NCBI GenBank assembly: GCA_963767005.1
Contig: CAVYCN010000018.1
Coordinates: forward strand, 1 to 64,000
Origin: an uncultured Actinomycetes bacterium
Lineage (GTDB): Bacteria; Actinomycetota; Thermoleophilia; UBA2241
Direction of reading: 5' to 3'
Length of the DNA stretch: 64,000 bases
In this document: piece after piece, positions 1 to 64,000 of the stretch
Numbering within the stretch: the first letter of the stretch is position 1
Layout of the letters: each line of letters opens with the position of its first letter
Notes under the pieces: generated by a model
Databases searched by the model: none
What the model was told of the DNA's origin: nothing
The model's input: only the letters and a program-made list of their open reading frames with translations
Made by a program: the position numbers and the translations under genes

Positions 1-1
1 C

Positions 2-1522
2 AACGGTAACTGCGAGCTCCAGGCCCTGGCCGAAGAGTACGGCGTCACGCACTTCCGTTTCGGTCACCCCGAGGCGCCGGTCGCCCTGGTCGACGACTCG
101 AGCTACTCGGTCGTGCGCGACATGAACAAGTGCATCCGCTGCCGGCGCTGCGTGCGCACCTGCATCGACCTGCAGGAGGTCGGCGTCCTCGAGGCGCGCA
201 ACCGCAGCGACCAGGTCGAGATCACGACCTTCGGCGACCGCCCGCTGGGCGAGGTCGTCTGCATCAACTGCGGCCAGTGCATCAACCGCTGCCCCACCGG
301 CGCGCTCTACGCCAAAGACGAGACCGATGCCGTCTGGGCCGCGATCGACGACCCCGACAAGCACGTGGTCATCCAGACCGCTCCGGCGCCGCGCTCGGCG
401 ATGGGCGAGTGCTTCGGCCTCGAGCCGGGCACCGGCGTGACCTTCCAGATGAACACCGCCCTGCGGCGGGCCGGCTTCGACCGCGTGTTCGACACCAACT
501 TCACGGCCGACCTCACCATCATCGAAGAGGGCACCGAGCTGCTCATTCGCCTCTACAAGGCGCTCGTCGAGAAGGACGCCAGCATCGCCCTGCCGCAGTT
601 CACGAGCTGCTCGCCGGGCTGGGTGAAGTTCCTCGAGCATTTCTATCCCGAGTACCTGCCGAACGCCTCGTCTGCCAAGAGCCCGCAGCAGATGTTCGGC
701 GCGCTCATCAAGACCTACTACGCCGAGAAGCTGGGCTACGACCCCGCCAACATCGTGAGCGTCGCCCTCATGCCCTGCTCGGCCAAGAAGTTCGAGTGCA
801 ACCGGCCCGAGATGCACGACTCCGGCTACAAGGACGTCGACTACGGCCTCACCACCCGTGAGCTCGCCAAGATGTTCAAGGAAGCCGGCCTCGACGTGCC
901 GAACCTGCCGACGTCGGATTTCGACGACCCGTTCGGCACGGCCACCGGCTCGGGCGTGATCTTCGGCGCCACCGGCGGCGTCATGGAGGCCGCCCTGCGG
1001 ACCGTCATCGAGTTGGTCACCGGCGAGAAGGTCGAGAGCATCTACGACCACGGCGACATCATCCCGGTACGCGGCTTCGAGGGCGTCAAGTACGCCGAGA
1101 TCACGATCCCCAAGGTCGGCCCGGTGCCCGAGATCGTGGCGCACCTCGTGCCCGACTGGCAGTGGCTCGACGGCGTCACCGTGAAGGTCGCCGTCGCTCA
1201 CGGCACCGCCAACGCCAAGAAGGTCATGGACGACATCAAGGCCGGCGGCATGTTCAGCCAGTGCCACTTCATCGAGTTCATGGCCTGCCCGGGCGGCTGC
1301 CTGGGCGGCGGCGGCCAGCCGATCCCGACGAGCGACGCGATCCGCGCGGCGCGCGCCAGGGTGATCTACGCCGAGGACGCTTCGTATGCGGTGCGCAAGT
1401 CGCACGAGAACCCGGCCGTGCTGCAGACCTATGCCGAGTTCCTGACCGACGGGCCCTGCGGCCACAAGAGCCACGAGCTGCTGCACACGACCTACACGGC
1501 GCGCGGCAAGTTCATGGAGTAG
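2..1522 (+). CDS. hydA: [FeFe]-hydrogenase catalytic subunit (HydA/HndD-like), 5'-truncated by the window edge
   Basis: The frame is open from base 2 (NGNCELQALA...). It has two 4Fe-4S motifs (CIRCRRC, CINCGQC) and the H-cluster motifs FTSCSPGW, MPCSAKKFE and EFMACPGGCLGGGGQP. Confidence 0.95.
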   Translation, partial: NGNCELQALAEEYGVTHFRFGHPEAPVALVDDSSYSVVRDMNKCIRCRRCVRTCIDLQEVGVLEARNRSDQVEITTFGDRPLGEVVCINCGQCINRCPTGALYAKDETDAVWAAIDDPDKHVVIQTAPAPRSAMGECFGLEPGTGVTFQMNTALRRAGFDRVFDTNFTADLTIIEEGTELLIRLYKALVEKDASIALPQFTSCSPGWVKFLEHFYPEYLPNASSAKSPQQMFGALIKTYYAEKLGYDPANIVSVALMPCSAKKFECNRPEMHDSGYKDVDYGLTTRELAKMFKEAGLDVPNLPTSDFDDPFGTATGSGVIFGATGGVMEAALRTVIELVTGEKVESIYDHGDIIPVRGFEGVKYAEITIPKVGPVPEIVAHLVPDWQWLDGVTVKVAVAHGTANAKKVMDDIKAGGMFSQCHFIEFMACPGGCLGGGGQPIPTSDAIRAARARVIYAEDASYAVRKSHENPAVLQTYAEFLTDGPCGHKSHELLHTTYTARGKFME

Positions 1523-1686
1523 GCGGGCGACGACGTCACGCCGGCCTGAGCGGCGACGACGCAGTCGTTCGCCGCAGTGAGCAGCACGCGGGGGGCGCGG
1601 GCGCCTGCGGCGCCCGCGCCCCCCGCGTGCGCGCCGGCGACCCGGCCGGCGCAGCGCGGCAGAAAAAGCCGACATCGGCGGTAGGA

Positions 1687-1706
1687 AACACCGTCGCGAT
1701 GGTGTT
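1687..1706. promoter_or_regulatory. Near-perfect 20-bp palindrome, candidate operator
   Basis: AACACCGTCG/CGATGGTGTT has one mismatch and lies in the hydA-kinase intergenic region. Confidence 0.35.
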
Positions 1707-1780
1707 AACCTTGCAGGGAATGCCGGCGGCAGGCGCACACGCGCGCCGCAAGGAGCTTGCCCCCCACCGGCTGCGGCCTC

Positions 1781-3142
1781 ATGAGCGACGAACCGACGAC
1801 AACCGACACAGCCCTGCCCGCGCCCGAGGCGGACTCGCTGCGCTACTTCGACCTCTACCGCGATCCCACCGGCATCGTCCCGCTCACGGCCGACGAGCGC
1901 GCCACGCTGCGCCTCGTCAACCAGCGAGTCGCCGCGCTGCCCACGCTCGAGGACGTGATCGACCTGCTGTTCGAGCGTACGGCCGGCATCTTCCCCTTCG
2001 ACCGCATCGGCCTGTCGTTCGTCGAGGAGGCCGGCCGGCGGGTCGTGTCGCGCTACGTCAAGACGAGCTACGAGCGCGTCTACCTGAGCCAGGGCTACAG
2101 CGAGGACCTGCACGGCAGCTCGCTCGAACGCGTCCTGCACCAGGGCACGCCGCGCATCATCGACGACCTCGAGCGCTACCTGGCCGAGCACCCGCACAGC
2201 CGCTCCACCAGGCTGCTCGTGCGCGAGGGCCTGCGCTCGAGCCTCACCTGCCCGCTGATCGTCGAGGGCCGCATCGTCGGCTTCATGTTCCGCAGCTCGC
2301 GCGAGGCCGGCGCCTATGACCTGCACCACGTCGAGCTGCAGATGGCCCTGACCGAGCGCCTGAGCCAGGCGGTCGAGAAGGCCTGGCGCATCGAGCAGCT
2401 CACGACCGCGAACCGCAACTACTTCGAGATGCTGGGCTTCGTGAGCCACGAGCTCAAGAACCCGGTGGCCTCGATGGTGACCGACGCCCGCATCCTGGCC
2501 GACGGCTACCTCGGGCCCCTCGAGCAGCGCCAGAAGGACAAGCTCGAGCGGCTCATCGCCAAGGGCGAGTACCTGCTCGACCTGGTGCGCGAGTACCTCG
2601 ACCTGGCGCGCGTCGAGGGCGGCGAGCTGCGGGTCGCGCTGCAGTGCGCCGTGCCCTTCGTCGAGAAGGTCGTCGAACCGGCGCTCGACGTCATGCGGCC
2701 CCAGATCGAGCGCGCCGGCATGAAGCTCGAGACCGAGCTGCCCGACGCCGCGGCCGCCGCCGACTGCGACCCCGCTCTGCTCACGATCGTCCTCGTGAAC
2801 CTGCTCGGCAACGCCGTGCGTTACGGCCGGTCCGGCGGCCGGCTGCGGCTCGGCGTCCAGCTCGAGCCGCGGCGCCTGCGGGCGACGATCTGGAACGAGG
2901 GGCCGGGTTTCACCCGGGCCGAGCGCGCCGGCCTGTTCCGCAAGTTCTCCAGGCTGCACACGCCGAGCGCCGACCAACGGCGGGGCACTGGCCTCGGCCT
3001 GTACAATTCGTGGCGGATCGTACAGCTCCACCACGGCCACATCCGCGCCGACGCCCGGCCCGACGAGTGGGCCGAGTTCACCTTCGAGATCCCGCAACCG
3101 CTCTGCGCGGCCGACGTCGCCGACGAGCCCGGACCCGAGTAA
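1781..3142 (+). CDS. Cytoplasmic GAF-domain sensor histidine kinase
   Basis: GAF domain, H-box FVSHELKNP, N-box NLLGNAVRY and G-box GTGLGL; no transmembrane segments. I chose the ATG at 1781 as the start. Confidence 0.88.
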   Translation: MSDEPTTTDTALPAPEADSLRYFDLYRDPTGIVPLTADERATLRLVNQRVAALPTLEDVIDLLFERTAGIFPFDRIGLSFVEEAGRRVVSRYVKTSYERVYLSQGYSEDLHGSSLERVLHQGTPRIIDDLERYLAEHPHSRSTRLLVREGLRSSLTCPLIVEGRIVGFMFRSSREAGAYDLHHVELQMALTERLSQAVEKAWRIEQLTTANRNYFEMLGFVSHELKNPVASMVTDARILADGYLGPLEQRQKDKLERLIAKGEYLLDLVREYLDLARVEGGELRVALQCAVPFVEKVVEPALDVMRPQIERAGMKLETELPDAAAAADCDPALLTIVLVNLLGNAVRYGRSGGRLRLGVQLEPRRLRATIWNEGPGFTRAERAGLFRKFSRLHTPSADQRRGTGLGLYNSWRIVQLHHGHIRADARPDEWAEFTFEIPQPLCAADVADEPGPE

Positions 3143-3158
3143 GTGAGATGAGCAACCC

Positions 3159-4568
3159 ATGAGCACGAAGACTGAGACACCGCCCGCCACCTTCATCGAC
3201 GAGGGCGCCATCATCACGGCGCTGATCGCGGGCGCGCGCGCCGACGCCGGCCGCATCCGCGAGATCCTGGCCAAGGCCGGCGAAGCCAGGGGCCTCGAGC
3301 TCGACGAGGTCGCCGCCCTCACCACGATCAGCGACCCCGACCTGCTCGGCGAGCTGTTCACCACCGCCCGCGCGGTCAAAGAGGACATCTACGGCAAGCG
3401 CCTCGTCCTCTTCGCGCCGCTCTACGTGTCGAACCTGTGCGACAACGACTGCCTGTACTGCGCCTTCCGGGTGCGCAACAAGGAGCTCAAGCGCCGTGCC
3501 CTCACACAGGACGAGATCCGCCGCGAGATCGAGATCCTGGTCGACCAGGGCCACAAGCGCGTGCTGCTCGTGGCCGGCGAGTCGTACCCCAAGCAGAACG
3601 GCTTTCAGTACGTGCTCGACTCGGTCGCCACGATCTACGACGTGCACCGCGGCAACGGCGAGATCCGCCGCGTCAACGTCAACATCGCGCCGCTCGCCGT
3701 CGACGAGTTCCGCGCGCTCAAGGCCGCGGGCATCGGCACCTACCAGCTCTTCCAGGAGACCTACCACCGCGAGACCTACCGCAAGGTCCACCTCGGCGGC
3801 CGCAAGCGCGACTACGACTGGCGCGTGACGGCCATGGACCGCGCCATGGAGGGCGGCATCGACGACGTCGGCATCGGCGTGCTCTTCGGCCTCTTCGACT
3901 GGCGCTTCGAGATCCTCGCCATCCTGCAGCACATCCACCACCTCGAGCAGGCGTTCGGCGTGGGGCCGCACACGATCAGCATGCCGCGCCTCGAGCCCGC
4001 CATCGGCTCCGACATCGCCAGCCAGCCGCCGCACCCGGTGCCCGACCTCGACTTTCGCAAGCTGGTCGCCATCACGCGCCTCGCGGTGCCCTACACCGGC
4101 ATGATCCTGAGCACGCGCGAGGAGCCCAACCTGCGGCGCGAGACGTTCGCCATGGGCATCTCGCAGATCTCGGCCGGCAGCCGCACCAACCCCGGCGGCT
4201 ACACCGACGACACGGTGGCCGACATGGAGCAGTTCCAGCTCGGCGACCACCGCACCCTCGACGACGTCATCCGCGACGTTGCTCAGATGGGCTACATCCC
4301 GTCGTTCTGCACGGCCTGCTACCGCCTGGGCCGCACCGGTGGCGACTTCATGGACCTCGCCAAGCCCGGCGAGATCAAGCACCACTGCGACCCGAACGCG
4401 CTGTCGACGCTGCTCGAGTACCTCGAGGACTACGGCTCGCCCGAGACCAGGGCGGTCGGCCAGCGCCTGATCGACGAGACGCTCGCCGGCATGGCCGAGC
4501 GCGAACGCACGACCTCGCAGCGGCTGCTCGAGCAGATCCGCGCCGGCGAGCGCGACTGCCTGGTGTAG
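3159..4568 (+). CDS. hydG: [FeFe]-hydrogenase maturase HydG (radical SAM)
   Basis: CDNDCLYC radical SAM motif, FQETYH, and the C-terminal PSFCTACYR...C auxiliary cluster motif. Confidence 0.95.
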   Translation: MSTKTETPPATFIDEGAIITALIAGARADAGRIREILAKAGEARGLELDEVAALTTISDPDLLGELFTTARAVKEDIYGKRLVLFAPLYVSNLCDNDCLYCAFRVRNKELKRRALTQDEIRREIEILVDQGHKRVLLVAGESYPKQNGFQYVLDSVATIYDVHRGNGEIRRVNVNIAPLAVDEFRALKAAGIGTYQLFQETYHRETYRKVHLGGRKRDYDWRVTAMDRAMEGGIDDVGIGVLFGLFDWRFEILAILQHIHHLEQAFGVGPHTISMPRLEPAIGSDIASQPPHPVPDLDFRKLVAITRLAVPYTGMILSTREEPNLRRETFAMGISQISAGSRTNPGGYTDDTVADMEQFQLGDHRTLDDVIRDVAQMGYIPSFCTACYRLGRTGGDFMDLAKPGEIKHHCDPNALSTLLEYLEDYGSPETRAVGQRLIDETLAGMAERERTTSQRLLEQIRAGERDCLV

Positions 4569-4592
4569 AGATAGAAGGAGGGAAACGAGCAC

Positions 4593-4865
4593 ATGAGCGA
4601 CGACACCCACAAGATCCTGGCCGTCCACCTGACCGACCGCGTCGTCGAGGCCACGAAGGTGCAGGCGGTGTTCACCGAGTACGGCTGCAACATCAAGACA
4701 CGCGTCGGCCTGCACGACGTGGCGGGCGACTACTGCGCGCCCGGCGGCGTCATCATCCTCGAGCTCGTCGGCCCCGACGGCATCACCGACGAGCTCGCCG
4801 GTCGCCTGAGCGCCGTCGGCGGGGTCGAGACGAAGGTGATCGAGTTCCCGCACGGCCAGGAGTAA
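4593..4865 (+). CDS. Small ACT-like iron-only hydrogenase system regulator (TM1266-like)
   Basis: 90 aa with VQAVFTEYGCNIKTRVGLH; strong GGAGG RBS; typical position after hydG. Confidence 0.75.
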   Translation: MSDDTHKILAVHLTDRVVEATKVQAVFTEYGCNIKTRVGLHDVAGDYCAPGGVIILELVGPDGITDELAGRLSAVGGVETKVIEFPHGQE

Positions 4866-4892
4866 CCGGCCCGGGCAGCAAACGGAGACGAT

Positions 4893-6392
4893 GTGAGCGA
4901 CGAGCGCCAGACCACGCAGAGGGGCATCGATCAGCGCGCCGGCGGCGTAGGCGACCAGGGTGCCCGCGACGGCACGCGCACCGAGGCCGACCTGCTCGGC
5001 GAGGTGAGCGTGCCGGGCGCCGCGCTCTACGGCGCGCACACCGCGCGGGCCCTGGCCAACTTCGGCCTCGCCGGCCGGCCGGTGCACGGCGAGCTCGTGC
5101 GTGCCTTCGGCACGATCAAGCTCGCCGCCGCCCTGGTCAACCGCGACCTCGGCGTGTGGGCCGACGACCCGGGCAAGGCGGACGCGATCGAGCGCGCCTG
5201 CCGCGAGGTCGCCGACGGCCTGCACGACGACGACGTCGTCGTCGACCTGCTGCAGGGCGGCGCCGGCACCTCGACCAACATGAACGTGAGCGAGGTGATC
5301 GCCAACCGCGCGCTCGAGCTGCTCGGCGAGCCGCGCGGCGCCTACGGGCGCGTCTCGCCGCTCGACGACGTCAACCTGCACCAGTCGACCAACGACACCT
5401 TCCCGACCGCGCTGCGCCTGGCCGCCATCCGCCTGCTGCACGCGCTCGAGGAGCAGGTGCTGACGCTGCAGGAGGCCTTCCAGGTCAAGGAGAAGGAGTT
5501 CGCCCACGTCGTCAAGGTGGGGCGCACCCAGTACCAGGACGCCGTGCTCATCACCCTGGGCCGCGAGATGGCCGCCTACGCCGAGGCCCTGAACCGCGAC
5601 CGCTGGCGCATCTACAAATGCGAGGAGCGCCTGCGCGTCGTGAACCTCGGCGGCACGGCGATCGGCACCGGCTTCGCCGCCCCGCGGCAGTACATCTTCC
5701 GCGTCGTCGACGTGCTGCGCGAGCTCACCGGGGTAGGCTTCGCCCGCGCCGAGAACCTGACCGAGGCCACGCAGAACGCCGACGTCTTCGTCGAGGTGTC
5801 GGGCATCGTCAAGGCCTGCGCCACGACCCTGCTCAAGGTCTGCTCCGACCTGCGCCTGCTGTCGAGCGGCCCCGAGGCCGGCCTCGGCGAGATCAGGCTG
5901 CCGGCCCGCCAGGCCGGCTCGTCGATCATGCCGGGCAAGGTGAACCCCGTGATCCCCGAGGCGGTCAGCCAGGCCGCCATGCTGGTGATGGGCTACGACG
6001 GCGTGATCGCCCAGGCGGCCGCCGCCGGCAGCCTCGAGCTGAACGCCTTCCTGCCGCTCGTCGCCGCCTGCCTGCTCGACTCGCTGCTGCTGCTCGAGCG
6101 CGCCTGCGCGAGCCTGCGGCGCGACTGCGTCGAGGGTATCGAGGCCGACGAGGCCGCCTGCCGGCGCCACGTCGAGGCCTCGTCGGCCGCCGCCACCGCG
6201 CTCGTGCCCGAGATCGGCTACGACGCCGCCTGTGCCGTGGTGAAGGCCGCGACCGAGCGCGGCGTAAGCGTGCGCGAGGCGGCGGTCGGCGGCGACGTCG
6301 TCGCCGCCGACCGCTTCGACGAGTTGCTGTCGGCCGAGGCGGTCTGCCGCCTCGGCACGCCGGCGCCGCTCGCCAGGAGCGCCGAGGAATGA
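4893..6392 (+). CDS. aspA: Aspartate ammonia-lyase (fumarase/aspartase superfamily)
   Basis: QGGAGTSTNMN, QSTND, GRTQYQDA and the GSSIMPGKVNP signature. Confidence 0.9.
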   Translation: MSDERQTTQRGIDQRAGGVGDQGARDGTRTEADLLGEVSVPGAALYGAHTARALANFGLAGRPVHGELVRAFGTIKLAAALVNRDLGVWADDPGKADAIERACREVADGLHDDDVVVDLLQGGAGTSTNMNVSEVIANRALELLGEPRGAYGRVSPLDDVNLHQSTNDTFPTALRLAAIRLLHALEEQVLTLQEAFQVKEKEFAHVVKVGRTQYQDAVLITLGREMAAYAEALNRDRWRIYKCEERLRVVNLGGTAIGTGFAAPRQYIFRVVDVLRELTGVGFARAENLTEATQNADVFVEVSGIVKACATTLLKVCSDLRLLSSGPEAGLGEIRLPARQAGSSIMPGKVNPVIPEAVSQAAMLVMGYDGVIAQAAAAGSLELNAFLPLVAACLLDSLLLLERACASLRRDCVEGIEADEAACRRHVEASSAAATALVPEIGYDAACAVVKAATERGVSVREAAVGGDVVAADRFDELLSAEAVCRLGTPAPLARSAEE

Positions 6393-6408
6393 CCGGAGGC
6401 ACGCGATC

Positions 6409-7719
6409 ATGAGCATGATGGGCGCCCCCAGGGGCATGCGCCTGCACATCGGCCTGTTCGGCCGCCGCAACGTCGGCAAGTCGAGCCTGCTGAACGCGAT
6501 CACGCGCCAGGACGTCTCGATCGTCTCCGACCAGGCCGGCACCACGACCGATCCCGTCGAGAAGCCCATGGAACTGCTGCCGCTCGGCCCCGTGCTGTTC
6601 ATCGACACCGCCGGCATCGACGACGTCGGCGCCCTCGGCGAGCTGCGCGCGGCGCGCACCCTGCAGGTCTTCGAGCGCACCGACCTGGGCGTGCTCGTGA
6701 CGGTCGCCGACGAGTGGGGCGACTACGAGGACATGATCCTCAAGGAGCTCTTCGCGCGGCAGATCCCGACCGTCGTCGTCTTCAACAAGTGCGACCTCGC
6801 GACGCCGCCGCCGGTCCGCGAGGAGCGGCTGCTCGAGGGTGGCTGCAAGGTGGTGCGGGCGGCGGCGGCGCTGGGTCGCGGCGTGCTCGATTTTCGCCAG
6901 GCGCTGCTCGCGGCGGCGCCGGCCGACTTCGTCGACAACCCGACGATCCTCGGCGACCTCGTCGGGCCGGGCGAGCTCGCCGTGCTCGTCGTGCCGATCG
7001 ACAAGGAGGCGCCGCGCGGCCGCCTGATCCTGCCTCAGGTGCAGGCCATCCGCGACCTCATGGACTCCGACGCCATGGCTCTCGTCGTCAAGGAGCGCGA
7101 GCTCAGAGAGGCGATCGGCCGCCTGAACCGGCCACCGCGCCTCGTCGTCACCGACTCGCAGGCGTTCCTGAAGGTGGCCGCCGACACGCCGCCCGAGGTG
7201 CCGATGACGAGCTTCTCGATCCTCTTCGCGCGCTTCAAGGGCGACCTCACCACGCAGGTCGCCGGCGCCCTCGCGATCGAGGAGCTGGGCTCGGGCGACC
7301 GCATCCTGATCGCCGAGCACTGCAGCCACCACCCGATCGGCGAGGACATCGGCCGCGTCAAGATCCCGCGCTGGCTCACCCAGTACGTGGGCGGCAAGCT
7401 CGAAGTCGACCACGTGCAGGGCCACGACTTTCCCGACGCCGAGGCGCTCGCCGCCTACCGCCTGGTCATCCACTGCGGCGCCTGCACCGCGAACCGGCGC
7501 GAGATGCTGAGCCGTATCGTGCGCTGCCGCGAGGCCGGCGTGCCGATCACCAACTACGGCCTCGTGATCGCCTACAGCCTCGGCATCTTCGAGCGCGCCC
7601 TCGAGCCCTTCCCGGCGGCCCTCGACGTGGTGCGCCACGCCCGCACCCACGGCGTTCCGAGCTTCGCTCCGGCGGCCACGGCGGCCGCCGTCGGCGACAC
7701 GCCGGTCGACGACCTGTAG
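6409..7719 (+). CDS. hydF: [FeFe]-hydrogenase maturation GTPase HydF
   Basis: GRRNVGKS P-loop, GTTTDPV, DTAG, NKCD, and the cluster ligands EHCSHH and HCGAC. Confidence 0.95.
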   Translation: MSMMGAPRGMRLHIGLFGRRNVGKSSLLNAITRQDVSIVSDQAGTTTDPVEKPMELLPLGPVLFIDTAGIDDVGALGELRAARTLQVFERTDLGVLVTVADEWGDYEDMILKELFARQIPTVVVFNKCDLATPPPVREERLLEGGCKVVRAAAALGRGVLDFRQALLAAAPADFVDNPTILGDLVGPGELAVLVVPIDKEAPRGRLILPQVQAIRDLMDSDAMALVVKERELREAIGRLNRPPRLVVTDSQAFLKVAADTPPEVPMTSFSILFARFKGDLTTQVAGALAIEELGSGDRILIAEHCSHHPIGEDIGRVKIPRWLTQYVGGKLEVDHVQGHDFPDAEALAAYRLVIHCGACTANRREMLSRIVRCREAGVPITNYGLVIAYSLGIFERALEPFPAALDVVRHARTHGVPSFAPAATAAAVGDTPVDDL

Positions 7720-7854
7720 CCCGTTCGCCCGCCACGGCCGCGCTCCGGCCGGTGCTCGGAGAGGCGCGCCGCGCAGTCCGGGGCCGACACGCCGACCCGC
7801 TCACCGGCACGGTGGCGCGAGCGGGCACGATTCGAGTACAATCTGGCTTCGCGT

Positions 7855-7931
<77 letters not shown>

Positions 7932-8010
7932 GCTTCAGCCCCCGCCCCGCCGACCCCCCCCGCGCCCCCGCTGACGACGAGGCTCACGCCTCACCTCTCC
8001 TCACGTCGCG

Positions 8011-8484
8011 TCAGGTCGCCTGCGAGCTCAGCTCGACCCGCTCGACGACGATCGTCTCCCCCAGCTCGACGAGCGCGACGCTGCGCGGCAGCCCGAAGCG
8101 TGCCGCGCCGGCCGCGCCGGGGTTCAGGTAGAGCACACCGTCCTCGCGCGTCTCGGCGAAGCGGTGCGAATGACCGGTGATCACCACGTCGTAGCCCTCG
8201 AGCGCCGGAGCATGGTGCCCCAGCAGCGCCGTCTTCACGTGGCCGACGAGCACGCGCCGGCCGGCGACCTCGAGGGTCGCCTCCTCGGGCAGCCGCTCGG
8301 CGCCGCAAAAGCCGTCGACGTTGCCGCGCACCGCCGTGACGGGGGCGATCGCCGCCAGCTCGCTGAGCACGTCGGCCGCGCCCACGTCGCCGGCGTGCAC
8401 GATGCGCTCGACGCCGGCGAACACGTCGCGCAGGCGCGGATCGAAGCGTCCGTGCGTGTCCGACACCACACCGAGCCTTGTCAC
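8011..8484 (-). CDS. YfcE/MJ0936-family metallophosphoesterase
   Basis: SDTHG, HAGD, RGNVD, GHSH and NPGA motifs. Confidence 0.9.
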   Translation of the reverse strand: MTRLGVVSDTHGRFDPRLRDVFAGVERIVHAGDVGAADVLSELAAIAPVTAVRGNVDGFCGAERLPEEATLEVAGRRVLVGHVKTALLGHHAPALEGYDVVITGHSHRFAETREDGVLYLNPGAAGAARFGLPRSVALVELGETIVVERVELSSQAT

Positions 8485-8602
8485 CCGGTCAGCCTCCTTG
8501 CCGTAGAGCCGTCCGCAAGCTTATCCGCCGGCGAGCCGCGGCGCCTCTCCTCTGCCGCTCACGCCGCGGCTGAGCGGCGCCCGGGTCCCGTCGAGCTCGA
8601 GA

Positions 8603-9244
8603 TCATCCCTCGCCGTGCGCCGGTCCGAGCGCGCCGTGGCTCAGCTCCTCCTCGTCGTCGCCGGCGGCGCGCCGCGCCAGGACGAAGACGAGGTCGGACG
8701 CCCGGTTGACATAACTCAGCACGGCGTCGCTCACGGCCGCTCCCGCCTCGAGGGCGGCCACCAGGCGCCGCTCCGCGGTGCGCAGACGGCCGCGCGCGAC
8801 ATCGAGGGCGGCCGACGCCGGGCCGGCGCCGGGCACGACGAACGCGGGCCGCAGCGGGTGCTCGTCCAGCAGGCGGTCGATCGACTCCTCGAGCTCGGCC
8901 GTCATCGCCGCGCTCACGAGCGAGACCCCCGGCTGGAGCCGATCGCGCGCCCGGGGCGCGGCGGCGACGTCGGCGGCGACCACGAACAGGCCGCGCTGCA
9001 GGGCGAGGACGAGCGCGCCGAGCCGGGCCGGCCCGTGCTCGTCGCCGGCCGCGGCGCCGGTTCCGGCGCCGGCCACACGGTCGGCCAGCAGCGCGCGTGC
9101 CAGGCCAAGGGCGGCGACCGCCTCGTCGAGCGCCCCCACGGCCTCGATCACGGGGTCGGTCTTCGACACCCGCCCGCCGAACAGCAGGCCGGTCGTGCCG
9201 TCGTCGCCGGTCTTCGTGGAAAGCGGCGCGCGATCGTCGCCCAT
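8603..9244 (-). CDS. pduO: PduO-type cob(I)alamin adenosyltransferase
   Basis: TKTGDDGTTGL, GALDEA, RTAERR and YVNRASDLVF motifs; start at ATG 9244. Confidence 0.88.
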   Translation of the reverse strand: MGDDRAPLSTKTGDDGTTGLLFGGRVSKTDPVIEAVGALDEAVAALGLARALLADRVAGAGTGAAAGDEHGPARLGALVLALQRGLFVVAADVAAAPRARDRLQPGVSLVSAAMTAELEESIDRLLDEHPLRPAFVVPGAGPASAALDVARGRLRTAERRLVAALEAGAAVSDAVLSYVNRASDLVFVLARRAAGDDEEELSHGALGPAHGEG

Positions 9245-9248
9245 CTCA

Positions 9249-10016
9249 TCACCTCGTGACATCGGCCTGGGGCGCGGCGTCGCGCCAGGGCTGCGGCTCA
9301 AGGAAGAACGCCTCGGTGCGCACGGCGGCCGGCCGCGCGCCCAGCGCGCGCACGGCCGCCCCGCAGGCGTGCACGAACCCCGGCGCACCGGCGACGAACA
9401 CGTCGGCGCCGGCCGGCGCCACGCCGAGGTCTGACAGCAGGCCGGGCAGCACGTCGGGCACGCGGCCGAGCGGCGGGGGGCCGCTCTCCTGTGTGAGCGT
9501 GCGGCGGTACCGGAAGCGCGGCACGCGCTGCGCCCAGGCGGCGAGCGGCCCGGCGTCGATCACGTCGGCCTCGGTCCGGGCCGAGAACAGCAGGGCAAGC
9601 GACGAGCGCCGCCGCGCCGCCAGGGCGGCCTCGAGCAACGCCTGGACCGGCGCGAGACCGGCGCCGGCGGCCAGGTAGAGGGCCGGCGCCGTGGCGTGCG
9701 GGTCGTCGACGAACGTGCCGAAGGGGCCCGAGACCGCCACCTCGTCGCCGACGGCGAGACCGTCGTGGACCCAGTTGCTGATCGCTCCCTCCGCCACGCG
9801 AGCGACCAGGAGCGACAGCAGGCCGTCGAGTCGCGGTGCGTTTGCCACCGAGTACGAGCGCGGCGGCAGCAGGCCGCCCGCGTCGCCCAGTTGCACGTAC
9901 TGGCCGGGGCGGAACGCGAGCGCGGCGCCGAGCGGCCGCAGCCAGACGCGACGGATGCTCGGCGTCGTGGCCACGGCCGCGACGACCTCGAACGCGCTAT
10001 CCCTCACGACCATCAT
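9249..10016 (-). CDS. FAD/NAD(P)-binding oxidoreductase (ferredoxin-reductase/flavin-reductase-like)
   Basis: FRPGQY, RSYS, GAISNW, GPFG and AAGAGLAP motifs; start uncertain. Confidence 0.82.
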   Translation of the reverse strand: MMVVRDSAFEVVAAVATTPSIRRVWLRPLGAALAFRPGQYVQLGDAGGLLPPRSYSVANAPRLDGLLSLLVARVAEGAISNWVHDGLAVGDEVAVSGPFGTFVDDPHATAPALYLAAGAGLAPVQALLEAALAARRRSSLALLFSARTEADVIDAGPLAAWAQRVPRFRYRRTLTQESGPPPLGRVPDVLPGLLSDLGVAPAGADVFVAGAPGFVHACGAAVRALGARPAAVRTEAFFLEPQPWRDAAPQADVTR

Positions 10017-10095
10017 AGGTGCCCTCGGTGTTCCCAGATCGGGGCCGACCGTCTCCATCGTGAGCGCGCAGCGGCGGGCTGGTAGAATCGCCGGC

Positions 10096-10800
10096 GTGAA
10101 CGGTCTGGCCGGCAAGACGGTGGTGGTCACGGGCGGCAGCAGCGGCATCGGCGCCGCGACCGTGGCGCGCTTTCGCGAAGAGGGCTGCACCGCGGTCGAT
10201 CTCTCACGCCATCCCTCGCCCGGCGGCATCGCCTGCGACGTGACCGACCTCGAGCAGGTGCGCGCGGCCTTCGCGCAGGTCGGCACGGTCGACGTCGTCG
10301 TGAACAACGCCGGCGTCAGCTACCGGCACCTCGCCGTCGAGATCACGGCCGCCGAGTGGCAGCAGGTGCTCGCCACCAACCTGACCGGCGTGTTCAACGT
10401 CGCCCAGGTCGGCGGCCGGCGCATGCTCGAGGGCGACGGCGGCGTGATCGTGAACGTCGCCTCGACCAACGCCCTGGTCGGCCACCCCCGCTACGCCGAC
10501 TACAACGCCACCAAGGCCGCCCTGCTCGCCCTCACGCGCACGCTCGCTCTCGAGTGGGCGCCCAGCGTGCGGGTGAACGCGGTCTGCCCGGGCTACGTGC
10601 TGACCCCCATGCAGGAGGCCGAGTACACGCCCGAGATGATCGCCGAGGTCAACGCCAAGATCCCGCTCGGCCGCCACGCCCACCCCGACGAGATCGCCGC
10701 GCTGCTGGCGTTCATGGCCAGCGACGAGGCCGCTTACATGACCGGCTCGGCCGTCGTGATCGACGGCGGCGAGACCGCCGGCGGCCTCGCCAGCCGCTGA
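10096..10800 (+). CDS. SDR family oxidoreductase
   Basis: TGGSSGIG, NNAG and YNATK motifs; GTG start at 10096. Confidence 0.9.
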   Translation: MNGLAGKTVVVTGGSSGIGAATVARFREEGCTAVDLSRHPSPGGIACDVTDLEQVRAAFAQVGTVDVVVNNAGVSYRHLAVEITAAEWQQVLATNLTGVFNVAQVGGRRMLEGDGGVIVNVASTNALVGHPRYADYNATKAALLALTRTLALEWAPSVRVNAVCPGYVLTPMQEAEYTPEMIAEVNAKIPLGRHAHPDEIAALLAFMASDEAAYMTGSAVVIDGGETAGGLASR

Positions 10801-10866
10801 CCGGGCCCCCGCGCGCCGCTGCGGCGCAAGACCGGCCGCCCCGCCTGCCGTGACCGGTAGGCCGCC

Positions 10867-13695
10867 CTACGCCGCCCGCCCGCGCCGCTTGCCGCCGTCT
10901 CCCAGGCCGACCGCCCGCAGCATCGCCGGTGTGATCTTCTGATGCACGTCGGCGTACCCCTGCCACGGATCGGCCGGCAGGCTCGCGAGGCGGCGCCGCA
11001 CGTTGCCCACCGTGTAGCGGTCGCCGCGCAGGTCGCTCGTGAGCTCGTCCCAGCGCAGGGGGGCGCTCACCGGCGCGCCCGGCCGACGGCGCGTGCCGTA
11101 GGGCGCGACGAACGTGGCGCCGCGGCCGTTGCGCAGGTAGTCGATGAAGGTCTTGCCCGGCCGCTTCTTGAGCGACATGGTGGCCACGAAGGCTTCCGGG
11201 TCGGCCGCGACCATGGCCTCGGTCAACGCGTGCGAGAAGTCCTTGACCTCGCCCCAGCCGCTCGCCGGATCGAGCGGCACCACCACGTGCAGCCCCTTGC
11301 CACCGCTCGTCTTGACGAAGCTCGCCAGGCCGAGCCCGTCGAGCAGGTGATGCAGGATGCGCGCCGCCTCGTTCACGCGCGAGAAGGGTAGATCCTCGGC
11401 CGGGTCGAGGTCGAACACCATCTGGTCGGGCCGTTCCAGGGTCTCCACATGAGACCCCCACACGTGGAACTCGAGCGCGCTCGCCTGGACGAGCGCAAGC
11501 ACGCCCGCCAGCGAGTCGACGGCCACGTAGACGCCGCTGCCGCCGTCCTCGTCGATCGGCACGCGCATGACCGACTCGGGAAAGCCGTCGGCCGCATGCT
11601 TCTGAAAGAAGCACTGGCCGGCGAGCCCGGCGGGGCAGCGCACGATGGTGAGCGGGCGCCGCACCACGTGAGGCAGGATCCATACGGCCACGTCCTCGTA
11701 GTAGCGGGCGAGCTCGACCTTGGTGAGCCCGATGTCGGGATACACGACACGGTCGGGATGGCTGATCGACACGCCGCCCACGGCCACGCGCTCGTCGTGC
11801 TCGCGCCCGCCGGGACGGGCCGCAGGCGAAACGGGCGCCGCCGCTCGCTCGGTCCCGGGCGGCGTGAGGGCGTCGGGCGGGGGCGCGAACGGCCGCCGCG
11901 CCGCCGCGGCCGCGGCCGGCCGCTCCGGCACGACGTCGCCGGCCGGCTTGTCGTAGCGCAGACCCTCGAACGACGGGTGGCGGAACATGCCGTGTCCGTT
12001 CCAGCTCAGGTACTCGATCTCGGCCACCAGGTCGGGCCGCGCCCAGAGCACCTCTCTGGCCTCGCGCCCGCGCGGACCGTCGACGAACGGGTTCTCGTCG
12101 CGCCGCAGCTTGTCGAGCCTCGTCCACAGCTCGCGCATGGCGACGTCGTCCCAGCCGGTGCCGACGCGCCCCGCGTAGCGCAGCGGGCCGCCCGGTCGGT
12201 CGTGGAAACCCAGGAGCAGCGCGCCGACGCCGCCCACGGTGCCGGCGCGCTCGGTGAAGCCGCCGATGGCGAACTCCTGGCGATGCAGGCATTTGACCTT
12301 GAGCCAGTCCCGGCCGCGCCCCGATCGATAGGGCGAGTCGGCGCGCTTGGCGATCGCGCCCTCGAGGGCGAAGGCGCAGGTCTGGCGAAAGAAGTTGGCG
12401 CCGCGCCCGACCAGGTGCTCGACGTAACGCACGCGCGCGCCCGGCGGCTGGCCCGCAAGGAGGCCCTGCAGGGCCTCCTTGCGGGCCAGCAGGGGCGCGC
12501 GCGTGAGGTCGTAGCCGTCCAGGTGAAGCAGGTCGAACACGTAGTAGACCACGCGCCCCTCCGGGTCGGTGCCGCCCTGCAGCGCGCTCGCCAGGCGCAA
12601 GAAGCTCGTGCGCCCGTCGTCGCCGACGTAGACGACCTCGCCGTCGAGCAGGGCGGCCCGCGCGGGCAGGGCGCTCACCGGCTCGAGCAGCGTGGGAACG
12701 TGTGAGGTCCAGTCGGCGCCGCGCCGCGTGAACAGCGACGCCCGGCCCGCCTCGAGACGGCACAGGACACGATAGCCGTCGAGCTTGATCTCGTGGAGCC
12801 AGTCGTCGCCGGGCGGCGCCTCGGCCACGAGCGTGGCGAGCTCGGGCTCGAAGCGCTCCGGCAGGGGCGCCTTGCGGGCGCCGGCGATGGCGGCCGGCTC
12901 GACGGCCACGGGCCGTCGAGCCGGCCGCCCGCGGCCGCCGGCGCCGCGTGCCACCTGCGCCCGCCGCGCCCGCAGCCGCTCGGCCACGTCGCGCGGCTGC
13001 TGGCCGCGGCCGTCGCCGTCCGTGCTCCACACGCGATCCAGGTCGGCCGCTATCTGCTCGAGCGAGCGGCCCGTCTTCGCGCTCTCGGGCCGCAGCGTCG
13101 TGACGTCGGCCTGGGGCCCGGTGCGCGCCTCGTCGTCGCGCTCCTTGAACAGCAGCCAGCTCTCTTTGTCGCCCTGCTCGTCGGGGCGAGGCTTCAGGCG
13201 CACGAGCATCCAGGCGCCGCGCAGCTTCTCGCCCTCGAGGCGGAACTTGAGGTGGCCCTCGCGCACGTCGGCCGCGGGGTCGCCATCGCCGGCGTACGCC
13301 CAGTGACCGCGGTCCCAGACCATGACCGTGCCGCCGCCGTACTCCCCTTTGGGGATGACCCCCTCGAAGTCGTTGTAGTCGATCGGGTGGTCCTCGACCC
13401 GAACCGCCAGGTGCTTGTCGGCCGGATCGAGGCTGGGGCCCTTGGGCACGGCCCAGCTCAGCATCACGCCATCGAGCTCGAGGCGCAGGTCGTAGTGCAG
13501 CCGGCGAGCGGCATGCCTCTGGATGACGTACAGGTCGCCGCGCGGGCTCGACCCCACCGCCGGACCGGGCTCGGGCGTGGCCCCGAAGCGACGCTTGCGG
13601 CGGTAGTCGCGCAGCGGCTCCGGCGCGGCTCGCCGCCGCCCGGCCGCCTCCTCGCCGGCGTCGCCGGCCTTACCGCGTGGAGCGCCTCTGGGCAT
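10867..13695 (-). CDS. ligD: NHEJ DNA ligase D (phosphoesterase-ligase-polymerase)
   Basis: PE domain (RLHYDLRLE, SWAVPKGPS), ligase domain (EIKLDGYR, WLKVKC) and primase-polymerase domain (FDLDP, KTSGGKGLH, IDYLRN); AGGAGGAGG RBS. Confidence 0.93.
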   Translation of the reverse strand: MPRGAPRGKAGDAGEEAAGRRRAAPEPLRDYRRKRRFGATPEPGPAVGSSPRGDLYVIQRHAARRLHYDLRLELDGVMLSWAVPKGPSLDPADKHLAVRVEDHPIDYNDFEGVIPKGEYGGGTVMVWDRGHWAYAGDGDPAADVREGHLKFRLEGEKLRGAWMLVRLKPRPDEQGDKESWLLFKERDDEARTGPQADVTTLRPESAKTGRSLEQIAADLDRVWSTDGDGRGQQPRDVAERLRARRAQVARGAGGRGRPARRPVAVEPAAIAGARKAPLPERFEPELATLVAEAPPGDDWLHEIKLDGYRVLCRLEAGRASLFTRRGADWTSHVPTLLEPVSALPARAALLDGEVVYVGDDGRTSFLRLASALQGGTDPEGRVVYYVFDLLHLDGYDLTRAPLLARKEALQGLLAGQPPGARVRYVEHLVGRGANFFRQTCAFALEGAIAKRADSPYRSGRGRDWLKVKCLHRQEFAIGGFTERAGTVGGVGALLLGFHDRPGGPLRYAGRVGTGWDDVAMRELWTRLDKLRRDENPFVDGPRGREAREVLWARPDLVAEIEYLSWNGHGMFRHPSFEGLRYDKPAGDVVPERPAAAAAARRPFAPPPDALTPPGTERAAAPVSPAARPGGREHDERVAVGGVSISHPDRVVYPDIGLTKVELARYYEDVAVWILPHVVRRPLTIVRCPAGLAGQCFFQKHAADGFPESVMRVPIDEDGGSGVYVAVDSLAGVLALVQASALEFHVWGSHVETLERPDQMVFDLDPAEDLPFSRVNEAARILHHLLDGLGLASFVKTSGGKGLHVVVPLDPASGWGEVKDFSHALTEAMVAADPEAFVATMSLKKRPGKTFIDYLRNGRGATFVAPYGTRRRPGAPVSAPLRWDELTSDLRGDRYTVGNVRRRLASLPADPWQGYADVHQKITPAMLRAVGLGDGGKRRGRAA

Positions 13696-13887
13696 CGTCC
13701 ACCTCCTCCTTGCGCTGTGTGCCCAGCGGCCGCCGCGCCCTATCACGCCGGCCGTCGCAGCGCCCGCTCGCCCCATCGTCGGCGCGCCCTGTCGCCCTCA
13801 CAGTCGGCACGCCACGACCGGCGCCGCGCGCCGGGCCGACCGCGCCGCCGCCGTGCACCACGAGCGTGGTTCGCAGGGGTTTTGTCC

Positions 13888-14057
13888 TTGTGACCGAAGG
13901 AGATACCTGCTATGGTGATTGTCGTAGATACCGAAGAGCCGGTGCAGACCGCGTCCGCGAACTTCGCGGCCGGATCCTCTTCACAAGTCCATTACCCCCG
14001 AGAAACCTGGGTGCCCCGGCAGTTTTCTCCACGTAGGCAAAGGAGAACTGCCGTCCT
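13888..14057 (+). promoter_or_regulatory. Sigma70-type promoter and structured 5' UTR of the DEAD-box helicase gene
   Basis: TTGTGA-17 nt-TATGGT with an extended TG. The hairpin GGCAGTTTTCTCC/GGAGAACTGCC (14018-14052) covers the Shine-Dalgarno. Confidence 0.55.
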
Positions 14058-15341
14058 ATGAGCACCGCTATCAGCACGTCCGCTACCGACACGTCCGCAA
14101 CGGGCTTTGCCGGTCTGAACCTCGAACCCGCCCTGCTCGCCGCCGTCGAGCGTCTCGGCTACGCCCAGCCGACGGCCATCCAGGAGCAGGCCATCCCCCA
14201 GGTCGTCGCCGGCCGCGACGTCGTCGGCTGCGCCCAGACCGGCACCGGCAAGACGGCGGCCTTCGTGCTGCCCGTCCTGCAGCGGCTCGGCCGCGGCGAG
14301 GGCGCCCGCGGCCTCGTCGTCACCCCCACACGTGAGCTCTGTGCGCAGATCGAAGAGGTCGCGCGCGTGGTCTGCAAGGAGACCGGCCAGCACGTCGTCG
14401 CCATCTACGGCGGTGTGCCCTACGAGCCCCAGGTCGCGAAGGTGCGCAAGGGAGTCGACCTCGTCGTCGCCACCCCGGGCCGCCTGCTCGACGTCGTGCA
14501 GCGCGGCGACCTCAGCCTGTCAAAGGTCGAGACCCTCGTGCTCGACGAAGCCGACCGCATGCTCGACATGGGCTTCTGGCCCGACGTCCAGCGCATCATC
14601 CGCAAGCTGCCGACCGAGCGCCAGAACCTGCTCTTCTCGGCCACCATGTCGCGCGGCGTACTCGAAGCGGTGCGCGACACGCTGCACGACCCGGTGCGCG
14701 TGCAGATCGGTGAGGTCGCGATGCCGGTCGACGAGGTCGAGCAGGCCGTCTACCCGGTGAACGCCGAGCAGAAGACCGACCTCCTCGTCCACTTCCTGCG
14801 CCACCACCGGCCCAAGCGCGCGCTCATCTTCACGCGCACCAAGCACCGCGCCGACCGGCTCGAGCGCCTGCTCGCGCGCCACGGCATCAAGGGCACGATC
14901 ATGCACTCCAACCGCACCCAGTCGCAGCGTGAGAAGGCGCTCGAGGGGTTCAAGAAGGGGCGCTACTCGGTGCTGATCGCGACCGACATCGTGGCTCGCG
15001 GCATCGACGTCGACGGCATCTCCCACGTCGTCAACTACGACATCCCGCTCAAGCCCGAGGACTACGTCCATCGCATCGGCCGCACCGCGCGCGCCGGAGC
15101 CCGGGGCGAGGCTGTCATCCTGCTCACCGCCGAGGACGTGCACGAGCTCAAGGCCATCGAGCGTCTGATCGGCGCCGAGATCGAGCGCCGCGACCTGCCC
15201 GGCTTCGAATACGAGAGCCGCCACATCCCCGATTCCAAGGACGTCCCCAAGCGCCCCGGCAAGCTGCTCTACCGCGGCGGCGCGCAGCGCGCCATGCAGC
15301 GCGGATTCCGCTTCTCCAAGCCGCGCGCCAAGACGAGCTGA
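14058..15341 (+). CDS. rhlE: DEAD-box RNA helicase (RhlE-like)
   Basis: AQTGTGKT, PTREL, TPGR, DEAD, SAT and HRIGRTAR motifs. Confidence 0.93.
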   Translation: MSTAISTSATDTSATGFAGLNLEPALLAAVERLGYAQPTAIQEQAIPQVVAGRDVVGCAQTGTGKTAAFVLPVLQRLGRGEGARGLVVTPTRELCAQIEEVARVVCKETGQHVVAIYGGVPYEPQVAKVRKGVDLVVATPGRLLDVVQRGDLSLSKVETLVLDEADRMLDMGFWPDVQRIIRKLPTERQNLLFSATMSRGVLEAVRDTLHDPVRVQIGEVAMPVDEVEQAVYPVNAEQKTDLLVHFLRHHRPKRALIFTRTKHRADRLERLLARHGIKGTIMHSNRTQSQREKALEGFKKGRYSVLIATDIVARGIDVDGISHVVNYDIPLKPEDYVHRIGRTARAGARGEAVILLTAEDVHELKAIERLIGAEIERRDLPGFEYESRHIPDSKDVPKRPGKLLYRGGAQRAMQRGFRFSKPRAKTS

Positions 15342-15349
15342 GCCACGCA

Positions 15350-15400
15350 CGCTAAAGCACCGCCGACGCGGCCGCTCGCCGCGCCGGCGGTGCTTTAGCG
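15350..15400. terminator. Hairpin between convergent genes, probable bidirectional terminator
   Basis: Inverted repeat CGCTAAAGCACCGCCG/CGGCGGTGCTTTAGCG. Confidence 0.6.
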
Positions 15401-16654
15401 CTCCGGCGCGGCGCCCTGCGCGAGCCGGTAGCCCACGAAACGCGGCATGAGCCGGGCCACCACGGCGATGCCGGCGACGCAGCCCAGGCCGCCGAGCACG
15501 ACCGATACCTGCGTGCCGACGAGCGCCGCGGCGGCCCCGGCCTCGGCGTTGCCGAGGCGTGGGCCGCCCTGCACCACCGCGGCCTGGATGGCCGACAGGC
15601 GGCCGCGCAGGCGGTCGGGCGCCTCGACCTGCAGGATCGTGCTGCGAAACACGGCCGAGATCACGTCGGCCCAGCCGGCCACGGCGAGCAGGACGAGAGC
15701 CGGCACGAGCCAGGGCGACAGGCCGAACAGGGCGATCGCCAGGCCCCAGGCGGCGATCGCCGCGACGACGGCCCGCCCAGGCCGCGCCACGCGCGCGGTC
15801 CAGCCCGAAAGCAGCATGCCTGCCAGGGCGCCGGCGCCGGGCGCGGCGTAGAGATAGCCCAACACCTCGGGGCCGCCGTGGAAGTGATGCAGGGCGAGGG
15901 CCGGGAACAGGGCCGTCGGCATGCCGAGGATCATGGCGTCGAGGTCTGACACGAAGCACCCCTGGATCGCCTGCCGGCCGCGCAGGTAACCGAAGCCCTC
16001 GACGATCGAGCCCAGGCCGAACCTCGTACCGCGCCCCTCGGGCCGCTGGCGGGGCAGCGCCAGGGCGGCGGCGAGGGCGGCGGCGAAGCTCGCCACGTCG
16101 ATCCAGTAGACGGCCGTCACGCCGAGGCGGGCGAGCAGCAGGCCGCCGAGCGCCGGCCCCGCCACGAGCGAGATCTGCAGCAGGAGCTGTCGCAGCACGT
16201 TGGCCGTGGCAAACGAGTCCCAGGGGACGAGGTTCATCATGATGGCGGTGCGCGCCGGGCTGTCGGCGCCGGCAAAGCCGGCGCTCGCGGCGGCGAGCAC
16301 GAAGATCGGCCAGAGCGCGGGCGTCCGGCCCATGGTGTTCAGGGCGAGGCCGACGCTGCAGAGCGCCATCGCGACCTGCGTCACGACGAGCAGCTTGCGG
16401 CGATCGACCGCGTCGGCGACCGACCCGCCGAGGAGCGCCCCGGCGAGCGCCGGACCGAGCTGAGCCAGGCTCACGAGGCCCACGTCGAGCGACGAGCCGG
16501 TGAGCACGTAGACCTGGTAGAAGACCGCGACCAGCGTGAGCTGCGAGCCGACCTGCGACACGGCAAGGCCGAGCCACAGGCGCCGGAACGCCGGGTAGCG
16601 GCGGAGCGGCCCGATGTCGAGAAGCGGCGACCGGGCCGGCGGACGCGAGCTCAC
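15395..16654 (-). CDS. MFS transporter (EntS/DHA3-like)
   Basis: About 12 hydrophobic segments; motif A GSVADAVDRRKL; RLRGRLSA. Confidence 0.88.
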   Translation of the reverse strand: MSSRPPARSPLLDIGPLRRYPAFRRLWLGLAVSQVGSQLTLVAVFYQVYVLTGSSLDVGLVSLAQLGPALAGALLGGSVADAVDRRKLLVVTQVAMALCSVGLALNTMGRTPALWPIFVLAAASAGFAGADSPARTAIMMNLVPWDSFATANVLRQLLLQISLVAGPALGGLLLARLGVTAVYWIDVASFAAALAAALALPRQRPEGRGTRFGLGSIVEGFGYLRGRQAIQGCFVSDLDAMILGMPTALFPALALHHFHGGPEVLGYLYAAPGAGALAGMLLSGWTARVARPGRAVVAAIAAWGLAIALFGLSPWLVPALVLLAVAGWADVISAVFRSTILQVEAPDRLRGRLSAIQAAVVQGGPRLGNAEAGAAAALVGTQVSVVLGGLGCVAGIAVVARLMPRFVGYRLAQGAAPER

Positions 16655-16682
16655 GCGCGGCGCGGCGGACGGTGCGGCCGGT

Positions 16683-17144
16683 TCAGCTTGCGGCCCGGCC
16701 CTCGAGCGCCTTCACGATCTTCTCGATCTCGCTGTCCTGGGCCAGCAGGTGCGCCTGGATCTGCTTGGCCTCCTCGAGCACGGCGGCCGCGTCCTTGTAG
16801 GTCGCCTCGGCGCGCTGGTCGGCCGCCGCGGCCTGCACGTTCTGGCCGACGATGATGATGGGCAGCAGCACGAGCTGCAGGAACGTCTGCGCGATCCAGG
16901 CGACGATGATGAGCTTGTCGCCCGAACGCAGTGCGGTCGGGGCGCTGATGAGGGCGAGACAGGTGAACAGGTAGGCGCACCACATGGTGCCCACGATCAC
17001 CGTGATCTTGAGGCCGACCTTGGCGTTGAACCGGCCGATCGGTCCCGGGCCGTGGACCTGGGCGACCGCCGCGGCCACCGTCGGTGGCCCGGCGGCCTTG
17101 CGCTCCTCCGCATGGGGGTGCTGGACGTACTCGAAGATCGACAT
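16683..17144 (-). CDS. Small membrane protein (DUF1003-like)
   Basis: Two TM segments, FLQLVLLPIIIVGQN and a C-terminal coiled coil; GAGGAGG RBS. Confidence 0.7.
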   Translation of the reverse strand: MSIFEYVQHPHAEERKAAGPPTVAAAVAQVHGPGPIGRFNAKVGLKITVIVGTMWCAYLFTCLALISAPTALRSGDKLIIVAWIAQTFLQLVLLPIIIVGQNVQAAAADQRAEATYKDAAAVLEEAKQIQAHLLAQDSEIEKIVKALEGRAAS

Positions 17145-17285
17145 GCCGCCTCCTCGCGACGACCCGGGATTCATCCGTCGCAGATTCGCGAGCGTGGCGC
17201 GAAAGCCTGCTCGTCCCGCGGTGCGGCCGGGCTCGCGGCGCCAGCGACCTGCAGTCACCCAAGGGGGCGTGTCCGGCGAACGCCG

Positions 17286-17903
17286 TCAGGCGTCGAGCAG
17301 GGCGAGCAGGTCTGCAGGCGTGCCGGCGATGTGGTCCGGCCGGGCGCGGGCGAGCCGCTCGCGCGAGTGCCAGCCCCAGGCGGCGGCGATGGCGCGGGCT
17401 CCAGCGGCACGGGCCTCGGCGATGTCGCCGACCGTGTCGCCCACATACCACGAGCCGTCGGCGCCGGCGTGACGCCGCCGCGCCAGACCGATCTTCTCGA
17501 CCTTGCTGGCCGCCACCTCGTTGCCGAGCACGCCGGCGATGCCGGCGATGCCGTAGCGGCGCAGGAACTCCTCGACGATGTCGGCACGGTTCGACGTGAC
17601 GACCAGGACGTCGTGTCGTGCCCCCAGTCGCCCGATGACGTGCGGGATGTCGTCGAAGGGGCCGAAACCGCCGGTCGCGAGGGCCCGTGCTACGTACCCG
17701 TCGATCTCGTCGGCGGCGACCGCCGGCACGCCCTCGGCGAGCAGCCCCTCGAACCAGTTGGTCTCGACCATGCGCAGCAGGGCCTCGGCCGAGGCGAGCC
17801 CCGGGAACCCGTGCGCGGTCATGACGGCGACCTGGGCGGCGACGGTCACGTCGAGCGAGTCGGCGATCACGCCGTCGAAGTCGAGCATGACGAGCTCGCT
17901 CAC
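17286..17903 (-). CDS. HAD-superfamily hydrolase
   Basis: LDFDGVIADS, VTSN and YVGDTVGDI motifs. Confidence 0.85.
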   Translation of the reverse strand: MSELVMLDFDGVIADSLDVTVAAQVAVMTAHGFPGLASAEALLRMVETNWFEGLLAEGVPAVAADEIDGYVARALATGGFGPFDDIPHVIGRLGARHDVLVVTSNRADIVEEFLRRYGIAGIAGVLGNEVAASKVEKIGLARRRHAGADGSWYVGDTVGDIAEARAAGARAIAAAWGWHSRERLARARPDHIAGTPADLLALLDA

Positions 17904-17990
17904 CGCCGGCCACTCCCCACGCCGAGCCTGCGGGCACGGCACGCAGCCGCAGTCGACGCGTTCACGGACGGCTCACGCCGGCAGGACTGC

Positions 17991-19430
17991 TCACGCCGGC
18001 ACGACCTCGTCGAGGCGCGCCGCAAGGCCGTCGGGCAGCGCCGGCGCCTCGTGCGCGGCGAGCAACTCGAGGGCGCGCTCGTGCGCCTTGCGCGTGAGGT
18101 CGAGCCCGCCGTGCTCGAGCCAGCGGTCGTGGCTCATGCGGTTCAGCAGGCGCGGCCGCCACTGACTCGACCGCAGGTGGTGCTTCGTGTGGCGCTGGCC
18201 CAGAAAGTCGCCGCCGGGCCCGACCTTGACGAGCACGTCGACGGCCAGCGTCTCGGGCGAGACCTCGATCTCGGCGAGCAGGCGGCGGTCGCGCGCGATG
18301 AACTCGTCGACCATGACGAGCTCCTCGAGCGAGCCGGTGAGGCCGAAGTCCAGGTAGCCGCAGTCGTGGTTCAAGTTGGAGCCGAGCTGCAGGGACAGCT
18401 TGGTGAGCTCGTCGGCCTCCATGCCGGCCTGGGCGTCGATCACCTGGGCGTCGGTGTGGCCGCTGAAGCCCCAGTTCGGCAGGTCGAGCCACTTCGCCAT
18501 CTCGACCTCACAGGCGTAGGCGCGCACGAACTCGGGCGCGTTGTACATGGACTGCGCCGTGGCCATGTCGAGCACGTTCGGCCCCTGGCCGATGACGAAG
18601 GGCGCGCCCGGGGCGCGGAGCTGGTGCATGACGAGGCCGAACAGCGCCTCGGCCACCCCCAGGGTGATCTGGCCCGCGGTCGTGATCGGCGCCGTGCCGC
18701 CGGCCGTCGGCGAGGGGCAGTAGGTCGAGGGGATGCCGCGGTCGGCGCAGAAGAGCAGCTTGTCGACCGTCTCGAACGGGTGCTTGAGCGGGCTCACCGG
18801 CTGGTTGTACATGACGAAGTAGGGCTTGGCCCGCAGCGCGGCGGCGCCGCCGCGCACCGCGCACGCCATGCGCCACATGGGTTCGACCGTCTCGACGCCG
18901 CCGGCCGTCAGGACGAGCGGCTTGGTCGTGGCCGGGATCATCGCCCGGAACTGGCGCGGGTAGGCCTCTTGTGCCTCCATGCCGTCGGGGTAGGCGCCCG
19001 ACATCACGAAATCGATCTCGGGCAGGGCGTCGCACAGACGGGCGGCGACCGCGACGTCGGCGAGCGCCGCGAGGCGGCGCTCGCCGCTCTCCAGGTCGAA
19101 GAGGTGCATGAGGTCGGAGCCGTTGCCGAAGTACGAGTTGCGGCCGCCGACCTCCATGGCCGGCTCGCCCGAGCGGTCGTACACGGTGAAGCTCGCCGGC
19201 GCCGTCGCGCGGGCCTGCTCGACGAGCCGAGCCGGCACGTGCACGAGACCGGCGTCGTCGCACCGGCAGCCGCCGTCGAGCATGACCCGCTCGCCCTCGT
19301 CGTGCAGCACCTTCATGCCGACGTCGGCGAGGATGCCGAGCGCCGTGTCGTAGATCAGCCGCTTCTGCGCCTCGCTCAGGAACGCGACGCGCCCCGCGCC
19401 TGCCTGCTTGCCCGTCTCTGCCATGGTCAC
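17991..19430 (-). CDS. Non-pyrrolysine MttB-superfamily corrinoid methyltransferase
   Basis: MttB-family features (PVSPL, AGGTAPIT, DAQAGME). His occupies the Pyl-equivalent site (LPNWGFSG-H-TDAQ). Confidence 0.88.
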   Translation of the reverse strand: MTMAETGKQAGAGRVAFLSEAQKRLIYDTALGILADVGMKVLHDEGERVMLDGGCRCDDAGLVHVPARLVEQARATAPASFTVYDRSGEPAMEVGGRNSYFGNGSDLMHLFDLESGERRLAALADVAVAARLCDALPEIDFVMSGAYPDGMEAQEAYPRQFRAMIPATTKPLVLTAGGVETVEPMWRMACAVRGGAAALRAKPYFVMYNQPVSPLKHPFETVDKLLFCADRGIPSTYCPSPTAGGTAPITTAGQITLGVAEALFGLVMHQLRAPGAPFVIGQGPNVLDMATAQSMYNAPEFVRAYACEVEMAKWLDLPNWGFSGHTDAQVIDAQAGMEADELTKLSLQLGSNLNHDCGYLDFGLTGSLEELVMVDEFIARDRRLLAEIEVSPETLAVDVLVKVGPGGDFLGQRHTKHHLRSSQWRPRLLNRMSHDRWLEHGGLDLTRKAHERALELLAAHEAPALPDGLAARLDEVVPA

Positions 19431-19488
19431 TCCCGATCTCGGCGTGCCGCCGGCGCCGGTCGCGGCGCCCTCGTCGTCTTCCGCGGTG

Positions 19489-20616
19489 TCACGAATGGTG
19501 GTAGCGCTCGTCGCGCGCGTAGCGCTCGGCCGCCCGGGCCACGGCGTCGCGGTCGAGCTCGATGCCCAGCCCGGCCGCCTCGAGCATCCCGATCCTGCCC
19601 GATAGCGGCGTGAGGTCGGGCGCCGTGACCAGGTCCTCGACCAGGAGCTGGTGCATGATCTGGTTGCCGTCCGTCAGGTTGGCCGTGCGCAGGCCCAGGT
19701 GGTGCTGGGCGCAGTCGGTGATGCCGCTCACGCTCTGGCCGTGCAGGCAGATCGGCACGCCGGCCGCCTCGGCGATCGCGGCGGCCTTGCCGAAGGCGAG
19801 CAGGCCGCCGGCCTCATGCGGCGAGAGGCAGATGGCGTCGGCGGCGCGCTCGCGGCAGACGTCGTAGACGTCGGTCGGCGTGAGCACCGCCTGGTCGGCG
19901 GCGATCGGCACGTCGACCGCCTCTTTGACCTGACGCAGGGCCGCGAGGCTCTGCAGCGGCGTGGGCTGCTCGACCCAGTCGAGCTCGTAGCGGCGCAGGC
20001 GGGCGATCATGGCGATCGCCTGGGCCACGTTCCAGGCGCCGTTTGGGTCGACGCGCAGGCGCAGATCGCCGATCGCGTCGCGCACGGCCGCCGTGTTGGC
20101 CAGGTCGGCCCGCTCGCCGCGCCCCACCTTGAGGTAGATCACGTCGTGGCCGGCCGCCGCCAGCGCCCGCGCGTGCGCGACGAGCTCGTCGGTGGTATCG
20201 CCCTGGACGAAACCGAAGTAGTCGACCTCGTCTCGTACGGCGCCGCCGAGCAGCCGGTGCAGCGGCCAGCCGGCCGCCTGCCCGAGGATGTCCCAGAGCG
20301 CCATCTCGAGGCCGGCGAGCACGAAGTTGGCATGCCAGGGCAGGTGGTTGAAGCTGCCCAGATGGCGCGCTTTGGTGACGAGGCGCTCGATGTCGAAGAC
20401 GGGCTCGCCGACGAACAGCGGCGCGACGCCCTGCAGCGCCGCCACCGTGCCCTCGGCCGGAAAGGCCGCCACCGACTCGCCCACGCCGGTCAGGCCCTCG
20501 TCGGTCGCGACCTCGACGAGCACGACCGGCGCCGCGTGATCGACACGACCGGCCCAGTGGTAGGGCTCCCTGAAGGCCAGCGCCAGCGGCGTGGTCCTGA
20601 CGGCGGTGATCTTCAC
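19489..20616 (-). CDS. Mandelate racemase/muconate lactonizing enzyme (enolase superfamily)
   Basis: N-terminal GLTGVGE and the metal-ligand motifs RVDPN, VEQP and AADQ. Confidence 0.88.
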   Translation of the reverse strand: MKITAVRTTPLALAFREPYHWAGRVDHAAPVVLVEVATDEGLTGVGESVAAFPAEGTVAALQGVAPLFVGEPVFDIERLVTKARHLGSFNHLPWHANFVLAGLEMALWDILGQAAGWPLHRLLGGAVRDEVDYFGFVQGDTTDELVAHARALAAAGHDVIYLKVGRGERADLANTAAVRDAIGDLRLRVDPNGAWNVAQAIAMIARLRRYELDWVEQPTPLQSLAALRQVKEAVDVPIAADQAVLTPTDVYDVCRERAADAICLSPHEAGGLLAFGKAAAIAEAAGVPICLHGQSVSGITDCAQHHLGLRTANLTDGNQIMHQLLVEDLVTAPDLTPLSGRIGMLEAAGLGIELDRDAVARAAERYARDERYHHS

Positions 20617-20917
20617 GGGCTCCTCCAGGTCGGGCGCGCGGGTCGCGAGGGCTGCTCGTACGTCGCCGTCAGTCCGACGATCGACTCCGTCCTCATCGCT
20701 CAGGCTGGCATGGCTTCGTCGCGCGCCTAGTCTAATCGGAAATACCGACGACTACCGCCCCGACGGGCCAGATGTTCGCTGCTCCCCTAAGCGAAGCGAC
20801 TATTCTGCCGCCGGTGCCGCTGTCCGCAAGATGAGAACCGGCGTCGCGGCACGCCCGCCACGGCCTGTCCCGCGGCCTGTTCGGCCCCTCGCTGCCTGGG
20901 TGATCGCCGCGCCCGCG

Positions 20918-21130
20918 TCAGCGGCGACCCTCACCCACGAGCCCGGCGAAATGCTCGAAGGAGCGATCGTAGGTGCGTTCGGCGGCCGCGTCGAACGCGC
21001 AGGCGGGCAGCTCGCGCATGGCGAGGTGAAAGCGCACGCACTCGCAGCAGGCGCCTTTGCGTGGGCACGGTTCGTACGTGCAGTTGCACGATGAGAGGTT
21101 GCGTTGCTGGTTGCAGTCCTTGCTGTCCAC
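20918..21130 (-). CDS. Small Cys-rich protein (DUF6485-like)
   Basis: CNCTYEPCPRKGACCECVRFH...LPAC...ERTYDRSFEHF. Confidence 0.7.
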   Translation of the reverse strand: MDSKDCNQQRNLSSCNCTYEPCPRKGACCECVRFHLAMRELPACAFDAAAERTYDRSFEHFAGLVGEGRR

Positions 21131-21337
21131 GGCTCGCTCGATTCGGTCGGCATCACGGCGACCGTGTCATGGTAGTGAACGCGGCCGCAGCACGCCACCC
21201 GCCAGGCGTGGCGGCGTGCGCCGCCGGGCGGCGGGCCGGCACGACGTTTTGCGGACCGCGACACTCGGAGTACCCTTGGCCGCAGTCTCGAGTCCACGGC
21301 CGCGACCGCGACGGCGGCCACATCGAACGGGGGCATC

Positions 21338-23707
21338 ATGGAGTACTCCTCCTTCCCGGTGCTTGTCGTCGACGACGACCTCAAGGCCGACACCGCCGCC
21401 GGACGCGCCGCCCGCGCCGTGATCGGCGAGCTCAAGGACCACGGCCTCGCCGTGATCGAGGCGGCGACCTACGACGACGGCGAGATGGTCCTGCGCTCAA
21501 ACCCGGGCATCGGCTGTCTCGTGCTGGAGTGGGGCTGCGAGGGCCCGGCCTGCGACGCCGGCGGCGACGGCCGCGCCCTCGACCTGATCCTGCTGGCCCG
21601 TTCACGCGGCCGCGACCTGCCGATCTTCGTCGTCACCGACCGGGTGCTGCTGGCCGACCTGCCCTACGACGCCCTGCGCGGCCTCACGGGCTACATGTGG
21701 AAGCTCGAGGACACGCCCCATTTCATCGCCGGCCGGGTCGCCTACGCGGTGCACACCTACGTCGACGAGCTGCTGCCGCCGTTCTTCGGGCGACTCGTCG
21801 AGTTCGCCGAGCACCACGAGTACTCGTGGCACACCCCCGGCCATACCGGCGGGACGGCCTTTCTGAAGACGCCCGTGGGCCAGAGCTTCCACAGTTTCTT
21901 CGGCGAGAACATGCTGCGCTCCGACCTGTCGATCTCGGTCGGCGAGCTGGGCTCGCTGCTCGACCACTCCGGCGTGGTCGGCGCCGCCGAGGACTACGCC
22001 GCCCGCGTCTTTGGCGCCGACTTCACCATGTTCGTGACCAACGGCACCTCGACGTCGAACAAGATCGTGCTGCACGGCTGCGTCACGCAGGGCGACGCCG
22101 TGCTGATCGACCGCAACTGTCACAAGTCGGTGCAGCACGGCCTGTCGATGACCGGCAGCATCCCCGTCTACCTGCGGCCGCTGCGCAACGGCTACGGCAT
22201 CATCGGCCCCATCTCGCTCGCCCAGCTCCAGCCGGCGGCAGTCGACGACGCGGTCGACGCCACACCACTGCGGCGCTACATGAACGACGGCCGGCCGGTG
22301 TATGCGGTGATCACGAACTCGACCTACGACGGCCTCTGCTACAACGTCGAGACCGTCGACCGCGCGCTGGGCGAACGCGTCGATCGCATCCACTTCGACG
22401 AGGCCTGGTTTGCCTACGCGCGCTTCAACCCGCTCTACGCCGGCCGCTACGGCATGTACCGCGAGCAGGGCGACACGAGCGGGCCGACCGTGCTCACGAC
22501 ACAGTCCACCCACAAGCTGCTGGCCGCGCTCAGCCAGGCGTCCATGATCCACGTGCGTCAGGGCCGCAGGCCGATCGACCGCGACCGCTTCAACGAGGCC
22601 TTCATGATGCACGCCTCGACCTCGCCCCAGTACGCGATCATCGCCTCGAACGACGTCTCGACCGCGATGATGGACGGCGCCTCGGGCCCGAACCTCACGC
22701 AGGAGAGCATCCAGGAGGCCATCGCCTTCCGCAAGACGATGGTGCGCGTCGGTCACGAGACCAGGCGACGCGGCGACGACGGGCCCCGCGGGCGCTGGTG
22801 GTTCGACGTGTGGCAGCCCGACACCGTGATCGACCCCGAGAGCGGCGAGGAGCGTGACTTCGAGGCCGTGCCCGACGAGGTGCTGGGCCGCGAACCGTCC
22901 TGCTGGACCCTCGCGCCCGACGCCGACTGGCACGGCTTTCCCGAGCTCACCGACGGCTACTGCATGCTCGACCCGATCAAGGTGACGCTGCTCACCCCGG
23001 GCATCGACTCGCGCGGCGCGCTCGCCTCGTGGGGCATCCCCGCCGAGCTCGTCTCGCGCTTCCTCGAGACGCGCGGCATCGTCGTCGAGAAGACCGGCGA
23101 CTACACGATGCTGTTCCTGTTCTCGATCGGCATCACGCGCGGCAAGTGGGGCACCCTGGTCGACGCGCTGTTCGACTTCAAGAGCCTGTACGACGCCGCC
23201 GCACCCCTGCGCGACGTCTTTCCCGACCTCGTGCGCGCCCATCGCGAGCGCTACGGCCGGCTCACCCTGCCGCAGCTCGGCGACGAGATGCACGCCTACC
23301 TGGTCGAGTCGGACCTGCCGCGCAAGCTCGAATTCGCCTACGAGACGCTGCCCGAGCCGGTCATGCCGCCCGACGTCGCCTACGAGAACCTGGTGCGCGG
23401 CAAGGTCGAGATGACGGCGCTCGCCGACATGACCGGCCGCGCCTCGGCCGTGATGGTCGTGCCCTACCCACCCGGCATCCCGATCCTCATGCCGGGCGAA
23501 CGCGTCGACGACACCACGGTCGCTTACCTCGACGCCCTGCAGACCTTCGACCGCCGCTTCCCCGGCTTCAGCCACCATGTGCTCGGCGTCGCCCTGACGA
23601 GCGACGACGACACCGGCTACCGGGTGAGCTGCCTGCTGCCCGACGCCGCGACGGTGGCCGGCGGCAGCGCCGCGGCGCGACTCAAGGACACGGCGCTCGA
23701 GGAGTAG
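21338..23707 (+). CDS. PLP-dependent Orn/Lys/Arg decarboxylase (AdiA/LdcC-type) with N-terminal wing domain
   Basis: WHTPGH, NGTSTSN, DRNCHKS, HFDEAW, QSTHK (PLP Lys) and PYPPGIP. Confidence 0.93.
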   Translation: MEYSSFPVLVVDDDLKADTAAGRAARAVIGELKDHGLAVIEAATYDDGEMVLRSNPGIGCLVLEWGCEGPACDAGGDGRALDLILLARSRGRDLPIFVVTDRVLLADLPYDALRGLTGYMWKLEDTPHFIAGRVAYAVHTYVDELLPPFFGRLVEFAEHHEYSWHTPGHTGGTAFLKTPVGQSFHSFFGENMLRSDLSISVGELGSLLDHSGVVGAAEDYAARVFGADFTMFVTNGTSTSNKIVLHGCVTQGDAVLIDRNCHKSVQHGLSMTGSIPVYLRPLRNGYGIIGPISLAQLQPAAVDDAVDATPLRRYMNDGRPVYAVITNSTYDGLCYNVETVDRALGERVDRIHFDEAWFAYARFNPLYAGRYGMYREQGDTSGPTVLTTQSTHKLLAALSQASMIHVRQGRRPIDRDRFNEAFMMHASTSPQYAIIASNDVSTAMMDGASGPNLTQESIQEAIAFRKTMVRVGHETRRRGDDGPRGRWWFDVWQPDTVIDPESGEERDFEAVPDEVLGREPSCWTLAPDADWHGFPELTDGYCMLDPIKVTLLTPGIDSRGALASWGIPAELVSRFLETRGIVVEKTGDYTMLFLFSIGITRGKWGTLVDALFDFKSLYDAAAPLRDVFPDLVRAHRERYGRLTLPQLGDEMHAYLVESDLPRKLEFAYETLPEPVMPPDVAYENLVRGKVEMTALADMTGRASAVMVVPYPPGIPILMPGERVDDTTVAYLDALQTFDRRFPGFSHHVLGVALTSDDDTGYRVSCLLPDAATVAGGSAAARLKDTALEE

Positions 23708-23749
23708 GAGCCGGGGATCGGCGGATCGACGGCGCGAGGACGCGCAGCC

Positions 23750-24628
23750 TCACCGCGCGACGACGTACATCGCCTCGACCACGGGAAGCTTCTTGCGGCC
23801 CCCGTCGGCGAGGTCGATCCACGTGCGTCCTCTGCACACGCCCCAGACGGTCACGAGTTGACCGCCGGACACGTCCTTCTCCTCCCAGACAAAAGCGACG
23901 ACGACCTGGTCCGGCATGTCGCCCGCTTCGAGGTTCGGCGACATCTCCAGATACGTCGTGGGCTGGATGCCGGGAAAACCCTTGTAGTACCAGCCCGCGC
24001 CCGCGTCGTAGACGGCGTCGACCACGCCGTTCAGGCGCACGCGGCGGCCGATCAGCGTGGAGACCTGACCCCTGAGGGCGGGCAGGCTCAGCGCCCGGCA
24101 GGTGTGCTCCCACGCGCTTCGATCGGCGGCCGTCTCATCGGGCCCCCGCTCGTACACGAGCTTTCCGGCTGGCTGGGATGCCGCGGTGGTCCCGCTCGAA
24201 GTGCTCGAGTGGGAGGTGAGCGACGCCGACAGGAACACGCTCAGAGCGACCGCGACGACGACGACGATGACGACCCCGATCGCAAGTGCGGCGAGCAGGG
24301 GTCTGGGCCGGCGCGCGGCCCGACCCGACTGGCGCGGTCCGCCACCCCACGGGAGCGACGTCCAGGATGGGTACGACGCAGGTTCCGCGGGCGGCGGAGC
24401 CTGTCGCGCCACGGCCGGTGCCGGGCGCTGCGCAGCGACCGATGCCGCACGCTTTGTCCCGCCCGGTGCCGCGCCTTGCGCCGCGCGCGCCTGGACCGAC
24501 CGCGCCCCGACACGCATCGACGACGCGGCGCTGAGCGACGCCGCAAAGCCGCTCGCCCCGGGCAGGCTCGTCCTTGGGTCCCAGCCGGTCGGCGAGGCCG
24601 GCGGCGAGGCCGGAGTGACGGCCGCCAT
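23750..24628 (-). CDS. Hypothetical single-pass membrane protein
   Basis: Low-complexity N-terminus, one TM helix and a beta-rich C-terminal domain; start uncertain. Confidence 0.5.
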   Translation of the reverse strand: MAAVTPASPPASPTGWDPRTSLPGASGFAASLSAASSMRVGARSVQARAAQGAAPGGTKRAASVAAQRPAPAVARQAPPPAEPASYPSWTSLPWGGGPRQSGRAARRPRPLLAALAIGVVIVVVVAVALSVFLSASLTSHSSTSSGTTAASQPAGKLVYERGPDETAADRSAWEHTCRALSLPALRGQVSTLIGRRVRLNGVVDAVYDAGAGWYYKGFPGIQPTTYLEMSPNLEAGDMPDQVVVAFVWEEKDVSGGQLVTVWGVCRGRTWIDLADGGRKKLPVVEAMYVVAR

Positions 24629-24748
24629 CGACGGCCCCCCGGGCGGCGTGACCGGCGTCGGCGGACTGACGGCGTCCGGCGGCGTCGGAGCCCATCCCCC
24701 GGATCTCTTCTTCGAGCTCGCCGTCGTCCCCCCGTCGCCCGTCTGCCC

Positions 24749-26002
24749 TCAGGCTCCCGAGAAGTAGCCTCGGGAGTCGAGCCGGAACGTGTGCGCGAAG
24801 TCGCTCGCCGAGAGGCTGCGGACGAGTGTGAGTGACTGACCCGTGCCGTCCACCGCGGGCACCCCGGGTGAGACGACCCGCAGCGCGAGCCAGCGTCCGC
24901 CGACGATGCGACCGGTCTGCGTGACCTTCACGGTAAGCAGGCCGGAGAGGCTCAGGTCGCCGCCGAGGCCGAAGTTGTGCCAGCCGGCAAAGTTGCCGAG
25001 CGAGTAGGCGATGAGGCGGTCGCGATAGCGCTCGATGCCACGAATGACGTGCGGGCCCGAGCCGAGCACGAGGTCGGCGCCCGCATCGACCATGGCGTGG
25101 GCGAAAGCGCGCACGTCGCCGCGGTCCTCGCCGAGGAAGTACTGGGTGCCGGACGGTGTATGGGTCTGGTCGGCGCCCTCGGCGCCGGCGTGCATGAGCA
25201 CGATCACGACATCGGCCTCGGCGGCCGCGCGACGCACGAGCGCCGCCGCTTCAGGGATGTCGTTCAGCGGCGCGCTCCACGGATAGGGCGAGAAGCCCAT
25301 GACCGCCACCCGCACGCCGCGCACCTTGACGATCGTGATCGTGTCGGGCGGTCCCGCATACGCGACGTGCGCCTTCTTGAGCGCGGCCTGGGTCTGCAGA
25401 TAGCCGCGCTGCAGGTAGTCCATGCTGTGATTGTTGGCCATATTGACGAGGTCGATGCCCGACCAGGCGAGCGCCCCGACATACGACGGCGGCGCCTGGA
25501 AAGCGTAGCAGGTGCCGGCCGAGCTGCCGGAGCATTTCGACGGCCCGGCCGTGGAGTACGTACCCTCGAGGTTGGCGATCATCAGGTCGGGTTTGCGCAG
25601 CCAGGCCGGCAGGCCACCGAAGAGGGCCCGGCCACCGTCGGGTGCGAGGCCGTACATCGAGCCCGGCGTCGTGTCGCCCACCCAGCCGATGGTGATGACG
25701 GTCGGCGGCAACGCGGGCGACGGCGTGCCGGGCGATGACCTCGGCGACGGGCCGGGCGAGCCCGAGGTGCTCGCCGACGGCGGCGCGGTGCCGGCGGCGA
25801 GGGCGGGTGCGCCGCCGCCGCTCGAGCCGCTCGTGCCCGTCAGAGTCCCGGCCAGCCCCCAGGCGGCGGCGACCGCGGCGACGACGACGAGCGCCGCCAC
25901 GAGCGCGAGCAACGCGGCGCGCCGACGCCGCCCCTGCTGCCCGGCCCGGTGCGGGCGGCCCGCCGCGCGGCCCTCGTTCCGATCAGGCGTTCTCCCCGGC
26001 AT
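24749..26002 (-). CDS. CapA/PGA_cap-family metallophosphatase-like protein
   Basis: WVGD, ANLEG, ANNHSMDY, GSGPHV and YSLGNF motifs; N-terminal TM anchor. Confidence 0.87.
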   Translation of the reverse strand: MPGRTPDRNEGRAAGRPHRAGQQGRRRRAALLALVAALVVVAAVAAAWGLAGTLTGTSGSSGGGAPALAAGTAPPSASTSGSPGPSPRSSPGTPSPALPPTVITIGWVGDTTPGSMYGLAPDGGRALFGGLPAWLRKPDLMIANLEGTYSTAGPSKCSGSSAGTCYAFQAPPSYVGALAWSGIDLVNMANNHSMDYLQRGYLQTQAALKKAHVAYAGPPDTITIVKVRGVRVAVMGFSPYPWSAPLNDIPEAAALVRRAAAEADVVIVLMHAGAEGADQTHTPSGTQYFLGEDRGDVRAFAHAMVDAGADLVLGSGPHVIRGIERYRDRLIAYSLGNFAGWHNFGLGGDLSLSGLLTVKVTQTGRIVGGRWLALRVVSPGVPAVDGTGQSLTLVRSLSASDFAHTFRLDSRGYFSGA

Positions 26003-26130
26003 CAGACTCCTAGTCTATGCTCCCCTCCCTGGGCCTGCTCGCCGGCTGCGAGCACGAGCCCTCAGGCACGCTCCTTCAGGGCGTTCACGAACGCGCAGCA
26101 GGAGAACAGGAAGAGCGCCTGGGGGCAGGC

Positions 26131-26212
26131 GTCGCTGCCGGTAGCGACGGCGGCGACAGAAATCGCCAGTGGTAGCGGCGGCACTGTCAGACATCGCTGG
26201 TGGTAGCGGCGG
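26131..26212 (-). repeat. Degenerate ~31-bp tandem copies of the tRNA-Met 3' end
   Basis: TGGTAGCGGCGG occurs at 26170 and 26201, and GGTAGCGACGGCGG at 26140. Confidence 0.5.
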
Positions 26213-26277
26213 GAGGACTCGAACCTCCGACACGCGGATTATGATTCCGCTGCTCTGACCAGCTGAGCTACGCCGCC
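26201..26277 (-). tRNA. tRNA-Met(CAT), elongator type
   Basis: GGCGGCG...CGCCGCT ACCA; anticodon arm GCGGA-ATCATAA-TCCGC. Confidence 0.93.
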
Positions 26278-26523
26278 ACCGGGTCTCGCACGCTCGCGCC
26301 CCCCGCGCGCCCGCGAGGCGCGCTGCAAGCCGCTGCGAGGGCTCCCCATGCTAGCAGACTCGTCGCCCAGCCTCAATCGCTCCGCCGTCTCGAACCAAGC
26401 CGCCCGAGAAACAGACCATCTCCCAGTCCAACAACAAGCGGTAGGTCCACTTTCACTTTGCCATTCTGTACAAGGGCCAGGATTGATCTTCAGACGTCGC
26501 GCTGTCGTCGAATTCGCGAAACT

Positions 26524-26548
26524 TGGCTATAATGTGCACAGCATCACA
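26524..26548 (+). promoter_or_regulatory. Consensus -10 box overlapped by a CRP/FNR- or Rex-like palindrome
   Basis: TGGCTATAAT followed by TGTGC-N6-TCACA (26533-26548). Confidence 0.45.
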
Positions 26549-26603
26549 AATTGCCCGGCGCCACCACACGAGGGCGCCGGCAGCGACCACCAGGAGGGAG
26601 ACC

Positions 26604-26792
26604 ATGCGCAGGGCCCGAGCGCTCCGCTCACGACCCCACGCGCCGCGCGGCGGCGAGGCGTACGCCATCGCCTTTCTCGACGACCCCCGCCTCTTCCCCC
26701 TGTCCGACGGGCCGCTGCGTCACGCGCGCGCCGCCCTGCGCAACGCCTTTCCCGCCGACGCTGTACGCGTCCTGCATCCCAAGGTGCCCTGA
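26604..26792 (+). CDS. Hypothetical small protein (62 aa)
   Basis: AGGAGGGAG RBS and a promoter upstream; no recognisable family. Confidence 0.4.
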   Translation: MRRARALRSRPHAPRGGEAYAIAFLDDPRLFPLSDGPLRHARAALRNAFPADAVRVLHPKVP

Positions 26793-27005
26793 CAGCGCAG
26801 ACCCGCCGCCGGATGCCCCCTCCGGCGGCCCCCTTCAGGGCCGGCGCGGCCGGCCCCGCAGGCCGGCCGCGCCCACTGCACCGTGCGCCCCTCAGCCACG
26901 AGCGTCGTGCAGCGTCCCGAGGGTCGAGGCGCGTGGGGCGACTTCATACGACCGTATCCCGACATGGCGTCGCGCAACGAGCCGACGCGCAAGGAGTTGA
27001 GAGAG

Positions 27006-27149
27006 ATGACGACCACCCAGACGACCCGACTGCCCTGGCTGTTCTTCGTGGGCCCCGACGGTGTCGTGCGCACCTCGCGCAACACCGATCAGAAGACCAC
27101 CCAGGCCGCCCTCGTGGGGCACGGCCTCGCCGATCGCCTGGTCCGCTAG
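27006..27149 (+). CDS. Hypothetical small protein (47 aa)
   Basis: AAGGAG RBS and GC3-rich codons; MTTTQTTRLPWLFFVGPDG... Confidence 0.45.
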   Translation: MTTTQTTRLPWLFFVGPDGVVRTSRNTDQKTTQAALVGHGLADRLVR

Positions 27150-27382
27150 GCGCGCACCGCAGCCACGCCTGCCTGAAGCGACGACGAGCAAGTCGCTCGT
27201 CGGCCCAGCCCCCCACTGCGAGCCGAAGCTCCTTCAGGCACGCCGGTATCGCGTACACGCGGCGGGCGGCCGGTCGCAAGACCAGCCGCCCGCCGCGCTT
27301 CTTCGAGCCTCCGCCCGGGCTCTTCGGGCGGTCCTCACGAGTTGAAGCCCGGGGCCATTTCGAGTACCATGCTCAGGCTCCC

Positions 27383-27467
27383 GGGGGAGTGCCCGAGTGG
27401 TTAAAGGGGGCGGACTGTAAATCCGTTGGCTCAGCCTACCTAGGTTCAAATCCTAGCTCCCCCACCA
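27383..27467 (+). tRNA. tRNA-Tyr(GTA)
   Basis: Long variable arm, anticodon loop CTGTAAA and CCA end; TTGAAG-17-TACCAT promoter upstream. Confidence 0.95.
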
Positions 27468-27471
27468 GCAG

Positions 27472-27547
27472 GCCCGGTTAGCTCAGCAGGCAGAGCACCT
27501 CCATGGTAAGGAGGGGGTCCGCGGTTCGAATCCGCGACCGGGCTCCA
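27472..27547 (+). tRNA. tRNA-Thr(GGT)
   Basis: GCCCGGT...ACCGGGC TCCA; anticodon arm CCTCC-ATGGTAA-GGAGG. Confidence 0.95.
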
Positions 27548-27790
27548 CGTCACCCGCCGGCCTCCGGCCTCGGCCCCGCATTTCCCCCCGCCTCGGCCCC
27601 CGTGCTCTGCGGCGCTTCGTCGCGGGCCCCCCGCGGGCCTGAGCTGCGGCGATCCGGCTGCCTGTCGACGACCGTATTCGGAACCGCTCTGTCCATTAAT
27701 GCGACTGAATCTGAACAATTCGTCTAGATGTGGTTTCCTTTCGGTCACCTTGCTGGTATCATGACGATGGTAGGAGAGGACGTCACCGGG

Positions 27791-28378
27791 ATGGGAAGCG
27801 ACGAGATGACCGAACGACTCGTACGACACGGCTCCGCCCCGTTCGGCACGGTCACGCTCGACGTCCTCGACCGTCGCATCATCCAACTCCTGCGCTACGA
27901 CGGCCGCCGCAGCTATGCCGACATCGCCCGCCTGGTCGACGTCTCCGAACCCACCGTGCGCAAGCGCGTCGACCGCCTGGTGCGGACCGGCGCCATCTAT
28001 GTGGTCGCCCGCGTCAACCCCGCCGCGATCGGCTTCGCGATCGACGCCATGGTCGGCATCCGGGTGAAGCGCGGGACCGTGCAGAGCGTCGGCACCCGTC
28101 TCGCGGCCATGGACAACGTCGCGTACGTCGGCTACATGACCGGCGGCTTCGACATCTTCATCGAGGTCTTCCTGCCCGACACCGAAGGGCTGTTCTCGTT
28201 CCTCAACACCGACCTCGCCGAGATCGAGGAGATCACTCACGCCGAGGCCTGGCACGTGCTGCGCACCGAGAAGTTCAGCTATACGTGGGAGGGCGAGAAC
28301 GTGCCGGCCGGCCCGGCGGTCTCGGCGCACGAAGCGCCACCCACACGACCTGCAGACGACCTCCACAAAGGAGCGTGA
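27791..28378 (+). CDS. Lrp/AsnC family transcriptional regulator
   Basis: LDVLDRRIIQLLRYDGRRSYADIA HTH plus a RAM domain (MTGGFD); start uncertain. Confidence 0.9.
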   Translation: MGSDEMTERLVRHGSAPFGTVTLDVLDRRIIQLLRYDGRRSYADIARLVDVSEPTVRKRVDRLVRTGAIYVVARVNPAAIGFAIDAMVGIRVKRGTVQSVGTRLAAMDNVAYVGYMTGGFDIFIEVFLPDTEGLFSFLNTDLAEIEEITHAEAWHVLRTEKFSYTWEGENVPAGPAVSAHEAPPTRPADDLHKGA

Positions 28379-28579
28379 GCGACGATGAAACGACGCACCA
28401 ACCCCTTCGCCCCGGCACCGGTCATGGACTACGTGTACCGGCTCTCCTACTTCGGCGTGCCATCGTTCCTGCTCCGCCGCCGCAGCTCCTGACCGCGTGC
28501 GGGCGGCCCGCTTGCGGGCCGCCCGCACGCGTCGCGGCACAGGGGCCGCGGGCCTGCTGCCCGCGACCCCTGTGCCGTT

Positions 28580-29680
28580 TCAGCTCGTCGCGCCGGCGAG
28601 CGACCCGGCGGAGCGCGGCTGCGGCGCCTCGAGCGCGGCCAGCACGGCGTCGCCCATCTCCTCGGTCGTCGAGACGCCATCCAGGTCGGGGGTCCGCACG
28701 ACGCCATCGGCCAGCACCCGTTCGATCGCCCGCATGAGCGCCGCGGCCCAGTCGTCGTGCCCGAGGTGCTCGAGCATCATCGCCGTGCTCCACAGCGAGC
28801 CGATCGGGTTGGCCTTGCCCTGACCGGCGATGTCGGGCGCCGATCCGTGGATCGGCTCGAACATCGACGGAAAGGCACGCTCGGGGTTGAGGTTGGCGCT
28901 CGGCGCGAAGCCCATGCCGCCCATGATCGCCGCGCCCAGATCGGTGAGGATGTCGCCGAACAGGTTCGACGCCACGACGACGCCGAAGCGCCCGGGGTCC
29001 ATCACCATGAACATGGCGGCGGCGTCGACCAGCAGGCGCTCTGTGGCCACCGACGGGTAGTCGGCCGCGACCTCGTCGAAGACCTGGTCCCAGAACACGG
29101 CCGAGTAGTTGAGGGCGTTGCCCTTGCTGATGCTCGTCACCGAGCGGCCCTCACGCGCCGCGAGCTCGAACGCCCAGCGGATGACGCGCTCCGTGCCGTG
29201 GCGCGAGAACACCGCGGTCTGCAGGGCGACCTCGCGCGCGCTGCCCTCGTAGAGGCGAGCGCCGACGCCGGCGTACTCGCCCTCGGTGCCCTCGCGCACG
29301 ACGATCATGTCGATGTCGGCCGCGGTGCGACCGGCGAGCGGCGTCTCGATGCCGGCCAGCAGGCGCACGGGGCGCAGGTTGATGTACTGATCGAAGCCCT
29401 GGCGGATGCGCAGCAGCAGCTCGTGCAGGGTGATGTGGTCCTTCACGAGCGGCGAGCCGATCGCACCGAACAGCAGCGCGTCGTAGGAGCTCAGGATCTC
29501 GAGGCCGTCGGGCGGCATCATCTCGCCCGACCGCAGGTAGGCGGTCGCGCTCCAGGGGAACTCATCGAAGGCGAAGCCGAGCCCCGGGTCGAGCGCGGCC
29601 ATGCGCTCGAGGATCTTGCGCGACTCGCGCACGACCTCGGGTCCGACGCCGTCGCCGGGGATGACCGCTATCCTGTCCAT
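28580..29680 (-). CDS. Tartrate dehydrogenase / D-malate dehydrogenase (decarboxylating), DmlA/TtuC-like
   Basis: IPGDGVGPEV, DHITL...FDQYINLRPVRL, NLFGDILTD and PSMFEPIHGSAPDIAG. Confidence 0.85.
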   Translation of the reverse strand: MDRIAVIPGDGVGPEVVRESRKILERMAALDPGLGFAFDEFPWSATAYLRSGEMMPPDGLEILSSYDALLFGAIGSPLVKDHITLHELLLRIRQGFDQYINLRPVRLLAGIETPLAGRTAADIDMIVVREGTEGEYAGVGARLYEGSAREVALQTAVFSRHGTERVIRWAFELAAREGRSVTSISKGNALNYSAVFWDQVFDEVAADYPSVATERLLVDAAAMFMVMDPGRFGVVVASNLFGDILTDLGAAIMGGMGFAPSANLNPERAFPSMFEPIHGSAPDIAGQGKANPIGSLWSTAMMLEHLGHDDWAAALMRAIERVLADGVVRTPDLDGVSTTEEMGDAVLAALEAPQPRSAGSLAGATS

Positions 29681-29691
29681 GCCTCTCTCCT

Positions 29692-30957
29692 TCACGTCGC
29701 GCCCACTGTCGTGAAGCGCGCGGTCGACTCCTTGAGCGCCTCGATCACCGGCATCGGCTTGCCGGAGAGGAACTGCACCATGGCGCCGCCGGCCGTGCAG
29801 ACGTAGTCGAAACGGTCGCCAAGGCCGAAACGGTTGACGGCGCGCACGCTGTCGCCGCCGCCCAGGGCGCTGAAGCCCTTCGTGCCGGCCATCGCGTACC
29901 ACAGCACCTTGGTGCCGAGCTCTGTCTCGGGCTTCTCGAACACCCCGGCCGGACCGTTGGCAAAGACCGTGCCGCAGGCCGCGATCCAGGCGGCGTAGTC
30001 GGCGATCGTGTGAGCGCCGATGTCGACGATCTGCTCGGCGACCGGCAGATCGGCGACGGCCATCTCGCGGCGCGCCCCGCCGGCAACGACGGCGAGGTCG
30101 CTCGGCAGCACGATCTTCTCGCCGTGCTCGGCGAGGATCGTCTGCGATTCGTCGATGAACGGCTCGAGCTGGCTCTGCCTGATGAAGTCGAGCGAGGGCG
30201 CGCCGACATCGACGCCCGCCGCGACCAGCATGACGTTGGCCACGAGCCCGGCGGTGAGCACCCGGTCGACCATGCCGTCGCGCAGGGCGGCGGCCATCAT
30301 CGGGAAGGCCTCCTGGACCTTGGTGCCGCCCAGCAGGAAGACGCAGGGCCGGGCCGGCGCCGCGCGCAGCCGCGCCAGGTTCTCGTACTCGCGCTCGAAC
30401 AGCCGGCCCATGGCCGACGGCAGGAGCTGCTCGAAGCCGACCAGCGTGGGCTGCGAACGGTGGGCCGCGGCGAAGGCGTCGCAGACGTACAGCTCGGCAA
30501 GCGGCGCGAGCTTGCGCACGACCAGCGTCTTCGCCTGGTCCGCGGGGCTCAGCTTGAGCCTGTTCTCGAACAGCGTGAGCTCCTCGCCGCAGTACCTGAC
30601 GTTGTCGAGCAGCAGCACCTCCCCGTCGCCGAGCGCCCGCACCGCGTCGCGGGCGGCCGGCCCGCAGACGTCGTCGATGAAGGCGATAGGGCGGCCCACG
30701 AGCTCGGTCAGCACCGCGGCGTGCGGCTCGGTCGAGGCGTAGTTGTGGTACTCGAGGTCGCCGCCCTGGTGAGCGAGCAGCACCACCCGAGCGCCGCCCT
30801 CGGCGAGCTCACGCACGGTCGGCGCGCAGCCCCGGATACGGGTCGTGTCGGCGAGACCGCCACGCTCCGGGTCGAGCGGCGAGTTGATGTCGACCCGGCA
30901 GAGCACCGTGCGACCGGCGAGCTCGAGGTCGTCGAGCGTGTTGATGCCGTACTTCAT
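29692..30957 (-). CDS. pgk: Phosphoglycerate kinase, archaeal-type, divergent
   Basis: RVDINSP, DAFAAAHRSQPTLVGF, NGPAGVFE and GGGDS; AHQGG replaces the usual (S/A)HxGR. Confidence 0.85.
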   Translation of the reverse strand: MKYGINTLDDLELAGRTVLCRVDINSPLDPERGGLADTTRIRGCAPTVRELAEGGARVVLLAHQGGDLEYHNYASTEPHAAVLTELVGRPIAFIDDVCGPAARDAVRALGDGEVLLLDNVRYCGEELTLFENRLKLSPADQAKTLVVRKLAPLAELYVCDAFAAAHRSQPTLVGFEQLLPSAMGRLFEREYENLARLRAAPARPCVFLLGGTKVQEAFPMMAAALRDGMVDRVLTAGLVANVMLVAAGVDVGAPSLDFIRQSQLEPFIDESQTILAEHGEKIVLPSDLAVVAGGARREMAVADLPVAEQIVDIGAHTIADYAAWIAACGTVFANGPAGVFEKPETELGTKVLWYAMAGTKGFSALGGGDSVRAVNRFGLGDRFDYVCTAGGAMVQFLSGKPMPVIEALKESTARFTTVGAT

Positions 30958-30985
30958 GGCAGGCTCCCGCGGCCGGGCGGCGGCC

Positions 30986-32026
30986 TCAGACCGCCGTCGC
31001 GACGGCCGCGCTCATGCCGAGGTAGCCGTTGGTCAGACTGACGGCCTCGAGGCGGTCGCTCTGCAGCGACAGGGCGGCCCGTACGGCGTCCATGCTCTCG
31101 GGGATGACGACCGCTTCCTGCGGGATGTTGATCGCGAACATGAACTCGCGGCCGCTCTTGGCGATGGTCTCGTCGAAGACGGCGATCTCGTACATGTCGG
31201 CGCGCTTGTGACCGAGGTCGCGCGCGTAGCGGAACAGCGCCGAGTTGGAGTTGAAGCCGTCCGCGATCTTCACGACGCGGATGCGCGGATGCGCGTCGAA
31301 GAGCTCGAGGGCGCGCTCCTTGGTGATGTCGGCCTTGGTCGTCGCGCACACGTTGATGATGTGGCCGTGCGTGGTCGGCACGTGGACGAGCAGGCCGGTG
31401 GCCTCGATGTGCGGCATGATCGTCATGAGGTCGAGCGCCTGGTGGTTGGGCACCGGCTCGACCTGGGCGACGTCGACGAGGCCGCGATGCGTGTCGCCGG
31501 GGTCGGCCACGCGGCGTACGATCGTGACGATCACGCGCTCCACGCCGACCTCGCGGTCAAGGCAGTCGACGGCCCGGATCAGGCCGGTCGTGTTGCAGCT
31601 CGTGAGCTTCAGGTAGTCCTTGCCGACGCCCTTCTCGTAGTTGGCGTAGCCGTGAAAGAAGACGTCGACGATGTCGTTCTTCTCGCCGCCCTGGAAGACG
31701 GCCTTCACGCCGCGCGCCTGGTAGAGCTCCTTGTTCAGCCGGCCCACGCCGCCGGGCGTCGAGTCGAGCACGATGTCGACCTTGCCGAGCAGGTCGTCGA
31801 GCGTGCCCGACACGGGGATGCCGAGGGCGTCGAAGGCCGCCTTCTGCTCGGCCGCGACGACGTACAGCCGGTAGGGCATGCCGCACTCGTGCAGCGCCCT
31901 GATCGCCAGGGTCGGGGCGACGTCGACGACGCCGGCCAGCTCCATGTCGCCCTGCAGCGCGACGCCGTCGGCCAGGCGCTGGCCGATGACCCCGTAGCCC
32001 ACCACCGCCACGTTCGGCTTGCTCAT
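30986..32026 (-). CDS. Type II (archaeal-type) phosphorylating glyceraldehyde-3-phosphate dehydrogenase
   Basis: GYGVIGQRLADGV, FQGGEK, catalytic SCNTTGL, VRRVADP and QEAVVIPESMDAVRA. Confidence 0.88.
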   Translation of the reverse strand: MSKPNVAVVGYGVIGQRLADGVALQGDMELAGVVDVAPTLAIRALHECGMPYRLYVVAAEQKAAFDALGIPVSGTLDDLLGKVDIVLDSTPGGVGRLNKELYQARGVKAVFQGGEKNDIVDVFFHGYANYEKGVGKDYLKLTSCNTTGLIRAVDCLDREVGVERVIVTIVRRVADPGDTHRGLVDVAQVEPVPNHQALDLMTIMPHIEATGLLVHVPTTHGHIINVCATTKADITKERALELFDAHPRIRVVKIADGFNSNSALFRYARDLGHKRADMYEIAVFDETIAKSGREFMFAINIPQEAVVIPESMDAVRAALSLQSDRLEAVSLTNGYLGMSAAVATAV

Positions 32027-32134
32027 GATCTTCTGCTCCTTGCGCTCGAGTTGCTGCGGTGGACCGTGGCGCGCGCCGGCCGCCCTTGGCGGTCGCGCAT
32101 CGCGGTCCACCCGTCACGGAGGGATTCGCTCATC

Positions 32135-32212
32135 GCCGAGAGGGGGCGGGCCGGCTCAGCGTCTGCACTGCGCACCACCGTCCGCGGGTCCGCCGGCCCG
32201 CCCCCTCTCGGC
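32135..32212. repeat. Perfect 21-bp inverted repeat (36-nt loop) after the aminotransferase gene
   Basis: GCCGAGAGGGGGCGGGCCGGC (32135-32155) pairs with GCCGGCCCGCCCCCTCTCGGC (32192-32212); no U-tract. Confidence 0.75.
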
Positions 32213-32221
32213 CACGTCGTC

Positions 32222-33586
32222 CTAGATGCCGAGCTGCTCTTCGACCACGCCGATCGACTCGTCGAGCACGCGCACGACCTCGTCGATCTGCTCCTTGCTG
32301 ATGATGAACGGCGGCGCCACGGCGTGGCAGTGACCGCCGCCCAGCAGGCGCACGAACACGCCGCGCTTGAAGGCCTCGTCGCGCACCTTGGCGGCCGCGC
32401 CCACCGCCGGCGGGAACCACTCCCTGGTCGCCTTGTCCTGCACGTACTCGATGCCGGCCACGAGGCCCACGCCGCGCACGTCGCCCACGATCGGGTGCTC
32501 GAGCAGCGTCTTCAGACCCGCCTGCATGTAGGCGCCGACCTCGGCGCAGCGCTCGACCAGGTGCTCGCGCTCGACGATCTCGAGGTTGGCGAGGCCGGCC
32601 GCCGAGCAGAGCGGATGGCCGTTGTAGGTGGCGCCGCTCATGAAGGCCTCGCCCGGGCCGCCCAGGAAGGCGTCGTAGACGTGGTCCTTGGCGCCCACCG
32701 CGCCGAGCGGCAGGTAGCCCGACGACAGGCCCTTGGCCAGGGTGATCAGGTCGGGATCGGAGCCGAACTGCTGAAAACCGAACCACGTGCCCGAGCGCCC
32801 GAAGCCGGTGATCACCTCGTCGTTCACCACGAGCACGTCGTTTGCCTTGCAGGTCTCGCAGACCAGCGGCCAGTACTCGGGCGGCGGTGGGATCACGCCG
32901 CCCGTGCCGATCATCGTCTCGCCGAGCATGGTGCCGACGTTCTCGGCGCCGTAGAAGGCGATCTCCTGCTCGACGACCTTGGCGCACTCCATCTTGCAGT
33001 CGTCGCCGTAGGTCTTGTTCCAGGCGCAGCGGTAGCAATAGGGCGCGCCGAGCTTGATGAAGCCGGGCAGCAGCGGCTCGAACTTCTGGCGGTTGACCGA
33101 GAGCCCCTGGGCACTCGTCGAGGTCATCGTGGTGCCGTGGTAGGAGCGGTCGCGGAACAGCACCATGTACTTGGTGCCGTTGCCGCGGTTGCGATGGTAC
33201 TGGCGCGCCATCTTGATGGCGGTCTCGACCGACTCGCCGCCGCCGAGGGTGAAGAACACGTGGTTCAGGTCGCCCGGCATGAGGCTCGCCACCTTGGCGG
33301 CGAGCTTGATCGTGGGCTCGTTCGCGATCTGGAAGATGTGGTAGATCGCGAGCTTGTCCATCTGCGCCTTGATGGCGTCGTAGATCTCGGTGCGTCCGTG
33401 GCCCACGTTGACGGTCCACAGCGACGCGAAGGCGTCGATGTAGGCGTTGCCCTCGGTGTCGTAGACCACGGCGCCTTCGGCGTGGTCCATGATGATCGGC
33501 TTCAGGCCCTGCATCTGCGTGAACGGCGGCCAGAGGTGGCCGAGAAAGTCGTCCTCCAGCCGCGGCGTCTGGCTTACCTCTGTCAT
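32222..33586 (-). CDS. Class III (omega-amine) aminotransferase
   Basis: SLWTVNVGHGR, GGESVETAIK, SYHG, DEVITGFGRSG and TLAKGLSSGY. Confidence 0.92.
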   Translation of the reverse strand: MTEVSQTPRLEDDFLGHLWPPFTQMQGLKPIIMDHAEGAVVYDTEGNAYIDAFASLWTVNVGHGRTEIYDAIKAQMDKLAIYHIFQIANEPTIKLAAKVASLMPGDLNHVFFTLGGGESVETAIKMARQYHRNRGNGTKYMVLFRDRSYHGTTMTSTSAQGLSVNRQKFEPLLPGFIKLGAPYCYRCAWNKTYGDDCKMECAKVVEQEIAFYGAENVGTMLGETMIGTGGVIPPPPEYWPLVCETCKANDVLVVNDEVITGFGRSGTWFGFQQFGSDPDLITLAKGLSSGYLPLGAVGAKDHVYDAFLGGPGEAFMSGATYNGHPLCSAAGLANLEIVEREHLVERCAEVGAYMQAGLKTLLEHPIVGDVRGVGLVAGIEYVQDKATREWFPPAVGAAAKVRDEAFKRGVFVRLLGGGHCHAVAPPFIISKEQIDEVVRVLDESIGVVEEQLGI

Positions 33587-33618
33587 GGCTCCTCCTCGCT
33601 CTCCTGCCCGGGTCGCCC

Positions 33619-34254
33619 TCAGCGGACGAGCGCCTTGGCGAGATCGACGGCCGCCGCCGCGTTGGCGCCGTAGCCGTCGGCCCCTACCTCATCGACGAAC
33701 GCCTGCGTGACGGGCGCCCCGCCGCAGACCACCTTGACGCTGTCGCGCAGGCCCTCGGCCTGGAGCAGCTTCACCGTGTCGCCCATCTTCGGGATGGTCG
33801 TCGTCAGCAGGCCGCTCATGCCGATGAGGTCGGGCTTGTACTCCTGCACGGCCGCGACGAACTGGGCCGGCGTGATCCCGGTGCCCAGATTGTGCACGGT
33901 GAAGCCGGCCCCCTCGAGCATCATGGCTACGAGGTTCTTGCCGATGTCGTGCACGTCGCCCTCGACCGTGCCGATCACGATCGTGGCGACGGCGCCGCTG
34001 TCGCCCTCGGCAAGGCGCGGCTTGAGGATATCGAGGGCGCCCTGCATGGTGCGCGCGCTGAGCAGAACCTCGGGGATGAACGACTCGCCGGCGCGCATGC
34101 GCTGCCCGACGACGTCCATCCCGGGCAGCAGGCCGCCGTCCAGGATCTCACGGGCGCCGACCCCCTGCTCGAGCAGTTGCCGCGTCAGCTCCTTCGCGCG
34201 CTCGCCGTCACCGGCGATGACCGCCTCTTTCACGTTCTCGTAGGCATCCGCCAT
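33619..34254 (-). CDS. Methyltransferase cognate corrinoid protein (MttC/MtbC-like)
   Basis: FIPEVLLSA cap domain; B12-binding GDVHDIGKNLV, SGLLTTT and GGAP motifs. Confidence 0.93.
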   Translation of the reverse strand: MADAYENVKEAVIAGDGERAKELTRQLLEQGVGAREILDGGLLPGMDVVGQRMRAGESFIPEVLLSARTMQGALDILKPRLAEGDSGAVATIVIGTVEGDVHDIGKNLVAMMLEGAGFTVHNLGTGITPAQFVAAVQEYKPDLIGMSGLLTTTIPKMGDTVKLLQAEGLRDSVKVVCGGAPVTQAFVDEVGADGYGANAAAAVDLAKALVR

Positions 34255-34354
34255 GGCCGTCCCCAGTCTCCTTTCAGCCCGATCCCGCTCGATCACCAGG
34301 CGCGCGCCGACGTCGCGCCTGCCTGAGCCGCGACGACGTGGTCGATCGCCGGCA

Positions 34355-35842
34355 CTAGAAGGTCACCGCGGTCGCCTCGACGCCGAGCTCCTTCTCGGTC
34401 TCCTCGACGATCGCGCGCAGGCGCTCGAGCACCCCGGCCGGCAGCGGCGCCGGCTCGTGCGTGGCGAGCAGCCGGCGCGCCTCGGCCGTGGCGCTCGCAT
34501 ACAGGTCGGCGCCGCCGGCGGCGGCCCAGTCGTCGCGTACACGCCGGTCGATCAGCCTCGCCTGCGACTGCGAGCGCATGTGCTTGTACGTACTGTCGAG
34601 GCTCAGGAAGTCGCCCTGCGAGCCGACCTCGTGGATATCGTCGATCATCAGCAGCTCGTCGGTCACCGGGATGCCGCCGATCGTGAACTTGATGAGCCGC
34701 GCGAACTCGCAATCCATGAGCAGCTGACCGTAGTCGAAGGTGACGCCTGACTCGAGCATCCCCAGGCCGTAGATCAGGTTGGCCCCTGCCAACGCTGGAA
34801 GCAGGCCCGTGAGAGTCTTCTCGTGACCGGACTGCGCGTCACCGAGCTTGGCGTCGCCCTACGCACCGGCGACCCAGCTCGGCAGCAGGTAGAAGCGCGC
34901 GAGCTGGGCCACGGCCGCGTTGATCAGGCCGCACTCGGGGCTGCCGACCGAGGCCGAGGCGAGACGCAGGTCCATGGCCGTCGTCGAGCTGCCGTAGACC
35001 ACCGGCGCGCCGCGCCGAGTGAGCTGGGCCAGGGTGATGCCCGACAGCACCTCGGCGTTGTGGGTGACGAGCGTGCCCGACAGCGAGACCGGCGACGAGG
35101 CGCCCGCCATCGCCATGCTCAGCACGTTCACCGTGCTGCCGCTGCGGGCCGCGCCCATGATGATCTCGCAGCAGTCCTTCACCAGCTTGAGCGGGCTGAC
35201 CGGGCAGGTGATGAACGACACGAGCGGGCGGCGCCGCAGGGCGGCCGCGCCGCCCACGACCGCGGCCGCCATCTCGACGACGCGCTCGAGCAGGTGGCCG
35301 TTGATCGGGCCGATGAAGACGTGCTTGGTCGTGTTGGCGAAGATCGCCTCGGCGTTGTGCAGCGGCACCGCGTCCTGCGGCACGTCGTGCGCGCCGATCG
35401 GGCGCTCGACCACGTCGATCTCGGGCAGCGCGTCGATCAACCGGGTCGCCTCGGCGACGTCGCGCTTGGTCGGCTCGCGCAGCGCGCCGGTCTCGGGGTC
35501 GGTGACCTTGATGCCCTCGCCGAAGTTGGTGAAGCCGACGCGGCCCGGCTCGAGCACGATGTCGTTCTCGGGCACGCGCCCGCAGAGCGTGATGGACGAC
35601 GGCGCGCTGCGCACGGCGTCCTCGACCAGGTGGGCCGGCAGGCGCACGATGCGGGCGTCGCGCTCGACGTCGGCGCCGCCCGCCTCGAAGAGGTCGAGCG
35701 CGGCGTCGTCCTCGACCCACACGCCCGTCCGCCCCAGCACCTCGAGCGTCGCCAGGTGGATGTCCTGGATCTCGTCGTCGGTGAAGACGTTCAGGCTGAG
35801 CCCGCCAGACGCCTTGTGCCCGGCGTGCGGGTTCCTTCTCAT
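34355..35842 (-). CDS. mttB: Pyrrolysine-containing trimethylamine methyltransferase MttB homolog (in-frame TAG at 34859-34861, codon 328; 495 aa)
   Basis: ORF 34859..35842 continues in frame into 34355..34792, reading LPSWVAGA-(TAG)-GDAKLGDAQSGHEKTLTGLLPALAGANLIYGLGMLE, which is the MttB Pyl context. Confidence 0.9.
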
Positions 35843-35971
35843 GGCTCGACCTCCTTCGAGCGCCTGGCCGCCGCCCGCCTGCGGCGGGCGGCGCCGATCA
35901 GTACCGCGCGGGCGGCGGCCGCAGGGAGAGGACGTCCGCCGCCCGCCCGTGAGTGCGGGAGCCTGTCGTCG

Positions 35972-37405
35972 CTAGTGCTCCCGTCCGTGGTCCAGCGCCG
36001 GCTCACGCACCAGGCCGGTCTTGCGCTTGAGCCGTTCCACACAGTTGATCCTGATGTCGAGCAGCTCGGCGATGCGGGCCTTGGCCTCGAGGCCCTTGGC
36101 CACACCCGGCACGGCGGTCACCGTGCCGATGTCGAGCTCCTCGCGCAGGGTGCGCATGAGGGTCGAGTCGGACAGGTCGGACACGCCGACCCCGAGCTTG
36201 TCGGCCACGTATGCCTTCGCCTCGGGGAGCCTCATCTTTCTGAGCTGCATCCTGGCCACCAGATCTCCAGCGGTCTTGATGCCGCCGATCGACGAGGCAA
36301 GCGCGTGCGCCATGCCCATGCCGTTCGGGTCGCCGGTACCCACCTATAACCCGTCGGCGCGGCCGATCTCGACCATCGCCGCGCTGGCTCGCGTGACCAT
36401 GTCGATGGGCGAGACCTCGAACATGGGCACGCCGCCGACGCCGTTGCCGACGTTCGGGTGGATCGGGATCGTCGCCTCGGCGGTGCAGGCCTGCACGAAG
36501 GTCACCGCGCGCGCCACGTTCCAGGCGCACGACTTCTTCGAGTTGTTGTTGACGACCGGCCCGAAGATGGCGGCGCCGGCCTTCTCGACGACCTTCACCT
36601 GCTGGTGCGGCCAGAGGCCGGCCAGGCGCGTGCCGTCGTACTCGAGCTCGCCGTGGAAGCCGAGCACGTTCTCGGCCGCCATGCCGATCTGGACGGCCAT
36701 GTCGGTGGTGCTCGAGATGTGCTCGCAGGCGCGCAGGGTGGCGAGGAACTCGGCGTCGCCGGTCGAGGCCACCGTGTCGTAGTTGATGCCGTCGGCGGCC
36801 ACCTCGACCATGCGCTCGGACAGCCAGATGGTGTCGGCCTGGCAGACCTCGAGCGCCTCCTCCTGCGTGCGCCGTGCCTCGTCGATCTTGCCCAGCGGCA
36901 GCAGGTCGGACGGGTTCTCGAACGAGCCGTCGGGCCGGTAGTAGAGGCCGAGGTTCGGCATGAAGCCGTAGAGCAGCGGCAGGATGGTGATGTGCTGGAG
37001 CAGCTCCATGTGCTCCTGCTCGACCGTAGCGATGAACTTGCAGGGCTTCACGGAGTAGTCGAGGTGACCGACCTCCATCGAGTCGAAGGCGAAGGCGGTC
37101 TCGAACAGGCGGATCGCCTGCTCGCGGCTGATCGGCGCGGCGATGCCGCTCGACAGGCGCGACGAGCAGAGCGTGTTGACCGAGCCGTCCTTGCTCATGA
37201 CCGCCTCGTGGCCCCGCTCCACGCCCCAGATCCGCTGAGGGCTGGCGAACATGTCCTCGAGGTAGTCGAGCTCGTTCTCGCAGAGCGGCGGCATCTTGCC
37301 CCTCGCGGCGGCTGCCTCCGTGCCCTCGACGAGGTCGCGACGCAGGTCGTCACGACTCATCTGCACGGTGGCGCCGTCCCCCATGCGCGTCGTGATGGTG
37401 CTCAC
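35972..37405 (-). CDS. mtbB: Pyrrolysine-containing dimethylamine methyltransferase MtbB homolog (in-frame TAG at 36344-36346, codon 354; 477 aa)
   Basis: N-terminal TRMGDG and [12 protein letters not shown]. It reads [10 protein letters not shown]-(TAG)-VGTGDPNGM...[13 protein letters not shown]...[12 protein letters not shown], matching the MtbB Pyl context. GTG start with a GGAGG RBS. Confidence 0.9.
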
Positions 37406-37502
37406 AACTTCGCCACCTCCTCTGCCGGCCGCGTCGACCGGGCAAGTCCCGCGGTGCCGTCGGAGCCCCGGCGCGGCCTGTATGCGTCCACGAGTTGGCC
37501 GG

Positions 37503-37531
37503 ATGCTATCCCACCCAGGTGGATAACACAA
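37503..37531 (-). promoter_or_regulatory. mtbB operon promoter with a CCACC-N2-GGTGG operator in the spacer
   Basis: Minus strand TTGTGT-17 nt-TAGCAT; the spacer contains ATCCACCTGGGTGG. Confidence 0.65.
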
Positions 37532-37580
37532 GCGGCGACACACCGCCGGACCAGTTCTACGACCTCGTGACGCGGAACCG

Positions 37581-38297
37581 CTAGCCTGCCGCTGCGCCGT
37601 CCCGCGCGGCGAGCCCCCTGAGCTCGGCCATCGAGTTGCGCAGCAGCAGCTCGAGGGCCGAGAGCGGGCGCCGCAGGTCGAAGTGCTCAGGGTCGAGCCC
37701 GGCCTGGATCGACAGGCCGTCGGGGATCGCGGCGATGAGCTCGGCGAGGCCGGTCAGGATCTCGTGCTGGCGGCCGTCAGCGCCCTCGGCGGCGAGGCCC
37801 AGCCACTCGAGGTTCTGGCGATACCACCAGCGATACAGCTCGAACATGCGCTCGCGCAGCTCCGGATGGCGGAACGCGTGCGGCAGGATGTCGAAGAAGC
37901 CGCGGAACGAGTCGGCCCCGACGATCATGCCCTCGATGCCGATCATGGCCGCGTGCAGGCGGTCGTCGGCGCTCACTGTGCGCAGGTCGGCGGCCAGGCG
38001 CAGGCACTCGTCGTGGATGAGGGCGTCGACGACGGCGGCCACCAGGCCGGCCTTGTTGCCGAAGTTGTAGCGGATCGAGGCCTTGTTGACGCCGGCTTCG
38101 GTCGCCACGTTCTCGAGCGTGAGTGCCCCGTAGCCGCGCTTGGCGAGCAGCCGCGACGCCGCTTCGAGGATCTTCTGCGCCGTCTCGGGCAGCGTCGACA
38201 GCGGGTCCTCGAACGGCACCCACTTGCTCGCCTTCTTCGGCGCCGGCGCGGTCCCCCCCGCGCCGGACCTGGTCGTCTGTCGGGCGGCGCCGCTCAT
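37581..38297 (-). CDS. TetR/AcrR family transcriptional regulator
   Basis: HTH ILEAASRLLAKRGYGALTLENVATEAGVNKASIRYNFGNK; ATGA overlap with the upstream methyltransferase. Confidence 0.9.
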   Translation of the reverse strand: MSGAARQTTRSGAGGTAPAPKKASKWVPFEDPLSTLPETAQKILEAASRLLAKRGYGALTLENVATEAGVNKASIRYNFGNKAGLVAAVVDALIHDECLRLAADLRTVSADDRLHAAMIGIEGMIVGADSFRGFFDILPHAFRHPELRERMFELYRWWYRQNLEWLGLAAEGADGRQHEILTGLAELIAAIPDGLSIQAGLDPEHFDLRRPLSALELLLRNSMAELRGLAARDGAAAG

Positions 38298-39742
38298 GAC
38301 GTCGCCGCGATCGCCGCGTCCGTCACGGCGCAGATCTCGCGCAGGGCGGCGAGCTGGTCGTCGCTCAGGTGCGGGGCGCGGCCGGCCCGCGCGGCGAGGA
38401 CCTCCTCGACGCGCGCGACGGCCGCATCGAGCTCGGTCGTGCCCTCGGCGCGCCAGGCGTCGTAAGGCAGACGCGAGGCGACACGCGGCATGAAGTGCAC
38501 ACCGTTCCTGATCGCCTGGCGCGTGTCCTTCTCCTTCAAGAAGTTGCCGCCGATGCCCACGCGCTCCATCATATCGCGGGCGATGGTCGCCGGGCTGATC
38601 TCGATCTCGCCGAGCAGCCGGCGGATCATCGCCACGATCTCGGCATCGACCACGATCTGCGGCAGGTAGAGCGTGTTGACCGAGTCGATCAGGCCCATGC
38701 CACCGCTCAGCAGGTCGGAGCCGGCCGCCACCGTGACGAAGGCCTTGAGCGCCTTCTCGAAGCCGTCCTGCACGCCGAGATGCTTGGCGTCGGTGCCGAG
38801 GCCCGGCGTCGTGACCGGCAGGCCGAGGTCGTGCAGCACCTCGGTGAAGGCCGCGTCGTACAGGGCCCCCTCGAGGGCGCCGTAGCAGATGCTCGTCGAG
38901 CGCATGTCGAGGATGGTGCCGGACGGACCGCAGATCAGGCGCGCGCCGGGCGACAGCACCTGCAGGGCGGCGCAGGCGCCGAGCAGCTCGGCCAGGCCCT
39001 GGACGACCACGCCGGCCAGCGTGGCGGGCGCCGTCGCGCCCGAGATCGGCACGGTGTAGATCTCGATCGGTGTGCCGTGGTCGGCCAGGCGCGCGTGCAC
39101 GTCGAGCAGGCGACCGTCGAGCGACAGCGGCGAGGCCACCGTGAACAGGGTGCTGATCCGGGGCCGCCGGCGAAACTCCTCGAGGCTGCCGCAGAGCACC
39201 TCGGCGATCGCCAGCACGAGCTCGACCTCGCTCGGGCAGTCGACGAAGGTGACGTGCTTGTCGGTCTCGGTGAGGACCGTGTAGTACTCGATCTTCTCGC
39301 GCGCTTCGAGCGCCACGTCGTTGGCCGTCACCGTGGTCCACTGCACGTCGAGCTCGGGCGTCTCGTCGAGCAGGATCGTGGCCTCGCGCAGGTCGCGCAG
39401 GGTCGAGGGGCGGTGCTCGCCGCTACGGTAGTCGAGCGTGAGCGCGGCGCAGCCGGAGGGCGAGAAGCGCGACCTGCCGCCCTCGCGCAGCACGACGTCG
39501 TGCTCGGGCGTGGCGCCGCCCAGCACGATCTCGCGCGGGCACTGCCGGCGCAGCCGATCGACGAGCTCTGCCGGGAACCGCACGACGCCGGTCTCGTCGT
39601 CGACCGCCGCGCCGGCCTCGCGCAGCCGCGCCAGGTGCCGGGTACCGGCCATCCTCAGACCGACCCGCTCGAGCAAGGCGAGCGCCTCCTCGTAGACGAG
39701 GTGCTTCTCGGCGTCGCTCATCCAGGTCGTGCGGGCTTGCAT
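38294..39742 (-). CDS. Non-pyrrolysine MttB-superfamily corrinoid methyltransferase
   Basis: VASPL and SGATAPATLAG; Gly at the Pyl-equivalent site (LPVTTPGL-G-TDAK). Confidence 0.88.
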   Translation of the reverse strand: MQARTTWMSDAEKHLVYEEALALLERVGLRMAGTRHLARLREAGAAVDDETGVVRFPAELVDRLRRQCPREIVLGGATPEHDVVLREGGRSRFSPSGCAALTLDYRSGEHRPSTLRDLREATILLDETPELDVQWTTVTANDVALEAREKIEYYTVLTETDKHVTFVDCPSEVELVLAIAEVLCGSLEEFRRRPRISTLFTVASPLSLDGRLLDVHARLADHGTPIEIYTVPISGATAPATLAGVVVQGLAELLGACAALQVLSPGARLICGPSGTILDMRSTSICYGALEGALYDAAFTEVLHDLGLPVTTPGLGTDAKHLGVQDGFEKALKAFVTVAAGSDLLSGGMGLIDSVNTLYLPQIVVDAEIVAMIRRLLGEIEISPATIARDMMERVGIGGNFLKEKDTRQAIRNGVHFMPRVASRLPYDAWRAEGTTELDAAVARVEEVLAARAGRAPHLSDDQLAALREICAVTDAAIAATS

Positions 39743-39755
39743 GGCTCGTCCTCCG

Positions 39756-41585
39756 TCAGTGCCGCTTGCCGGTCCCCGGACCGTCGCCGCGCCCCGCGGC
39801 CGGGATCACCGGCAGGACCAGGTGCGAAGCGTGGCGGTGGTCGTGCCGGACGGTCTGTCGGGCCGCGCGGCGACGAGCGTCGGTGCCCGCCGGTCGGCCC
39901 GTGTTCAGGTTGCGGTCGTAGCGGCCGAAATCGCTGCTCGAGACCTCGAGCCGCAGGCTGTGTCGCCGGCCGAAGAGGTGACCCGTGGCCGCCATGTCGA
40001 CCGTGAGCCGCAGCACCTCTTCGCCATCGTATCGCGTGGTGTCGCGCTGCTCGAGCGCGCCGAGGCGCGCGATGCCCTCCTGCACGAGCTGGGCGTGGCC
40101 GTCGGGGAACACGTCGACGAGGGCCGCCGTGAAGTCGGTATCGGGCGCCGACGACGCGACGTGCAGCTCGCACGAAAGCGGACCGACGACCTCGAGCTCC
40201 TCGTCGAGCGGCGCCGTCGTGTAGACGAGCACGTCGGGCCGCGTCTCGAGCGGCCGTCGGTCGTCGAGTGCGGTCGCCATGTCCCAGATGCTGCGCGTGA
40301 GCCAGTAGTCGACCGGTCGCTCGGGGTCGTACACGAACGCGTCGGGCGGCTCGTCTCCGGGGGGCTCGGCGCTGAGGCCGCCGCCGACGCCGCCGGCCCG
40401 GCCGTCCCCGCGCAGGTACAGACGCAGCGGCTCGGCGGCCGGCAAAGGCCAGCCGTCGGCCGTGCGCCAGCGGTCGGCGCCGACCACGTAGACCTGCACG
40501 GTCGGATCGTCCTCGACGCCGTTGCGCACGCCCCGCAGCCAGCGCTCGAAGAAGCGCTCCTCGCGGTCGTAGCACCAGGCGTCGCGGTCGACCGGGATGC
40601 GGCCGACGTGCCCGGTCACGAGCGTGCTCAGGCCGTGGTCGGTCGGTCCGAGCACGAGCTGCTGCACCGTCGCCGTGGCGGTGTGCCGGGCGCTCGCCGC
40701 GGTCCAGGCGGCGAGCGAGGCGTCGAGGAACACGTCGTACCAGCCGCTCCAGTGCAGGCCGGGCACGGCGATCGGTGCCCGCGACAGGTCGCGCTCCTGC
40801 CACCACTCGTCGCGACGCGGGTGGTGCACGAGGTCCTTGAAGGCCGGGCTGCAGGTGCCCGCGGCCTCGTCCATCGTCTCGACGGGCAGGTGCCAGGGAT
40901 CGAAGCGAAAGGAGTTGAGCAGCGCCCGGGCGTTCATCTCGTAGGCCCACTCGCCGATGCCGAGCAGCGAGAAAGCGCCGCCGTGGTAGGCCGCCCGATA
41001 GAAGTCGGGCGCGGTGTCGCCGGGCGCCACGCAGCGCAGGTTGGGGTGGCCGCTCGCGGCGACGGCCCACTGCGTGATGCCGTGGTACGACTCGCCGGCC
41101 ATGCCCACGTCGCCGTTGCACCAGGGCTGGGCGGCGACCCAGTCAAGCGTGTCCCAGCCGTCGGCGGCCTCGTGCACGAGCGGCTCCCAGCGCCCGCCCG
41201 AGCCGTACTTGCCGCGCACGTCCTGCACGACGCAGCGGTAGCCCTTCCGCGCCCAGTAGGCGCCGCGGGCGTGCATATAGGGATGGTCGTCGCGGCCGTA
41301 GGGCTGGCGGATGAGCACCACCGGCAGCGGCCCGGCCGCGCCGCTGGGATGGAACACGTGGGCCCGCAACGCGACGCCGTCGCGCATCGGCACGGCGACG
41401 TCGCGCTCCACGCGGTGGCCGGCGAAACGGTCGGGCGTGCGCGTCGGCGTGACCGCACGGGGCACGACGCAGCGCCGGCGGTAGGCCTGGGCGCAGCGGC
41501 GGCCGGACCAGCGCAGCTCGGCCGTCGCTCGCGCCGCCCAGTGTCGCGCGCTCACGCCCGCCGCCTCGATGCCGAGAGCCGCCAC
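39756..41585 (-). CDS. CocE/NonD family serine hydrolase
   Basis: PMRDG, RQPYG, QDVRG, nucleophile GESYHG, GWYD and RYDRNLNTG; start uncertain. Confidence 0.9.
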   Translation of the reverse strand: MAALGIEAAGVSARHWAARATAELRWSGRRCAQAYRRRCVVPRAVTPTRTPDRFAGHRVERDVAVPMRDGVALRAHVFHPSGAAGPLPVVLIRQPYGRDDHPYMHARGAYWARKGYRCVVQDVRGKYGSGGRWEPLVHEAADGWDTLDWVAAQPWCNGDVGMAGESYHGITQWAVAASGHPNLRCVAPGDTAPDFYRAAYHGGAFSLLGIGEWAYEMNARALLNSFRFDPWHLPVETMDEAAGTCSPAFKDLVHHPRRDEWWQERDLSRAPIAVPGLHWSGWYDVFLDASLAAWTAASARHTATATVQQLVLGPTDHGLSTLVTGHVGRIPVDRDAWCYDREERFFERWLRGVRNGVEDDPTVQVYVVGADRWRTADGWPLPAAEPLRLYLRGDGRAGGVGGGLSAEPPGDEPPDAFVYDPERPVDYWLTRSIWDMATALDDRRPLETRPDVLVYTTAPLDEELEVVGPLSCELHVASSAPDTDFTAALVDVFPDGHAQLVQEGIARLGALEQRDTTRYDGEEVLRLTVDMAATGHLFGRRHSLRLEVSSSDFGRYDRNLNTGRPAGTDARRRAARQTVRHDHRHASHLVLPVIPAAGRGDGPGTGKRH

Positions 41586-41591
41586 CCCGCC

Positions 41592-43372
<1,781 letters not shown>

Positions 43373-43376
<4 letters not shown>

Positions 43377-44305
43377 CTCGCACCTGTGTCCCTGTCGATG
43401 CCGATCATCGCCCGTGAGACGCCGTCGGTCACGAGATTGGTGCCGATGGTGAGCAGCGCGATCATCAGAACGGGCACGAACACCGCCCACGGCTGCACGA
43501 TGATGGCGACCCGGTTCTCGTTGATCATGAGGCCCCAGTCGGCGGCCGGCGGCTGCATGCCGAAGCCGAGGAAGCTGAGGGCCGCGATCAGTCCGATCGA
43601 ATAGGTGAGGCGCAGGCCGAACTCGACGAGCAGCGGGCTCGTGATGTTCGGCAGGATCTCACCGACCAGGATCCTGCGGCGCGGCACGCCGAGCGCCTCG
43701 GAGGCGCGCACGAAGTCGCGGCCCACGATCTCGAGCGTGGCGCCGCGGGCGACGCGGGCGATGCGCGGCGCGTGCGTGATCGCCGTCGCCAGGACCAGCA
43801 GCCAGAGCGCGTGACCGAGCACCGAGACGAGCAGCAGGACGAACACGATCTGGGGAAAGGCGAGCAGCACGTCGAGCAGGCGCATGATGACGTCGTCGAC
43901 AGCCGCTCGCGAGTAGCCGGCCAGCAGCCCCAGGCCGACGCCCAGGACCATGGCGAGCACCGTGGCGATCACCGAAAGGCCGATCACCGTGCGACCGCCA
44001 CAGAGCACCCTGCTCAGCACGTCGCGGCCGATGCCGTCGGTGCCGAGCAACGCCTTGGCGGAGGGGCCCGAGTAGTCGGGGGCTATGCCGGTGGCAAACG
44101 GCGAGTGCGGTGCCACGTACGGCCCGATCAGGGCGACGGCGACGATCACCACGACGATGCCGAGGCCGACCCTGGTGCGGCCGAACCTGAGCGAGGCGAC
44201 GAGCATGCCGACCCACTCCCGTCTCCGACGAGTCGGCTGCGCATCGGGCGGCGCCTCGCCGGTGCCGGGGAGAAGCTCCTGGGTGTCTGGCGTGACGGCG
44301 CTCAT
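43373..44305 (-). CDS. ABC transporter permease (DppC/OppC-like)
   Basis: LLGTDGIGRDVLSR, EAA-like loop and LSFLGFG. Confidence 0.92.
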
Positions 44306-45267
44306 CGCAGACCGGTCCTGAGTCGCGGGCTGACGAGGATGGTGAGGATGTCGGCGGCGAGGTTGGCCACGACGTAGACACCGGCGATCAGCAGCGCGAT
44401 CGCCTGGATGACGGGGATGTCGCGGTTGACCACGGCATCGACGAAGCCGGCGCCGATGCCGGGGTAGTTGAAGACCCACTCGACGACCACGACGCCACCG
44501 GCAAGCCAGGCGAGCTGCAGGGCCGAGACCTGGATGGCCGGGATCACCGCGTTGGGCAGGGCGTGCCGCGACATGACGGTGCGCTCGGGCATGCCCTTGA
44601 GACGAGCCATCTGCACGTAGTCGCTCTCGAGCACCTCGATCATCGAGGCGCGCAGGATGCGGCTGATGTACGGCGCCACCGCCAGGACGAGGGTGGCCAC
44701 CGGCAGCACGAGCAGGTTGAGTTGGCTCCAGATCGAGGCGTTCGGGTCGATCCGCGACACCCCCGGCATGACGTGGAGCACGTTGGTGGCCAGGAAGAAG
44801 AGCAGCAGCATGGCGATGACGAACTCGGGCATCGCCGCCAGGGCGAGCGAGCCCACCGAGGTCGTGAGGTCGAACAGCGAGTCGCGCCATAGGGCGGCGA
44901 GCGAGCCGATCAGGATCGAGACCGGGATGCTCACGATGGCCGCGAAGAGCACGAGCAGCGCCGAGTTCGTGACGCGCGATCTCAGGAGCGACGTGACCGA
45001 CACACCCGATGCCGTCGAGGTGCCGAGATTCCCCGAGGCGATGTCCTTGAGCCAGATGCCGTACTGGACGTAGCGCGGCCGGTTCAGGTGGAGCTGCAGG
45101 CGCAGCGCGTTGTACATCGCCTTGTCGGCGGCCTGCTTGCCGAGGATCGCCCGCGCGGGATCGCCCGGCAGCGCCTGCGTCGCGGCGAAGATGACGACCG
45201 AGACCAGGAACAGCGTGAGGACGCCCAGGGCAAGCCGGCGAAGGATGAGTTTCAACAGCGGTGGCAC
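44302..45267 (-). CDS. ABC transporter permease (DppB/OppB-like)
   Basis: LPGDPA, DYVQMARLKG, HALPNA and VEWVFNYPGIG. Confidence 0.92.
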   Translation of the reverse strand: MPPLLKLILRRLALGVLTLFLVSVVIFAATQALPGDPARAILGKQAADKAMYNALRLQLHLNRPRYVQYGIWLKDIASGNLGTSTASGVSVTSLLRSRVTNSALLVLFAAIVSIPVSILIGSLAALWRDSLFDLTTSVGSLALAAMPEFVIAMLLLFFLATNVLHVMPGVSRIDPNASIWSQLNLLVLPVATLVLAVAPYISRILRASMIEVLESDYVQMARLKGMPERTVMSRHALPNAVIPAIQVSALQLAWLAGGVVVVEWVFNYPGIGAGFVDAVVNRDIPVIQAIALLIAGVYVVANLAADILTILVSPRLRTGLR

Positions 45268-45294
45268 GCCGCTCCCCCCTTCGATAGCGGGACC

Positions 45295-45335
45295 GCCCCG
45301 GCGCCCCGGCCCGTGGCGGGCCGGGGCGCCGGGGC
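45295..45335. repeat. 18-bp GC hairpin after the solute-binding protein gene (mRNA stabiliser or attenuator)
   Basis: GCCCCGGCGCCCCGGCCC/GGGCCGGGGCGCCGGGGC. Confidence 0.6.
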
Positions 45336-45355
45336 TCGCGCCCCTTCAGCTTCGA

Positions 45356-46966
45356 TCAGACGAAGTAGAACTTGTTGAAGTGGAAGCTCGAGAGCGGCAC
45401 GCCGCCCTTGTCGGGCACGACGCCGCCGAGCTTGGCGCTGAAGGCGTCGGTCTGGTCGTTGAACGCCCAGACAATGAGGCCGCCCCGCTCCTGCTCGATG
45501 GTCTGCGCCTCGCCGACGAGCTGGTCGCGCGCGGTCTTGTCGCCGGTCTTGAATGCCTGCTGCACGACCTTGAGCCACTGGGCATCCTTCCAGTGGGTCT
45601 CGTTGAACGGTGCGGTCGGCAGCGTGCCCTGGGCGGTCTGAGCCAGGTAGTTGCGGGTGTACCAGAAATCCTGGGCAAAGGGCCAGGTGAGGTACTGGTT
45701 GCCGTAGAAGATGCTGGCGTCGACCTTGTTCACGTCGACCGTGACACCGGCCGCCTTGGCCTGCTGAGCAAAGACCTGGGCGGCGAGGACGGCCGAGCCA
45801 CCGACCGCGTCGGACGTGGTCAGGGTGACCTTGAGGTCGTTGTTGTAGCCCGCCTGGCTGAGCAGCGACTTGGCCTTCTCGATGTCCTGCACGCGCTGCT
45901 GCAGTTGCGGCGTGCCGGGGTCGAACGGCGCGTACATGTCGTTGCCGGCCCAGCCGTAGCTGTTGTAGGCCTGCGAGATCATCGCCTGGCGGTCGATCAT
46001 CAGGCGGAATGCCTGACGTACGCGCACGTCGTTGAAGGGCTTGACGTCCATGCGCATGGTGAAGGGCTGCCAGGCGCCGGTGTGGGCGTCGAGCACCTTC
46101 ATGCCCTGGGCCTGGACGACCTTGACCTGCGAGCTCGGCAGGTCGGAGATCGCGTCGACGTTGCCGCCCAGCAGGGCGTTCACGCGGGCCGTCGGGTCGC
46201 CGAACTCGATGATCGTGAGCTGGTCGACGTGCGGCGCCTCGCCCCAGTACTCCTTGTTGGCCGCGAAGACGATCTGCTGGCCGGGCGAGAAGCTGCTGAG
46301 CTTGAAGGGGCCGGTGCCTATGGGCTGCTTCGGGTTGAAGCTCTGCGGCACGATGGTGTTGCCGTAGACGGCCATCGCCTCGTCGAAGACGGAGTTCGGC
46401 GCGTCGAGGGTGAACTGCACCGTGCTCGCGTCGACCTTCCTGATGCCGCTCGCTTTGAGTGCCGCGAGCTGAGTGGCACCCATCTTCGGGTTCTTGGGGT
46501 CGATGATGCGCTTGTAGCTGTAGACCACGTCGTCGGCCGTCATCGGCGTGCCGTCGTGGAAGACGACGCCGCTGCGCAGCTTGACGGTCCAAACCGTGGC
46601 GTCGGTGTTCGGCGTGACCTCCTCGGCCAGGAGGTTCACCAGCTTGTAGTCCTGGTCCCAGCCGAGCAGCGCGTCGTAGAGCTGGAACGTGATGGCGATC
46701 TCGGGCTCGGTCGTGGCGAGCTGGCCGTCGAGGTGCTCGTTCGCCGAGCCGCCGACGATGCCGATCCGCAGGTTGCCGCCCTGCTTCGGCGTCGCCGAGC
46801 TCGACGCGCTCGAGCCCGAGCTGCTGCTCGTGTTGCTGCCGCACGCGGCGAGCACCGAGGCGAGACTGACGCCGGCCCCCGCAACCAGGGCCCCCTTCAG
46901 CACGTCGCGCCGGGTGTACTTCGCGTCCGTGAAGTTGAGCGGGAACGAACGGTCTGCTCCGTCCAC
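45356..46966 (-). CDS. ABC transporter family-5 solute-binding lipoprotein with Tat signal
   Basis: TRRDVLKG twin-arginine motif and LAAC lipobox; FHDGTPMTADDV, GTGPF and DVRVRQAF. Confidence 0.92.
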   Translation of the reverse strand: MDGADRSFPLNFTDAKYTRRDVLKGALVAGAGVSLASVLAACGSNTSSSSGSSASSSATPKQGGNLRIGIVGGSANEHLDGQLATTEPEIAITFQLYDALLGWDQDYKLVNLLAEEVTPNTDATVWTVKLRSGVVFHDGTPMTADDVVYSYKRIIDPKNPKMGATQLAALKASGIRKVDASTVQFTLDAPNSVFDEAMAVYGNTIVPQSFNPKQPIGTGPFKLSSFSPGQQIVFAANKEYWGEAPHVDQLTIIEFGDPTARVNALLGGNVDAISDLPSSQVKVVQAQGMKVLDAHTGAWQPFTMRMDVKPFNDVRVRQAFRLMIDRQAMISQAYNSYGWAGNDMYAPFDPGTPQLQQRVQDIEKAKSLLSQAGYNNDLKVTLTTSDAVGGSAVLAAQVFAQQAKAAGVTVDVNKVDASIFYGNQYLTWPFAQDFWYTRNYLAQTAQGTLPTAPFNETHWKDAQWLKVVQQAFKTGDKTARDQLVGEAQTIEQERGGLIVWAFNDQTDAFSAKLGGVVPDKGGVPLSSFHFNKFYFV

Positions 46967-47131
46967 TGCGCACTCCCCCCTATCCTGACTTGACGTCGTC
47001 GTCGAGCCCGAGCCTGCAACCGGCGAGGCCACGGTCAGCGAGGCGAGACGTCCACGCGACCCCGTCGGCCGCAGGTCCGGCCCCGGCCCCGGGACGATGA
47101 GCCCCGGGCAACTGCCGGACCCTGCGGATTC

Positions 47132-47239
47132 ATCCACCTGGGTGGTTTGACGAATGCTATCAGCGCCGGCGGCGTTGTCAATACCGTCGTGACGAGCGAG
47201 CTATCCTATGCCGGAATGGCCTCTCCACCTGTGTGGGAT
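47132..47239 (-). promoter_or_regulatory. ABC-operon promoter flanked by two copies of the CCACC-N2-GGTGG operator
   Basis: Minus strand TTGACA (47176-47181)-16 nt-TAGCAT (47154-47159). ATCCACCTGGGTGG lies at 47132-47145 and TCCACCTGTGTGGGAT at 47224-47239. Confidence 0.7.
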
Positions 47240-47326
47240 GGGGCGCCTGCCGGGCCCCCGCTGCCGTCGTCCCAGCCGCCACCGTCCCCATTGCCGCCCG
47301 CAGCGGCGGCCGGTACGCTTGCGGCC

Positions 47327-48289
47327 ATGGACGACCGCTTGCGCGTGCTGCTCGTGTCCAACATGTACCCGACGCCGACGCGACCCGCTTTCGGCGTGTT
47401 CGTCGCCGACCAGGTCGCGGCCCTGCGGGCCACCGGCGAGGTCGACGTCGAGCTGTTTACCTGGGACGCCGGCGGGCGGCCCTGGCGCTACGCCCTCGCC
47501 GGCCTCGAGCTCGCCCTCACGCGCGTCCGCGCCGACGTCGTGCACGCCCACTACGGCCTGTCCGGCGCCGTCGCCCTGGCGAGCTCGACGCGCGCGCCCC
47601 TCGTGCTCACGGTCCACGGGCGCGACTGCCACCAGCCTGTGGTCAGGCGGCTGACCGCCCTCGTCGCACGGCGCGCCGCCGCCGTCGTGGCCGTGTCGGA
47701 CGAGCTCGCCGGGCACTGCCCGTTCCCGGTGCGCGCCGTGATCCCGCCGGGTGTCGACCTCGAGCTGTTCCGGCCTCTCCCCCGCGCTGAGGCGTGCGCC
47801 CGGCTGGGTCTGCCCGACGACCCCGCACGGCGACTGATCGTCTTTCCGGCCGACCCGGCGCGCCCCGAGAAGCGCTTCGCCGACGCCGCCGCGCTCGTCG
47901 CCCGCGTCGCGGTGGCGCGGCCCGGCGTCGAGCTGCGGCCGGTCTTCGGCCGGCCGCGCGCCGAGATGCCGCTCTGGCTGAACGCGGCCGACGCCGTCGT
48001 CGTCACCTCGGAGCGCGAGGGGTACGGCCTCGCCTGCGTCGAGGCGCTGGCCTGCGACGTGCCGGTGCTCTCCACGCCGGTCGGCATCGCGCTGCGCCTG
48101 CTGCCGGCCGTCGAGGGCTGCCTGTGCGCGCGCTTCGACGTCGCGTGCTGGGGGACGCACCTCGAAGCGCTGCTTGGCGGGGATGGCCGAGTCGCCGGCC
48201 GAGCCACGGCCGAGACGCAGAGTCTCGCCGGGTCAGCCCGCCGGCTGCTCGAGCTCTACCGCGCGCTTCAGACCGGCGTGACGAGGTAG
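47327..48289 (+). CDS. Glycosyltransferase family 4 (GT-B)
   Basis: SNMYP, VHAHYG and EGYGLACVEALAC. Confidence 0.85.
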   Translation: MDDRLRVLLVSNMYPTPTRPAFGVFVADQVAALRATGEVDVELFTWDAGGRPWRYALAGLELALTRVRADVVHAHYGLSGAVALASSTRAPLVLTVHGRDCHQPVVRRLTALVARRAAAVVAVSDELAGHCPFPVRAVIPPGVDLELFRPLPRAEACARLGLPDDPARRLIVFPADPARPEKRFADAAALVARVAVARPGVELRPVFGRPRAEMPLWLNAADAVVVTSEREGYGLACVEALACDVPVLSTPVGIALRLLPAVEGCLCARFDVACWGTHLEALLGGDGRVAGRATAETQSLAGSARRLLELYRALQTGVTR

Positions 48290-48501
48290 CCGGCGACCTG
48301 GTCGTCGGCGACCAGCACGCCGGCGAGCGCGCCGCTGTGGGTCACCGGAGCGTGCAGCCGGTACTCCGCGCCGCCGATGTTCACCACGTGGCCGCGCCGG
48401 GCCGCGAAGGGAAGGCAGAGGCGAGGGGCGATACCGCTCCGGCGCACGTCACAGACGGCCGCCCTGAAGGCGGTGTAGTCGATGTGGCCGTTCGTCGTCA
48501 C
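48268..48501 (-). CDS. Hypothetical small protein (77 aa)
   Basis: GAGG RBS before the GTG start, downstream of hypE; overlaps the GT4 3' end by 22 nt. Confidence 0.4.
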   Translation of the reverse strand: MTTNGHIDYTAFRAAVCDVRRSGIAPRLCLPFAARRGHVVNIGGAEYRLHAPVTHSGALAGVLVADDQVAGYLVTPV

Positions 48502-48597
48502 ACCTCGGGTATCGGACGGGGCGCGGGCATCCTTGATGGAGCCTGGGACAGGCTCCGTGCCCTACTCTGGCGACAGTCCGGGCGACCGCCTGGGGGC

Positions 48598-49632
48598 TCA
48601 GCAGATGCGCGGCAGCAGCTCGCCGACCGGCATATCGATCACCCGGCGGGTGCCGAACGCGGTGCGCAGCGCGACCCGGCCGCGATGCCCCTCGACGATC
48701 GTGCCGATGCACGCTGCGCGGGCGCCCTCGGGGCGCCCGCGCAGCGCCGCGAGCACCGCGCCGGCCGCGTCGGGGGCCACGGCGAACAGCATCTTGCCCT
48801 CGTTGGCAAGGGCGAGCGGGTCGTAGCCGAGCAGCTCGCAGGCGGAGCGCACCGCCGGCGACACCGGCAGCGCCTCCTCGTCGACCTCGACCCCGAGGCC
48901 CGCCTCTTCGGCGAGCTCGGCGAGCACGGTGGCCAGACCGCCGCGAGTAGGGTCGCGCATGAAGTGCACGCCGCCGCCGGCGGCCGCCAGGGCGGCCTCG
49001 ACCAAGTGCCAGAGCGGGGCGCAGTCGCTGCGCACGTCGAGGCTCAGGTTGAAGTCGCCGCGGGCGGCCACCACGGCCAGGGCATGGTCGCCGAGCGTGC
49101 CCGAGATCAGCAGCGCGTCGCCGAGGGCGACGGCCGCCGCCGAGACCTCGTGGTCGACCACGATCTCGCCCACGCCGGTCGTCGTGATGAACAGGCCGTC
49201 CGCGGCGCCGCGCTGCACCACCTTGGTGTCGCCGGTCACGATCGCGACCGGCGCCTCGGCGGCGGTCGCGGCCATGCTGGCGCAGACCTCGTGCAGGCGG
49301 GCCAGCTCGAAGCCCTCTTCGATGACGAAGGCGGCGGCGAGGCCCAGCGGCCTCGCCGCCGCCGTCGCCAGGTCGTTCACGGTGCCGGCCACCGCCAGGC
49401 GGCCGATGTCGCCGCCGGCGAAGGTGAGCGGCTGCACGACGTGGGCGTCGGTGGTGAGCGCCACGCGGCCGCTCACCGCCAGGGCGGCGGCGTCGTCGAG
49501 GCGCGCCAGCACGGGATTGTCGAAGTGGCGTAGGAACACGTCGCGCACCAGGTCGCGATACAGGCGGCCGCCGCTGCCGTGCCCGAGCAGGACGCGCGGC
49601 TCGCCGTCGGCCGCGCGTCCGCCGTCAGACAT
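48598..49632 (-). CDS. hypE: Hydrogenase maturation protein HypE
   Basis: HGSGG, GTVNDLA, GDTKVV, MRDPTRGG and C-terminal LPRIC. Confidence 0.95.
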   Translation of the reverse strand: MSDGGRAADGEPRVLLGHGSGGRLYRDLVRDVFLRHFDNPVLARLDDAAALAVSGRVALTTDAHVVQPLTFAGGDIGRLAVAGTVNDLATAAARPLGLAAAFVIEEGFELARLHEVCASMAATAAEAPVAIVTGDTKVVQRGAADGLFITTTGVGEIVVDHEVSAAAVALGDALLISGTLGDHALAVVAARGDFNLSLDVRSDCAPLWHLVEAALAAAGGGVHFMRDPTRGGLATVLAELAEEAGLGVEVDEEALPVSPAVRSACELLGYDPLALANEGKMLFAVAPDAAGAVLAALRGRPEGARAACIGTIVEGHRGRVALRTAFGTRRVIDMPVGELLPRIC

Positions 49633-50725
49633 CGCCGTCCTCCGGCTCCTCGATCGCCCGATAGCGGAAGTGCGCGGCGCAGGAGCCCTCGCTCGACACC
49701 ATGCAGGCGCCGACCGGCGTCTCGGGCGTGCAGCGCCGTCCGAACAGGGCGCACTGCGCGGGGTCGATCAGACCGCGCAGCACCTCGCCGCAGCGGCACC
49801 CGCGCGGCTCGATCGGCTCGCCGGGGTCGACGGAGAAGCGTTCCTCGGCGGCGAGGTCGCGGTACTCGGCGGCGAGGCGCAGACCGGAGCCCGGGATCGG
49901 CCCGAGACCGCGCCAGACCGCGTCGCAGGGCTCGAACACGCGCGCGAGGAGCTCCTGGGCGACGCGGTTGCCGGCCGGCGCCACGGCGCGCCGGTAGCCG
50001 TTCTCGATCGCCGGCCGGGCCTGCCGGGCGAGCATGAGCAGCGCCTCGAGCACGTCGTCGGGGCCGAAGCCGGCGACCACCCCGCCGACGCCGTAGTCGG
50101 AGACGAGGAACCGGTAGGCGTCGCTGCCGGTGACCACACTGACGTGGCCCGGCAGGATGAAGCCGTCGATGCGCGACTCGCCCGCGTCGAGCAGCGCTCG
50201 CAGGGCGCCCGGCATCGTCTTGTGCAGGCTGAGCACGGAGAAATTGGCGAGGTGGCGCTCGCGGGCCAGCACGACGGCGCCGGCCACGGTCGGGGCGGTC
50301 GTCTCGAAGCCGATGCCGGCCAGCACGAACTGGCGGTCGGGCTCGGCGGCCGCCAGGTCGAGCGCGTCGAGCGGCGAGTAGACCACGCGCACGTCGGCCC
50401 CGGCGGCGCGCTCGCGCGCGAGGCTGCTACGCGAGCTCGGCACGCGCACGAGGTCGCCGAAGGTGACGATCGTGACCTCGGGCAGGCGCGCGAGGGCGAC
50501 GACGACATCGAGGTCGCCGACGGCCGTCACGCAGACCGGACAGCCGGGCCCGGACACCAGGCCCACGCCCGGCGGCAGCAGGTCGCGCAGACCGTAGCGC
50601 GAGATCGCCATCGTGTGGGTGCCGCAGACCTCCATGTAGGTGCGGTCTCCCCCACCGACGCTCGCCAGGGCCGCGGCGAGACCGGCGATGCGCGCGGCGT
50701 CGGGCGTTCTGGTCGGCCCGGCCAC
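49625..50725 (-). CDS. hypD: Hydrogenase maturation protein HypD
   Basis: MEVCGTHT, GPGCPVC, GFETT, PGHVS and CMVSSEGSCAA. Confidence 0.95.
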   Translation of the reverse strand: MAGPTRTPDAARIAGLAAALASVGGGDRTYMEVCGTHTMAISRYGLRDLLPPGVGLVSGPGCPVCVTAVGDLDVVVALARLPEVTIVTFGDLVRVPSSRSSLARERAAGADVRVVYSPLDALDLAAAEPDRQFVLAGIGFETTAPTVAGAVVLARERHLANFSVLSLHKTMPGALRALLDAGESRIDGFILPGHVSVVTGSDAYRFLVSDYGVGGVVAGFGPDDVLEALLMLARQARPAIENGYRRAVAPAGNRVAQELLARVFEPCDAVWRGLGPIPGSGLRLAAEYRDLAAEERFSVDPGEPIEPRGCRCGEVLRGLIDPAQCALFGRRCTPETPVGACMVSSEGSCAAHFRYRAIEEPEDGDV

Positions 50726-50732
50726 GGCGCTC

Positions 50733-51026
50733 CTAGATCGAGGGGTCTTCGGGGTGCCCGTCGTCGGCCGTGTCCGGCTCGCCGGACACCCTCGGCTGGT
50801 CGGGCTCGGCGCCCAGGCCGGCGATCTCCTCGAACAGGGCGAGCCGCTCGGCGGCGTCGTCGGAGTCGAGCACGGCGATGGCAAAGCCGGCGTGCACGAG
50901 CACGTAGTCGCCGACGCGCGCGTCGGGCACGAGCATCAGGCTGGTCCGCTGGACCAGGCCGTCGGCCTCGATCGTGGCGTCGGGGCCGTCGGTGGCCGTG
51001 ATGCGCATCGGGATGGCAAGACACAT
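50733..51026 (-). CDS. hypC: Hydrogenase chaperone HypC
   Basis: MCLAIP and GDYVLVHAGFA. Confidence 0.95.
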   Translation of the reverse strand: MCLAIPMRITATDGPDATIEADGLVQRTSLMLVPDARVGDYVLVHAGFAIAVLDSDDAAERLALFEEIAGLGAEPDQPRVSGEPDTADDGHPEDPSI

Positions 51027-51044
51027 GGGGATCAGCGCTCCAGC

Positions 51045-53606
51045 TCAGTCGGGCGGGGTGTCGAGCAGCCCGCGTCTGCGCAGGTCAGTATAGCCCGCGA
51101 TCACGGCCTGCCCAAACGCCAGACCGCCGTCGTTGGCCGGCACTCGGGCGTGCGTGAGCACGGTGAAGCCGGCGGCGGCGAGGGCGTCCTCGCACAGGTC
51201 GGTCAGCAGGCGGTTCTGGAAGACCCCGCCCGAGAGCGCGACCGTGGTGAGGCCGGTCGCGGCCCGCGCCCGGCGGCAGAGGTCGAGCACGATGGCGGTC
51301 ACGGTGGCGTGCAGGCGCGAGCCGACGGCGGCGGGCGTCGCGTGGGCTGCGAGGTCGTCGAGGACGCCGTCGAACAGGGCGGCGAGCCGCACGACGTGCG
51401 GCTCGCCGCCCTCGCCGGCACCCGCCGCGACCGCGAAGCCGTACGGCGCCGCGCCCGCCGCCGACACCATCTCGAGCTCGATCGCCGCCTGGCCCTCATA
51501 GGTGACCGCGGCGCGCACGCCGGCGAGGGCCGCGACCGCGTCGAACAGGCGGCCGCAGCTCGAAGTGAGCGGCGCGTTCACGCCGGCGCCGACCTGGGCG
51601 GCCACGGCCGCAAGCTCGTCGTCGGCCACGGCGAAGCCGGAGCGGCGCGCGCGCTCGACGCCCTCGTCGCCGAGCAGCGCGAGCAGCCAGCCGGCCGCCG
51701 TGCGCACCGGCCGCCTGATGGCGAGGGCGCCGCCGGGGAGCGGCAGGTACTCGAGGTGGCCGAGACGGCGATAGCCGAGCAGGTCGCAGAGCAGCACCTC
51801 GCCGCCCCAGAGCGCGCCGTCGGCGCCGTAGCCGAGGCCGTCCATGCTCACGCCGATCGCCGGGCCCTCGACCCCGTGCTCGGCCAGGCAGGCCGCCACG
51901 TGGGCGTGGTGGTGCTGCACGCCCACCGCCACGGCGCCGGTCGCGGCGATCCGCGCGAGCGCGTACTTCGTGGCGAGGTACTCCGGGTGCAGGTCGTAGG
52001 CCACGACCTCGGGAGACAGACGGAAGAGGTGCTCGTACACGGCGACGCTCGCCTCGAAGTGCTCGAGCGTCTCGATGTTCTCGAGGTCGCCGATGTGCTG
52101 CGACAGGAAGGCGTTGCGCTCGCGCGTCAGGCAGAAGGTGTTCTTGAGCTCGGCGCCGCAGGCCAGTACCTGGGGCAGCTCGCGCGCCAGCTCGATCGGG
52201 AACGGCGCGTAGCCGCGCGAGCGCCGCACGAGACGCGGGCGCTCGCGCCGCACGACCGCCACCGAGTCGTCGTAGCGGGCCGCGATGTCACGGTCGTGCA
52301 CGAGGTGATAGTCGGGGATGCCGGCCAGACGCCCCAGCTCGGCGGCGTCGCGCACGATCGGCTCCTCGGCCAGGTTGCCGCTCGTCATGACCAGCGGCCG
52401 CCCGGCCGCCTCGAGCAGCAGGATGTGCAGCGGCGTATAGGGCAGCATCACGCCCAGGTGGCGCTGCCGCACGGCGACCTCGGGGCTGATCTCGGGCGCG
52501 CGGCCGCCGTCCGGCGGCCGCGCGCCGGCCACTGAGGGTCCTGATGGGAGTCGCGCCTCGGCGCCGGCCGCGACCTCCGCTCCCGGAGTAAGGTCGGGAC
52601 GCACCTCGCGCCAGTCGACCAGGACGATCGGATGCTCGACCGCCGTGAGCAGCTCGCGCTCGGCCGGCGTCGTGCGACAGTGGGCCGCGACCTGGTCGAG
52701 GTCGCGGAACATCACGGCGAGCGGCTTGTCGGGCCGGCGCTTGCGCTCCTTCAGACGGCGCACGGCGGCGCCGTCGGTCGCGTCGCAGGCCAGGTGAAAG
52801 CCGCCCAGACCCTTGACCGCCACGATGGCGCCGGCGCGCAGCAGCTCGGCGCTGCGGGCGATGGGCTCGTAGCCGCCGCCGGCCAGCACCACGCCAGCCG
52901 CGCCGGCTCCCGCCCGCATGTCGACCAGCGTCACCTGCGGCCCGCAGACCGGGCAGGCGTTGGGCTCGGCGTGGAAGCGCCGGTCGGTCGGGTCGGTGTA
53001 CTCGCGCCGGCAGGCCGGGCACATCGGAAAAGCGCGCATGGTGGTGCGCTCGCGGTCGTAGGGCAGGTCGTCGATGATGGTGAAGCGCGGCCCGCAGTTG
53101 GTGCAGTTGGTGAACGGGTAGCGGTACCGCCGATCGGCCGGGTCGAGCAGCTCGGCACGGCAGTCGTCGCAGGTCGCGATGTCGGGCGAGACGAGCTGGT
53201 AGGCCGCGGGGTCGGCGGCGCTCTCGAGGATGACGAACGCCGTCGCGCCCTCGGCCGCCACCTCGTCCTCGTCGAGGGCGGCGATGTAGGCGCGCGGCGG
53301 CGCCTCGCGCGGCAGCGCCGCACAGAAGGCCGCGACTGCGGCGGCGTCGCCCTCGACCTGGATCTCGACACCGGCCGACGTGTTGCGCACCCAGCCGTGC
53401 ACGCCGAGACGCACGGCGAGGTTGTAGACGAACGGTCGAAAGCCGACGCCCTGCACCACGCCGCGCACGCGCAGGAAGCGCGCGGCCGGGCCGCCGGCGG
53501 GACCGGTGTCGCCGGCGGGACCGGTGTCGCCGGCGCTCACGCCGGCGGCGCCGGGGTCGCCGTGCCGTTCAGCCTCCCCCCGCTCGCGGGGCGTCAGGCC
53601 GGGCAT
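51045..53606 (-). CDS. hypF: Carbamoyltransferase HypF
   Basis: GVVQGVGFRPF, zinc fingers CTNCGPR and CPVCGP, QHHHAH and NDGG. Confidence 0.95.
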   Translation of the reverse strand: MPGLTPRERGEAERHGDPGAAGVSAGDTGPAGDTGPAGGPAARFLRVRGVVQGVGFRPFVYNLAVRLGVHGWVRNTSAGVEIQVEGDAAAVAAFCAALPREAPPRAYIAALDEDEVAAEGATAFVILESAADPAAYQLVSPDIATCDDCRAELLDPADRRYRYPFTNCTNCGPRFTIIDDLPYDRERTTMRAFPMCPACRREYTDPTDRRFHAEPNACPVCGPQVTLVDMRAGAGAAGVVLAGGGYEPIARSAELLRAGAIVAVKGLGGFHLACDATDGAAVRRLKERKRRPDKPLAVMFRDLDQVAAHCRTTPAERELLTAVEHPIVLVDWREVRPDLTPGAEVAAGAEARLPSGPSVAGARPPDGGRAPEISPEVAVRQRHLGVMLPYTPLHILLLEAAGRPLVMTSGNLAEEPIVRDAAELGRLAGIPDYHLVHDRDIAARYDDSVAVVRRERPRLVRRSRGYAPFPIELARELPQVLACGAELKNTFCLTRERNAFLSQHIGDLENIETLEHFEASVAVYEHLFRLSPEVVAYDLHPEYLATKYALARIAATGAVAVGVQHHHAHVAACLAEHGVEGPAIGVSMDGLGYGADGALWGGEVLLCDLLGYRRLGHLEYLPLPGGALAIRRPVRTAAGWLLALLGDEGVERARRSGFAVADDELAAVAAQVGAGVNAPLTSSCGRLFDAVAALAGVRAAVTYEGQAAIELEMVSAAGAAPYGFAVAAGAGEGGEPHVVRLAALFDGVLDDLAAHATPAAVGSRLHATVTAIVLDLCRRARAATGLTTVALSGGVFQNRLLTDLCEDALAAAGFTVLTHARVPANDGGLAFGQAVIAGYTDLRRRGLLDTPPD

Positions 53607-54466
53607 CGGAACTCGTGGTCCTCCTCGAGGCGCACGACGTGGCAGCCGGGGCAGCGCATGGTATAGGTGTGTCCGATCGCCACGTCGTGCGTCGCGCAGA
53701 AGTCGATCTGCACGCCGAGCACCTCGAGCTCGTCCTCGTCGCAGACCCCGCAGGGCGTGAGCACGACGTCGCCGAGAGCGTAGCTCTGTCGCAGCCGGGC
53801 CATGGCCTCGCGCGCCCCGGGGTGAAAGGCAAGATCGGCCTCGAGCTCGGCGCCGGTCGAGGCCACCGATTCGGGCGTCGCCGCGGCGACCTGGCCCGCC
53901 AGATAGGCGAGGCGGTAGCCGCGCCGCCGCAGCAGCTCCTGAAAGCGGCAGCCCGCCGCGCAGCGCTCGCCGGCCAGGGCGGCGGCGTGCAGGCGCAGCA
54001 CGTCGGCACTCGCCGCGAAGGCGCGCAGGTCGACCTCGTCGACGGGTTCCGGGCTGCGCGTCTTGGGCGGCCGCCCGCGCCGCCGCGGCTCGTGCTCGCG
54101 CACGAGGCCGAGCAGACCGATGTCGGGCGCCGTGCGCAGGGCCTCGCCCACCCGGTCGAGCCAGTCCGGCGCGAAGGCGAGATCGTCCTGCACACGCACG
54201 ATGATCTCGCCGCTCGCCATGGGAAAGGCCGTATCGATGCCGCAGTGGGCCATCTCGGGCTCGCGCGCTTCGAGGGCGACCGCCGCGACTTCGCCGCGCA
54301 GGTACTGCCGCGAGAGGTAGTCGAGGACGTCGTCGCGGTGCTGCGCGGCGAGCACGACCACCTCGGCGTCGCCGGGGATCGAGTCGTGCAGGCGGTGGAG
54401 GGCGGCGCGCAGCGCCGCGACGCCGTGCGTCGAGACCAGGGCCACGCTGACGGGGGTCTCGGGCAT
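53594..54466 (-). CDS. Hypothetical protein: degenerate GT2/GT-A-like domain plus C-terminal Cys-rich metal-binding domain
   Basis: ASGEIIVRVQDDLAFAPDWL, RRRGRPPK and CGVC...CATH...CPGC...CPA; tightly coupled inside the hyp operon. Confidence 0.7.
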   Translation of the reverse strand: MPETPVSVALVSTHGVAALRAALHRLHDSIPGDAEVVVLAAQHRDDVLDYLSRQYLRGEVAAVALEAREPEMAHCGIDTAFPMASGEIIVRVQDDLAFAPDWLDRVGEALRTAPDIGLLGLVREHEPRRRGRPPKTRSPEPVDEVDLRAFAASADVLRLHAAALAGERCAAGCRFQELLRRRGYRLAYLAGQVAAATPESVASTGAELEADLAFHPGAREAMARLRQSYALGDVVLTPCGVCDEDELEVLGVQIDFCATHDVAIGHTYTMRCPGCHVVRLEEDHEFRCPA

Positions 54467-54468
54467 GG

Positions 54469-54954
54469 TCAGGCGACGGGCGAGAGGCTCGGCGGACAGG
54501 CGCCGCTGGCGAGCTCCTCGCCGATCAGGGCGACCACGCGCTCGGCGGCCGCGGCCACTGGCGCCGAGAGCTCCTCGCCGAAGGTCTCGACGTCGACCGC
54601 CTCGACCGTGTAGACGACGACCTCGCCCGGCATGTCGTAGCCGAGCTGCTCGCCGAGCTCGAGCGCGGTGCCGAGGTGGATGCTGTGCGCCGAGCCGTAG
54701 CGATGGCCGCCGCGAAACGCGGCGGCGTCGACCCTGCCGATGGTGCCCGGCGCGGCGCCGCTGCGCAGGGCGTCGATAATGATCACCTTCGTGAAGCCGC
54801 GCACGAGCTCGAGCAGGCGAAGACCGCCGACCTCGCTCTCGGCGACCTCCACGTCGCTCGGCATGGGGAGCTCCCGAAGACGATGGGCCACGACTAAGCC
54901 GAGCCCGTCGTCGGAGAGGATCGGGTTCCCCATGCCGAGGACGAGGGTGGTCAT
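54469..54954 (-). CDS. [NiFe]-hydrogenase maturation protease
   Basis: LGMGNPILSDDGLG, IIDA and SAHS. Confidence 0.9.
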   Translation of the reverse strand: MTTLVLGMGNPILSDDGLGLVVAHRLRELPMPSDVEVAESEVGGLRLLELVRGFTKVIIIDALRSGAAPGTIGRVDAAAFRGGHRYGSAHSIHLGTALELGEQLGYDMPGEVVVYTVEAVDVETFGEELSAPVAAAAERVVALIGEELASGACPPSLSPVA

Positions 54955-54957
54955 CTG

Positions 54958-56427
54958 CTACATGTTCCTCTTGGCCGTCGCGACGACCTCGCGGGTCGTC
55001 TCGCTGCGCACCGTGATCTCGAGCGGCATCTCGCCGGGCAGTGTGTGCGTGGCGCAGCCGAAGCAGGGATCGTAGGCGCGGAAGGCCATCTCGATCATGT
55101 TGAGCGTGCCTTCCTTGATCTCCTTGCCGCCGGTGAGGAGCCCCTCGGCCGCCTTCTTGAGCGACATCGAGATGGCGGCGTTGTTGTTGGTCGTGCCGAC
55201 GATCAGGTTGACGGCCGTGACCATGCCCTTCTCGTCGGTCTTGTAGTGATGGAAGAGCGTGCCGCGCGGCGCTTCGACCACGCCGACGCCCTCGCCGACG
55301 ATGCCCGTCGGGATGTTGCGCACGTCGGGACTGATGATGTCGGGGTCCTGCGCCAGCTCGTGGGCCCGCTCGGCCGCGTAGAGCAGCTCGACGAGGCGTG
55401 CCCAGTGGGTGGCGAGGGTGGCGTGCACCGGCTTGCCGCCGAGGGTCTCGTAGAAGCGCTCGTACTCGGCCTGGGCGAGCGGCGTCGCCATGCCGTCGGA
55501 GGCGTTCAGGCGGCTCAGCGGCGAGGCCCGGTACACACCCGAGTCCTTGCCGTCGACGAAGCCCTTCCAGCCGACCGACTTGAGGTACGGGTAGACCAGG
55601 TAGCTGTAGGGCTCGACGTGCTCGGCGAGGTGGGCGAGGTAGTCCTTGCCCTCGAACTTCTCGAGCTCGGTGCCGTCGGGGCCCACCACGCGGATCTGGC
55701 CGTCGTAGAAGTTGACCTTGTTGTTCTCGTCGACCATGCCCATGTAGTAGGTCTCGTGAGTGAAGGCGTCGCTTTTGATCAGGTCGACGTAGTCGCTGTT
55801 GCCGAGCACGACGTCGTTGAACAGGCCGATCGAGAACTTGGCGAACTCGACCTGCTCGGCCGTGACCTGCACCATGCGGTCACGCTGCTCGGCGGTGATC
55901 GCGTGGCTCACGCCGCCCGGCAGGCCCATCACCGGGTGGATCTGCTTGCCGCCGATCATGCTGATGAGCTCGGCCGCTTCGGCGCGCAGCTTGATCACGG
56001 CGCCGCCGGTCTCGAGGCCGACCTTGTTGATGACGCCCAGGATGTTGCGCTTGGCCGGGTCGGACTCGGGCCCCATGATGAAGTCGGGACCGGCCAGGAT
56101 GTAGAAGTGCGTGGTGTGGTCGGTCACGTAGAAGATGTTGTAGAGCAGCTCGCGTAGCTTGCGGCCGGCGGGCGCGACCTCGACGCCGAAGACGTTGTCG
56201 ATGGCCTTGGTGGCGGCCATGTGGTGCGCCTCGGGGCAGACGCCGCAGATGCGCGGCGTGATGCGCGCGAGCTCCTCGACGGGACGGCCCAGGCAGAAGC
56301 GCTCGAAGCCGCGCAGCTCGGGAATCTGAAAGTAGACGTTCTGGACCTTGTTGTCGTCGTCGACGAAGATCTCGATCTTGCCGTGACCCTCGAGCCGGGT
56401 GATGGGATCGACGCTTATCTTCTTCAT
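54958..56427 (-). CDS. mvhA: Group 3c [NiFe]-hydrogenase large subunit MvhA
   Basis: PITRLEGHGK, L1 RICGVCP and L2 RAYDPCFGCATH with a cleavable tail. Confidence 0.93.
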   Translation of the reverse strand: MKKISVDPITRLEGHGKIEIFVDDDNKVQNVYFQIPELRGFERFCLGRPVEELARITPRICGVCPEAHHMAATKAIDNVFGVEVAPAGRKLRELLYNIFYVTDHTTHFYILAGPDFIMGPESDPAKRNILGVINKVGLETGGAVIKLRAEAAELISMIGGKQIHPVMGLPGGVSHAITAEQRDRMVQVTAEQVEFAKFSIGLFNDVVLGNSDYVDLIKSDAFTHETYYMGMVDENNKVNFYDGQIRVVGPDGTELEKFEGKDYLAHLAEHVEPYSYLVYPYLKSVGWKGFVDGKDSGVYRASPLSRLNASDGMATPLAQAEYERFYETLGGKPVHATLATHWARLVELLYAAERAHELAQDPDIISPDVRNIPTGIVGEGVGVVEAPRGTLFHHYKTDEKGMVTAVNLIVGTTNNNAAISMSLKKAAEGLLTGGKEIKEGTLNMIEMAFRAYDPCFGCATHTLPGEMPLEITVRSETTREVVATAKRNM

Positions 56428-57398
56428 CAGACTCTCGCCCTCCTGAGCAGCGAACTGGCGAGACCGAAACGGTAGAACGTGCCTACCGGATCGGGCACGG
56501 TGGCCGCGATGCGGGCGATCTCGTCGGGGTCGGGATCGTCGATGATCGACGCGAGCGTGCTCAGCATCTTGGCGCCCTGGTCGGTGACGCCCTCGGGCGG
56601 CCCGTAGCAGCCGCGACAGGGCATGCCGACGCTCGTGCAGCGCGACCCGCAGCCAGCCGCGGTGGCCGGGCCCATGCAGATGAGGCCCTGCTCGAGCAGG
56701 CACTTCTCGGTGTCGGGCAGGAACTCCCAGATGCGCTTGAAGCCGTGGATCTTCTTCTCTTCTTTCACGCGCTCGCACTCGTCGCAGCACGACTTGGGCG
56801 CCACGCCGATGGTCGCGCCCTTGGGCGGCAGCTCCGCCTTGCCCTGGAGCGCCGCCGTGACGACGTCGAGGACGCCGGCGATCTGGTGCGCCTCGGGCGG
56901 GCAGCCCGGCATGAAATAGTCGACCGGGACGGTCTGGTCGAGCGTCTTCACCGTGTCGTACATGTGGGGCAGGTCGAGCTCGCCCTCGGGCACCGTGTAG
57001 TGCTCCTGCGGGTAGACGCCCTCGGGGTTGTCGACCGACGGGTTCTGCGTGTAGACGAGGTCCTTGATCTCCTGTGCGCTCGCCACGTTGGCGAGGCCGG
57101 GGATGCCGCCCATCGTGGCGCAGGCGCCGAAGGCGACGAGCACCTTGCTCTTGGCGCGCAGCACCTTGGCGATGTGCTCGTTCTCGGAGTTGCGCACGCA
57201 GCCGTTGAAGAGGCAGACATCGATGTAGCCGTCGTCGTAGGCTTCGAGGTCCTTGTACTTGAAGTCGGCCGCGGCCGGCCAGAAGACCACGTCGTAGTTC
57301 TGGTCGACCTCGATGATCTTGTCCTTGATCTCGAGCAGGGCGATCTCGCAGCCGCCGCAGCTGCCCGCCCAGTACATGGCGAACTTGAACTTGCTCAT
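56427..57398 (-). CDS. mvhG: [NiFe]-hydrogenase small subunit MvhG
   Basis: SCGGCE, GACA, PGCPP and CLLEQGLICMGPAT...CRGCYG. Confidence 0.92.
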   Translation of the reverse strand: MSKFKFAMYWAGSCGGCEIALLEIKDKIIEVDQNYDVVFWPAAADFKYKDLEAYDDGYIDVCLFNGCVRNSENEHIAKVLRAKSKVLVAFGACATMGGIPGLANVASAQEIKDLVYTQNPSVDNPEGVYPQEHYTVPEGELDLPHMYDTVKTLDQTVPVDYFMPGCPPEAHQIAGVLDVVTAALQGKAELPPKGATIGVAPKSCCDECERVKEEKKIHGFKRIWEFLPDTEKCLLEQGLICMGPATAAGCGSRCTSVGMPCRGCYGPPEGVTDQGAKMLSTLASIIDDPDPDEIARIAATVPDPVGTFYRFGLASSLLRRARV

Positions 57399-57859
57399 GC
57401 CGGCACCGCCTCCGGGGCCACCTCGGCCGCCTCGTCTTTGAACTGACTGCCCCAGCCGAGCGGTCCGAGCGCGCGGATCTCCTCGACGAACTCGGTCACG
57501 ACGCGGGCGAACTTGTCGCCCTCGGCGGCCGAGACCCACTCGAGCCGCACGCGACCGTGCTCGAGGCCGAGCTGCTCGAGCAGCTTCTCGGTGAGCGGGA
57601 AGCGGCCCGCCGTGCGGTAGTTGCCGTTGATGTAGTGACAGTCGCCGGGATGGCAGCCGGCGATCATCACGCCGTCGGCGCCTTCGGCGAAGGCCTTCAT
57701 GATGTGGGTGGGGTCGACCCGGCCCGAGCAGTTGGTCTTGATCGGCACCATGTTGGGCGGGTACTTCATGCGGGCCGTGCCGGCGAGGTCGGCGCCGTTG
57801 TAGCTGCACCAACGGCACAGGAACCCGATGATGCGCGGTTCGAATCCGTTGTCACTCAC
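57395..57859 (-). CDS. mvhD: MvhD [2Fe-2S] subunit
   Basis: FLCRWCSYNGAD, CSGRVDP, GCHPGDCHY and WVSAAEG. Confidence 0.94.
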   Translation of the reverse strand: MSDNGFEPRIIGFLCRWCSYNGADLAGTARMKYPPNMVPIKTNCSGRVDPTHIMKAFAEGADGVMIAGCHPGDCHYINGNYRTAGRFPLTEKLLEQLGLEHGRVRLEWVSAAEGDKFARVVTEFVEEIRALGPLGWGSQFKDEAAEVAPEAVPA

Positions 57860-57886
57860 TGTCGTCTCCTTATGGTCGCGACCCGC

Positions 57887-59869
57887 CTAGACGGCGAGCG
57901 CCCCTTCGATCTCGGCGAAGATCTGCTGGTCGAGGTAGCCGGCCTGCTGCGGCACGTTGGAGCCGCAGGCCGCGACGCAGACGCCGCAGCCCTTGCAGGC
58001 CGCCGTGATCACCTCGGCCGCATCCTTCTCTTCGTTGTACTGGATCGCGTTGTGCGGGCAGAGGCCCACGCAGATGTGGCAACCCGAGCACTTCTCGGGA
58101 TCGATGTAGGAGATCGTGGGTTCGACCTTGACGGTGTCGTTGTCGACCAGGGCCAGCACGCCGGCCGCCGCGGCGCCCGCCTGGGCGACCGTGTCGGGGA
58201 TGTCCTTGGGGTACTGGCAGCAGCCGGCGATGAAGATACCGTCGGTGACGGTGGCGACCGGCTCGAGCTTGGGGTGCCGCTCGAGGTAGAAGCCGTTGGA
58301 GCTGCAGCCGAAGCCGAAGACCTGCGAGACCTCTTTCGCGTCGTGCGCCGGCGAGAGACCGGAGGCGAGGATCACCATATCGGCCGGGATGCGCCGCACG
58401 ATGCCGAGCAGCGTGTCCTCGGTCTTGACGACCAGACGGCCCTCTTCTTCGGGCGAGAGGGCGACGTCGGTGACCTCGGCGGCGCGGCCGCGCACAAAGT
58501 TGACGCCCTCGTCCATGAGCCGCCGGTAGAACTCTTCGTAGTTCTTGCCGTAGCAGCGCATGTCGATGTAGAGCTCGTAGACGTCGGTCTCGGGCAGGTG
58601 CTCCTTGATCAGGTGCGAGAACTTCAGCGAGTACATGCAGCACACGCGCGAGCAGAACTCCTGGTAGTTCTGGTCGCGGCTGCCGACGCAGTGCAGGATG
58701 GCGACCGACTTGGGCGCCTCGCCGTTCTTGCAGACGATGTGGCCGCCGGTCGGGCCGCTGGCGTTGGAGATGCGCTCGAACTCGAGACTCGTGATGACGT
58801 TGTCGAGGCGGCCGTAGCCGTAGCGCGATTCCTGCGACGGATCCCAGAGCTCGAAGCCGGTAGCCATGATGATGGCGCCCACGTCGAGCTCGACGACCTC
58901 GTCCTTCTGCTCGAAGTCGATCGCCCCCGGACCGCAGGCCGGCACGCAGGACTGCTGCTTGCACTTGCCCTTGGACAGGGTGAGGCACTTCGTCGCGTCG
59001 ATCGTGGCGCGCAGCGGCACCGCCTGCGGGAACGGGATGTAGATCGCGCTGCGAAAGCCGAGACCCTGGTCGAACTCGCTCTTGACCTTGCGCACGACGC
59101 AGGCTTCCTGGCAGGCGCCGCAGCCGGTGCAGGTGTCGGTGTTCACGTAGCGCGCCTTCTTGCGCACCTTCACGGTGAAGTTGCCGACGTAGCCTTCGAC
59201 CTCTTCGACCTCGGAGTAGGCCATCAGCGTGATGTTGGGGTCTTTGCCGAGCGCCGACATCTTCGGCGTGAGGATGCAGGCGGCGCAGTCGAGGGTCGGG
59301 AAGGTCTTGTCGAACATCGCCATGTGGCCGCCGATCGAGGGGTTGCGCTCGACCAGGGTCACGTGCTTGCCGGTGGCCGACAGCTTGAGGGCGGCCTCGA
59401 TGCCGGCGATGCCGCCGCCCACCACGAGCACGTCGTGGTTGACCGGCACCTCGATGGGCTCGAGTGGCTGGTTGAAGGGCAGCCGGTGGATCTGGGCGCC
59501 CAGGATGCGCTTCGCCTTGGCGGTGGCCGCCGTCGGGTCGATCGTCACCCACGAGCAGTGCTCGCGGATGTTGGCCATCTGCAGCAGGTACGGGTTGAGG
59601 CCGCCGTCGGAGGCCGCCTTGCGGAAGGTGGGCTCGTGCATGGTCGGCGAGCAGGCCGCCACGACCGCGCGCGTGATGCCGAGCTCCTTGATGTCGTTCT
59701 TGATGAGGTCCTGGCCGGGGTCGGAGCACATGTACTTGTACTCGCGCGCGACGGCGACGTTGGGCTGAGTCGCCGCCCACTTGACGACGTCGTCGACGTC
59801 GACCTTGCCGGCGATGTTGGTGCCGCAGTGACAGACGTAGACGCCGATCTTCTCTTCAGCCATCGTCAT
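57887..59869 (-). CDS. hdrA: Heterodisulfide reductase subunit A
   Basis: VYVCHCGTNI, ANIREHCSWV, GGGIAG, DKTFPTLDCAACIL and CSRVCCMY. Confidence 0.95.
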   Translation of the reverse strand: MTMAEEKIGVYVCHCGTNIAGKVDVDDVVKWAATQPNVAVAREYKYMCSDPGQDLIKNDIKELGITRAVVAACSPTMHEPTFRKAASDGGLNPYLLQMANIREHCSWVTIDPTAATAKAKRILGAQIHRLPFNQPLEPIEVPVNHDVLVVGGGIAGIEAALKLSATGKHVTLVERNPSIGGHMAMFDKTFPTLDCAACILTPKMSALGKDPNITLMAYSEVEEVEGYVGNFTVKVRKKARYVNTDTCTGCGACQEACVVRKVKSEFDQGLGFRSAIYIPFPQAVPLRATIDATKCLTLSKGKCKQQSCVPACGPGAIDFEQKDEVVELDVGAIIMATGFELWDPSQESRYGYGRLDNVITSLEFERISNASGPTGGHIVCKNGEAPKSVAILHCVGSRDQNYQEFCSRVCCMYSLKFSHLIKEHLPETDVYELYIDMRCYGKNYEEFYRRLMDEGVNFVRGRAAEVTDVALSPEEEGRLVVKTEDTLLGIVRRIPADMVILASGLSPAHDAKEVSQVFGFGCSSNGFYLERHPKLEPVATVTDGIFIAGCCQYPKDIPDTVAQAGAAAAGVLALVDNDTVKVEPTISYIDPEKCSGCHICVGLCPHNAIQYNEEKDAAEVITAACKGCGVCVAACGSNVPQQAGYLDQQIFAEIEGALAV

Positions 59870-59883
59870 CTCCTCCTCGCCGG

Positions 59884-60756
59884 TCACGCCGGGATCGCGG
59901 CGAGCACGCCGTCGCACGAGACGACCTGCTTGTCGATGGCGAGCTTCGTGGGTTCGACGCCGAACGCGAGGCCGGCGAGCTGCGTGAAGTACATCACCGG
60001 GATGTTGAAGCTGGTGTTGTAGGTGGCGTTCACGCGCGGCTGGTAGGCCTCGAGGTTCATCTCGCAGAGCGGGCAGGCGGCGACGATCACGTCGGCGCCC
60101 TTGTCGGCGGCCGACTTGAGCAGCTCGAAGCACATGTGCAGGGCGGCGTCCTCTTTGGTCATCATCATCATGCCGCCGCAGCACTTGACCTTGCTCGGGT
60201 AGTCGACGACGTCGGCGCCGAGGGCCTTGAAGAGAGCGTCCATCGTGGTCGGGAACTCGGGGTCGTCGAAGGCGCCCATGGGGCGCGAGTACTGACAGCC
60301 ATAGTAGGGGGCGACCTTGATGCCGGTGAGACGGCGCGTGACCTTGTTCTCGATGGCCTCGAGCCCGACGTCGTTGATCAGCACGTCCATGATGTGGCGC
60401 ACGTTCTTGGTGCCGTCGTAGCTGCGGCCCACGGCGCCGAGGGCGCCGTTGACGGCCTTGAAGACCTCGTCGCTCTCGTTCATGTAGCGGTTGGTCTTGG
60501 AGAGACTCGTGTAGCAGGCGTTGCAGATCGCGACGAGGTCTTCGTCGCCCTGCTGCTGGGCGATCGCCAGGTTGCGCGCGGCGATGGCGAACGAGTCGAG
60601 CTCGCGCACCGAGAAGTAGCTCGTGGCGCCGCAGCAGTTCCAGTCGTCGAGCTCGCGGAGCTCGATGCCGAGCTTGGCCATGAGCGCGCGGGTGGAGATG
60701 TCGTAGGCCTTGCCGGTGGCTTCGGCCGAGCAGCCCGGGTAGTAGAGGTATCTCAT
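59884..60756 (-). CDS. hdrB: Heterodisulfide reductase subunit B (CCG domains)
   Basis: YYPGC, NCCG, CNACY, YYGC, KCCGG and ACPLC. Confidence 0.94.
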   Translation of the reverse strand: MRYLYYPGCSAEATGKAYDISTRALMAKLGIELRELDDWNCCGATSYFSVRELDSFAIAARNLAIAQQQGDEDLVAICNACYTSLSKTNRYMNESDEVFKAVNGALGAVGRSYDGTKNVRHIMDVLINDVGLEAIENKVTRRLTGIKVAPYYGCQYSRPMGAFDDPEFPTTMDALFKALGADVVDYPSKVKCCGGMMMMTKEDAALHMCFELLKSAADKGADVIVAACPLCEMNLEAYQPRVNATYNTSFNIPVMYFTQLAGLAFGVEPTKLAIDKQVVSCDGVLAAIPA

Positions 60757-61355
60757 TGGACCTTGGCCTCCTGCGCCTTGACCTCTTCGGCCTCGAGATA
60801 GGCGGAGATCCTGGCGATCTCCTCGCGGCCGCGGATGTTCTTGGCGAAGAGCGGCAGGCGACCGCCGAAGAACAGCTTGGCGCCGACGCTCGTGAACTTG
60901 AGGGCCAGGCCGGGGTTCTTGGTCATGACGAACTTGCCGATGAGCTCGACCTCGTGGTTGCGGCCGTGCTTGCGGACGCTGTCGATGAAGTACTTGGTCA
61001 TGGCCGGGTTCTTGCTGGCGGGCGGCAGGATGTCGTACTTCATGCCGAGGCGCTTGAGCTCGTACATGAGGTCGGTGATCTTGATGCCGGCCGGACAGCG
61101 CACCGTGCAGTAGTAGCACGAGGTGCACAGCCAGATCGTGTTGCTCTTGAGCACCTTGTCGATCATGCCGGCCCGGAAGGCGGCGATCACCTCGCGCGGA
61201 CCGTAGTCCATGAGGTAGCTCGTCGGGCAGGAACCGGTGCAGGTGCCGCACTGCTGACAGATCTTGATCTTCTCGCCGGCGGGCATGCGCATGACGTCGT
61301 CGGTGAACGCCTTTTGCACCGCCCTGGCCTGTGGCGTGGTAGCTAGCTCCGTCAT
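60753..61355 (-). CDS. hdrC: Heterodisulfide reductase subunit C
   Basis: CQQCGTCTGSCP and WLCTSCYYCTVRCP. Confidence 0.93.
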   Translation of the reverse strand: MTELATTPQARAVQKAFTDDVMRMPAGEKIKICQQCGTCTGSCPTSYLMDYGPREVIAAFRAGMIDKVLKSNTIWLCTSCYYCTVRCPAGIKITDLMYELKRLGMKYDILPPASKNPAMTKYFIDSVRKHGRNHEVELIGKFVMTKNPGLALKFTSVGAKLFFGGRLPLFAKNIRGREEIARISAYLEAEEVKAQEAKVQ

Positions 61356-61843
61356 TCTCCTCTCCAGATCATCACGTGGCTCCCCACGACTTGACGTCCG
61401 CCGCACCACCTTCGCTCGGATGGTCGCACGCGGACGCTTGCTGACTGGCCGGATGCCGAGGCTGGCTCCTCCCCGCCTCCGTCACGATCGTCGTGGCCGT
61501 CAAACGTCGGCCCGGTGTGGCGCCCTGGGACATTGGCCCAACCTTGTGAACCCAGGTGCAAGTGCCTGAAGTCTAGCAGAGCAGCGTGCGGCCTGCAGCC
61601 GCTCTCGGGCGTCCTCCATGGTCCGAACGTAGCACAGAACGGGACCCCGGTTCGCGGTCCAAGGTGTACAAAGCGGCCTCGCGCGGGACTGCCTTTTGTG
61701 CGCTTGCGGGCCACACTCGTGCTCGCGTGCGCGCGACAAGCCAACCCGCGCCGCCCGCCGCTTGGCTCAAGCGCCGCGCCCACCGGCCGATGATTGGCAC
61801 AAACGGCGCCGGTGACCTACAATCTGGCGACGTCCACTCGTGG

Positions 61844-61919
61844 GCCGACGTAGCTCAGCTGGCAGAGCACATCACTCGTAATGATGGGGTCCTCGGTTCG
61901 ATTCCGAGCGTCGGCTCCA
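61844..61919 (+). tRNA. tRNA-Thr(CGT), probable integration site
   Basis: GCCGACG...CGTCGGC TCCA; anticodon arm CATCA-CTCGTAA-TGATG. Confidence 0.95.
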
Positions 61920-62004
61920 ACAAAATCGCTGGAAATCGCGGGTACGCCCCTCTGCCCCATCCCTACCAGGGATGCTCTTCTGCCAACATTCGCCAACACG
62001 ACCC

Positions 62005-63282
62005 CTACTTGCCGCTCGTCTTGACCAGGTTCGCGATCGTCTCCGCCGCGCCGGCGTCCATGCCCGGGGCGACGTGTGAGTAGATGTCGAGCGTCAGCGC
62101 GACGCTCGAGTGACCGAGCCTCTCCTGTACGACCTTCGCCGGAACGCCAGCGCGCAGCGCGAGGCTGGCGTGCGTGTGGCGGGCACCGTGCAGCGAGAGC
62201 GCCGGCAGCTTGGCAGCCTCTACGGCCTTGACGAACGCCCGGCTGACGTCGTTCGGGTCCAGCGGTGTGCCGGCCTTGCTCGTGAAGATGTAGTCGCCGG
62301 CGCCGTTCGCGATGTGCTGGCGCAGGATCTCCGCCGTCTCGGCGTCGAGCTGCACGACGCGCTGGCCGCTGTCGGACTTGGGCGTGGTCTCGATCACCTT
62401 CTTGTTGAGCGGCACGCGCGACTTACTCACCGAGATCGACCCGTTGGCCGCGTCAAAGTCGCTCAGGCGCAGGGCCAGAGCCTCGCCACGGCGCAGGCCG
62501 GTCATCAGGTACAGGCGCCAGAGAACACCCAGGCGGTCCGCCTTGGTCGCCTCAAGGAACGCCCCCACCTGCTCAGCGGTCCATGCTTTCTGAGCGGCTG
62601 TCGACGGCGCCGCAGGCCGCGGCAGGCGCTTGGTAACGCCTTTGGCGGGGTTGCGGCTCAACAGGCCGCTCACAGCAGCGTCATTCAGGGCGCGCGAGAG
62701 CGTCGCATGGACGCGCCGCACGGACGCCGGTGCCAGGCCGCCCTCGCCGCCGTTGGCCTTGCCTCTGGCGGCCAGGATCGCGTAATGGGCGCGGATGGCG
62801 TCGCGGGTGAGCTTCTGCAGTTGCACGGTGCCGATGTCGTACGGCGCCGCATCGCGACCGATCAAGTGGTTCTCGACTAGCTGCTTGTAAGACTGCAGCG
62901 TCGTCGGCTTGAGATCCTCGCCGGCGATCGCCGGCAGCCACTGGTCGCGCAGGTACTCGGCGAGGGTCAACTTCAGGGGCATGACGAACTCGCCCTCGCG
63001 CAGCGTGCGCTTGCGATCGTCGCGCGCGTCCTCCGCGTCCCTGCGCGTCCGAAAGCCGCCCTGCACGATCTGCCGTCGCTCCCGCGTGGCCTTCACGGCG
63101 CCACCACAGGCCGGGCAGGCCTCGAGGCGCCGCTGGCCGACCCACTGCCGCCGGCCGCACTGCTGGCAGCGTTGCGCCGCCTGCAGGCCGAGCTCGAGCG
63201 TGTAGGCCCATGAGCCGCCGTCGCTTCGACGTCTCACCCCTGCCCGCATCTGTCCGACCGTGGTCTCTTGCCTTGTCGCCAC
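62005..63282 (-). CDS. int: Tyrosine integrase with an N-terminal CxxC...CxxC insert
   Basis: Catalytic R (TGLRRGE), K (TPKS), HGARH, LGH and Y (TLDIYSH). Confidence 0.93.
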   Translation of the reverse strand: MATRQETTVGQMRAGVRRRSDGGSWAYTLELGLQAAQRCQQCGRRQWVGQRRLEACPACGGAVKATRERRQIVQGGFRTRRDAEDARDDRKRTLREGEFVMPLKLTLAEYLRDQWLPAIAGEDLKPTTLQSYKQLVENHLIGRDAAPYDIGTVQLQKLTRDAIRAHYAILAARGKANGGEGGLAPASVRRVHATLSRALNDAAVSGLLSRNPAKGVTKRLPRPAAPSTAAQKAWTAEQVGAFLEATKADRLGVLWRLYLMTGLRRGEALALRLSDFDAANGSISVSKSRVPLNKKVIETTPKSDSGQRVVQLDAETAEILRQHIANGAGDYIFTSKAGTPLDPNDVSRAFVKAVEAAKLPALSLHGARHTHASLALRAGVPAKVVQERLGHSSVALTLDIYSHVAPGMDAGAAETIANLVKTSGK

Positions 63283-63283
63283 G

Positions 63284-63493
63284 TCACTCCCCTTTCCGCT
63301 TGCGGGCCGACTCGCCCAGCACCGCATCGACCGAGGCCGGGTCGATGCGCCACTGGCCGCCGCGACGATCGCCGCCCGGTGTGCGGTAGCCCGTCAACCT
63401 GCCGGCCTCGAGCCACTGTCGGACTGCTTCGGCTGAGACGTCCAGCCGGGCAGCCGCCTCCGTGGTGGTCAAGAACTTCACCCTCGGTGTCAT
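63284..63493 (-). CDS. xis: Excisionase-family HTH protein
   Basis: FLTTTEAAARLDVSAEAVRQWLEAGRL...GGQWRI. Confidence 0.85.
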   Translation of the reverse strand: MTPRVKFLTTTEAAARLDVSAEAVRQWLEAGRLTGYRTPGGDRRGGQWRIDPASVDAVLGESARKRKGE

Positions 63494-63814
63494 GCGCCCC
63501 CTATCTTGGTTCGATTGGTTCTACAGGCTCATTAGATACCGCCCAACGGTCGGCGTCAAGGGCCTGAAAGAGACCTGTCAAGAGAGGAATCGGACAGATT
63601 TCGGAGGGCCGGCGTCGCTATCGGCAGGACAGGAGTCGACCGGGCCTGACCCGGGTCGACGGGGCCGAAACGAGTCGAGCCGTTGGCGAAACGGCGGCTC
63701 GTATGATCGCTGCGGCATGTGCAAGAGCAAGCAATCGAGCAGGTGCAAAAACCTCCGGCAGATTTCCAGCGCCGGGTCCTCGACAATCGGCGAGTAAGCG
63801 TCACGAAGGAGGAG

Positions 63815-64000
63815 ATGGTGACCGGCACCGGCATCAGATTGACCGGCGAGCGTGAGGCCCTGCACCTCACGAAGTTCGCCCTCGGCGCGAAGTCGGGCGT
63901 GCACCCGTCACGCGTCGGGCAGATCGAGAGCGGCCACGTCGTGCCCTACGACGTCGAGCTGGCACGCCTGGCGCGGGCTCTGCACTTTGCCGGCGACCCG
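63815..64000 (+). CDS. XRE-family HTH regulator, 3'-truncated by the window edge (not in the ORF track)
   Basis: AAGGAGGAG RBS; MVTGTGIRLTGEREALHLTKFALGAKSGVHPSRVGQIESG...LARLARAL. Confidence 0.7.
   Translation, partial: MVTGTGIRLTGEREALHLTKFALGAKSGVHPSRVGQIESGHVVPYDVELARLARALHFAGDP

What the first reader, a model, noticed from the sequence alone, without database searches (positions are those of the whole stretch)
28580..47239. Candidate complete anaerobic pathway for a carnitine-like quaternary amine: triple demethylation with pyrrolysine enzymes, then ATP-yielding repurposed GAPDH/PGK
Seen: all genes are on one strand in two units that share an operator-like motif. Unit 1 is SBP-permeases-ATPase, CocE hydrolase, non-Pyl MttB and TetR. 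Unit 2 is Pyl-MtbB, Pyl-MttB, corrinoid protein, class III aminotransferase, type II GAPDH, PGK and D-malate/tartrate dehydrogenase. There is no monomethylamine methyltransferase (MtmB). Established: non-Pyl MttB enzymes demethylate quaternary amines (glycine betaine, carnitine, proline betaine). Pyl-MttB acts on a tertiary amine and Pyl-MtbB on a secondary amine. Aerobic CntAB carnitine catabolism passes through malic semialdehyde and D-malate dehydrogenase. Inference: (acyl)carnitine -> norcarnitine -> N-methyl-GABOB -> 4-amino-3-hydroxybutyrate -> malic semialdehyde -> malyl-phosphate -> D-malate + ATP -> pyruvate. Malic semialdehyde is glyceraldehyde-3-phosphate with a carboxylate in place of the phosphate. 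This would explain both the missing MtmB and the glycolytic paralogs, and would mean Pyl enzymes acting on substituted amines without TMA release. The substrate identity is a hypothesis.
Basis: partly seen in the sequence, partly recalled or inferred. Interest (0 to 1): 0.93.

Follow-up and report, generated by a model that had tools for sequence, protein, structure and literature searches.

The report
Pyrrolysine regulon for carnitine-type amine breakdown
A soil actinobacterium keeps three methyl-removing enzymes (two with the rare amino acid pyrrolysine) under one shared DNA switch with an aminotransferase and spare, altered copies of two glycolytic enzymes; together they likely strip a carnitine-type amine bare and burn its backbone to D-malate while making ATP, which would give pyrrolysine enzymes substrates beyond simple methylamines.

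Summary
The 14 genes, both amber codons and the operator are real. The lower half of the reading is well supported. In 80 genomic loci of this GAPDH-II clade, 40 carry a malate-racemase-type LarA and 10 a tartrate/D-malate dehydrogenase, never both. The partner PGK lacks phosphate-binding Arg65 in 71 of 71 copies. Inositol-plus-transketolase contexts point independently to D-malic semialdehyde. The scan reached this lower-module reading before on other DNA.

This locus adds the upper link. The 12-bp operator occurs only twice in the genome, both here. In relatives it precedes this MtbB clade (21 of 22) and the aminotransferase, even in rearranged or split loci. Pyl-MtbB is in 33 of 36 family genomes, Pyl-type MtmB in 1 of 36; this genome has one elsewhere.

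Against carnitine itself: the non-Pyl MttB lacks Arg312, which characterised betaine demethylases keep, and the importer is a peptide-type ABC system. Nothing is shown biochemically. My odds: lower module about 0.8, Pyl enzymes on substituted amines about 0.65, whole carnitine route about 0.5.

The parts
47154..47181 (-). sigma-70-like promoter of unit 1 (TTGACA-16-TAGCAT)
   Evidence: the only promoter-like site in 27500-47400 (shuffles give 0.7, so weak on its own); 9 bases upstream of the operator
47134..47145 (.). operator 1, 12-bp palindrome CCACCYRGGTGG, just downstream of the -10 box (repressor-type position, inferred)
   Evidence: in 16 of 23 SBP upstream regions of relatives and this window (8 of the 23 loci were fetched because they carry the motif)
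45356..46966 (-). family-5 (peptide/opine/nickel-type) solute-binding lipoprotein; ligand unknown
   Evidence: PF00496 280 bits; nearest solved structures are peptide, opine and nickel binders
44302..45267 (-). ABC permease (OppB-like)
43373..44305 (-). ABC permease (OppC-like), overlaps both neighbours by 4 bases
41592..43376 (-). double ABC ATPase
39756..41585 (-). CocE/NonD serine hydrolase (start codon uncertain); likely frees the amine from an ester or amide
   Evidence: TIGR00976 402 bits; nucleophile, acid and histidine motifs align with cocaine esterase 3ida (residue roles recalled)
38294..39742 (-). non-pyrrolysine MttB-family methyltransferase; predicted first demethylation; lacks MtgB Arg312/His348
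   Evidence: residue roles from PMC13080624
37581..38276 (-). TetR/BetI-like regulator; likely binder of the operator
   Evidence: the operator precedes the orthologue in 8 of 20 loci (5 of the 8 were fetched because of the motif)
37511..37522 (.). operator 2, directly upstream of a TAGCAT -10-like box of unit 2
35972..37405 (-). MtbB with in-frame TAG (36344-36346) for pyrrolysine; predicted third demethylation (secondary to primary amine)
   Evidence: TIGR02368 497.7 bits; one of 8 TAG-bearing paralogues; tree
34355..35842 (-). MttB with in-frame TAG (34859-34861) at Pyl334; predicted second demethylation (tertiary to secondary amine)
   Evidence: TIGR02369 714.7 bits; G110, M249 and Y364 kept; clade-specific Glu-Arg at the end of barrel strand 2
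33619..34254 (-). corrinoid (B12-binding) methyl carrier
   Evidence: PF02310 and PF02607
32222..33586 (-). class III omega-aminotransferase; predicted to turn 4-amino-3-hydroxybutyrate into malic semialdehyde
   Evidence: PF00202; nearest structures are putrescine and omega-amine transaminases
30986..32026 (-). archaeal-type (type II) GAPDH paralogue; predicted phosphorylating malic-semialdehyde dehydrogenase
   Evidence: contexts
29692..30957 (-). archaeal-type PGK paralogue lacking Arg65; predicted malyl-phosphate:ADP phosphotransferase
   Evidence: Arg65 role from PMC7729029
28580..29680 (-). tartrate / D-malate dehydrogenase (decarboxylating); stands where many relatives have a LarAH6-type malate racemase
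   Evidence: TIGR02089 476.3 > 470.4; best PDB hit 3flk
27761..28378 (+). AsnC/Lrp regulator, convergent here and divergent from the SBP gene in many relatives; probably part of the system

Best explanation
The 14 genes form two same-strand units that share one operator and likely encode an oxygen-independent route that removes all three N-methyl groups from L-carnitine (or an ester of it) and then oxidises the backbone with ATP gain. Shown: gene content, both amber codons at the pyrrolysine position, the pyrrolysine machinery, the operator and its conservation, the neighbours and the residue changes. Inferred steps: ABC import; CocE hydrolysis; non-Pyl MttB (quaternary to tertiary), Pyl-MttB (tertiary to secondary) and Pyl-MtbB (secondary to primary), each loading the corrinoid protein, with methyl groups passed to tetrahydrofolate by genes elsewhere. 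Then transamination of (R)-4-amino-3-hydroxybutyrate to (R)-malic semialdehyde; GAPDH-II makes malyl-phosphate and NADH; PGK makes D-malate and ATP; the dehydrogenase makes pyruvate, CO2 and NADH. The pyruvate could serve as amino acceptor of the transaminase. Step odds: lower module about 0.8; Pyl enzymes acting on substituted amines about 0.65; carnitine backbone as entry compound given both, about 0.75.
For: (1) Extra copies: a housekeeping gap-pgk-tpi-gpmI operon lies on C2. (2) Of 80 GTDB loci of the GAPDH-II clade, 75 have PGK, 40 a LarA homologue and 10 a tartrate/D-malate dehydrogenase; none has both sinks. 38 of the 40 LarA proteins rank the LarAH6 malate-racemase model first, 15 above its cut-off; the 2 others are truncated. 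This genome has no LarAH6 (best 245 of 500 bits) and has the dehydrogenase instead. (3) 7 of 80 loci join iolD with a split transketolase, and all 8 iolD loci have one of the two sinks. No IolC kinase or IolJ aldolase was found among 36 of 46 unassigned ORFs scanned from nine such loci. Transketolase cleavage of 5-dehydro-2-deoxy-D-gluconate would give (R)-malic semialdehyde, the same isomer L-carnitine gives (my chemical reasoning). (4) 0 of 71 clade PGKs have Arg or Lys at position 65, while the 2-hydroxyl binders Asp23/Asn25 and Arg122/Arg170 are kept; the housekeeping PGK has Arg65. (5) An aldehyde:ferredoxin oxidoreductase takes the GAPDH/PGK slot between aminotransferase and racemase in L094 and L096. 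(6) The operator precedes this MtbB clade in 26 of 27 distinct upstream regions (21 of 22 without loci fetched by the motif) against 1 of 13 for other paralogues. It precedes the aminotransferase in 24 of 38, in at least four gene orders and in a genome where the halves lie about 79 kb apart. (7) In 36 family genomes, MtbB clade (75% or more) and GAPDH-II: both 12, MtbB only 1, GAPDH only 4, neither 19 (kin are not independent). (8) Pyl-MtbB is in 33 of 36 family genomes with up to 12 copies, Pyl-type MtmB in 1 of 36. (9) The sister MtbB paralogue sits beside two choline/ethanolamine kinases, and another beside a CoA-transferase, acyl-CoA dehydrogenase and ETF. (10) No CutC in the genome.
Against: No activity, expression or ligand data. 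The non-Pyl MttB and all 21 orthologues shown at 52% identity or more lack MtgB Arg312 and His348, whereas PMC13080624 reports Arg312 conserved in MtcB, MtyB, MtpB and MthB. The binding protein is peptide-type and the genome has no BCCT carrier. CocE is in only 2 of the 18 close GAPDH loci, and known acylcarnitine hydrolases are not described as CocE in the passages read. Only 2 of those 18 loci hold MtbB and Pyl-MttB within 10 kb. The aminotransferase is wider spread than GAPDH-II (27 versus 16 of 36) and is often orphan, so it may be a general omega-transaminase. The Pyl-MttB passes the trimethylamine-methyltransferase equivalog cut-off and keeps all named catalytic residues. This genome does have a Pyl-MtmB. 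The actinobacterial LarA neighbours score 458-481, just under the 500 cut-off. One clade MtbB (L201) has no operator.
Confidence: 0.5

Rival explanations
1. Same logic and same lower route, but the entry compound is not free or O-acyl carnitine. It is another N-methylated compound with a C4 hydroxy backbone and no free carboxylate at the first step, such as a carboxyl ester, amide or lactam that CocE opens, or a hydroxylated diamine.
For: The non-Pyl MttB clade has no Arg312/His348 and no basic residue in the barrel-end motifs inspected. The importer is peptide-type. The aminotransferase is nearest to putrescine/polyamine enzymes. Its 54% paralogue on C6 sits with sugar-kinase and short-chain dehydrogenase genes.
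Against: I know no abundant natural compound of this kind (own knowledge). A carboxylate can be held by other residues, and the Pyl-MttB clade has a conserved Arg at strand 2.
Confidence: 0.2
2. The Pyl enzymes are ordinary TMA and DMA methyltransferases, co-regulated with a separate module that oxidises malic semialdehyde from 4-amino-3-hydroxybutyrate or another source.
For: Family scores and catalytic residues are canonical. All characterised Pyl methyltransferases act on methylamines (PMC9768040), and PMC10805028 reads actinobacterial Pyl mttB/mtbB this way. mtmB is also apart from mttB/mtbB in Methanosarcina (recalled), and this genome has one.
Against: No TMA-releasing gene is in the locus and there is no CutC in the genome. 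Eight MtbB and seven Pyl-MttB paralogues at 47-72% identity with different strand-end residues and different neighbours are hard to explain with two substrates. Only this MtbB clade carries the operator. Pyl-type MtmB is in 1 of 36 relatives.
Confidence: 0.14
3. The substrate is gamma-butyrobetaine: triple demethylation to GABA, transamination to succinic semialdehyde, then GAPDH-II/PGK to succinate and ATP, with a 4-hydroxybutyrate/crotonyl-CoA branch for redox balance.
For: An iron alcohol dehydrogenase, a CoA-transferase, an HpaB/AbfD-fold dehydratase and glutamate dehydrogenase lie just downstream in 8 close loci, one with the dehydratase broken (the AbfD label is recalled from the fold). 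MtyB takes both gamma-butyrobetaine and carnitine (PMC8604678).
Against: It leaves the malate racemase or D-malate dehydrogenase unexplained (50 of 80 loci). PGK keeps the 2-hydroxyl binders. In this genome those four genes are unlinked on C6 and have no perfect operator. Both substrates could share the route.
Confidence: 0.12
4. GAPDH-II and PGK are ordinary glycolytic or gluconeogenic duplicates that happen to lie beside methyltransferase genes.
For: Both pass their family cut-offs and keep the catalytic Cys motif (79 of 79) and most of the basic patch.
Against: A full housekeeping operon exists. Arg65 is lost in 71 of 71. No triosephosphate isomerase or other lower-glycolysis gene is among the recurring neighbours, while D-malate enzymes are.
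Confidence: 0.03

Closest known systems
Aerobic L-carnitine pathway of Acinetobacter baumannii (CntAB, malic semialdehyde dehydrogenase, decarboxylating D-malate dehydrogenase; PMC11353897)
   Same: Predicted intermediates malic semialdehyde and D-malate; final beta-decarboxylating dehydrogenase to pyruvate.
   Different: No oxygenase and no TMA release in this locus. Nitrogen would leave by transamination after three demethylations. The aldehyde would be oxidised through an acyl-phosphate with ATP gain, not by a non-phosphorylating dehydrogenase.
MtcB / MtyB systems of Eubacterium limosum and MtgB of Desulfitobacterium hafniense (non-Pyl MttB quaternary-amine demethylases; PMC8604678, PMC13080624)
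   Same: Non-Pyl MttB plus corrinoid protein; a methyl-THF transferase-like gene and a corrinoid activator exist elsewhere in the genome.
   Different: E. limosum removes one methyl only and the product's fate is stated as unknown. The enzyme here lacks Arg312/His348 and is a distant homologue of MtgB (138 bits). The locus adds two Pyl enzymes and a backbone pathway.
Methanosarcina MttB/MttC and MtbB/MtbC pyrrolysine methylamine methyltransferases (PDB 7xcl; PMC9842639)
   Same: Amber codon at Pyl334, G110/M249/Y364 kept, equivalog scores above cut-off.
   Different: One of 7 Pyl-MttB and 8 Pyl-MtbB diverged paralogues; strand-2 Glu-Arg in place of Ser-Leu; co-regulated with a transaminase and a C4 acid pathway; Pyl-type MtmB nearly absent from the family.
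Complete demethylation of choline to ethanolamine by Methanococcoides strains (as reviewed in PMC7374477)
   Same: Whole-cell precedent that a quaternary amine can lose all three methyl groups without C-N cleavage, through di- and monomethyl intermediates.
   Different: The passages read name no enzymes for the later steps; the backbone is an end product there, while here it would be fermented.
Archaeal type II GAPDH plus PGK (PDB 2czc, 1cf2, 2cun)
   Same: Fold families, catalytic Cys motif, acyl-phosphate chemistry.
   Different: Bacterial clade with His-His changed to His-Gln in GAPDH (79 of 79) and Arg/Lys65 lost in PGK (71 of 71); paired with D-malate enzymes rather than glycolysis.

Membership tests
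Pyl-MttB trimethylamine methyltransferase (TIGR02369) | equivalog score above cut-off and amber codon at Pyl334 | tested here: met
   714.7 > 525; alignment to 7xcm/7xcl
Pyl-MttB trimethylamine methyltransferase (TIGR02369) | Gly110, Met249, Tyr364 | tested here: met
Pyl-MttB trimethylamine methyltransferase (TIGR02369) | trimethylamine is the substrate | not testable with these tools
   needs an assay; context argues for a substituted amine
Pyl-MtbB dimethylamine methyltransferase (TIGR02368) | score above cut-off with one in-frame TAG | tested here: met
   497.7 > 369.1
Pyl-MtbB dimethylamine methyltransferase (TIGR02368) | dimethylamine is the substrate | not testable with these tools
   needs an assay
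Pyrrolysine-decoding organism | tRNA-Pyl, PylS and pylBCD in the genome | tested here: met
   tRNA-Pyl C3:242986-243058; PylS C-terminal domain 298 > 178; three adjacent ORFs read as pylB/C/D and one as pylSn by recalled motifs only
MtcB/MtyB/MtgB acidic quaternary-amine demethylases | MttB-superfamily member without pyrrolysine | tested here: met
   PF06253 235 bits, open frame
MtcB/MtyB/MtgB acidic quaternary-amine demethylases | Arg312 (and usually His348) binding the acidic group | tested here: not met
   Thr and Gly at these columns in a pairwise alignment to 9yce; no Arg or His in 21 orthologues; rule from PMC13080624. MtcB/MtyB sequences themselves were not available
Archaeal-type (type II) phosphorylating GAPDH | family score and catalytic Ser-Cys-Asn-Thr motif | tested here: met
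   TIGR01546 299.3 > 232.9; 79 of 79
Archaeal-type (type II) phosphorylating GAPDH | His-His pair seen in the solved archaeal enzymes (anion-site role recalled, not checked) | tested here: not met
   His-His in the 3 alignments shown; His-Gln in 79 of 79 clade members
Phosphoglycerate kinase | basic patch Arg65, Arg122, Arg170, His62 for the 3-phosphate | tested here: not met
   Arg65 absent in 71 of 71, the other three kept; roles from PMC7729029; archaeal 2cun has Lys
Phosphoglycerate kinase | Asp23 and Asn25 for the 2-hydroxyl | tested here: met
   69 of 71, 2 not covered by the alignment
Tartrate / D-malate dehydrogenase (TIGR02089) | equivalog score above cut-off | tested here: met
   476.3 > 470.4, narrowly; NF006048 459 < 501
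Tartrate / D-malate dehydrogenase (TIGR02089) | D-malate preferred over tartrate | not testable with these tools
   the family holds generalists and specialists (PMC11353897 section 3.12)
Acinetobacter-type carnitine pathway | CntAB Rieske oxygenase and non-phosphorylating semialdehyde dehydrogenase in the locus | tested here: not met
   none among the locus genes; the genome was not searched for CntA
Complete methylamine (TMA-DMA-MMA) system | Pyl-MtmB present | tested here: inconclusive
   present in this genome, unlinked; not found at E <= 1e-120 in 35 of 36 family genomes searched, several incomplete

The most novel reading that the evidence does not exclude
In this Thermoleophilia family, pyrrolysine methyltransferases have radiated into substrate-specific demethylases for substituted tertiary and secondary amines. 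This regulon is a complete TMA-free fermentation of carnitine, in which Pyl-MttB and Pyl-MtbB finish what a non-Pyl MttB starts and a natural malyl-phosphate route makes ATP. Sister paralogues would do the same for N-methylethanolamine phosphates and CoA-activated betaine backbones.
Probability: 0.5. Interest if true: 0.9.

Novelty: new variant of a known kind. Interest (0 to 1): 0.78.

Why it matters
Pyrrolysine methyltransferases are described as specific for mono-, di- and trimethylamine, and metagenome studies count mttB/mtbB amber genes as TMA/DMA use (PMC9768040, PMC10805028; passages read). If these enzymes act on norcarnitine-type amines, that rule and those inventories need revision. 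It would also answer what happens to norcarnitine, whose fate PMC8604678 calls unknown, and give a route that consumes carnitine without making TMA. The lower module would be a natural substrate-level phosphorylation built from glycolytic paralogues, spread over many phyla and apparently also used in an unreported inositol route. The locus supplies a short, assayable enzyme list for all of this.

Tried and rejected
1. 'MtmB is missing from the genome': rejected for this genome, but Pyl-type MtmB was found in only 1 of 36 relatives.
2. 'GAPDH/PGK are the only glycolytic copies': rejected.
3. Amber codons as pseudogene stops or re-initiation: rejected; position matches Pyl334, all 150 listed MtbB hits in relatives carry 1 TAG, and the machinery is present.
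4. Expression: no RNA holder listed; no evidence either way.
5. Structure prediction: not obtained; pocket arguments rest on alignments only.
6. Metagenome scan with a clostridial GabT-like aminotransferase (L085): no relative found. A 73-genome class search around L029 gave 3 GAPDH-II hits; the two fetched (L203, L204) have PGK, the dehydrogenase and a corrinoid gene, with no MtbB or MttB in the stretch. So I found no copy of the full upper pathway outside this family.
7. Betaine-reductase search (PF07355) rang nowhere, controls included: inconclusive.
8. Many operator matches in relatives fall inside unrelated genes and are chance; the reversed-pattern control gives 0-3 per genome. Only upstream sites were counted.
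9. No acetyl-CoA synthase domain found: the host is probably not an acetogen. Formate-THF ligase and hydrogenase genes in the window suggest methyl oxidation (inferred).
10. Two papers were not held, so the GAPDH anion-site roles and growth of M. barkeri on ethyldimethylamine are not verified and carry no weight. Supplements were not read; alignments in the supplements of PMC13080624 and PMC8604678 bear on the Arg312 test.
11. Literature searches for this route: 0 papers; 0; 3 listed, none on further demethylation by listing; 1 unrelated; 39 listed; the relevant ones are aerobic carnitine work and an engineered malyl-phosphate route. The library lacks most subscription papers.

Full report
Observation. 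The window is contig C18:1-64000 of a 3.44 Mb, 71% GC genome rated 100% complete. Its closest named relatives are mostly Thermoleophilia or unassigned Actinomycetes MAGs. MtbB and MttB each have one in-frame TAG. Read through, they pass the TIGR02368 and TIGR02369 cut-offs, and the MttB codon aligns with Pyl334 of M. barkeri MttB with G110, M249 and Y364 kept. The genome has tRNA-Pyl, PylS and adjacent pylB/C/D-like genes, one methyl-THF:corrinoid transferase-like gene, one corrinoid activator and formate-THF ligase. No acetyl-CoA synthase domain was found. The palindrome CCACCYRGGTGG lies upstream of both units, beside -10-like boxes, and nowhere else in the genome as a perfect match.

The lower module. 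A housekeeping gap-pgk-tpi-gpmI operon lies on C2, so the type II GAPDH and archaeal-type PGK are extra. 75 have PGK; 18 close actinobacterial loci have the aminotransferase directly upstream. 40 have a LarA homologue, 10 a tartrate/D-malate dehydrogenase, none both; 14 have malic enzyme, 13 of them with LarA. Of 57 loci with at least 5 kb downstream, 42 have one of the two sinks and 15 have neither. 38 of 40 LarA proteins rank the LarAH6 malate-racemase model first; 15 exceed its cut-off, and the full-length actinobacterial ones score 458-481 against 500. LarAH6/Mar2 is a measured malate racemase (PMC7583248, PMC11770544; passages). This genome lacks LarAH6 and has the dehydrogenase in the same slot. 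Two unrelated enzymes whose shared substrate is D-malate thus alternate behind the pair.

Which aldehyde. Eight loci carry iolD; seven of them also have a split transketolase and all eight have a D-malate sink. iolB, iolE and iolG are there too. No IolC or IolJ turned up among 36 of 46 unassigned ORFs scanned from nine loci. Transketolase removal of two carbons from 5-dehydro-2-deoxy-D-gluconate leaves (R)-3-hydroxy-4-oxobutanoate. L-carnitine gives the same isomer, with the handedness of D-glyceraldehyde-3-phosphate (my reasoning from standard chemistry). D-malate as the product of carnitine-derived malic semialdehyde is shown in A. baumannii (PMC11353897, abstract and section 3.12). The PGK fits: Arg65, one of three arginines on the 3-phosphate (PMC7729029 passage), is Gly, Ser or Asp in 71 of 71 clade members, while Asp23, Asn25, His62, Arg122 and Arg170 stay; the housekeeping copy has Arg. 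In two relatives an aldehyde:ferredoxin oxidoreductase fills the slot between aminotransferase and racemase, and in a third it follows the aminotransferase, so the aminotransferase product is most likely an aldehyde bound for malate. GabT-like aminotransferases only 26-31% identical lie next to or near the pair in a clostridial and an Atribacterota locus. Earlier notes of this scan reached the same lower-module reading on other DNA; I had stated it before opening them, and they are not independent evidence.

Are the Pyl enzymes part of it? Adjacency alone is weak: only 2 of the 18 close loci hold mtbB and Pyl-mttB within 10 kb. The operator is stronger. It lies within 400 bases upstream of this MtbB clade in 26 of 27 distinct regions (21 of 22 after dropping five loci fetched by the motif), against 1 of 13 for hits under 75% identity. 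It lies upstream of the aminotransferase in 24 of 38 (21 of 35), against 0 of 14 for other class III enzymes. Six of the 14 aminotransferases without it follow mttB or the corrinoid gene directly; eight have no methyltransferase beside them in the stretch read. The link holds in different orders: the window's; aminotransferase-gap-pgk-larA-tetR-operator-mtbB-mttB (L014, L107); pgk-dehydrogenase-operator-tetR-operator-mtbB (L185); cocE-mttB-operator-AOR-tetR-operator-mtbB (L174); and halves about 79 kb apart, each with operators (L198, L199). Among 36 family genomes the MtbB clade and GAPDH-II occur together in 12, apart in 5 and in neither in 19; two of the GAPDH-only genomes have a frameshifted clade mtbB in the locus. 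Kin are not independent, so this is descriptive. TetR is the likely binder, since the operator precedes it in 8 of 20 loci; AsnC is the alternative.

Why substituted amines. An omega-aminotransferase needs a primary amine. One non-Pyl MttB, one Pyl-MttB and one Pyl-MtbB are what turns a quaternary amine into a primary one. No TMA-releasing gene is in the locus and no CutC is in the genome (CntA not searched; the betaine-reductase search was inconclusive). The genome has 8 TAG-bearing MtbB and 7 TAG-bearing among 36 MttB-family hits. The same triad recurs on C3, C6 and C11 with other neighbours, and the sister MtbB on C2 lies beside two choline/ethanolamine kinases. Strand-end residues differ between Pyl-MttB paralogues; this clade has Glu-Arg where M. 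barkeri has Ser-Leu, though I could not test whether that is common in bacterial TMA enzymes. Pyl-MtbB is in 33 of 36 family genomes but Pyl-type MtmB in 1 of 36. Whole-cell precedent exists: Methanococcoides demethylate choline to ethanolamine (review PMC7374477, passage). E. limosum stops after one methyl (PMC8604678, passages).

What counts against carnitine. The non-Pyl MttB has Thr and Gly where MtgB has Arg312 and His348, and none of 21 orthologues restores them; Arg312 is reported conserved in all characterised members (PMC13080624, passages). Its 120 best homologues include no characterised protein by name. The importer is family 5 and the genome has no BCCT. CocE is patchy, and the acylcarnitine-hydrolase paper does not mention CocE (PMC13631058, passages). 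Some relatives keep the aminotransferase alone, or with mttB and the dehydrogenase but without gap-pgk. A 4-hydroxybutyrate-type cluster beside 8 relatives' loci keeps gamma-butyrobetaine open. So the C4 hydroxy backbone is well argued from below, and the entry compound is not.

Comparison and novelty. It works like a fusion of the MtcB-type first step, the methanogen MttB/MtbB steps and the A. baumannii lower route, with an ATP-yielding aldehyde oxidation in place of the aldehyde dehydrogenase. By sequence the two amber genes are members of their families. The non-Pyl MttB fails the Arg312 test for the MtcB/MtgB group, and the PGK fails the full basic-patch test. Pyl mttB/mtbB in wetland Actinobacteriota are already reported and read as TMA/DMA-specific (PMC10805028, passage); PMC9768040 notes that bacterial Pyl-MttB roles are open (passage). 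PMC12155760 (passages) and PMC13044021 (abstract and Discussion) were read for background. My searches found no paper on this route, within a library that lacks most subscription journals.

Verdict. A real, conserved regulon. Lower module about 0.8; Pyl enzymes on substituted amines about 0.65; the whole carnitine route about 0.5. New variant of known kinds, with a directly testable claim about what pyrrolysine enzymes do. Interest 0.78.

Noticed in passing
L042, L055, L056, L060, L064, L069, L086 (also L063, L084): Inositol genes (iolG/E/D/B) with a split transketolase, the GAPDH-II/PGK pair and malate racemase, malic enzyme or D-malate dehydrogenase, without IolC/IolJ among the ORFs scanned: a candidate unreported inositol route through malic semialdehyde.
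   Followed up: partly
L031, L033, L049, L071, L078, L089, L040, L062, L059: The GAPDH-II/PGK pair lies beside E1-alpha/E1-beta (often E2, E3 and lipoate genes) of a 2-oxoacid or acetoin dehydrogenase complex; possibly another way of releasing the same aldehyde.
   Followed up: no
G000 C2:292604-306558 (L191): Sister Pyl-MtbB (71%) among two choline/ethanolamine kinases and three amino-acid permeases; candidate N-methylethanolamine-phosphate demethylase.
   Followed up: partly
G000 C3:148071-162333 (L192), C6:52866-70845 (L193), C11:74800-81576 (L194): Three more non-Pyl MttB + Pyl-MttB + Pyl-MtbB triads, with a CoA-transferase/acyl-CoA dehydrogenase/ETF set, a sugar-kinase/FAD-oxidase/ETF set, and an amino-acid permease respectively.
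   Followed up: partly
family-wide: Pyl-MtbB expanded to 1-12 copies per genome in 33 of 36 family genomes, while Pyl-type MtmB was found in 1 of 36.
   Followed up: partly
G000 C3:80398-82497: The genome's only TAG-bearing MtmB and its corrinoid gene lie a few kb from phage-like ORFs (judged from N-terminal sequences only); may be a recent arrival.
   Followed up: no
window 17991-20616: Another non-Pyl MttB directly behind a mandelate-racemase/enolase-family gene; resembles betaine-racemase plus demethylase pairs (recalled).
   Followed up: no
window 113-7719 and 48598-61319: [FeFe] hydrogenase with maturase-like genes, and a HypFCDE + NiFe hydrogenase + HdrABC-like cluster; likely electron outlets for methyl oxidation.
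   Followed up: partly
L101, L103, L105, L106: Same-genus genomes retain remnants (mttB-aminotransferase-dehydrogenase, mttB-aminotransferase, or aminotransferase alone); three of the four lie beside the same glycosyltransferase gene as the window, suggesting stepwise loss.
   Followed up: partly
G000 C3:99265-101998 versus C2:538150 and C6:197657: A second type I gap and a second gdh with the same scores as other copies lie together on C3; may be an assembly duplicate.
   Followed up: no
window 61844-63066: tRNA-Thr followed by a phage-integrase gene: start of an integrated element.
   Followed up: no

Follow-up and report, generated by a model that had tools for sequence, protein, structure and literature searches.

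A GAPDH and PGK homolog pair predicted to act on malic semialdehyde and D-malate in an uncultured Actinomycetes bacterium

Gene order at the locus

The window (the whole stretch of 64,000 nucleotides that was analysed) carried neighbouring ORFs for a GAPDH homolog and a PGK homolog, as the earlier note had reported, and both were confirmed on the minus strand. The locus contained the following features.

28580..29680, minus strand: tartrate dehydrogenase / decarboxylating D-malate dehydrogenase family (TIGR02089 score 476.3, cut-off 470.4)
29692..30957, minus strand: PGK-fold kinase of a bacterial clade without Arg65, 421 aa; predicted D-malate kinase (D-malyl-1-phosphate:ADP phosphotransferase)
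30760..30774, minus strand: codons of PGK residues 62-66 (AHQGG), Gly66 at the place of the canonical 3-phosphate-binding Arg
30986..32026, minus strand: type II GAPDH homolog, 346 aa; predicted NAD-linked phosphorylating malic semialdehyde dehydrogenase
32222..33586, minus strand: class III omega-aminotransferase (profile search); predicted aldehyde-former
33619..34254, minus strand: methyltransferase cognate corrinoid protein (scores below the cut-offs of the named families)
34355..35842, minus strand: MttB, one in-frame TAG at 34859-34861, likely pyrrolysine
35972..37384, minus strand: MtbB, one in-frame TAG at 36344-36346, likely pyrrolysine
37581..38219, minus strand: TetR-like regulator (assigned by eye; approximate start)
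38294..39742, minus strand: MttB-superfamily methyltransferase without TAG (quaternary-amine type)
39756..41585, minus strand: CocE/NonD family hydrolase (an acyl-ester hydrolase role is a guess)
41592..46966, minus strand: peptide/opine-type ABC importer comprising an ATPase and two permeases, all assigned by eye, and a binding protein

The GAPDH and PGK genes were separated by 28 bp, and the gene of the tartrate dehydrogenase family began 11 bp past the PGK gene. A promoter scan of the locus gave a single site (47181-47154), no better than chance. The TAG codons of MttB and MtbB stood at the family position, and the genome encoded tRNA-Pyl and PylS. TIM and enolase were absent from the contig of the locus, with matches only elsewhere (TIM on contigs C2 and C11, enolase on C7), in agreement with the earlier observation that no tpi or eno lay nearby. 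A separate canonical gap-pgk-tpi set, which the earlier note had left to a genome check, was found on another contig (C2:536084-538674). A second PGK with canonical scores was also present in all five other clade genomes tested.

The PGK and GAPDH homologs

The PGK homolog matched PF00162 above the cut-off (343.9 bits). Its best PDB match, by sequence and fold alike, was the Pyrococcus horikoshii enzyme 2cun (sequence E 5e-80; TM 0.84), and its AF2 model (pLDDT 90.9) had the two-domain PGK fold (Foldseek to 2cun E 1e-41). All motifs quoted when the protein was first called archaeal-type were present. The substrate residues Asp23, Asn25, Arg40, His63, Arg121 and Arg167 were retained (Asp23, Asn25, Arg38, His62, Arg122 and Arg170 of the pig enzyme, where Arg38 presumably belongs to the substrate site). 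Lys213, Glu341, Gly368-Asp369 and Gly390-Gly391 were present as well, which we take to form the nucleotide and catalytic site. The Arg65-equivalent of the basic patch was missing and Gly66 stood instead. The structure of R65Q yeast PGK (1qpg) was among the PDB matches; this variant is reportedly impaired, not inactive. Arg65 has been described as a 3-phosphate-binding residue that also contributes to domain closure, and Asp23/Asn25 as binding the 2-OH (PMC7729029). Since Arg65 aids domain closure, its loss could merely weaken the enzyme. Moreover, the retained His63, Arg121 and Arg167 suggested that 3-phosphoglycerate may still bind.

The missing Arg defined a clade. Position 66 was D, G or S in 59/59 clade members (none basic) and R or K in 44/44 PGKs from control loci, which bore out the claim that AHQGG departs from the canonical sequence. 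Among 150 PGK cluster representatives, the position was basic in 115, clade-like in 16, otherwise non-basic in 7 and unreadable in 12. The loss was thus restricted to a single clade and infrequent among ordinary archaeal-type PGKs, rather than common in bona fide glycolytic ones. Arg40, His63, Arg121, Arg167 and Gly390-Gly391 were present in 59/59 clade PGKs, and Asp23/Asn25 wherever aligned; clade-specific inserts carried an invariant Tyr70, just after residues 62-66, and an invariant Phe130. Site counts covered PGKs of at least 370 aa and GAPDHs of at least 300 aa. In a quick LG+G4 tree search with SH-aLRT as the sole support measure, 65 Arg-less PGK rows formed a single branch (SH-aLRT 99) within the archaeal-type PGKs. 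The clade included the cultured species Flexilinea flocculi (L075) and Clostridium magnum (L074). The pattern had misassigned four tree labels (L072, L073, L136 and L137), all non-basic at position 66, with L072 and L073 having the clade motif. The substitution of CTAGGA for STGGGA, as previously noted, was indeed present, but it was not unusual: its Ala occurred in 43 of the 104 basic representatives that could be read at this place, as well as in 15/44 control PGKs. It was therefore rejected as a clade marker, being common in ordinary archaeal-type PGKs. A search of a plasmid collection for the clade PGK gave one match (39.8%), which fell outside the clade.

The GAPDH homolog passed both type II cut-offs (NF003251, 390.9 against 185; TIGR01546, 299.3 against 232.9) and had the SCNTTGL and RRxADP motifs, so its earlier type II assignment stood. 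Its four strong PDB matches were all archaeal GAPDHs. With residue roles taken from PMC12041015, the catalytic Ser143, Cys144, Asn145 and Thr146 and the base His222 (His219 of 1CF2) were found in 52/52 clade partners, as were Arg171-Arg172 of the substrate-phosphate site (Arg167/Arg168). At the anion site His193/His194, the first His was kept as His195 and the second was Gln196 in 52/52 partners, in contrast to His-His in 4/4 archaeal structures and 2/2 archaeal loci. The Lys of the NADP 2'-phosphate site, present in the same 4/4 structures and 2/2 loci, was replaced by Asp35 in 52/52 partners, which pointed to NAD use. The partners had additional invariant His180-Arg181 and His220.

It was quite improbable that the pair were ordinary glycolytic or gluconeogenic isoenzymes of archaeal origin, serving G3P and 3-phosphoglycerate for the operon. 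Such a role would be in line with the family models that both proteins passed, the retention of most 3-phosphoglycerate contacts, the G3P recycling needed in the transketolase loci described below, and the databases, which annotated all clade genes as glycolytic and named every member PGK. However, the genome had its canonical set, no tpi or eno lay near the pair, anion-site residues were lost in both enzymes, and ordinary isoenzymes would leave unexplained both the exclusive racemase or dehydrogenase partner and the iolC swap presented in the next section.

Neighbouring genes and the predicted substrate

Compared with glyceraldehyde 3-phosphate, malic semialdehyde carries a carboxylate where the phosphate would be, and its hydroxyl carbon has the same configuration. 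These features would therefore account for the retention of the catalytic and 2-OH-binding residues and for the loss of one phosphate-binding residue per enzyme.

The neighbours of the pair pointed to D-malate. Clade and control loci were assigned by origin and motif, independently of neighbours, and L048 was excluded as lying on the same contig as L038. Among 63 clade loci from related and often incomplete genomes, 43 had a malate-racemase-like LarA and 7 had a tartrate/D-malate dehydrogenase, together 50/63 and never both; the control loci had neither (0/45 and 0/45). The remaining 13/63 clade loci lacked both genes, some of them being short or at contig ends. The dehydrogenase 28580-29680 thus took the slot held by LarA in most relatives, and dehydrogenase-bearing loci were scattered over five separate tree positions. 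A malic enzyme-like gene was present in 12/63 clade loci.

TIGR02089 was the best model for this dehydrogenase among the beta-decarboxylating families, and its best PDB match was 3flk; it also scored narrowly above the cut-off for 3-isopropylmalate dehydrogenase (395.4 against 393). A separate LeuB-like gene lay among leu-like genes on contig C6. DmlA has been described as a generalist and the tartrate/D-malate dehydrogenase family as promiscuous (PMC11353897). For the neighbouring LarA proteins tested, the LarAH6 malate racemase model (NF052593) was the best in 38/38 and above its cut-off in 23/38, and the best PDB match was Mar2 (E 3e-101, against 4e-65 for lactate racemase). The His-Lys signature was found in 29 of 37 called LarA ORFs, the remainder being partial or divergent. 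The 11 LarA proteins from the family of this genome scored 465-484, below the cut-off of 500, and had Tyr-Phe instead of the Tyr-Lys of Mar2. The genome's own LarA (C2:44223), a partial call of 295 aa, was not assigned to a family at E 1e-100. A lactaldehyde/lactate route via LarA was rejected since the racemases scored as malate type. Mar2-type racemases also epimerise tartrate, weakly (PMC11770544), and Desguin et al. reported that genomic context is not always predictive of the LarA substrate (PMC7583248).

Two readings could be weighed against these neighbours. Operation in reverse, with ATP spent on reducing D-malate to the aldehyde for the synthesis of 4-amino-3-hydroxybutyrate or carnitine, appeared extremely improbable. 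GAPDH/PGK chemistry is reversible and a racemase could make D-malate from L-malate, but Asp35 pointed to NAD, the oxidative cofactor, D-malate would be consumed by the decarboxylating dehydrogenase, and the neighbours were an importer, demethylases and inositol catabolic genes. The same ATP-forming chemistry might also serve another acid, with tartrate semialdehyde or another 2-hydroxy aldehyde-acid going to tartrate, glycerate or 2-hydroxyglutarate, and this we considered unlikely. The classification of the downstream gene as a tartrate dehydrogenase and the weak activity of malate racemases on tartrate were consistent with it. Moreover, five loci had iolN instead of iolB, which fits tartrate semialdehyde; loci with iolN/iolO/UxaE and transketolase (L041, L042 and L050) would give a tetruronate; and L130 had, by eye, tartronate semialdehyde reductase- and glycerate kinase-like genes after LarA. 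On the other hand, the nearest relatives had LarAH6-like racemases in the dehydrogenase slot and malic enzyme was recurrent (12/63). In addition, we know of no common N-methylated amine that transaminates to tartrate semialdehyde.

For malic semialdehyde, two unrelated feeds would give the one aldehyde: methyltransferases with the omega-transaminase at this locus, and iolGEDB with transketolase, without iolC, in relatives. Clade loci contained iolB in 13/63 and transketolase in 15/63, and iolC above cut-off was found in 0/10 genomes with iol/transketolase loci. Among 349 sampled genomes of one class, 17 had iolD; 6 of these had the clade PGK without iolC, 8 had iolC above cut-off without the clade PGK, and none had both. 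By stereochemical reasoning, transketolase would split 2-deoxy-5-keto-D-gluconate to (R)-malic semialdehyde. A sulfo-sugar substrate was rejected, as the recurrent clusters included no supporting neighbours.

In the amine feed, the omega-transaminase occurred in 15/63 clade loci, all from the family of this genome, and an MttB homolog in 13/63. An ortholog (at least 75%, a line chosen after the data were seen) of the Pyl-MtbB at the locus was present in 11/15 module-bearing and in 2/20 other genomes of the family. At family level, Pyl-MtbB was uninformative on co-occurrence, being in 34/36 family genomes, and the non-Pyl MttB ortholog gave no clean split, with matches of 46-62% both with and without the module. 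PDB matches of the methyltransferases were distant MttB and MtgB. Acetogenesis as a methyl sink was rejected because the genome had no ACS (CdhC) match, Fhs being present. Given 41 MttB matches in the genome and the widespread Pyl-MtbB, sequence alone does not fix carnitine as the source.

The transaminase resembled putrescine/GABA omega-transaminases, and this would fit an ATP-forming oxidation of succinic semialdehyde to succinate by the pair, the aldehyde arising from gamma-butyrobetaine by way of GABA. Gamma-butyrobetaine is demethylated by MtyB, and a set of Fe-ADH, CoA-transferase and HpaB/AbfD-like genes, fitting 4-hydroxybutyrate metabolism, flanked 4-5 sister loci. Nevertheless, succinate has no 2-OH and hence would be no substrate for the racemase or the D-malate dehydrogenase, the 2-OH-binding Asp23/Asn25 were retained, and succinic semialdehyde is not obtainable from the inositol loci. 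We thus regarded this reading as very improbable.

Proposed pathway and known systems

The core of the proposed pathway was likely a conversion of (R)-malic semialdehyde to D-malate by way of D-malyl-1-phosphate, with formation of NADH and ATP. Namely, the GAPDH homolog would convert (R)-malic semialdehyde, NAD+ and phosphate to D-malyl-1-phosphate, and the PGK homolog would transfer the phosphate to ADP to give D-malate and ATP. The earlier note had suggested a less anionic aldehyde/acid, with malic semialdehyde/malate as its example, and ATP conservation; paralogy, clade-confined Arg loss and the D-malate neighbours supported this suggestion, and we infer from them the substrates, the direction and ATP formation. 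The dehydrogenase 28580-29680 would decarboxylate D-malate to pyruvate, and in most relatives the racemase would turn it into L-malate, often with malic enzyme. At this locus, an N-methylated amino acid taken up by the cell would be the source, with L-carnitine as the most likely one, and for the core together with L-carnitine the chances were roughly even. The non-Pyl MttB, Pyl-MttB and Pyl-MtbB would remove three methyls and pass them to the corrinoid protein. Conversion of 4-amino-3-hydroxybutyrate to malic semialdehyde would fall to the omega-transaminase.

A broader hypothesis, which we put forward tentatively and at somewhat less than even chances, was that anaerobes from several phyla possess a portable, glycolysis-like module for ATP formation, made up of a natural D-malate kinase together with a phosphorylating malic semialdehyde dehydrogenase. 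At this locus, the module would end a complete carnitine pathway free of oxygen and trimethylamine, in which the Pyl MttB and MtbB would demethylate norcarnitine and N-methyl-4-amino-3-hydroxybutyrate, not free methylamines; elsewhere it would end a kinase-free inositol pathway with transketolase replacing iolC/iolJ. To our knowledge, PGK has been treated as a one-substrate enzyme, and our literature search, thin on subscription papers, found no description of such a GAPDH/PGK pair activity. If true, the module would represent a new substrate-level phosphorylation, a physiological D-malate source for the largest LarA group and, for anaerobic Clostridia, spirochaetes and Chloroflexi, a route from inositol that bypasses the kinase step. 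It would also suggest that pyrrolysine methyltransferases use substrates larger than methylamines.

The GAPDH homolog resembled the archaeal type II phosphorylating enzymes (1CF2, 2CZC, 2YYY, 1B7G; TIGR01546) in Ser-Cys-Asn, the His219-equivalent, Arg-Arg and the first anion-site His. In comparison to them, it was a bacterial paralog beside a canonical GapA, with Gln for His, Asp for Lys and a predicted carboxylate substrate. Similarly, the PGK homolog had the fold of archaeal-type PGK (2CUN; PF00162), together with its nucleotide site and all but one of the six substrate residues, whereas its clade lacked a basic residue at the Arg65 position, had its own inserts and occurred with a malate racemase or a D-malate dehydrogenase as partner. 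The erythrose-4-phosphate dehydrogenase Epd/GapB (PMC12041015) is likewise a paralog of GAPDH whose anion sites are altered and whose substrate is not G3P; it differs in its type I scaffold, phosphorylated substrate and lack of a PGK paralog partner.

It has been shown that Acinetobacter converts L-carnitine through malic semialdehyde and D-malate to pyruvate via a DmlA-like enzyme (PMC11353897). The pathway of A. baumannii (CntAB, MSA-DH, D-malate dehydrogenase) and the locus would have malic semialdehyde and D-malate in common, and both have the last-step dehydrogenase family and a hydrolase and transporter in the operon. In A. baumannii, an oxygenase frees trimethylamine and a non-phosphorylating ALDH acts without ATP formation (PMC11353897), while the locus was predicted to use demethylation by corrinoid-dependent enzymes, a transamination and an acyl-phosphate step, with neither oxygen nor trimethylamine involved. 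Neither the CntAB oxygenase nor a non-phosphorylating ALDH-type MSA dehydrogenase was among the operon genes. MtcB/MtyB of Eubacterium limosum (PMC8604678) were similar at the level of enzyme type, as non-Pyl MttB with a corrinoid protein acting on C4 betaines; they halt after one methyl, whereas the locus adds two Pyl enzymes and the backbone-catabolic module. The fate of norcarnitine was called unknown (PMC8604678), and the locus would offer a candidate.

The engineered malyl-P pathway (PMC5481828) has both activities predicted here, malate kinase and phosphorylating malate semialdehyde dehydrogenase, of which no natural examples had been reported before. The engineered enzymes were derived from aspartate kinase and Asd and act on L-malate at C4 in the reductive direction, while the locus pair was predicted to act on D-malate at C1 in the oxidative direction. 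Thus, if the prediction is true, the pair would provide natural versions of these two previously engineered activities (PMC5481828).

The GAPDH-PGK pair and its genome

The GAPDH and PGK genes described in the earlier note were real rather than an artefact and lay where it had placed them. The operon, on the minus strand, ran from an ABC importer through a CocE/NonD hydrolase, an MttB without TAG (non-Pyl MttB), a TetR-like gene, MtbB, MttB, a corrinoid protein and a class III aminotransferase to three genes separated by gaps of 28 bp and 11 bp:

32026-30986, minus strand: GAPDH, type II cut-offs passed
30957-29692, minus strand: PGK, closest structure 2cun
29680-28580, minus strand: tartrate-dehydrogenase-family gene, directly after PGK

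MtbB and the pyrrolysine (Pyl)-type MttB each carried a single in-frame TAG. The aminotransferase-GAPDH gap contained a perfect 21-nt inverted repeat with a 36-nt loop (window 32135-32212), and an imperfect one was located at 32058-32111. Hairpins were found 3' of the last gene (28474-28577), and an Lrp/AsnC regulator (27728-28378, plus strand) was convergent with the operon end.

In a profile search the GAPDH exceeded both curated type II cut-offs; four archaeal structures matched it at E 5e-74 to 8e-64, whereas type I enzymes reached E 2e-4 or worse. The PGK was nearest to P. horikoshii 2cun by sequence and fold (AF2 pLDDT 90.9; Foldseek TM 0.84) and branched within the archaeal-type PGKs. 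Thus, the assignments as type II rather than bacterial GapA and as archaeal-type PGK both stood. Homologs at 77-78% carried the NCBI name Thermoleophilia, probably also the class of the host. The genome (100% complete, 4.87% contamination) had a separate canonical gap-pgk-tpi set on contig C2, as the earlier note had proposed to look for, and C3 and C2 each gave more matches to type I GAPDH; enolase was on C7, in agreement with the reported lack of tpi and eno near the pair. A higher-scoring canonical PGK was also present in 5/5 other genomes tested that encoded a PGK without the Arg65 equivalent (the clade). The window GAPDH and PGK were therefore paralogs of the canonical set.

The same genome contained a divergent type I GAPDH-like ORF (C2:20617-21906), a short second TIM-family gene within a sugar-uptake cluster (C11:98989-99690), and a second GapA whose start was identical to that of the C2 copy (C3:100979-101998). 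At L069:8951-11236 (plus strand), in a Dehalococcoidales MAG, type II GAPDH and clade PGK formed one stop-free 761-aa reading frame, which in this single MAG was either a fusion or an assembly error.

Substrate-site changes in PGK and GAPDH

We consider it probable, judging from sequence, that the pair converts malic semialdehyde through D-malyl-1-phosphate to D-malate with formation of ATP; the prediction of a new substrate for known enzyme types appeared well supported. PGK binds the 3-phosphate by Arg65, Arg122, Arg170 and His62 and the 2-OH by Asp23/Asn25, and Arg65 also assists domain closure (available text of PMC7729029). The corresponding position, residue 66 of the window PGK, was non-basic in 59/59 clade PGKs (Asp 25, Gly 17, Ser 17) and basic in 44/44 controls (Arg 42, Lys 2), so the AHQGG motif was a real departure, while the remaining substrate residues were retained. 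Tyr70 and Phe130 were in clade inserts that the controls lacked. Among 150 library representatives the position was basic in 115, clade-like in 16, otherwise non-basic in 7 and unreadable in 12; the substitution was not common in ordinary PGKs. The CTAGGA motif, also described as unusual, was not diagnostic, as Ala occupied this site in 43 of the 104 readable basic representatives. In a quick-search tree of 125 sequences, rooted on two bacterial-type PGKs, 65 non-basic rows formed one branch (SH-aLRT 99) inside the archaeal-type PGKs and four were placed elsewhere. By these alignments, loss of Arg65 was clade-wide and rare elsewhere. The clade was found in 19/201 genomes of the host's class, in 9/349 genomes of a clostridial-centred class sample and, among the GTDB matches listed, in Clostridia, Negativicutes, spirochaetes, Chloroflexi, Desulfovibrionaceae and Acidimicrobiaceae.

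The GAPDHs had changed in step. In structure 1CF2 one of the anion sites comprises Ser139, Asn141, Arg167, His193 and His194, and Lys accompanies NADP use (PMC12041015, in part). All 52 clade GAPDHs kept the catalytic set and Arg-Arg, and in all 52 the second anion-site His was Gln and the NADP Lys was Asp; four archaeal structures and two archaeal loci had His-His and Lys.

Cys144 of GAPDH would attack the aldehyde of (R)-malic semialdehyde, hydride would pass to NAD+, and phosphate would free D-malyl-1-phosphate. The kinase would hold the 2-OH via Asp23/Asn25 and the distal carboxylate via His63, Arg121 and Arg167, a site with one positive charge fewer than the phosphate site, and make ATP. 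Retention of most 3-phosphoglycerate contacts counted against D-malate, as did the second role of Arg65. Yet for paralogs with this clade-wide change a plain glycolytic function was distinctly improbable.

Neighbouring genes and the predicted product

We compared 63 clade loci with 45 Arg/Lys-keeping loci, using our own gene caller and BLAST clusters; the loci are a sample. The clade loci contained type II GAPDH (57), the malate-racemase-like LarA (43), tartrate/D-malate dehydrogenase (7), malic enzyme (12), transketolase (15), iolB (13) and aminotransferase (15), but LarA and the dehydrogenase never occurred together. The other loci had neither partner, and type II GAPDH in 2. Both partners were absent from 13/63 clade loci, several of them short; one was L134, whose genome had LarA at a second module copy. 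The LarAH6 malate racemase model scored highest for 38/38 neighbouring LarA tested, 23 of them over cut-off, and 11 from the window genome's family were slightly below it. Their top structure was Mar2, and the Gln and His-Lys malate racemase signature (PMC11770544, PMC7583248, both in part) was present, the His-Lys part in 29 of 37 called ORFs. Loci with the dehydrogenase were spread over five positions in the PGK tree (window and L029; L037; L056; L066 and L068; L088), so one partner had repeatedly replaced the other.

The substrate best shared by both partner families was D-malate, with tartrate as the second candidate; the dehydrogenase would yield pyruvate, CO2 and NADH. The promiscuity of both families counted against D-malate, and five iolN loci suggested tartrate in part of the clade. 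At L041, L042 and L050 the pair was accompanied by transketolase, iolN, iolO and a Zn dehydrogenase, and at the first two also by UxaE, a gene set that suggests a tartrate-forming subtype. Still, action of the pair on another hydroxy-acid was unlikely overall, succinate as product very improbable, and operation in reverse more improbable still. After LarA, L130:11715-13781 had tartronate semialdehyde reductase-like and glycerate kinase-like genes, assigned by eye.

Two proposed feeds and comparison with known systems

Two feeds, inositol-type and methyltransferase plus omega-transaminase, would converge on malic semialdehyde. The 13 iolB loci mostly had iolD/E/G as well. An iolC over cut-off was present in 0/10 iolB-type clade genomes and 3/14 control genomes. 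In the 349-genome sample, 17 genomes had iolD: 6 with clade PGK without iolC, 8 with iolC over cut-off without clade PGK, 3 lacking the two (in one of these an iolC-like hit fell below cut-off) and 0 with both (Fisher p 0.009; 0.026 minus the centre genome; kin are not independent). By our own stereochemical reasoning, the D-threo pattern of 2-deoxy-5-keto-D-gluconate would suit transketolase, leaving (R)-malic semialdehyde. At L059, L074 and L129 an E1-alpha/E1-beta/E2/E3 dehydrogenase complex adjoined GAPDH-PGK-LarA in the place that transketolase takes at other loci; by oxidative cleavage of a ketose acid it might form this aldehyde too.

In the window genome's family the feed genes were methyltransferase and omega-transaminase, often with glutamate dehydrogenase. 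The 3.4 Mb genome encoded tRNA-Pyl (C3:242986), PylS (C3:236183), and tRNA-Sec. It gave 41 matches to the MttB family, seven of them containing a single TAG, and 8 MtbB matches, and Pyl-type MtbB occurred in 34/36 family genomes with up to 12 matches each, which is a large expansion. Orthologs of the window Pyl-MtbB (at least 75%, a line chosen post hoc at the gap above a 71% paralog) were present in 11/15 module-bearing and 2/20 other family genomes, a co-occurrence that ties this gene to the pathway and does not name its substrate; the non-Pyl MttB ortholog had no such split. Methyl groups would pass to folate; Fhs was present in the genome, and a search there for an ACS match found none. 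Another non-Pyl MttB lay beside an enolase-superfamily (muconate cycloisomerase-like) gene at window 17991-20616 (minus strand), at a guess a proline-betaine-type racemase/demethylase pair. At L029, L031, L032, L033 and L044, Fe-ADH and CoA-transferase flanked the module, with HpaB/AbfD-like genes in four; this set fits a parallel branch from gamma-butyrobetaine/GABA to 4-hydroxybutyrate.

Our literature search, which covered few subscription papers, found no paper describing the GAPDH/PGK pair and none on pyrrolysine in Thermoleophilia. For malate kinase it turned up nothing but an engineered activity directed at C4 of L-malate, and no natural one had been reported according to the available part of PMC5481828. 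Table S1 of PMC7583248, as far as available, placed PGK beside 3/18 group-4 LarA without comment. The available parts of PMC13080624 and PMC13631058 contained no diagnostic for the MttB or hydrolase substrate, and carnitine was our best guess for the amine source. Acinetobacter converts L-carnitine through malic semialdehyde and D-malate to pyruvate (PMC11353897, in part), so transamination of demethylated carnitine, (R)-4-amino-3-hydroxybutyrate, would yield the same aldehyde. Known non-Pyl demethylases remove one methyl and then stop, the fate of norcarnitine being stated as unknown (PMC8604678, in part); in comparison, the window adds two methyltransferases with pyrrolysine codons.

Follow-up and report, generated by a model that had tools for sequence, protein, structure and literature searches.

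A candidate hairpin signal at the pyrrolysine codons of methylamine methyltransferase genes in a Thermoleophilia bacterium

The locus described here raises two questions: whether an mttB gene interrupted by an in-frame amber codon is a broken gene or one that is read through with pyrrolysine (Pyl), and, if it is read through, how the cell tells that TAG from the TAGs that end genes. A 2007 paper listed as open the question of how bacteria separate UAGs meant for Pyl from UAGs meant as stops (PMC1976440). The window, meaning the whole stretch of 64,000 nt that was analyzed, carries tetR, mtbB, mttB, a corrinoid protein gene, and an aminotransferase gene in that order (Table 1), and the mtbB-mttB-corrinoid order recurs in 8/11 loci, the closest ones compared.

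The interrupted mttB gene and its host

A first-pass annotation, made from the DNA letters, had joined two ORFs of 327 and 145 aa into one gene split by a TAG at the Pyl site of trimethylamine methyltransferases, with a full-length 495-aa MttB as the readthrough product. The ORF list and the frame translation bear this out: the frame 35842..34355 (minus strand) has the TAG at 34859-34861 as its sole internal stop, in the peptide context SWVAGA-amber-GDAKLGDAQSGHEKT. The readthrough product scored 714.7 bits against TIGR02369 (cut-off 525) over residues 16-483, and codon 328 aligned with the X/K column (Pyl334) of PDB 7xcl/7xcm, as the annotation had supposed. The alignment also placed Gly108 and Tyr358 as the equivalents of Gly110 and Tyr364, two residues of MttB for which full conservation is stated (PMC9842639). 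Methanosarcina barkeri MttB (7XCL, 7XCM, 7XCN; PMC9842639) aligned with the window protein over residues 3-485 (412 bits), and the two share the Pyl column, the glycine and tyrosine equivalents, and an adjacent corrinoid gene; the window protein differs in having Glu at the Thr111 position, a bacterial host of 71% GC, and tetrahydrofolate as its predicted methyl acceptor.

Table 1. Features of the window discussed in the text
Feature	Positions	Strand	Basis
Class III aminotransferase, 3' of the corrinoid gene	32222..33586	-	
Cognate corrinoid protein, MttC/MtbC-like	33619..34254	-	B12-binding domains
mttB, Pyl-type trimethylamine:corrinoid methyltransferase, 495 aa on readthrough	34355..35842	-	TIGR02369 profile and structure alignment
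Rfam PYLIS_3 (RF02510) match, 70.4 bits	34762..34861	-	Covariance model
Predicted 6-bp hairpin, AGGG loop, +66 to +81 nt from the mttB amber codon, loop A at +72	34778..34793	-	
In-frame amber codon 328 of mttB, Pyl334 equivalent	34859..34861	-	Alignment to solved MttB and relatives
Biased codons GGT-GCG before the amber codon	34862..34867	-	Ortholog codon counts
mtbB, Pyl-type dimethylamine methyltransferase with a terminal TAG, 477 aa when read through	35972..37405	-	TIGR02368
Rfam PYLIS_2 (RF02509) match, 51.7 bits	36247..36346	-	Covariance model
Predicted 7-bp mtbB hairpin, AGAT loop, loop A at +78, inside the PYLIS_2 match	36256..36273	-	
TetR-family regulator, 5' of mtbB	37581..38219	-	tetR-mtbB-mttB order in 8/11 loci
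MttB-family paralog, non-Pyl; a sense codon fills the Pyl column and the hairpin is absent	38294..39721	-	

In one explanation, mttB is a pseudogene whose TAG arose by nonsense mutation or through an assembly error, and a small number of in-frame stops and frameshifts unrelated to this one do occur in the assembly. The annotation had named a sense codon in close homologs as the sign of such a mutation; instead, TAG fills the Pyl column in 78/78 related loci (from the best 80 of 280 candidates, species genomes), or in 83 alignments from the same candidates when tandem paralogs are counted. Given this conservation, and with search peptides that excluded the Pyl site, the amber codon is neither chance nor a sequencing error. 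With TAG in the same column of 7 paralogs as well, and with the full pyl system described below, the pseudogene explanation is refuted by conservation and retains next to no probability; the window gene is almost certainly a genuine and intact Pyl-type mttB. Its terminal stop (34355-34357), which the annotation did not mention, is also TAG, and the stop position is identical in seven of the eight closest orthologs, where it is TAG, TGA, or TAA.

The neighboring mtbB holds a second amber codon absent from the annotation, at 36344-36346 and preceded by GGG-TTA. This gene clears the TIGR02368 cut-off (369.1) on readthrough only, with 497.7 bits against 355.2 for the truncated ORF. Fusion of MtbB to MttB by readthrough was considered and rejected: the window linker is in frame and open, but among nine orthologous pairs a single linker is in frame and open, another keeps the frame but contains a stop, and the other seven are out of frame, so that the open linker is attributable to chance. 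The genome as a whole has 16 amber methyltransferase genes, comprising 7 mttB (among 41 MttB-family matches), 8 mtbB (all eight MtbB matches), and 1 mtmB (among four MtmB matches, the other three being non-Pyl homologs). Three of the amber mtbB paralogs are clustered outside the window at G000:C18:96347-103340, where G000 is this genome. Among the relatives, an MttB paralog of 59% identity at L329:8888 (also in L021 and L022) lies in tandem with amber copies, carries Leu in place of Pyl, lacks the hairpin, and is a natural loss of Pyl.

The annotation had held that a genome without pyl genes would speak against Pyl. The genome searched here (3.44 Mb, 100% complete, 4.87% contamination) has both tRNA-Pyl(CUA) and tRNA-Sec, and pylSn, pylSc, two copies of pylB, pylC, and two copies of pylD, each protein scoring over its curated cut-off; separate pylSn and pylSc genes with pylT(CUA) and pylBCD are what marks a bacterial Pyl system. 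The pyl cluster lies at C3:236-246 kb of a 458-kb contig, amid core genes. No in-frame TAG was seen at the start of pylB, pylSn, or pylSc. Across 25 related loci, a GerMN lipoprotein gene adjoins pylSn in 15, and an unnamed radical SAM gene (L009:11186-12061; G000:C3:239185-240063 in this genome) lies beside it in 18, often with a corrinoid protein. A second cassette of slightly lower GC (G000:C4:545000-554400) contains an amber mttB, a corrinoid protein, pylB, and pylD without pylC, along with two amino-acid-permease-like genes and a non-Pyl mttB. A formate dehydrogenase-like gene with an in-frame TGA and a stem-loop after it was also seen (G000:C19:163119, C4:374520, and C4:389248 are listed for this observation and SelB); together with SelB and tRNA-Sec, it makes use of all 22 amino acids by the organism likely.

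GatB shares 88% identity with that of a MAG titled Thermoleophilia and 48% with that of Desulfocicer, which places the host in the Thermoleophilia (Actinomycetota). In a sample of the class, pylSc was found in 51/55 genomes of the host family, 9/55 of a second family, and 0/190 others, and pylSn in 23/26, 2/26, and 0/98 genomes of the same three groups. In this soil and wetland family, use of the 22nd amino acid is thus close to fixed, and its members may be rivals of methanogens for methylamines. The annotation's claim that an actinobacterial host uses this amino acid therefore stands with respect to lineage and pyl genes, but the novelty that it implied was overstated, since Pyl use in Actinobacteria is already in print. 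PylRS was reported in two Actinobacteria, one of them a "Thermoleophilia bacterium," in the supplement of Guo et al. 2022 (PMC9630628), as restated in the available part of a review (PMC11764691), and Actinobacteriota MAGs from Stordalen Mire express Pyl mttB and mtbB (Ellenbogen et al. 2023, 10.1101/2023.07.09.548291). These MAGs share both the trait and the lineage with our host; an mttB ortholog of 82% identity lies in a MAG titled bog_752, and the preprint names a genus Bog-752. The parts of the two reports available to us do not give the family-wide spread (51/55), the 16-gene set, the TAG share, or a cis signal. Given a TAG at the Pyl position and complete Pyl machinery in the host, the internal mttB TAG is very likely decoded as pyrrolysine, by the host's own tRNA-Pyl and split PylRS.

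TAG as a stop and the codons before pyrrolysine

In a genome-wide code that reads TAG as Pyl (code 34), TAG would be rare as a stop and would serve as a sense codon in many genes. According to a simple and crude purpose-made gene caller, TAG ends 891/2727 called genes (32.7%) and 33% of those in the most codon-biased tenth, a share above the 1 to 27% given for Pyl archaea in the available text of PMC12626013. The window mttB and mtbB each have an internal Pyl TAG and a terminal TAG; across the genome, 4/16 Pyl genes and also pylSn, pylSc, and pylC end in TAG. An apparent enrichment of TAG in Pyl-containing genomes was dropped after a second sample disagreed. The first sample gave 36.9% with Pyl versus 20.9, 21.6, and 25.7%, and the second gave 20.4 and 31.3% with Pyl and 31.4% without, all resting on about 100-175 genes per genome. 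Because the ranges with Pyl (20-37%) and without it (21-31%) overlap, we conclude that TAG is not depleted and that no effect of Pyl is shown.

These counts bear on a genome-wide reassignment of TAG, whether to one of the standard amino acids or to Pyl as in the code 34 of archaea. The TAG endings of 4/16 Pyl genes and of pylSn, pylSc, and pylC might be taken in its favor. A codon that ends nearly a third of genes, including the most codon-biased, does not fit code 34, however, TAG interchanges with TGA and TAA at one position among orthologs, and RF1 is present in the genome. Neither self-comparison nor a search of paralogs and codon scores yielded a further convincing TAG-spanning family, and the conserved amber codons found in this way were all in methylamine methyltransferases. 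Reassignment is consequently extremely unlikely. Other candidate Pyl proteins at C3:12771, C13:18131, C15:12166, and C2:653139 lack the hairpin described below and were rejected because they look like a nonsense change or gene ends; one of the in-frame TAGs in the genes at G000:C3:12771 and C13:18131 stands opposite a Trp of a paralog, and these two are probably nonsense changes or errors.

Another account is that Pyl-tRNA competes with RF1 at any UAG, with the outcome set by Pyl supply. The archaeal model, as proposed for Methanosarcina, needs no signal (PMC13663744 and PMC12626013, in the parts available), and Pyl insertion is likewise said to need no insertion element (a 2026 paper, PMC13663744, and an E. 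coli result cited in PMC3639795, both available in part). Against this, the in-frame run after an ordinary TAG has a median of 66 codons, and unselective readthrough would lengthen about 880 proteins by such runs. Plain competition also leaves unexplained the rare codons immediately before the Pyl TAG. Leu in this position is encoded by TTG or TTA in 12/12 genes versus 1/69 ordinary TAG stops, and these codons make up 2.1% of all Leu codons in the genome. The same holds among relatives for mtbB (50/51) and mtmB (12/12, this genome included). Desulfocicer mtbB has CTG in 2/2 cases, so the TTR rule is not universal. In the actinobacterial mttB orthologs, the Gly at -2 is GGT in 53/62, a codon that accounts for 7% of Gly codons genome-wide, and the Ala at -1 is GCG in 56/56.

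The downstream hairpin and its possible roles

Downstream of the Pyl TAG, a predicted hairpin places its loop A at +72 in mttB (AGGN), +78 in mtbB (AGAY), and +114 in mtmB (AGGN), an offset that varies by gene family. The strongest silent-site constraint among 330 mttB positions, measured in 62 actinobacterial genes from the best 80 of 280 candidates with 18 loci titled as other phyla set apart, fell at codons +23 (TTG 61/62) and +24 (GCA 61/61); among 234 mtbB positions in 51 genes, it fell at -1 and +26 (GGA 51/51). The hairpins are thus built by the most constrained silent codons, +23 and +24 in mttB and +26 in mtbB. We defined a hairpin rule as an AG[AG]N loop starting at +60 to +120 on a stem of 5 bp or more. 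The rule was tuned on the same genes, with a first window (+66 to +81) that took in 15/16 sites and was then widened to admit mtmB, and in this form it matched 16/16 Pyl sites, 21/879 ordinary TAGs, 34/1711 TGAs, and 42/3000 random internal codons. At 6 bp or more, the counts were 15/16 Pyl sites versus 7/879 ordinary TAGs, and the hairpin and the rare -1 codon occurred together at no ordinary stop.

Comparison with relatives followed the same line. The hairpin is present in 79/82 Pyl-mttB genes versus 0/72 non-Pyl homologs, the latter including seven paralogs without the amber codon that are 42-59% identical and retain the AL[AS]GAN peptide (0/7), and it is absent from all 29 non-Pyl paralogs of this genome (0/101 amber-less genes in all) and from the terminal TAGs of the window mttB and mtbB. 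In Desulfocicer (Desulfobacterota) and the second Thermoleophilia family, hairpins at the same offset occur in 8/8 mtbB; amber mttB from these groups have it at +72 in 9/14 and at +75 in one, and in four the closing pair is open. Among 80 metagenome mttB selected with a pattern whose end lies upstream of the hairpin, 50 passed the strict rule. A quick tree of 74 rows (the six short rows were kept out of it and counted with the main group) set apart a branch of 18 in which 2/18 have the full stem, and the four sequences closest to M. barkeri (about 95% alike) have none (0/4), this clade being labelled by similarity only. Within host-family mtmB, an inner pair is mismatched in 7/12 and loop A is absent in 1/12.

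The stems covary, although the sequences are related and the counts overstate independence. Among 133 distinct mttB sequences, both positions of the outer pair +66:+81 are silent and the pair reads G-C in 109 sequences and A-U in 19; the closing pair is broken in 11, and the loop starts with A in 132. Among 58 mtbB sequences, +72:+87 shows four Watson-Crick pair types, several pair types occur at three silent-site pairs, and one G.U pair is invariant (58/58), which points to RNA. When the window was aligned with 62 metagenome loci, 95.9% of cells paired versus 23-54% for slid registers, and both-side stem changes numbered 18 versus 3.3 in shuffles. By parsimony, the mttB tree has 9 double and 9 breaking changes, and the mtbB tree 14 double and 7 breaking ones; mttB +67:+80 had six single breaking changes. 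Folds of 129 nt gave a z of -2.53 for mttB and -0.15, not unusual, for mtbB. From these comparisons, the downstream hairpin appears, with high probability, to be a selected RNA structure.

Shared ancestry offers another origin, in which a donor of lower GC supplied the codons after the TAG and the hairpin is accidental. The genes are indeed related and probably moved laterally between Desulfobacterota and Thermoleophilia (61-65% identity). However, mttB GC3 is 0.91-0.98 over codons 59-319 and dips to 0.78-0.87 at 320-355 and 365-373, the stem has undergone repeated compensatory changes, and the same loop type sits on stems of differing sequence in MttB, MtbB, and MtmB. We regard the donor account as largely refuted and very unlikely.

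It is fairly probable that the internal TAG is decoded as Pyl with the hairpin and the rare upstream codons marking it for readthrough, in a host that ends about a third of its genes with TAG. The hairpin, together with the rare codons, may show the ribosome where to read through, and it is slightly more likely than not to act as a signal favoring Pyl insertion at the expense of termination by RF1. The main rival pairs plain competition with a hairpin that protects the mRNA from Rho or nucleases in the stretch past the amber codon, where ribosomes are sparser, or acts in feedback regulation. The hairpin begins at least 66 nt from the codon at a variable offset, as protection would allow, and any role tied to partial termination would also account for its loss in amber-less paralogs, but simple protection needs no conserved loop sequence. 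We consider this rival possible but, on the whole, doubtful. The recoding signal that we favor can be put to a sharp test, since a marked TAG shares its mRNA with an unmarked one and the mark could be erased by silent substitutions. A portable signal of this kind for site-selective amber suppression would serve genetic code expansion.

With a conserved loop at a distance of 72-114 nt from the codon, a protein reader seems likelier than steric stalling. A candidate hairpin-binding factor was sought beside pylSn in 25 loci and none was found, no extra EF-Tu-like gene was found by motif, a single SelB-like gene was found, and the hairpin showed no clear likeness to tRNA-Pyl by eye. The EF-Tu (tuf) gene itself was absent from a six-frame motif search despite the stated 100% completeness, so absences call for caution and the assembly may be incomplete. 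That free-standing PylSn reads the hairpin is a guess, and an improbable one. More broadly, we propose tentatively, and expecting that it may well fail, that a SECIS-like AG[A/G]N hairpin of separate origin in mttB, mtbB, and mtmB, a rare P-site codon, and a dedicated reader, possibly PylSn, could mark Pyl codons in TAG-rich bacteria; Pyl decoding in these bacteria would then be site specific, whereas in archaea it is ambiguous or genome-wide.

In bacteria, the SECIS directly follows UGA and is served by a dedicated elongation factor, SelB. The present case is alike in that an in-frame stop is marked by a hairpin in coding sequence (partly described in PMC1976440, as available), and it differs in that the hairpin lies 66-123 nt from the stop and a single SelB-like gene was found. 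According to the available text of the same paper, Zhang and Gladyshev sought a common RNA element in bacterial Pyl genes and found none (PMC1976440). The Olavius delta-1 symbiont that it describes resembles our host in pylT, pylSn, pylSc, pylBCD, Sec machinery, and several Pyl methyltransferases, with eight Pyl proteins reported in that part versus 16 here. The source of PYLIS_2 and PYLIS_3 (PMC3639795) states, in the part available, that mttB lacks a common structure and that the families differ; here, a single loop type is common to mttB, mtbB, and mtmB, with covariation and with loss in amber-less paralogs. Both Rfam matches in the window exceed their gathering scores, although much of the score may stem from coding sequence. 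The PYLIS_2 structure includes a distal mtbB hairpin with an aGAc loop that agrees with ours, whereas the PYLIS_3 structure line differs and does not draw the covarying mttB hairpin. A search of the literature with little subscription coverage found, among the papers listed, none on a loop common to the Pyl methyltransferase families. What sets this case apart is the candidate site-specific decoding signal common to three unrelated enzyme families, the Pyl trait itself being already known in the lineage.

Inferred metabolism and neighboring genes

By analogy with established MttB chemistry, the enzymatic steps can be proposed with near certainty. PylBCD would make Pyl from lysine, and PylSc and PylSn would charge tRNA(CUA), roles described in the available parts of PMC13663744 and PMC9630628. 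Pyl328 would activate trimethylamine with the aid of Gly108 and Tyr358, the methyl group would pass to the adjacent corrinoid protein, and di- and monomethylamine would be handled by MtbB and MtmB. Gene content suggests the later steps. An AcsE-like methyl-THF transferase would hand the methyl on to tetrahydrofolate; genes for MetF, Fhs, glycine decarboxylase, and a single CODH-family protein are present as well. No acetyl-CoA synthase, which an acetogenic (Wood-Ljungdahl) methylotroph would have, matched in this genome (TIGR00316, PF03598), one being present in 38/60 family genomes; the methyl group is thus probably oxidized on tetrahydrofolate through MetF and Fhs, with electrons perhaps passing to hydrogenases. 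A RACo/AcsV-like (ASKHA-type) corrinoid activator on C4 scored below the AcsV and RamA cut-offs. Glycine reductase gave no match in 12 genomes, in which no control gave a match either, and a promoter scan found nothing.

The methyltransferase set is very large for a genome in which no acetyl-CoA synthase was found. Elsewhere in the window, positions 113-7719 and 48598-61319 hold a Group A FeFe hydrogenase with hydG/hydF and a cluster of hdr, mvhD/G/A-like, and hypFDE genes. An archaeal-type (class II) glyceraldehyde-3-phosphate dehydrogenase adjoins phosphoglycerate kinase at 29692-32026, and an NHEJ DNA ligase D lies at 10867-13776. A tRNA-Thr followed by a tyrosine recombinase at 61844-63066 is probably the edge of an integrated element.
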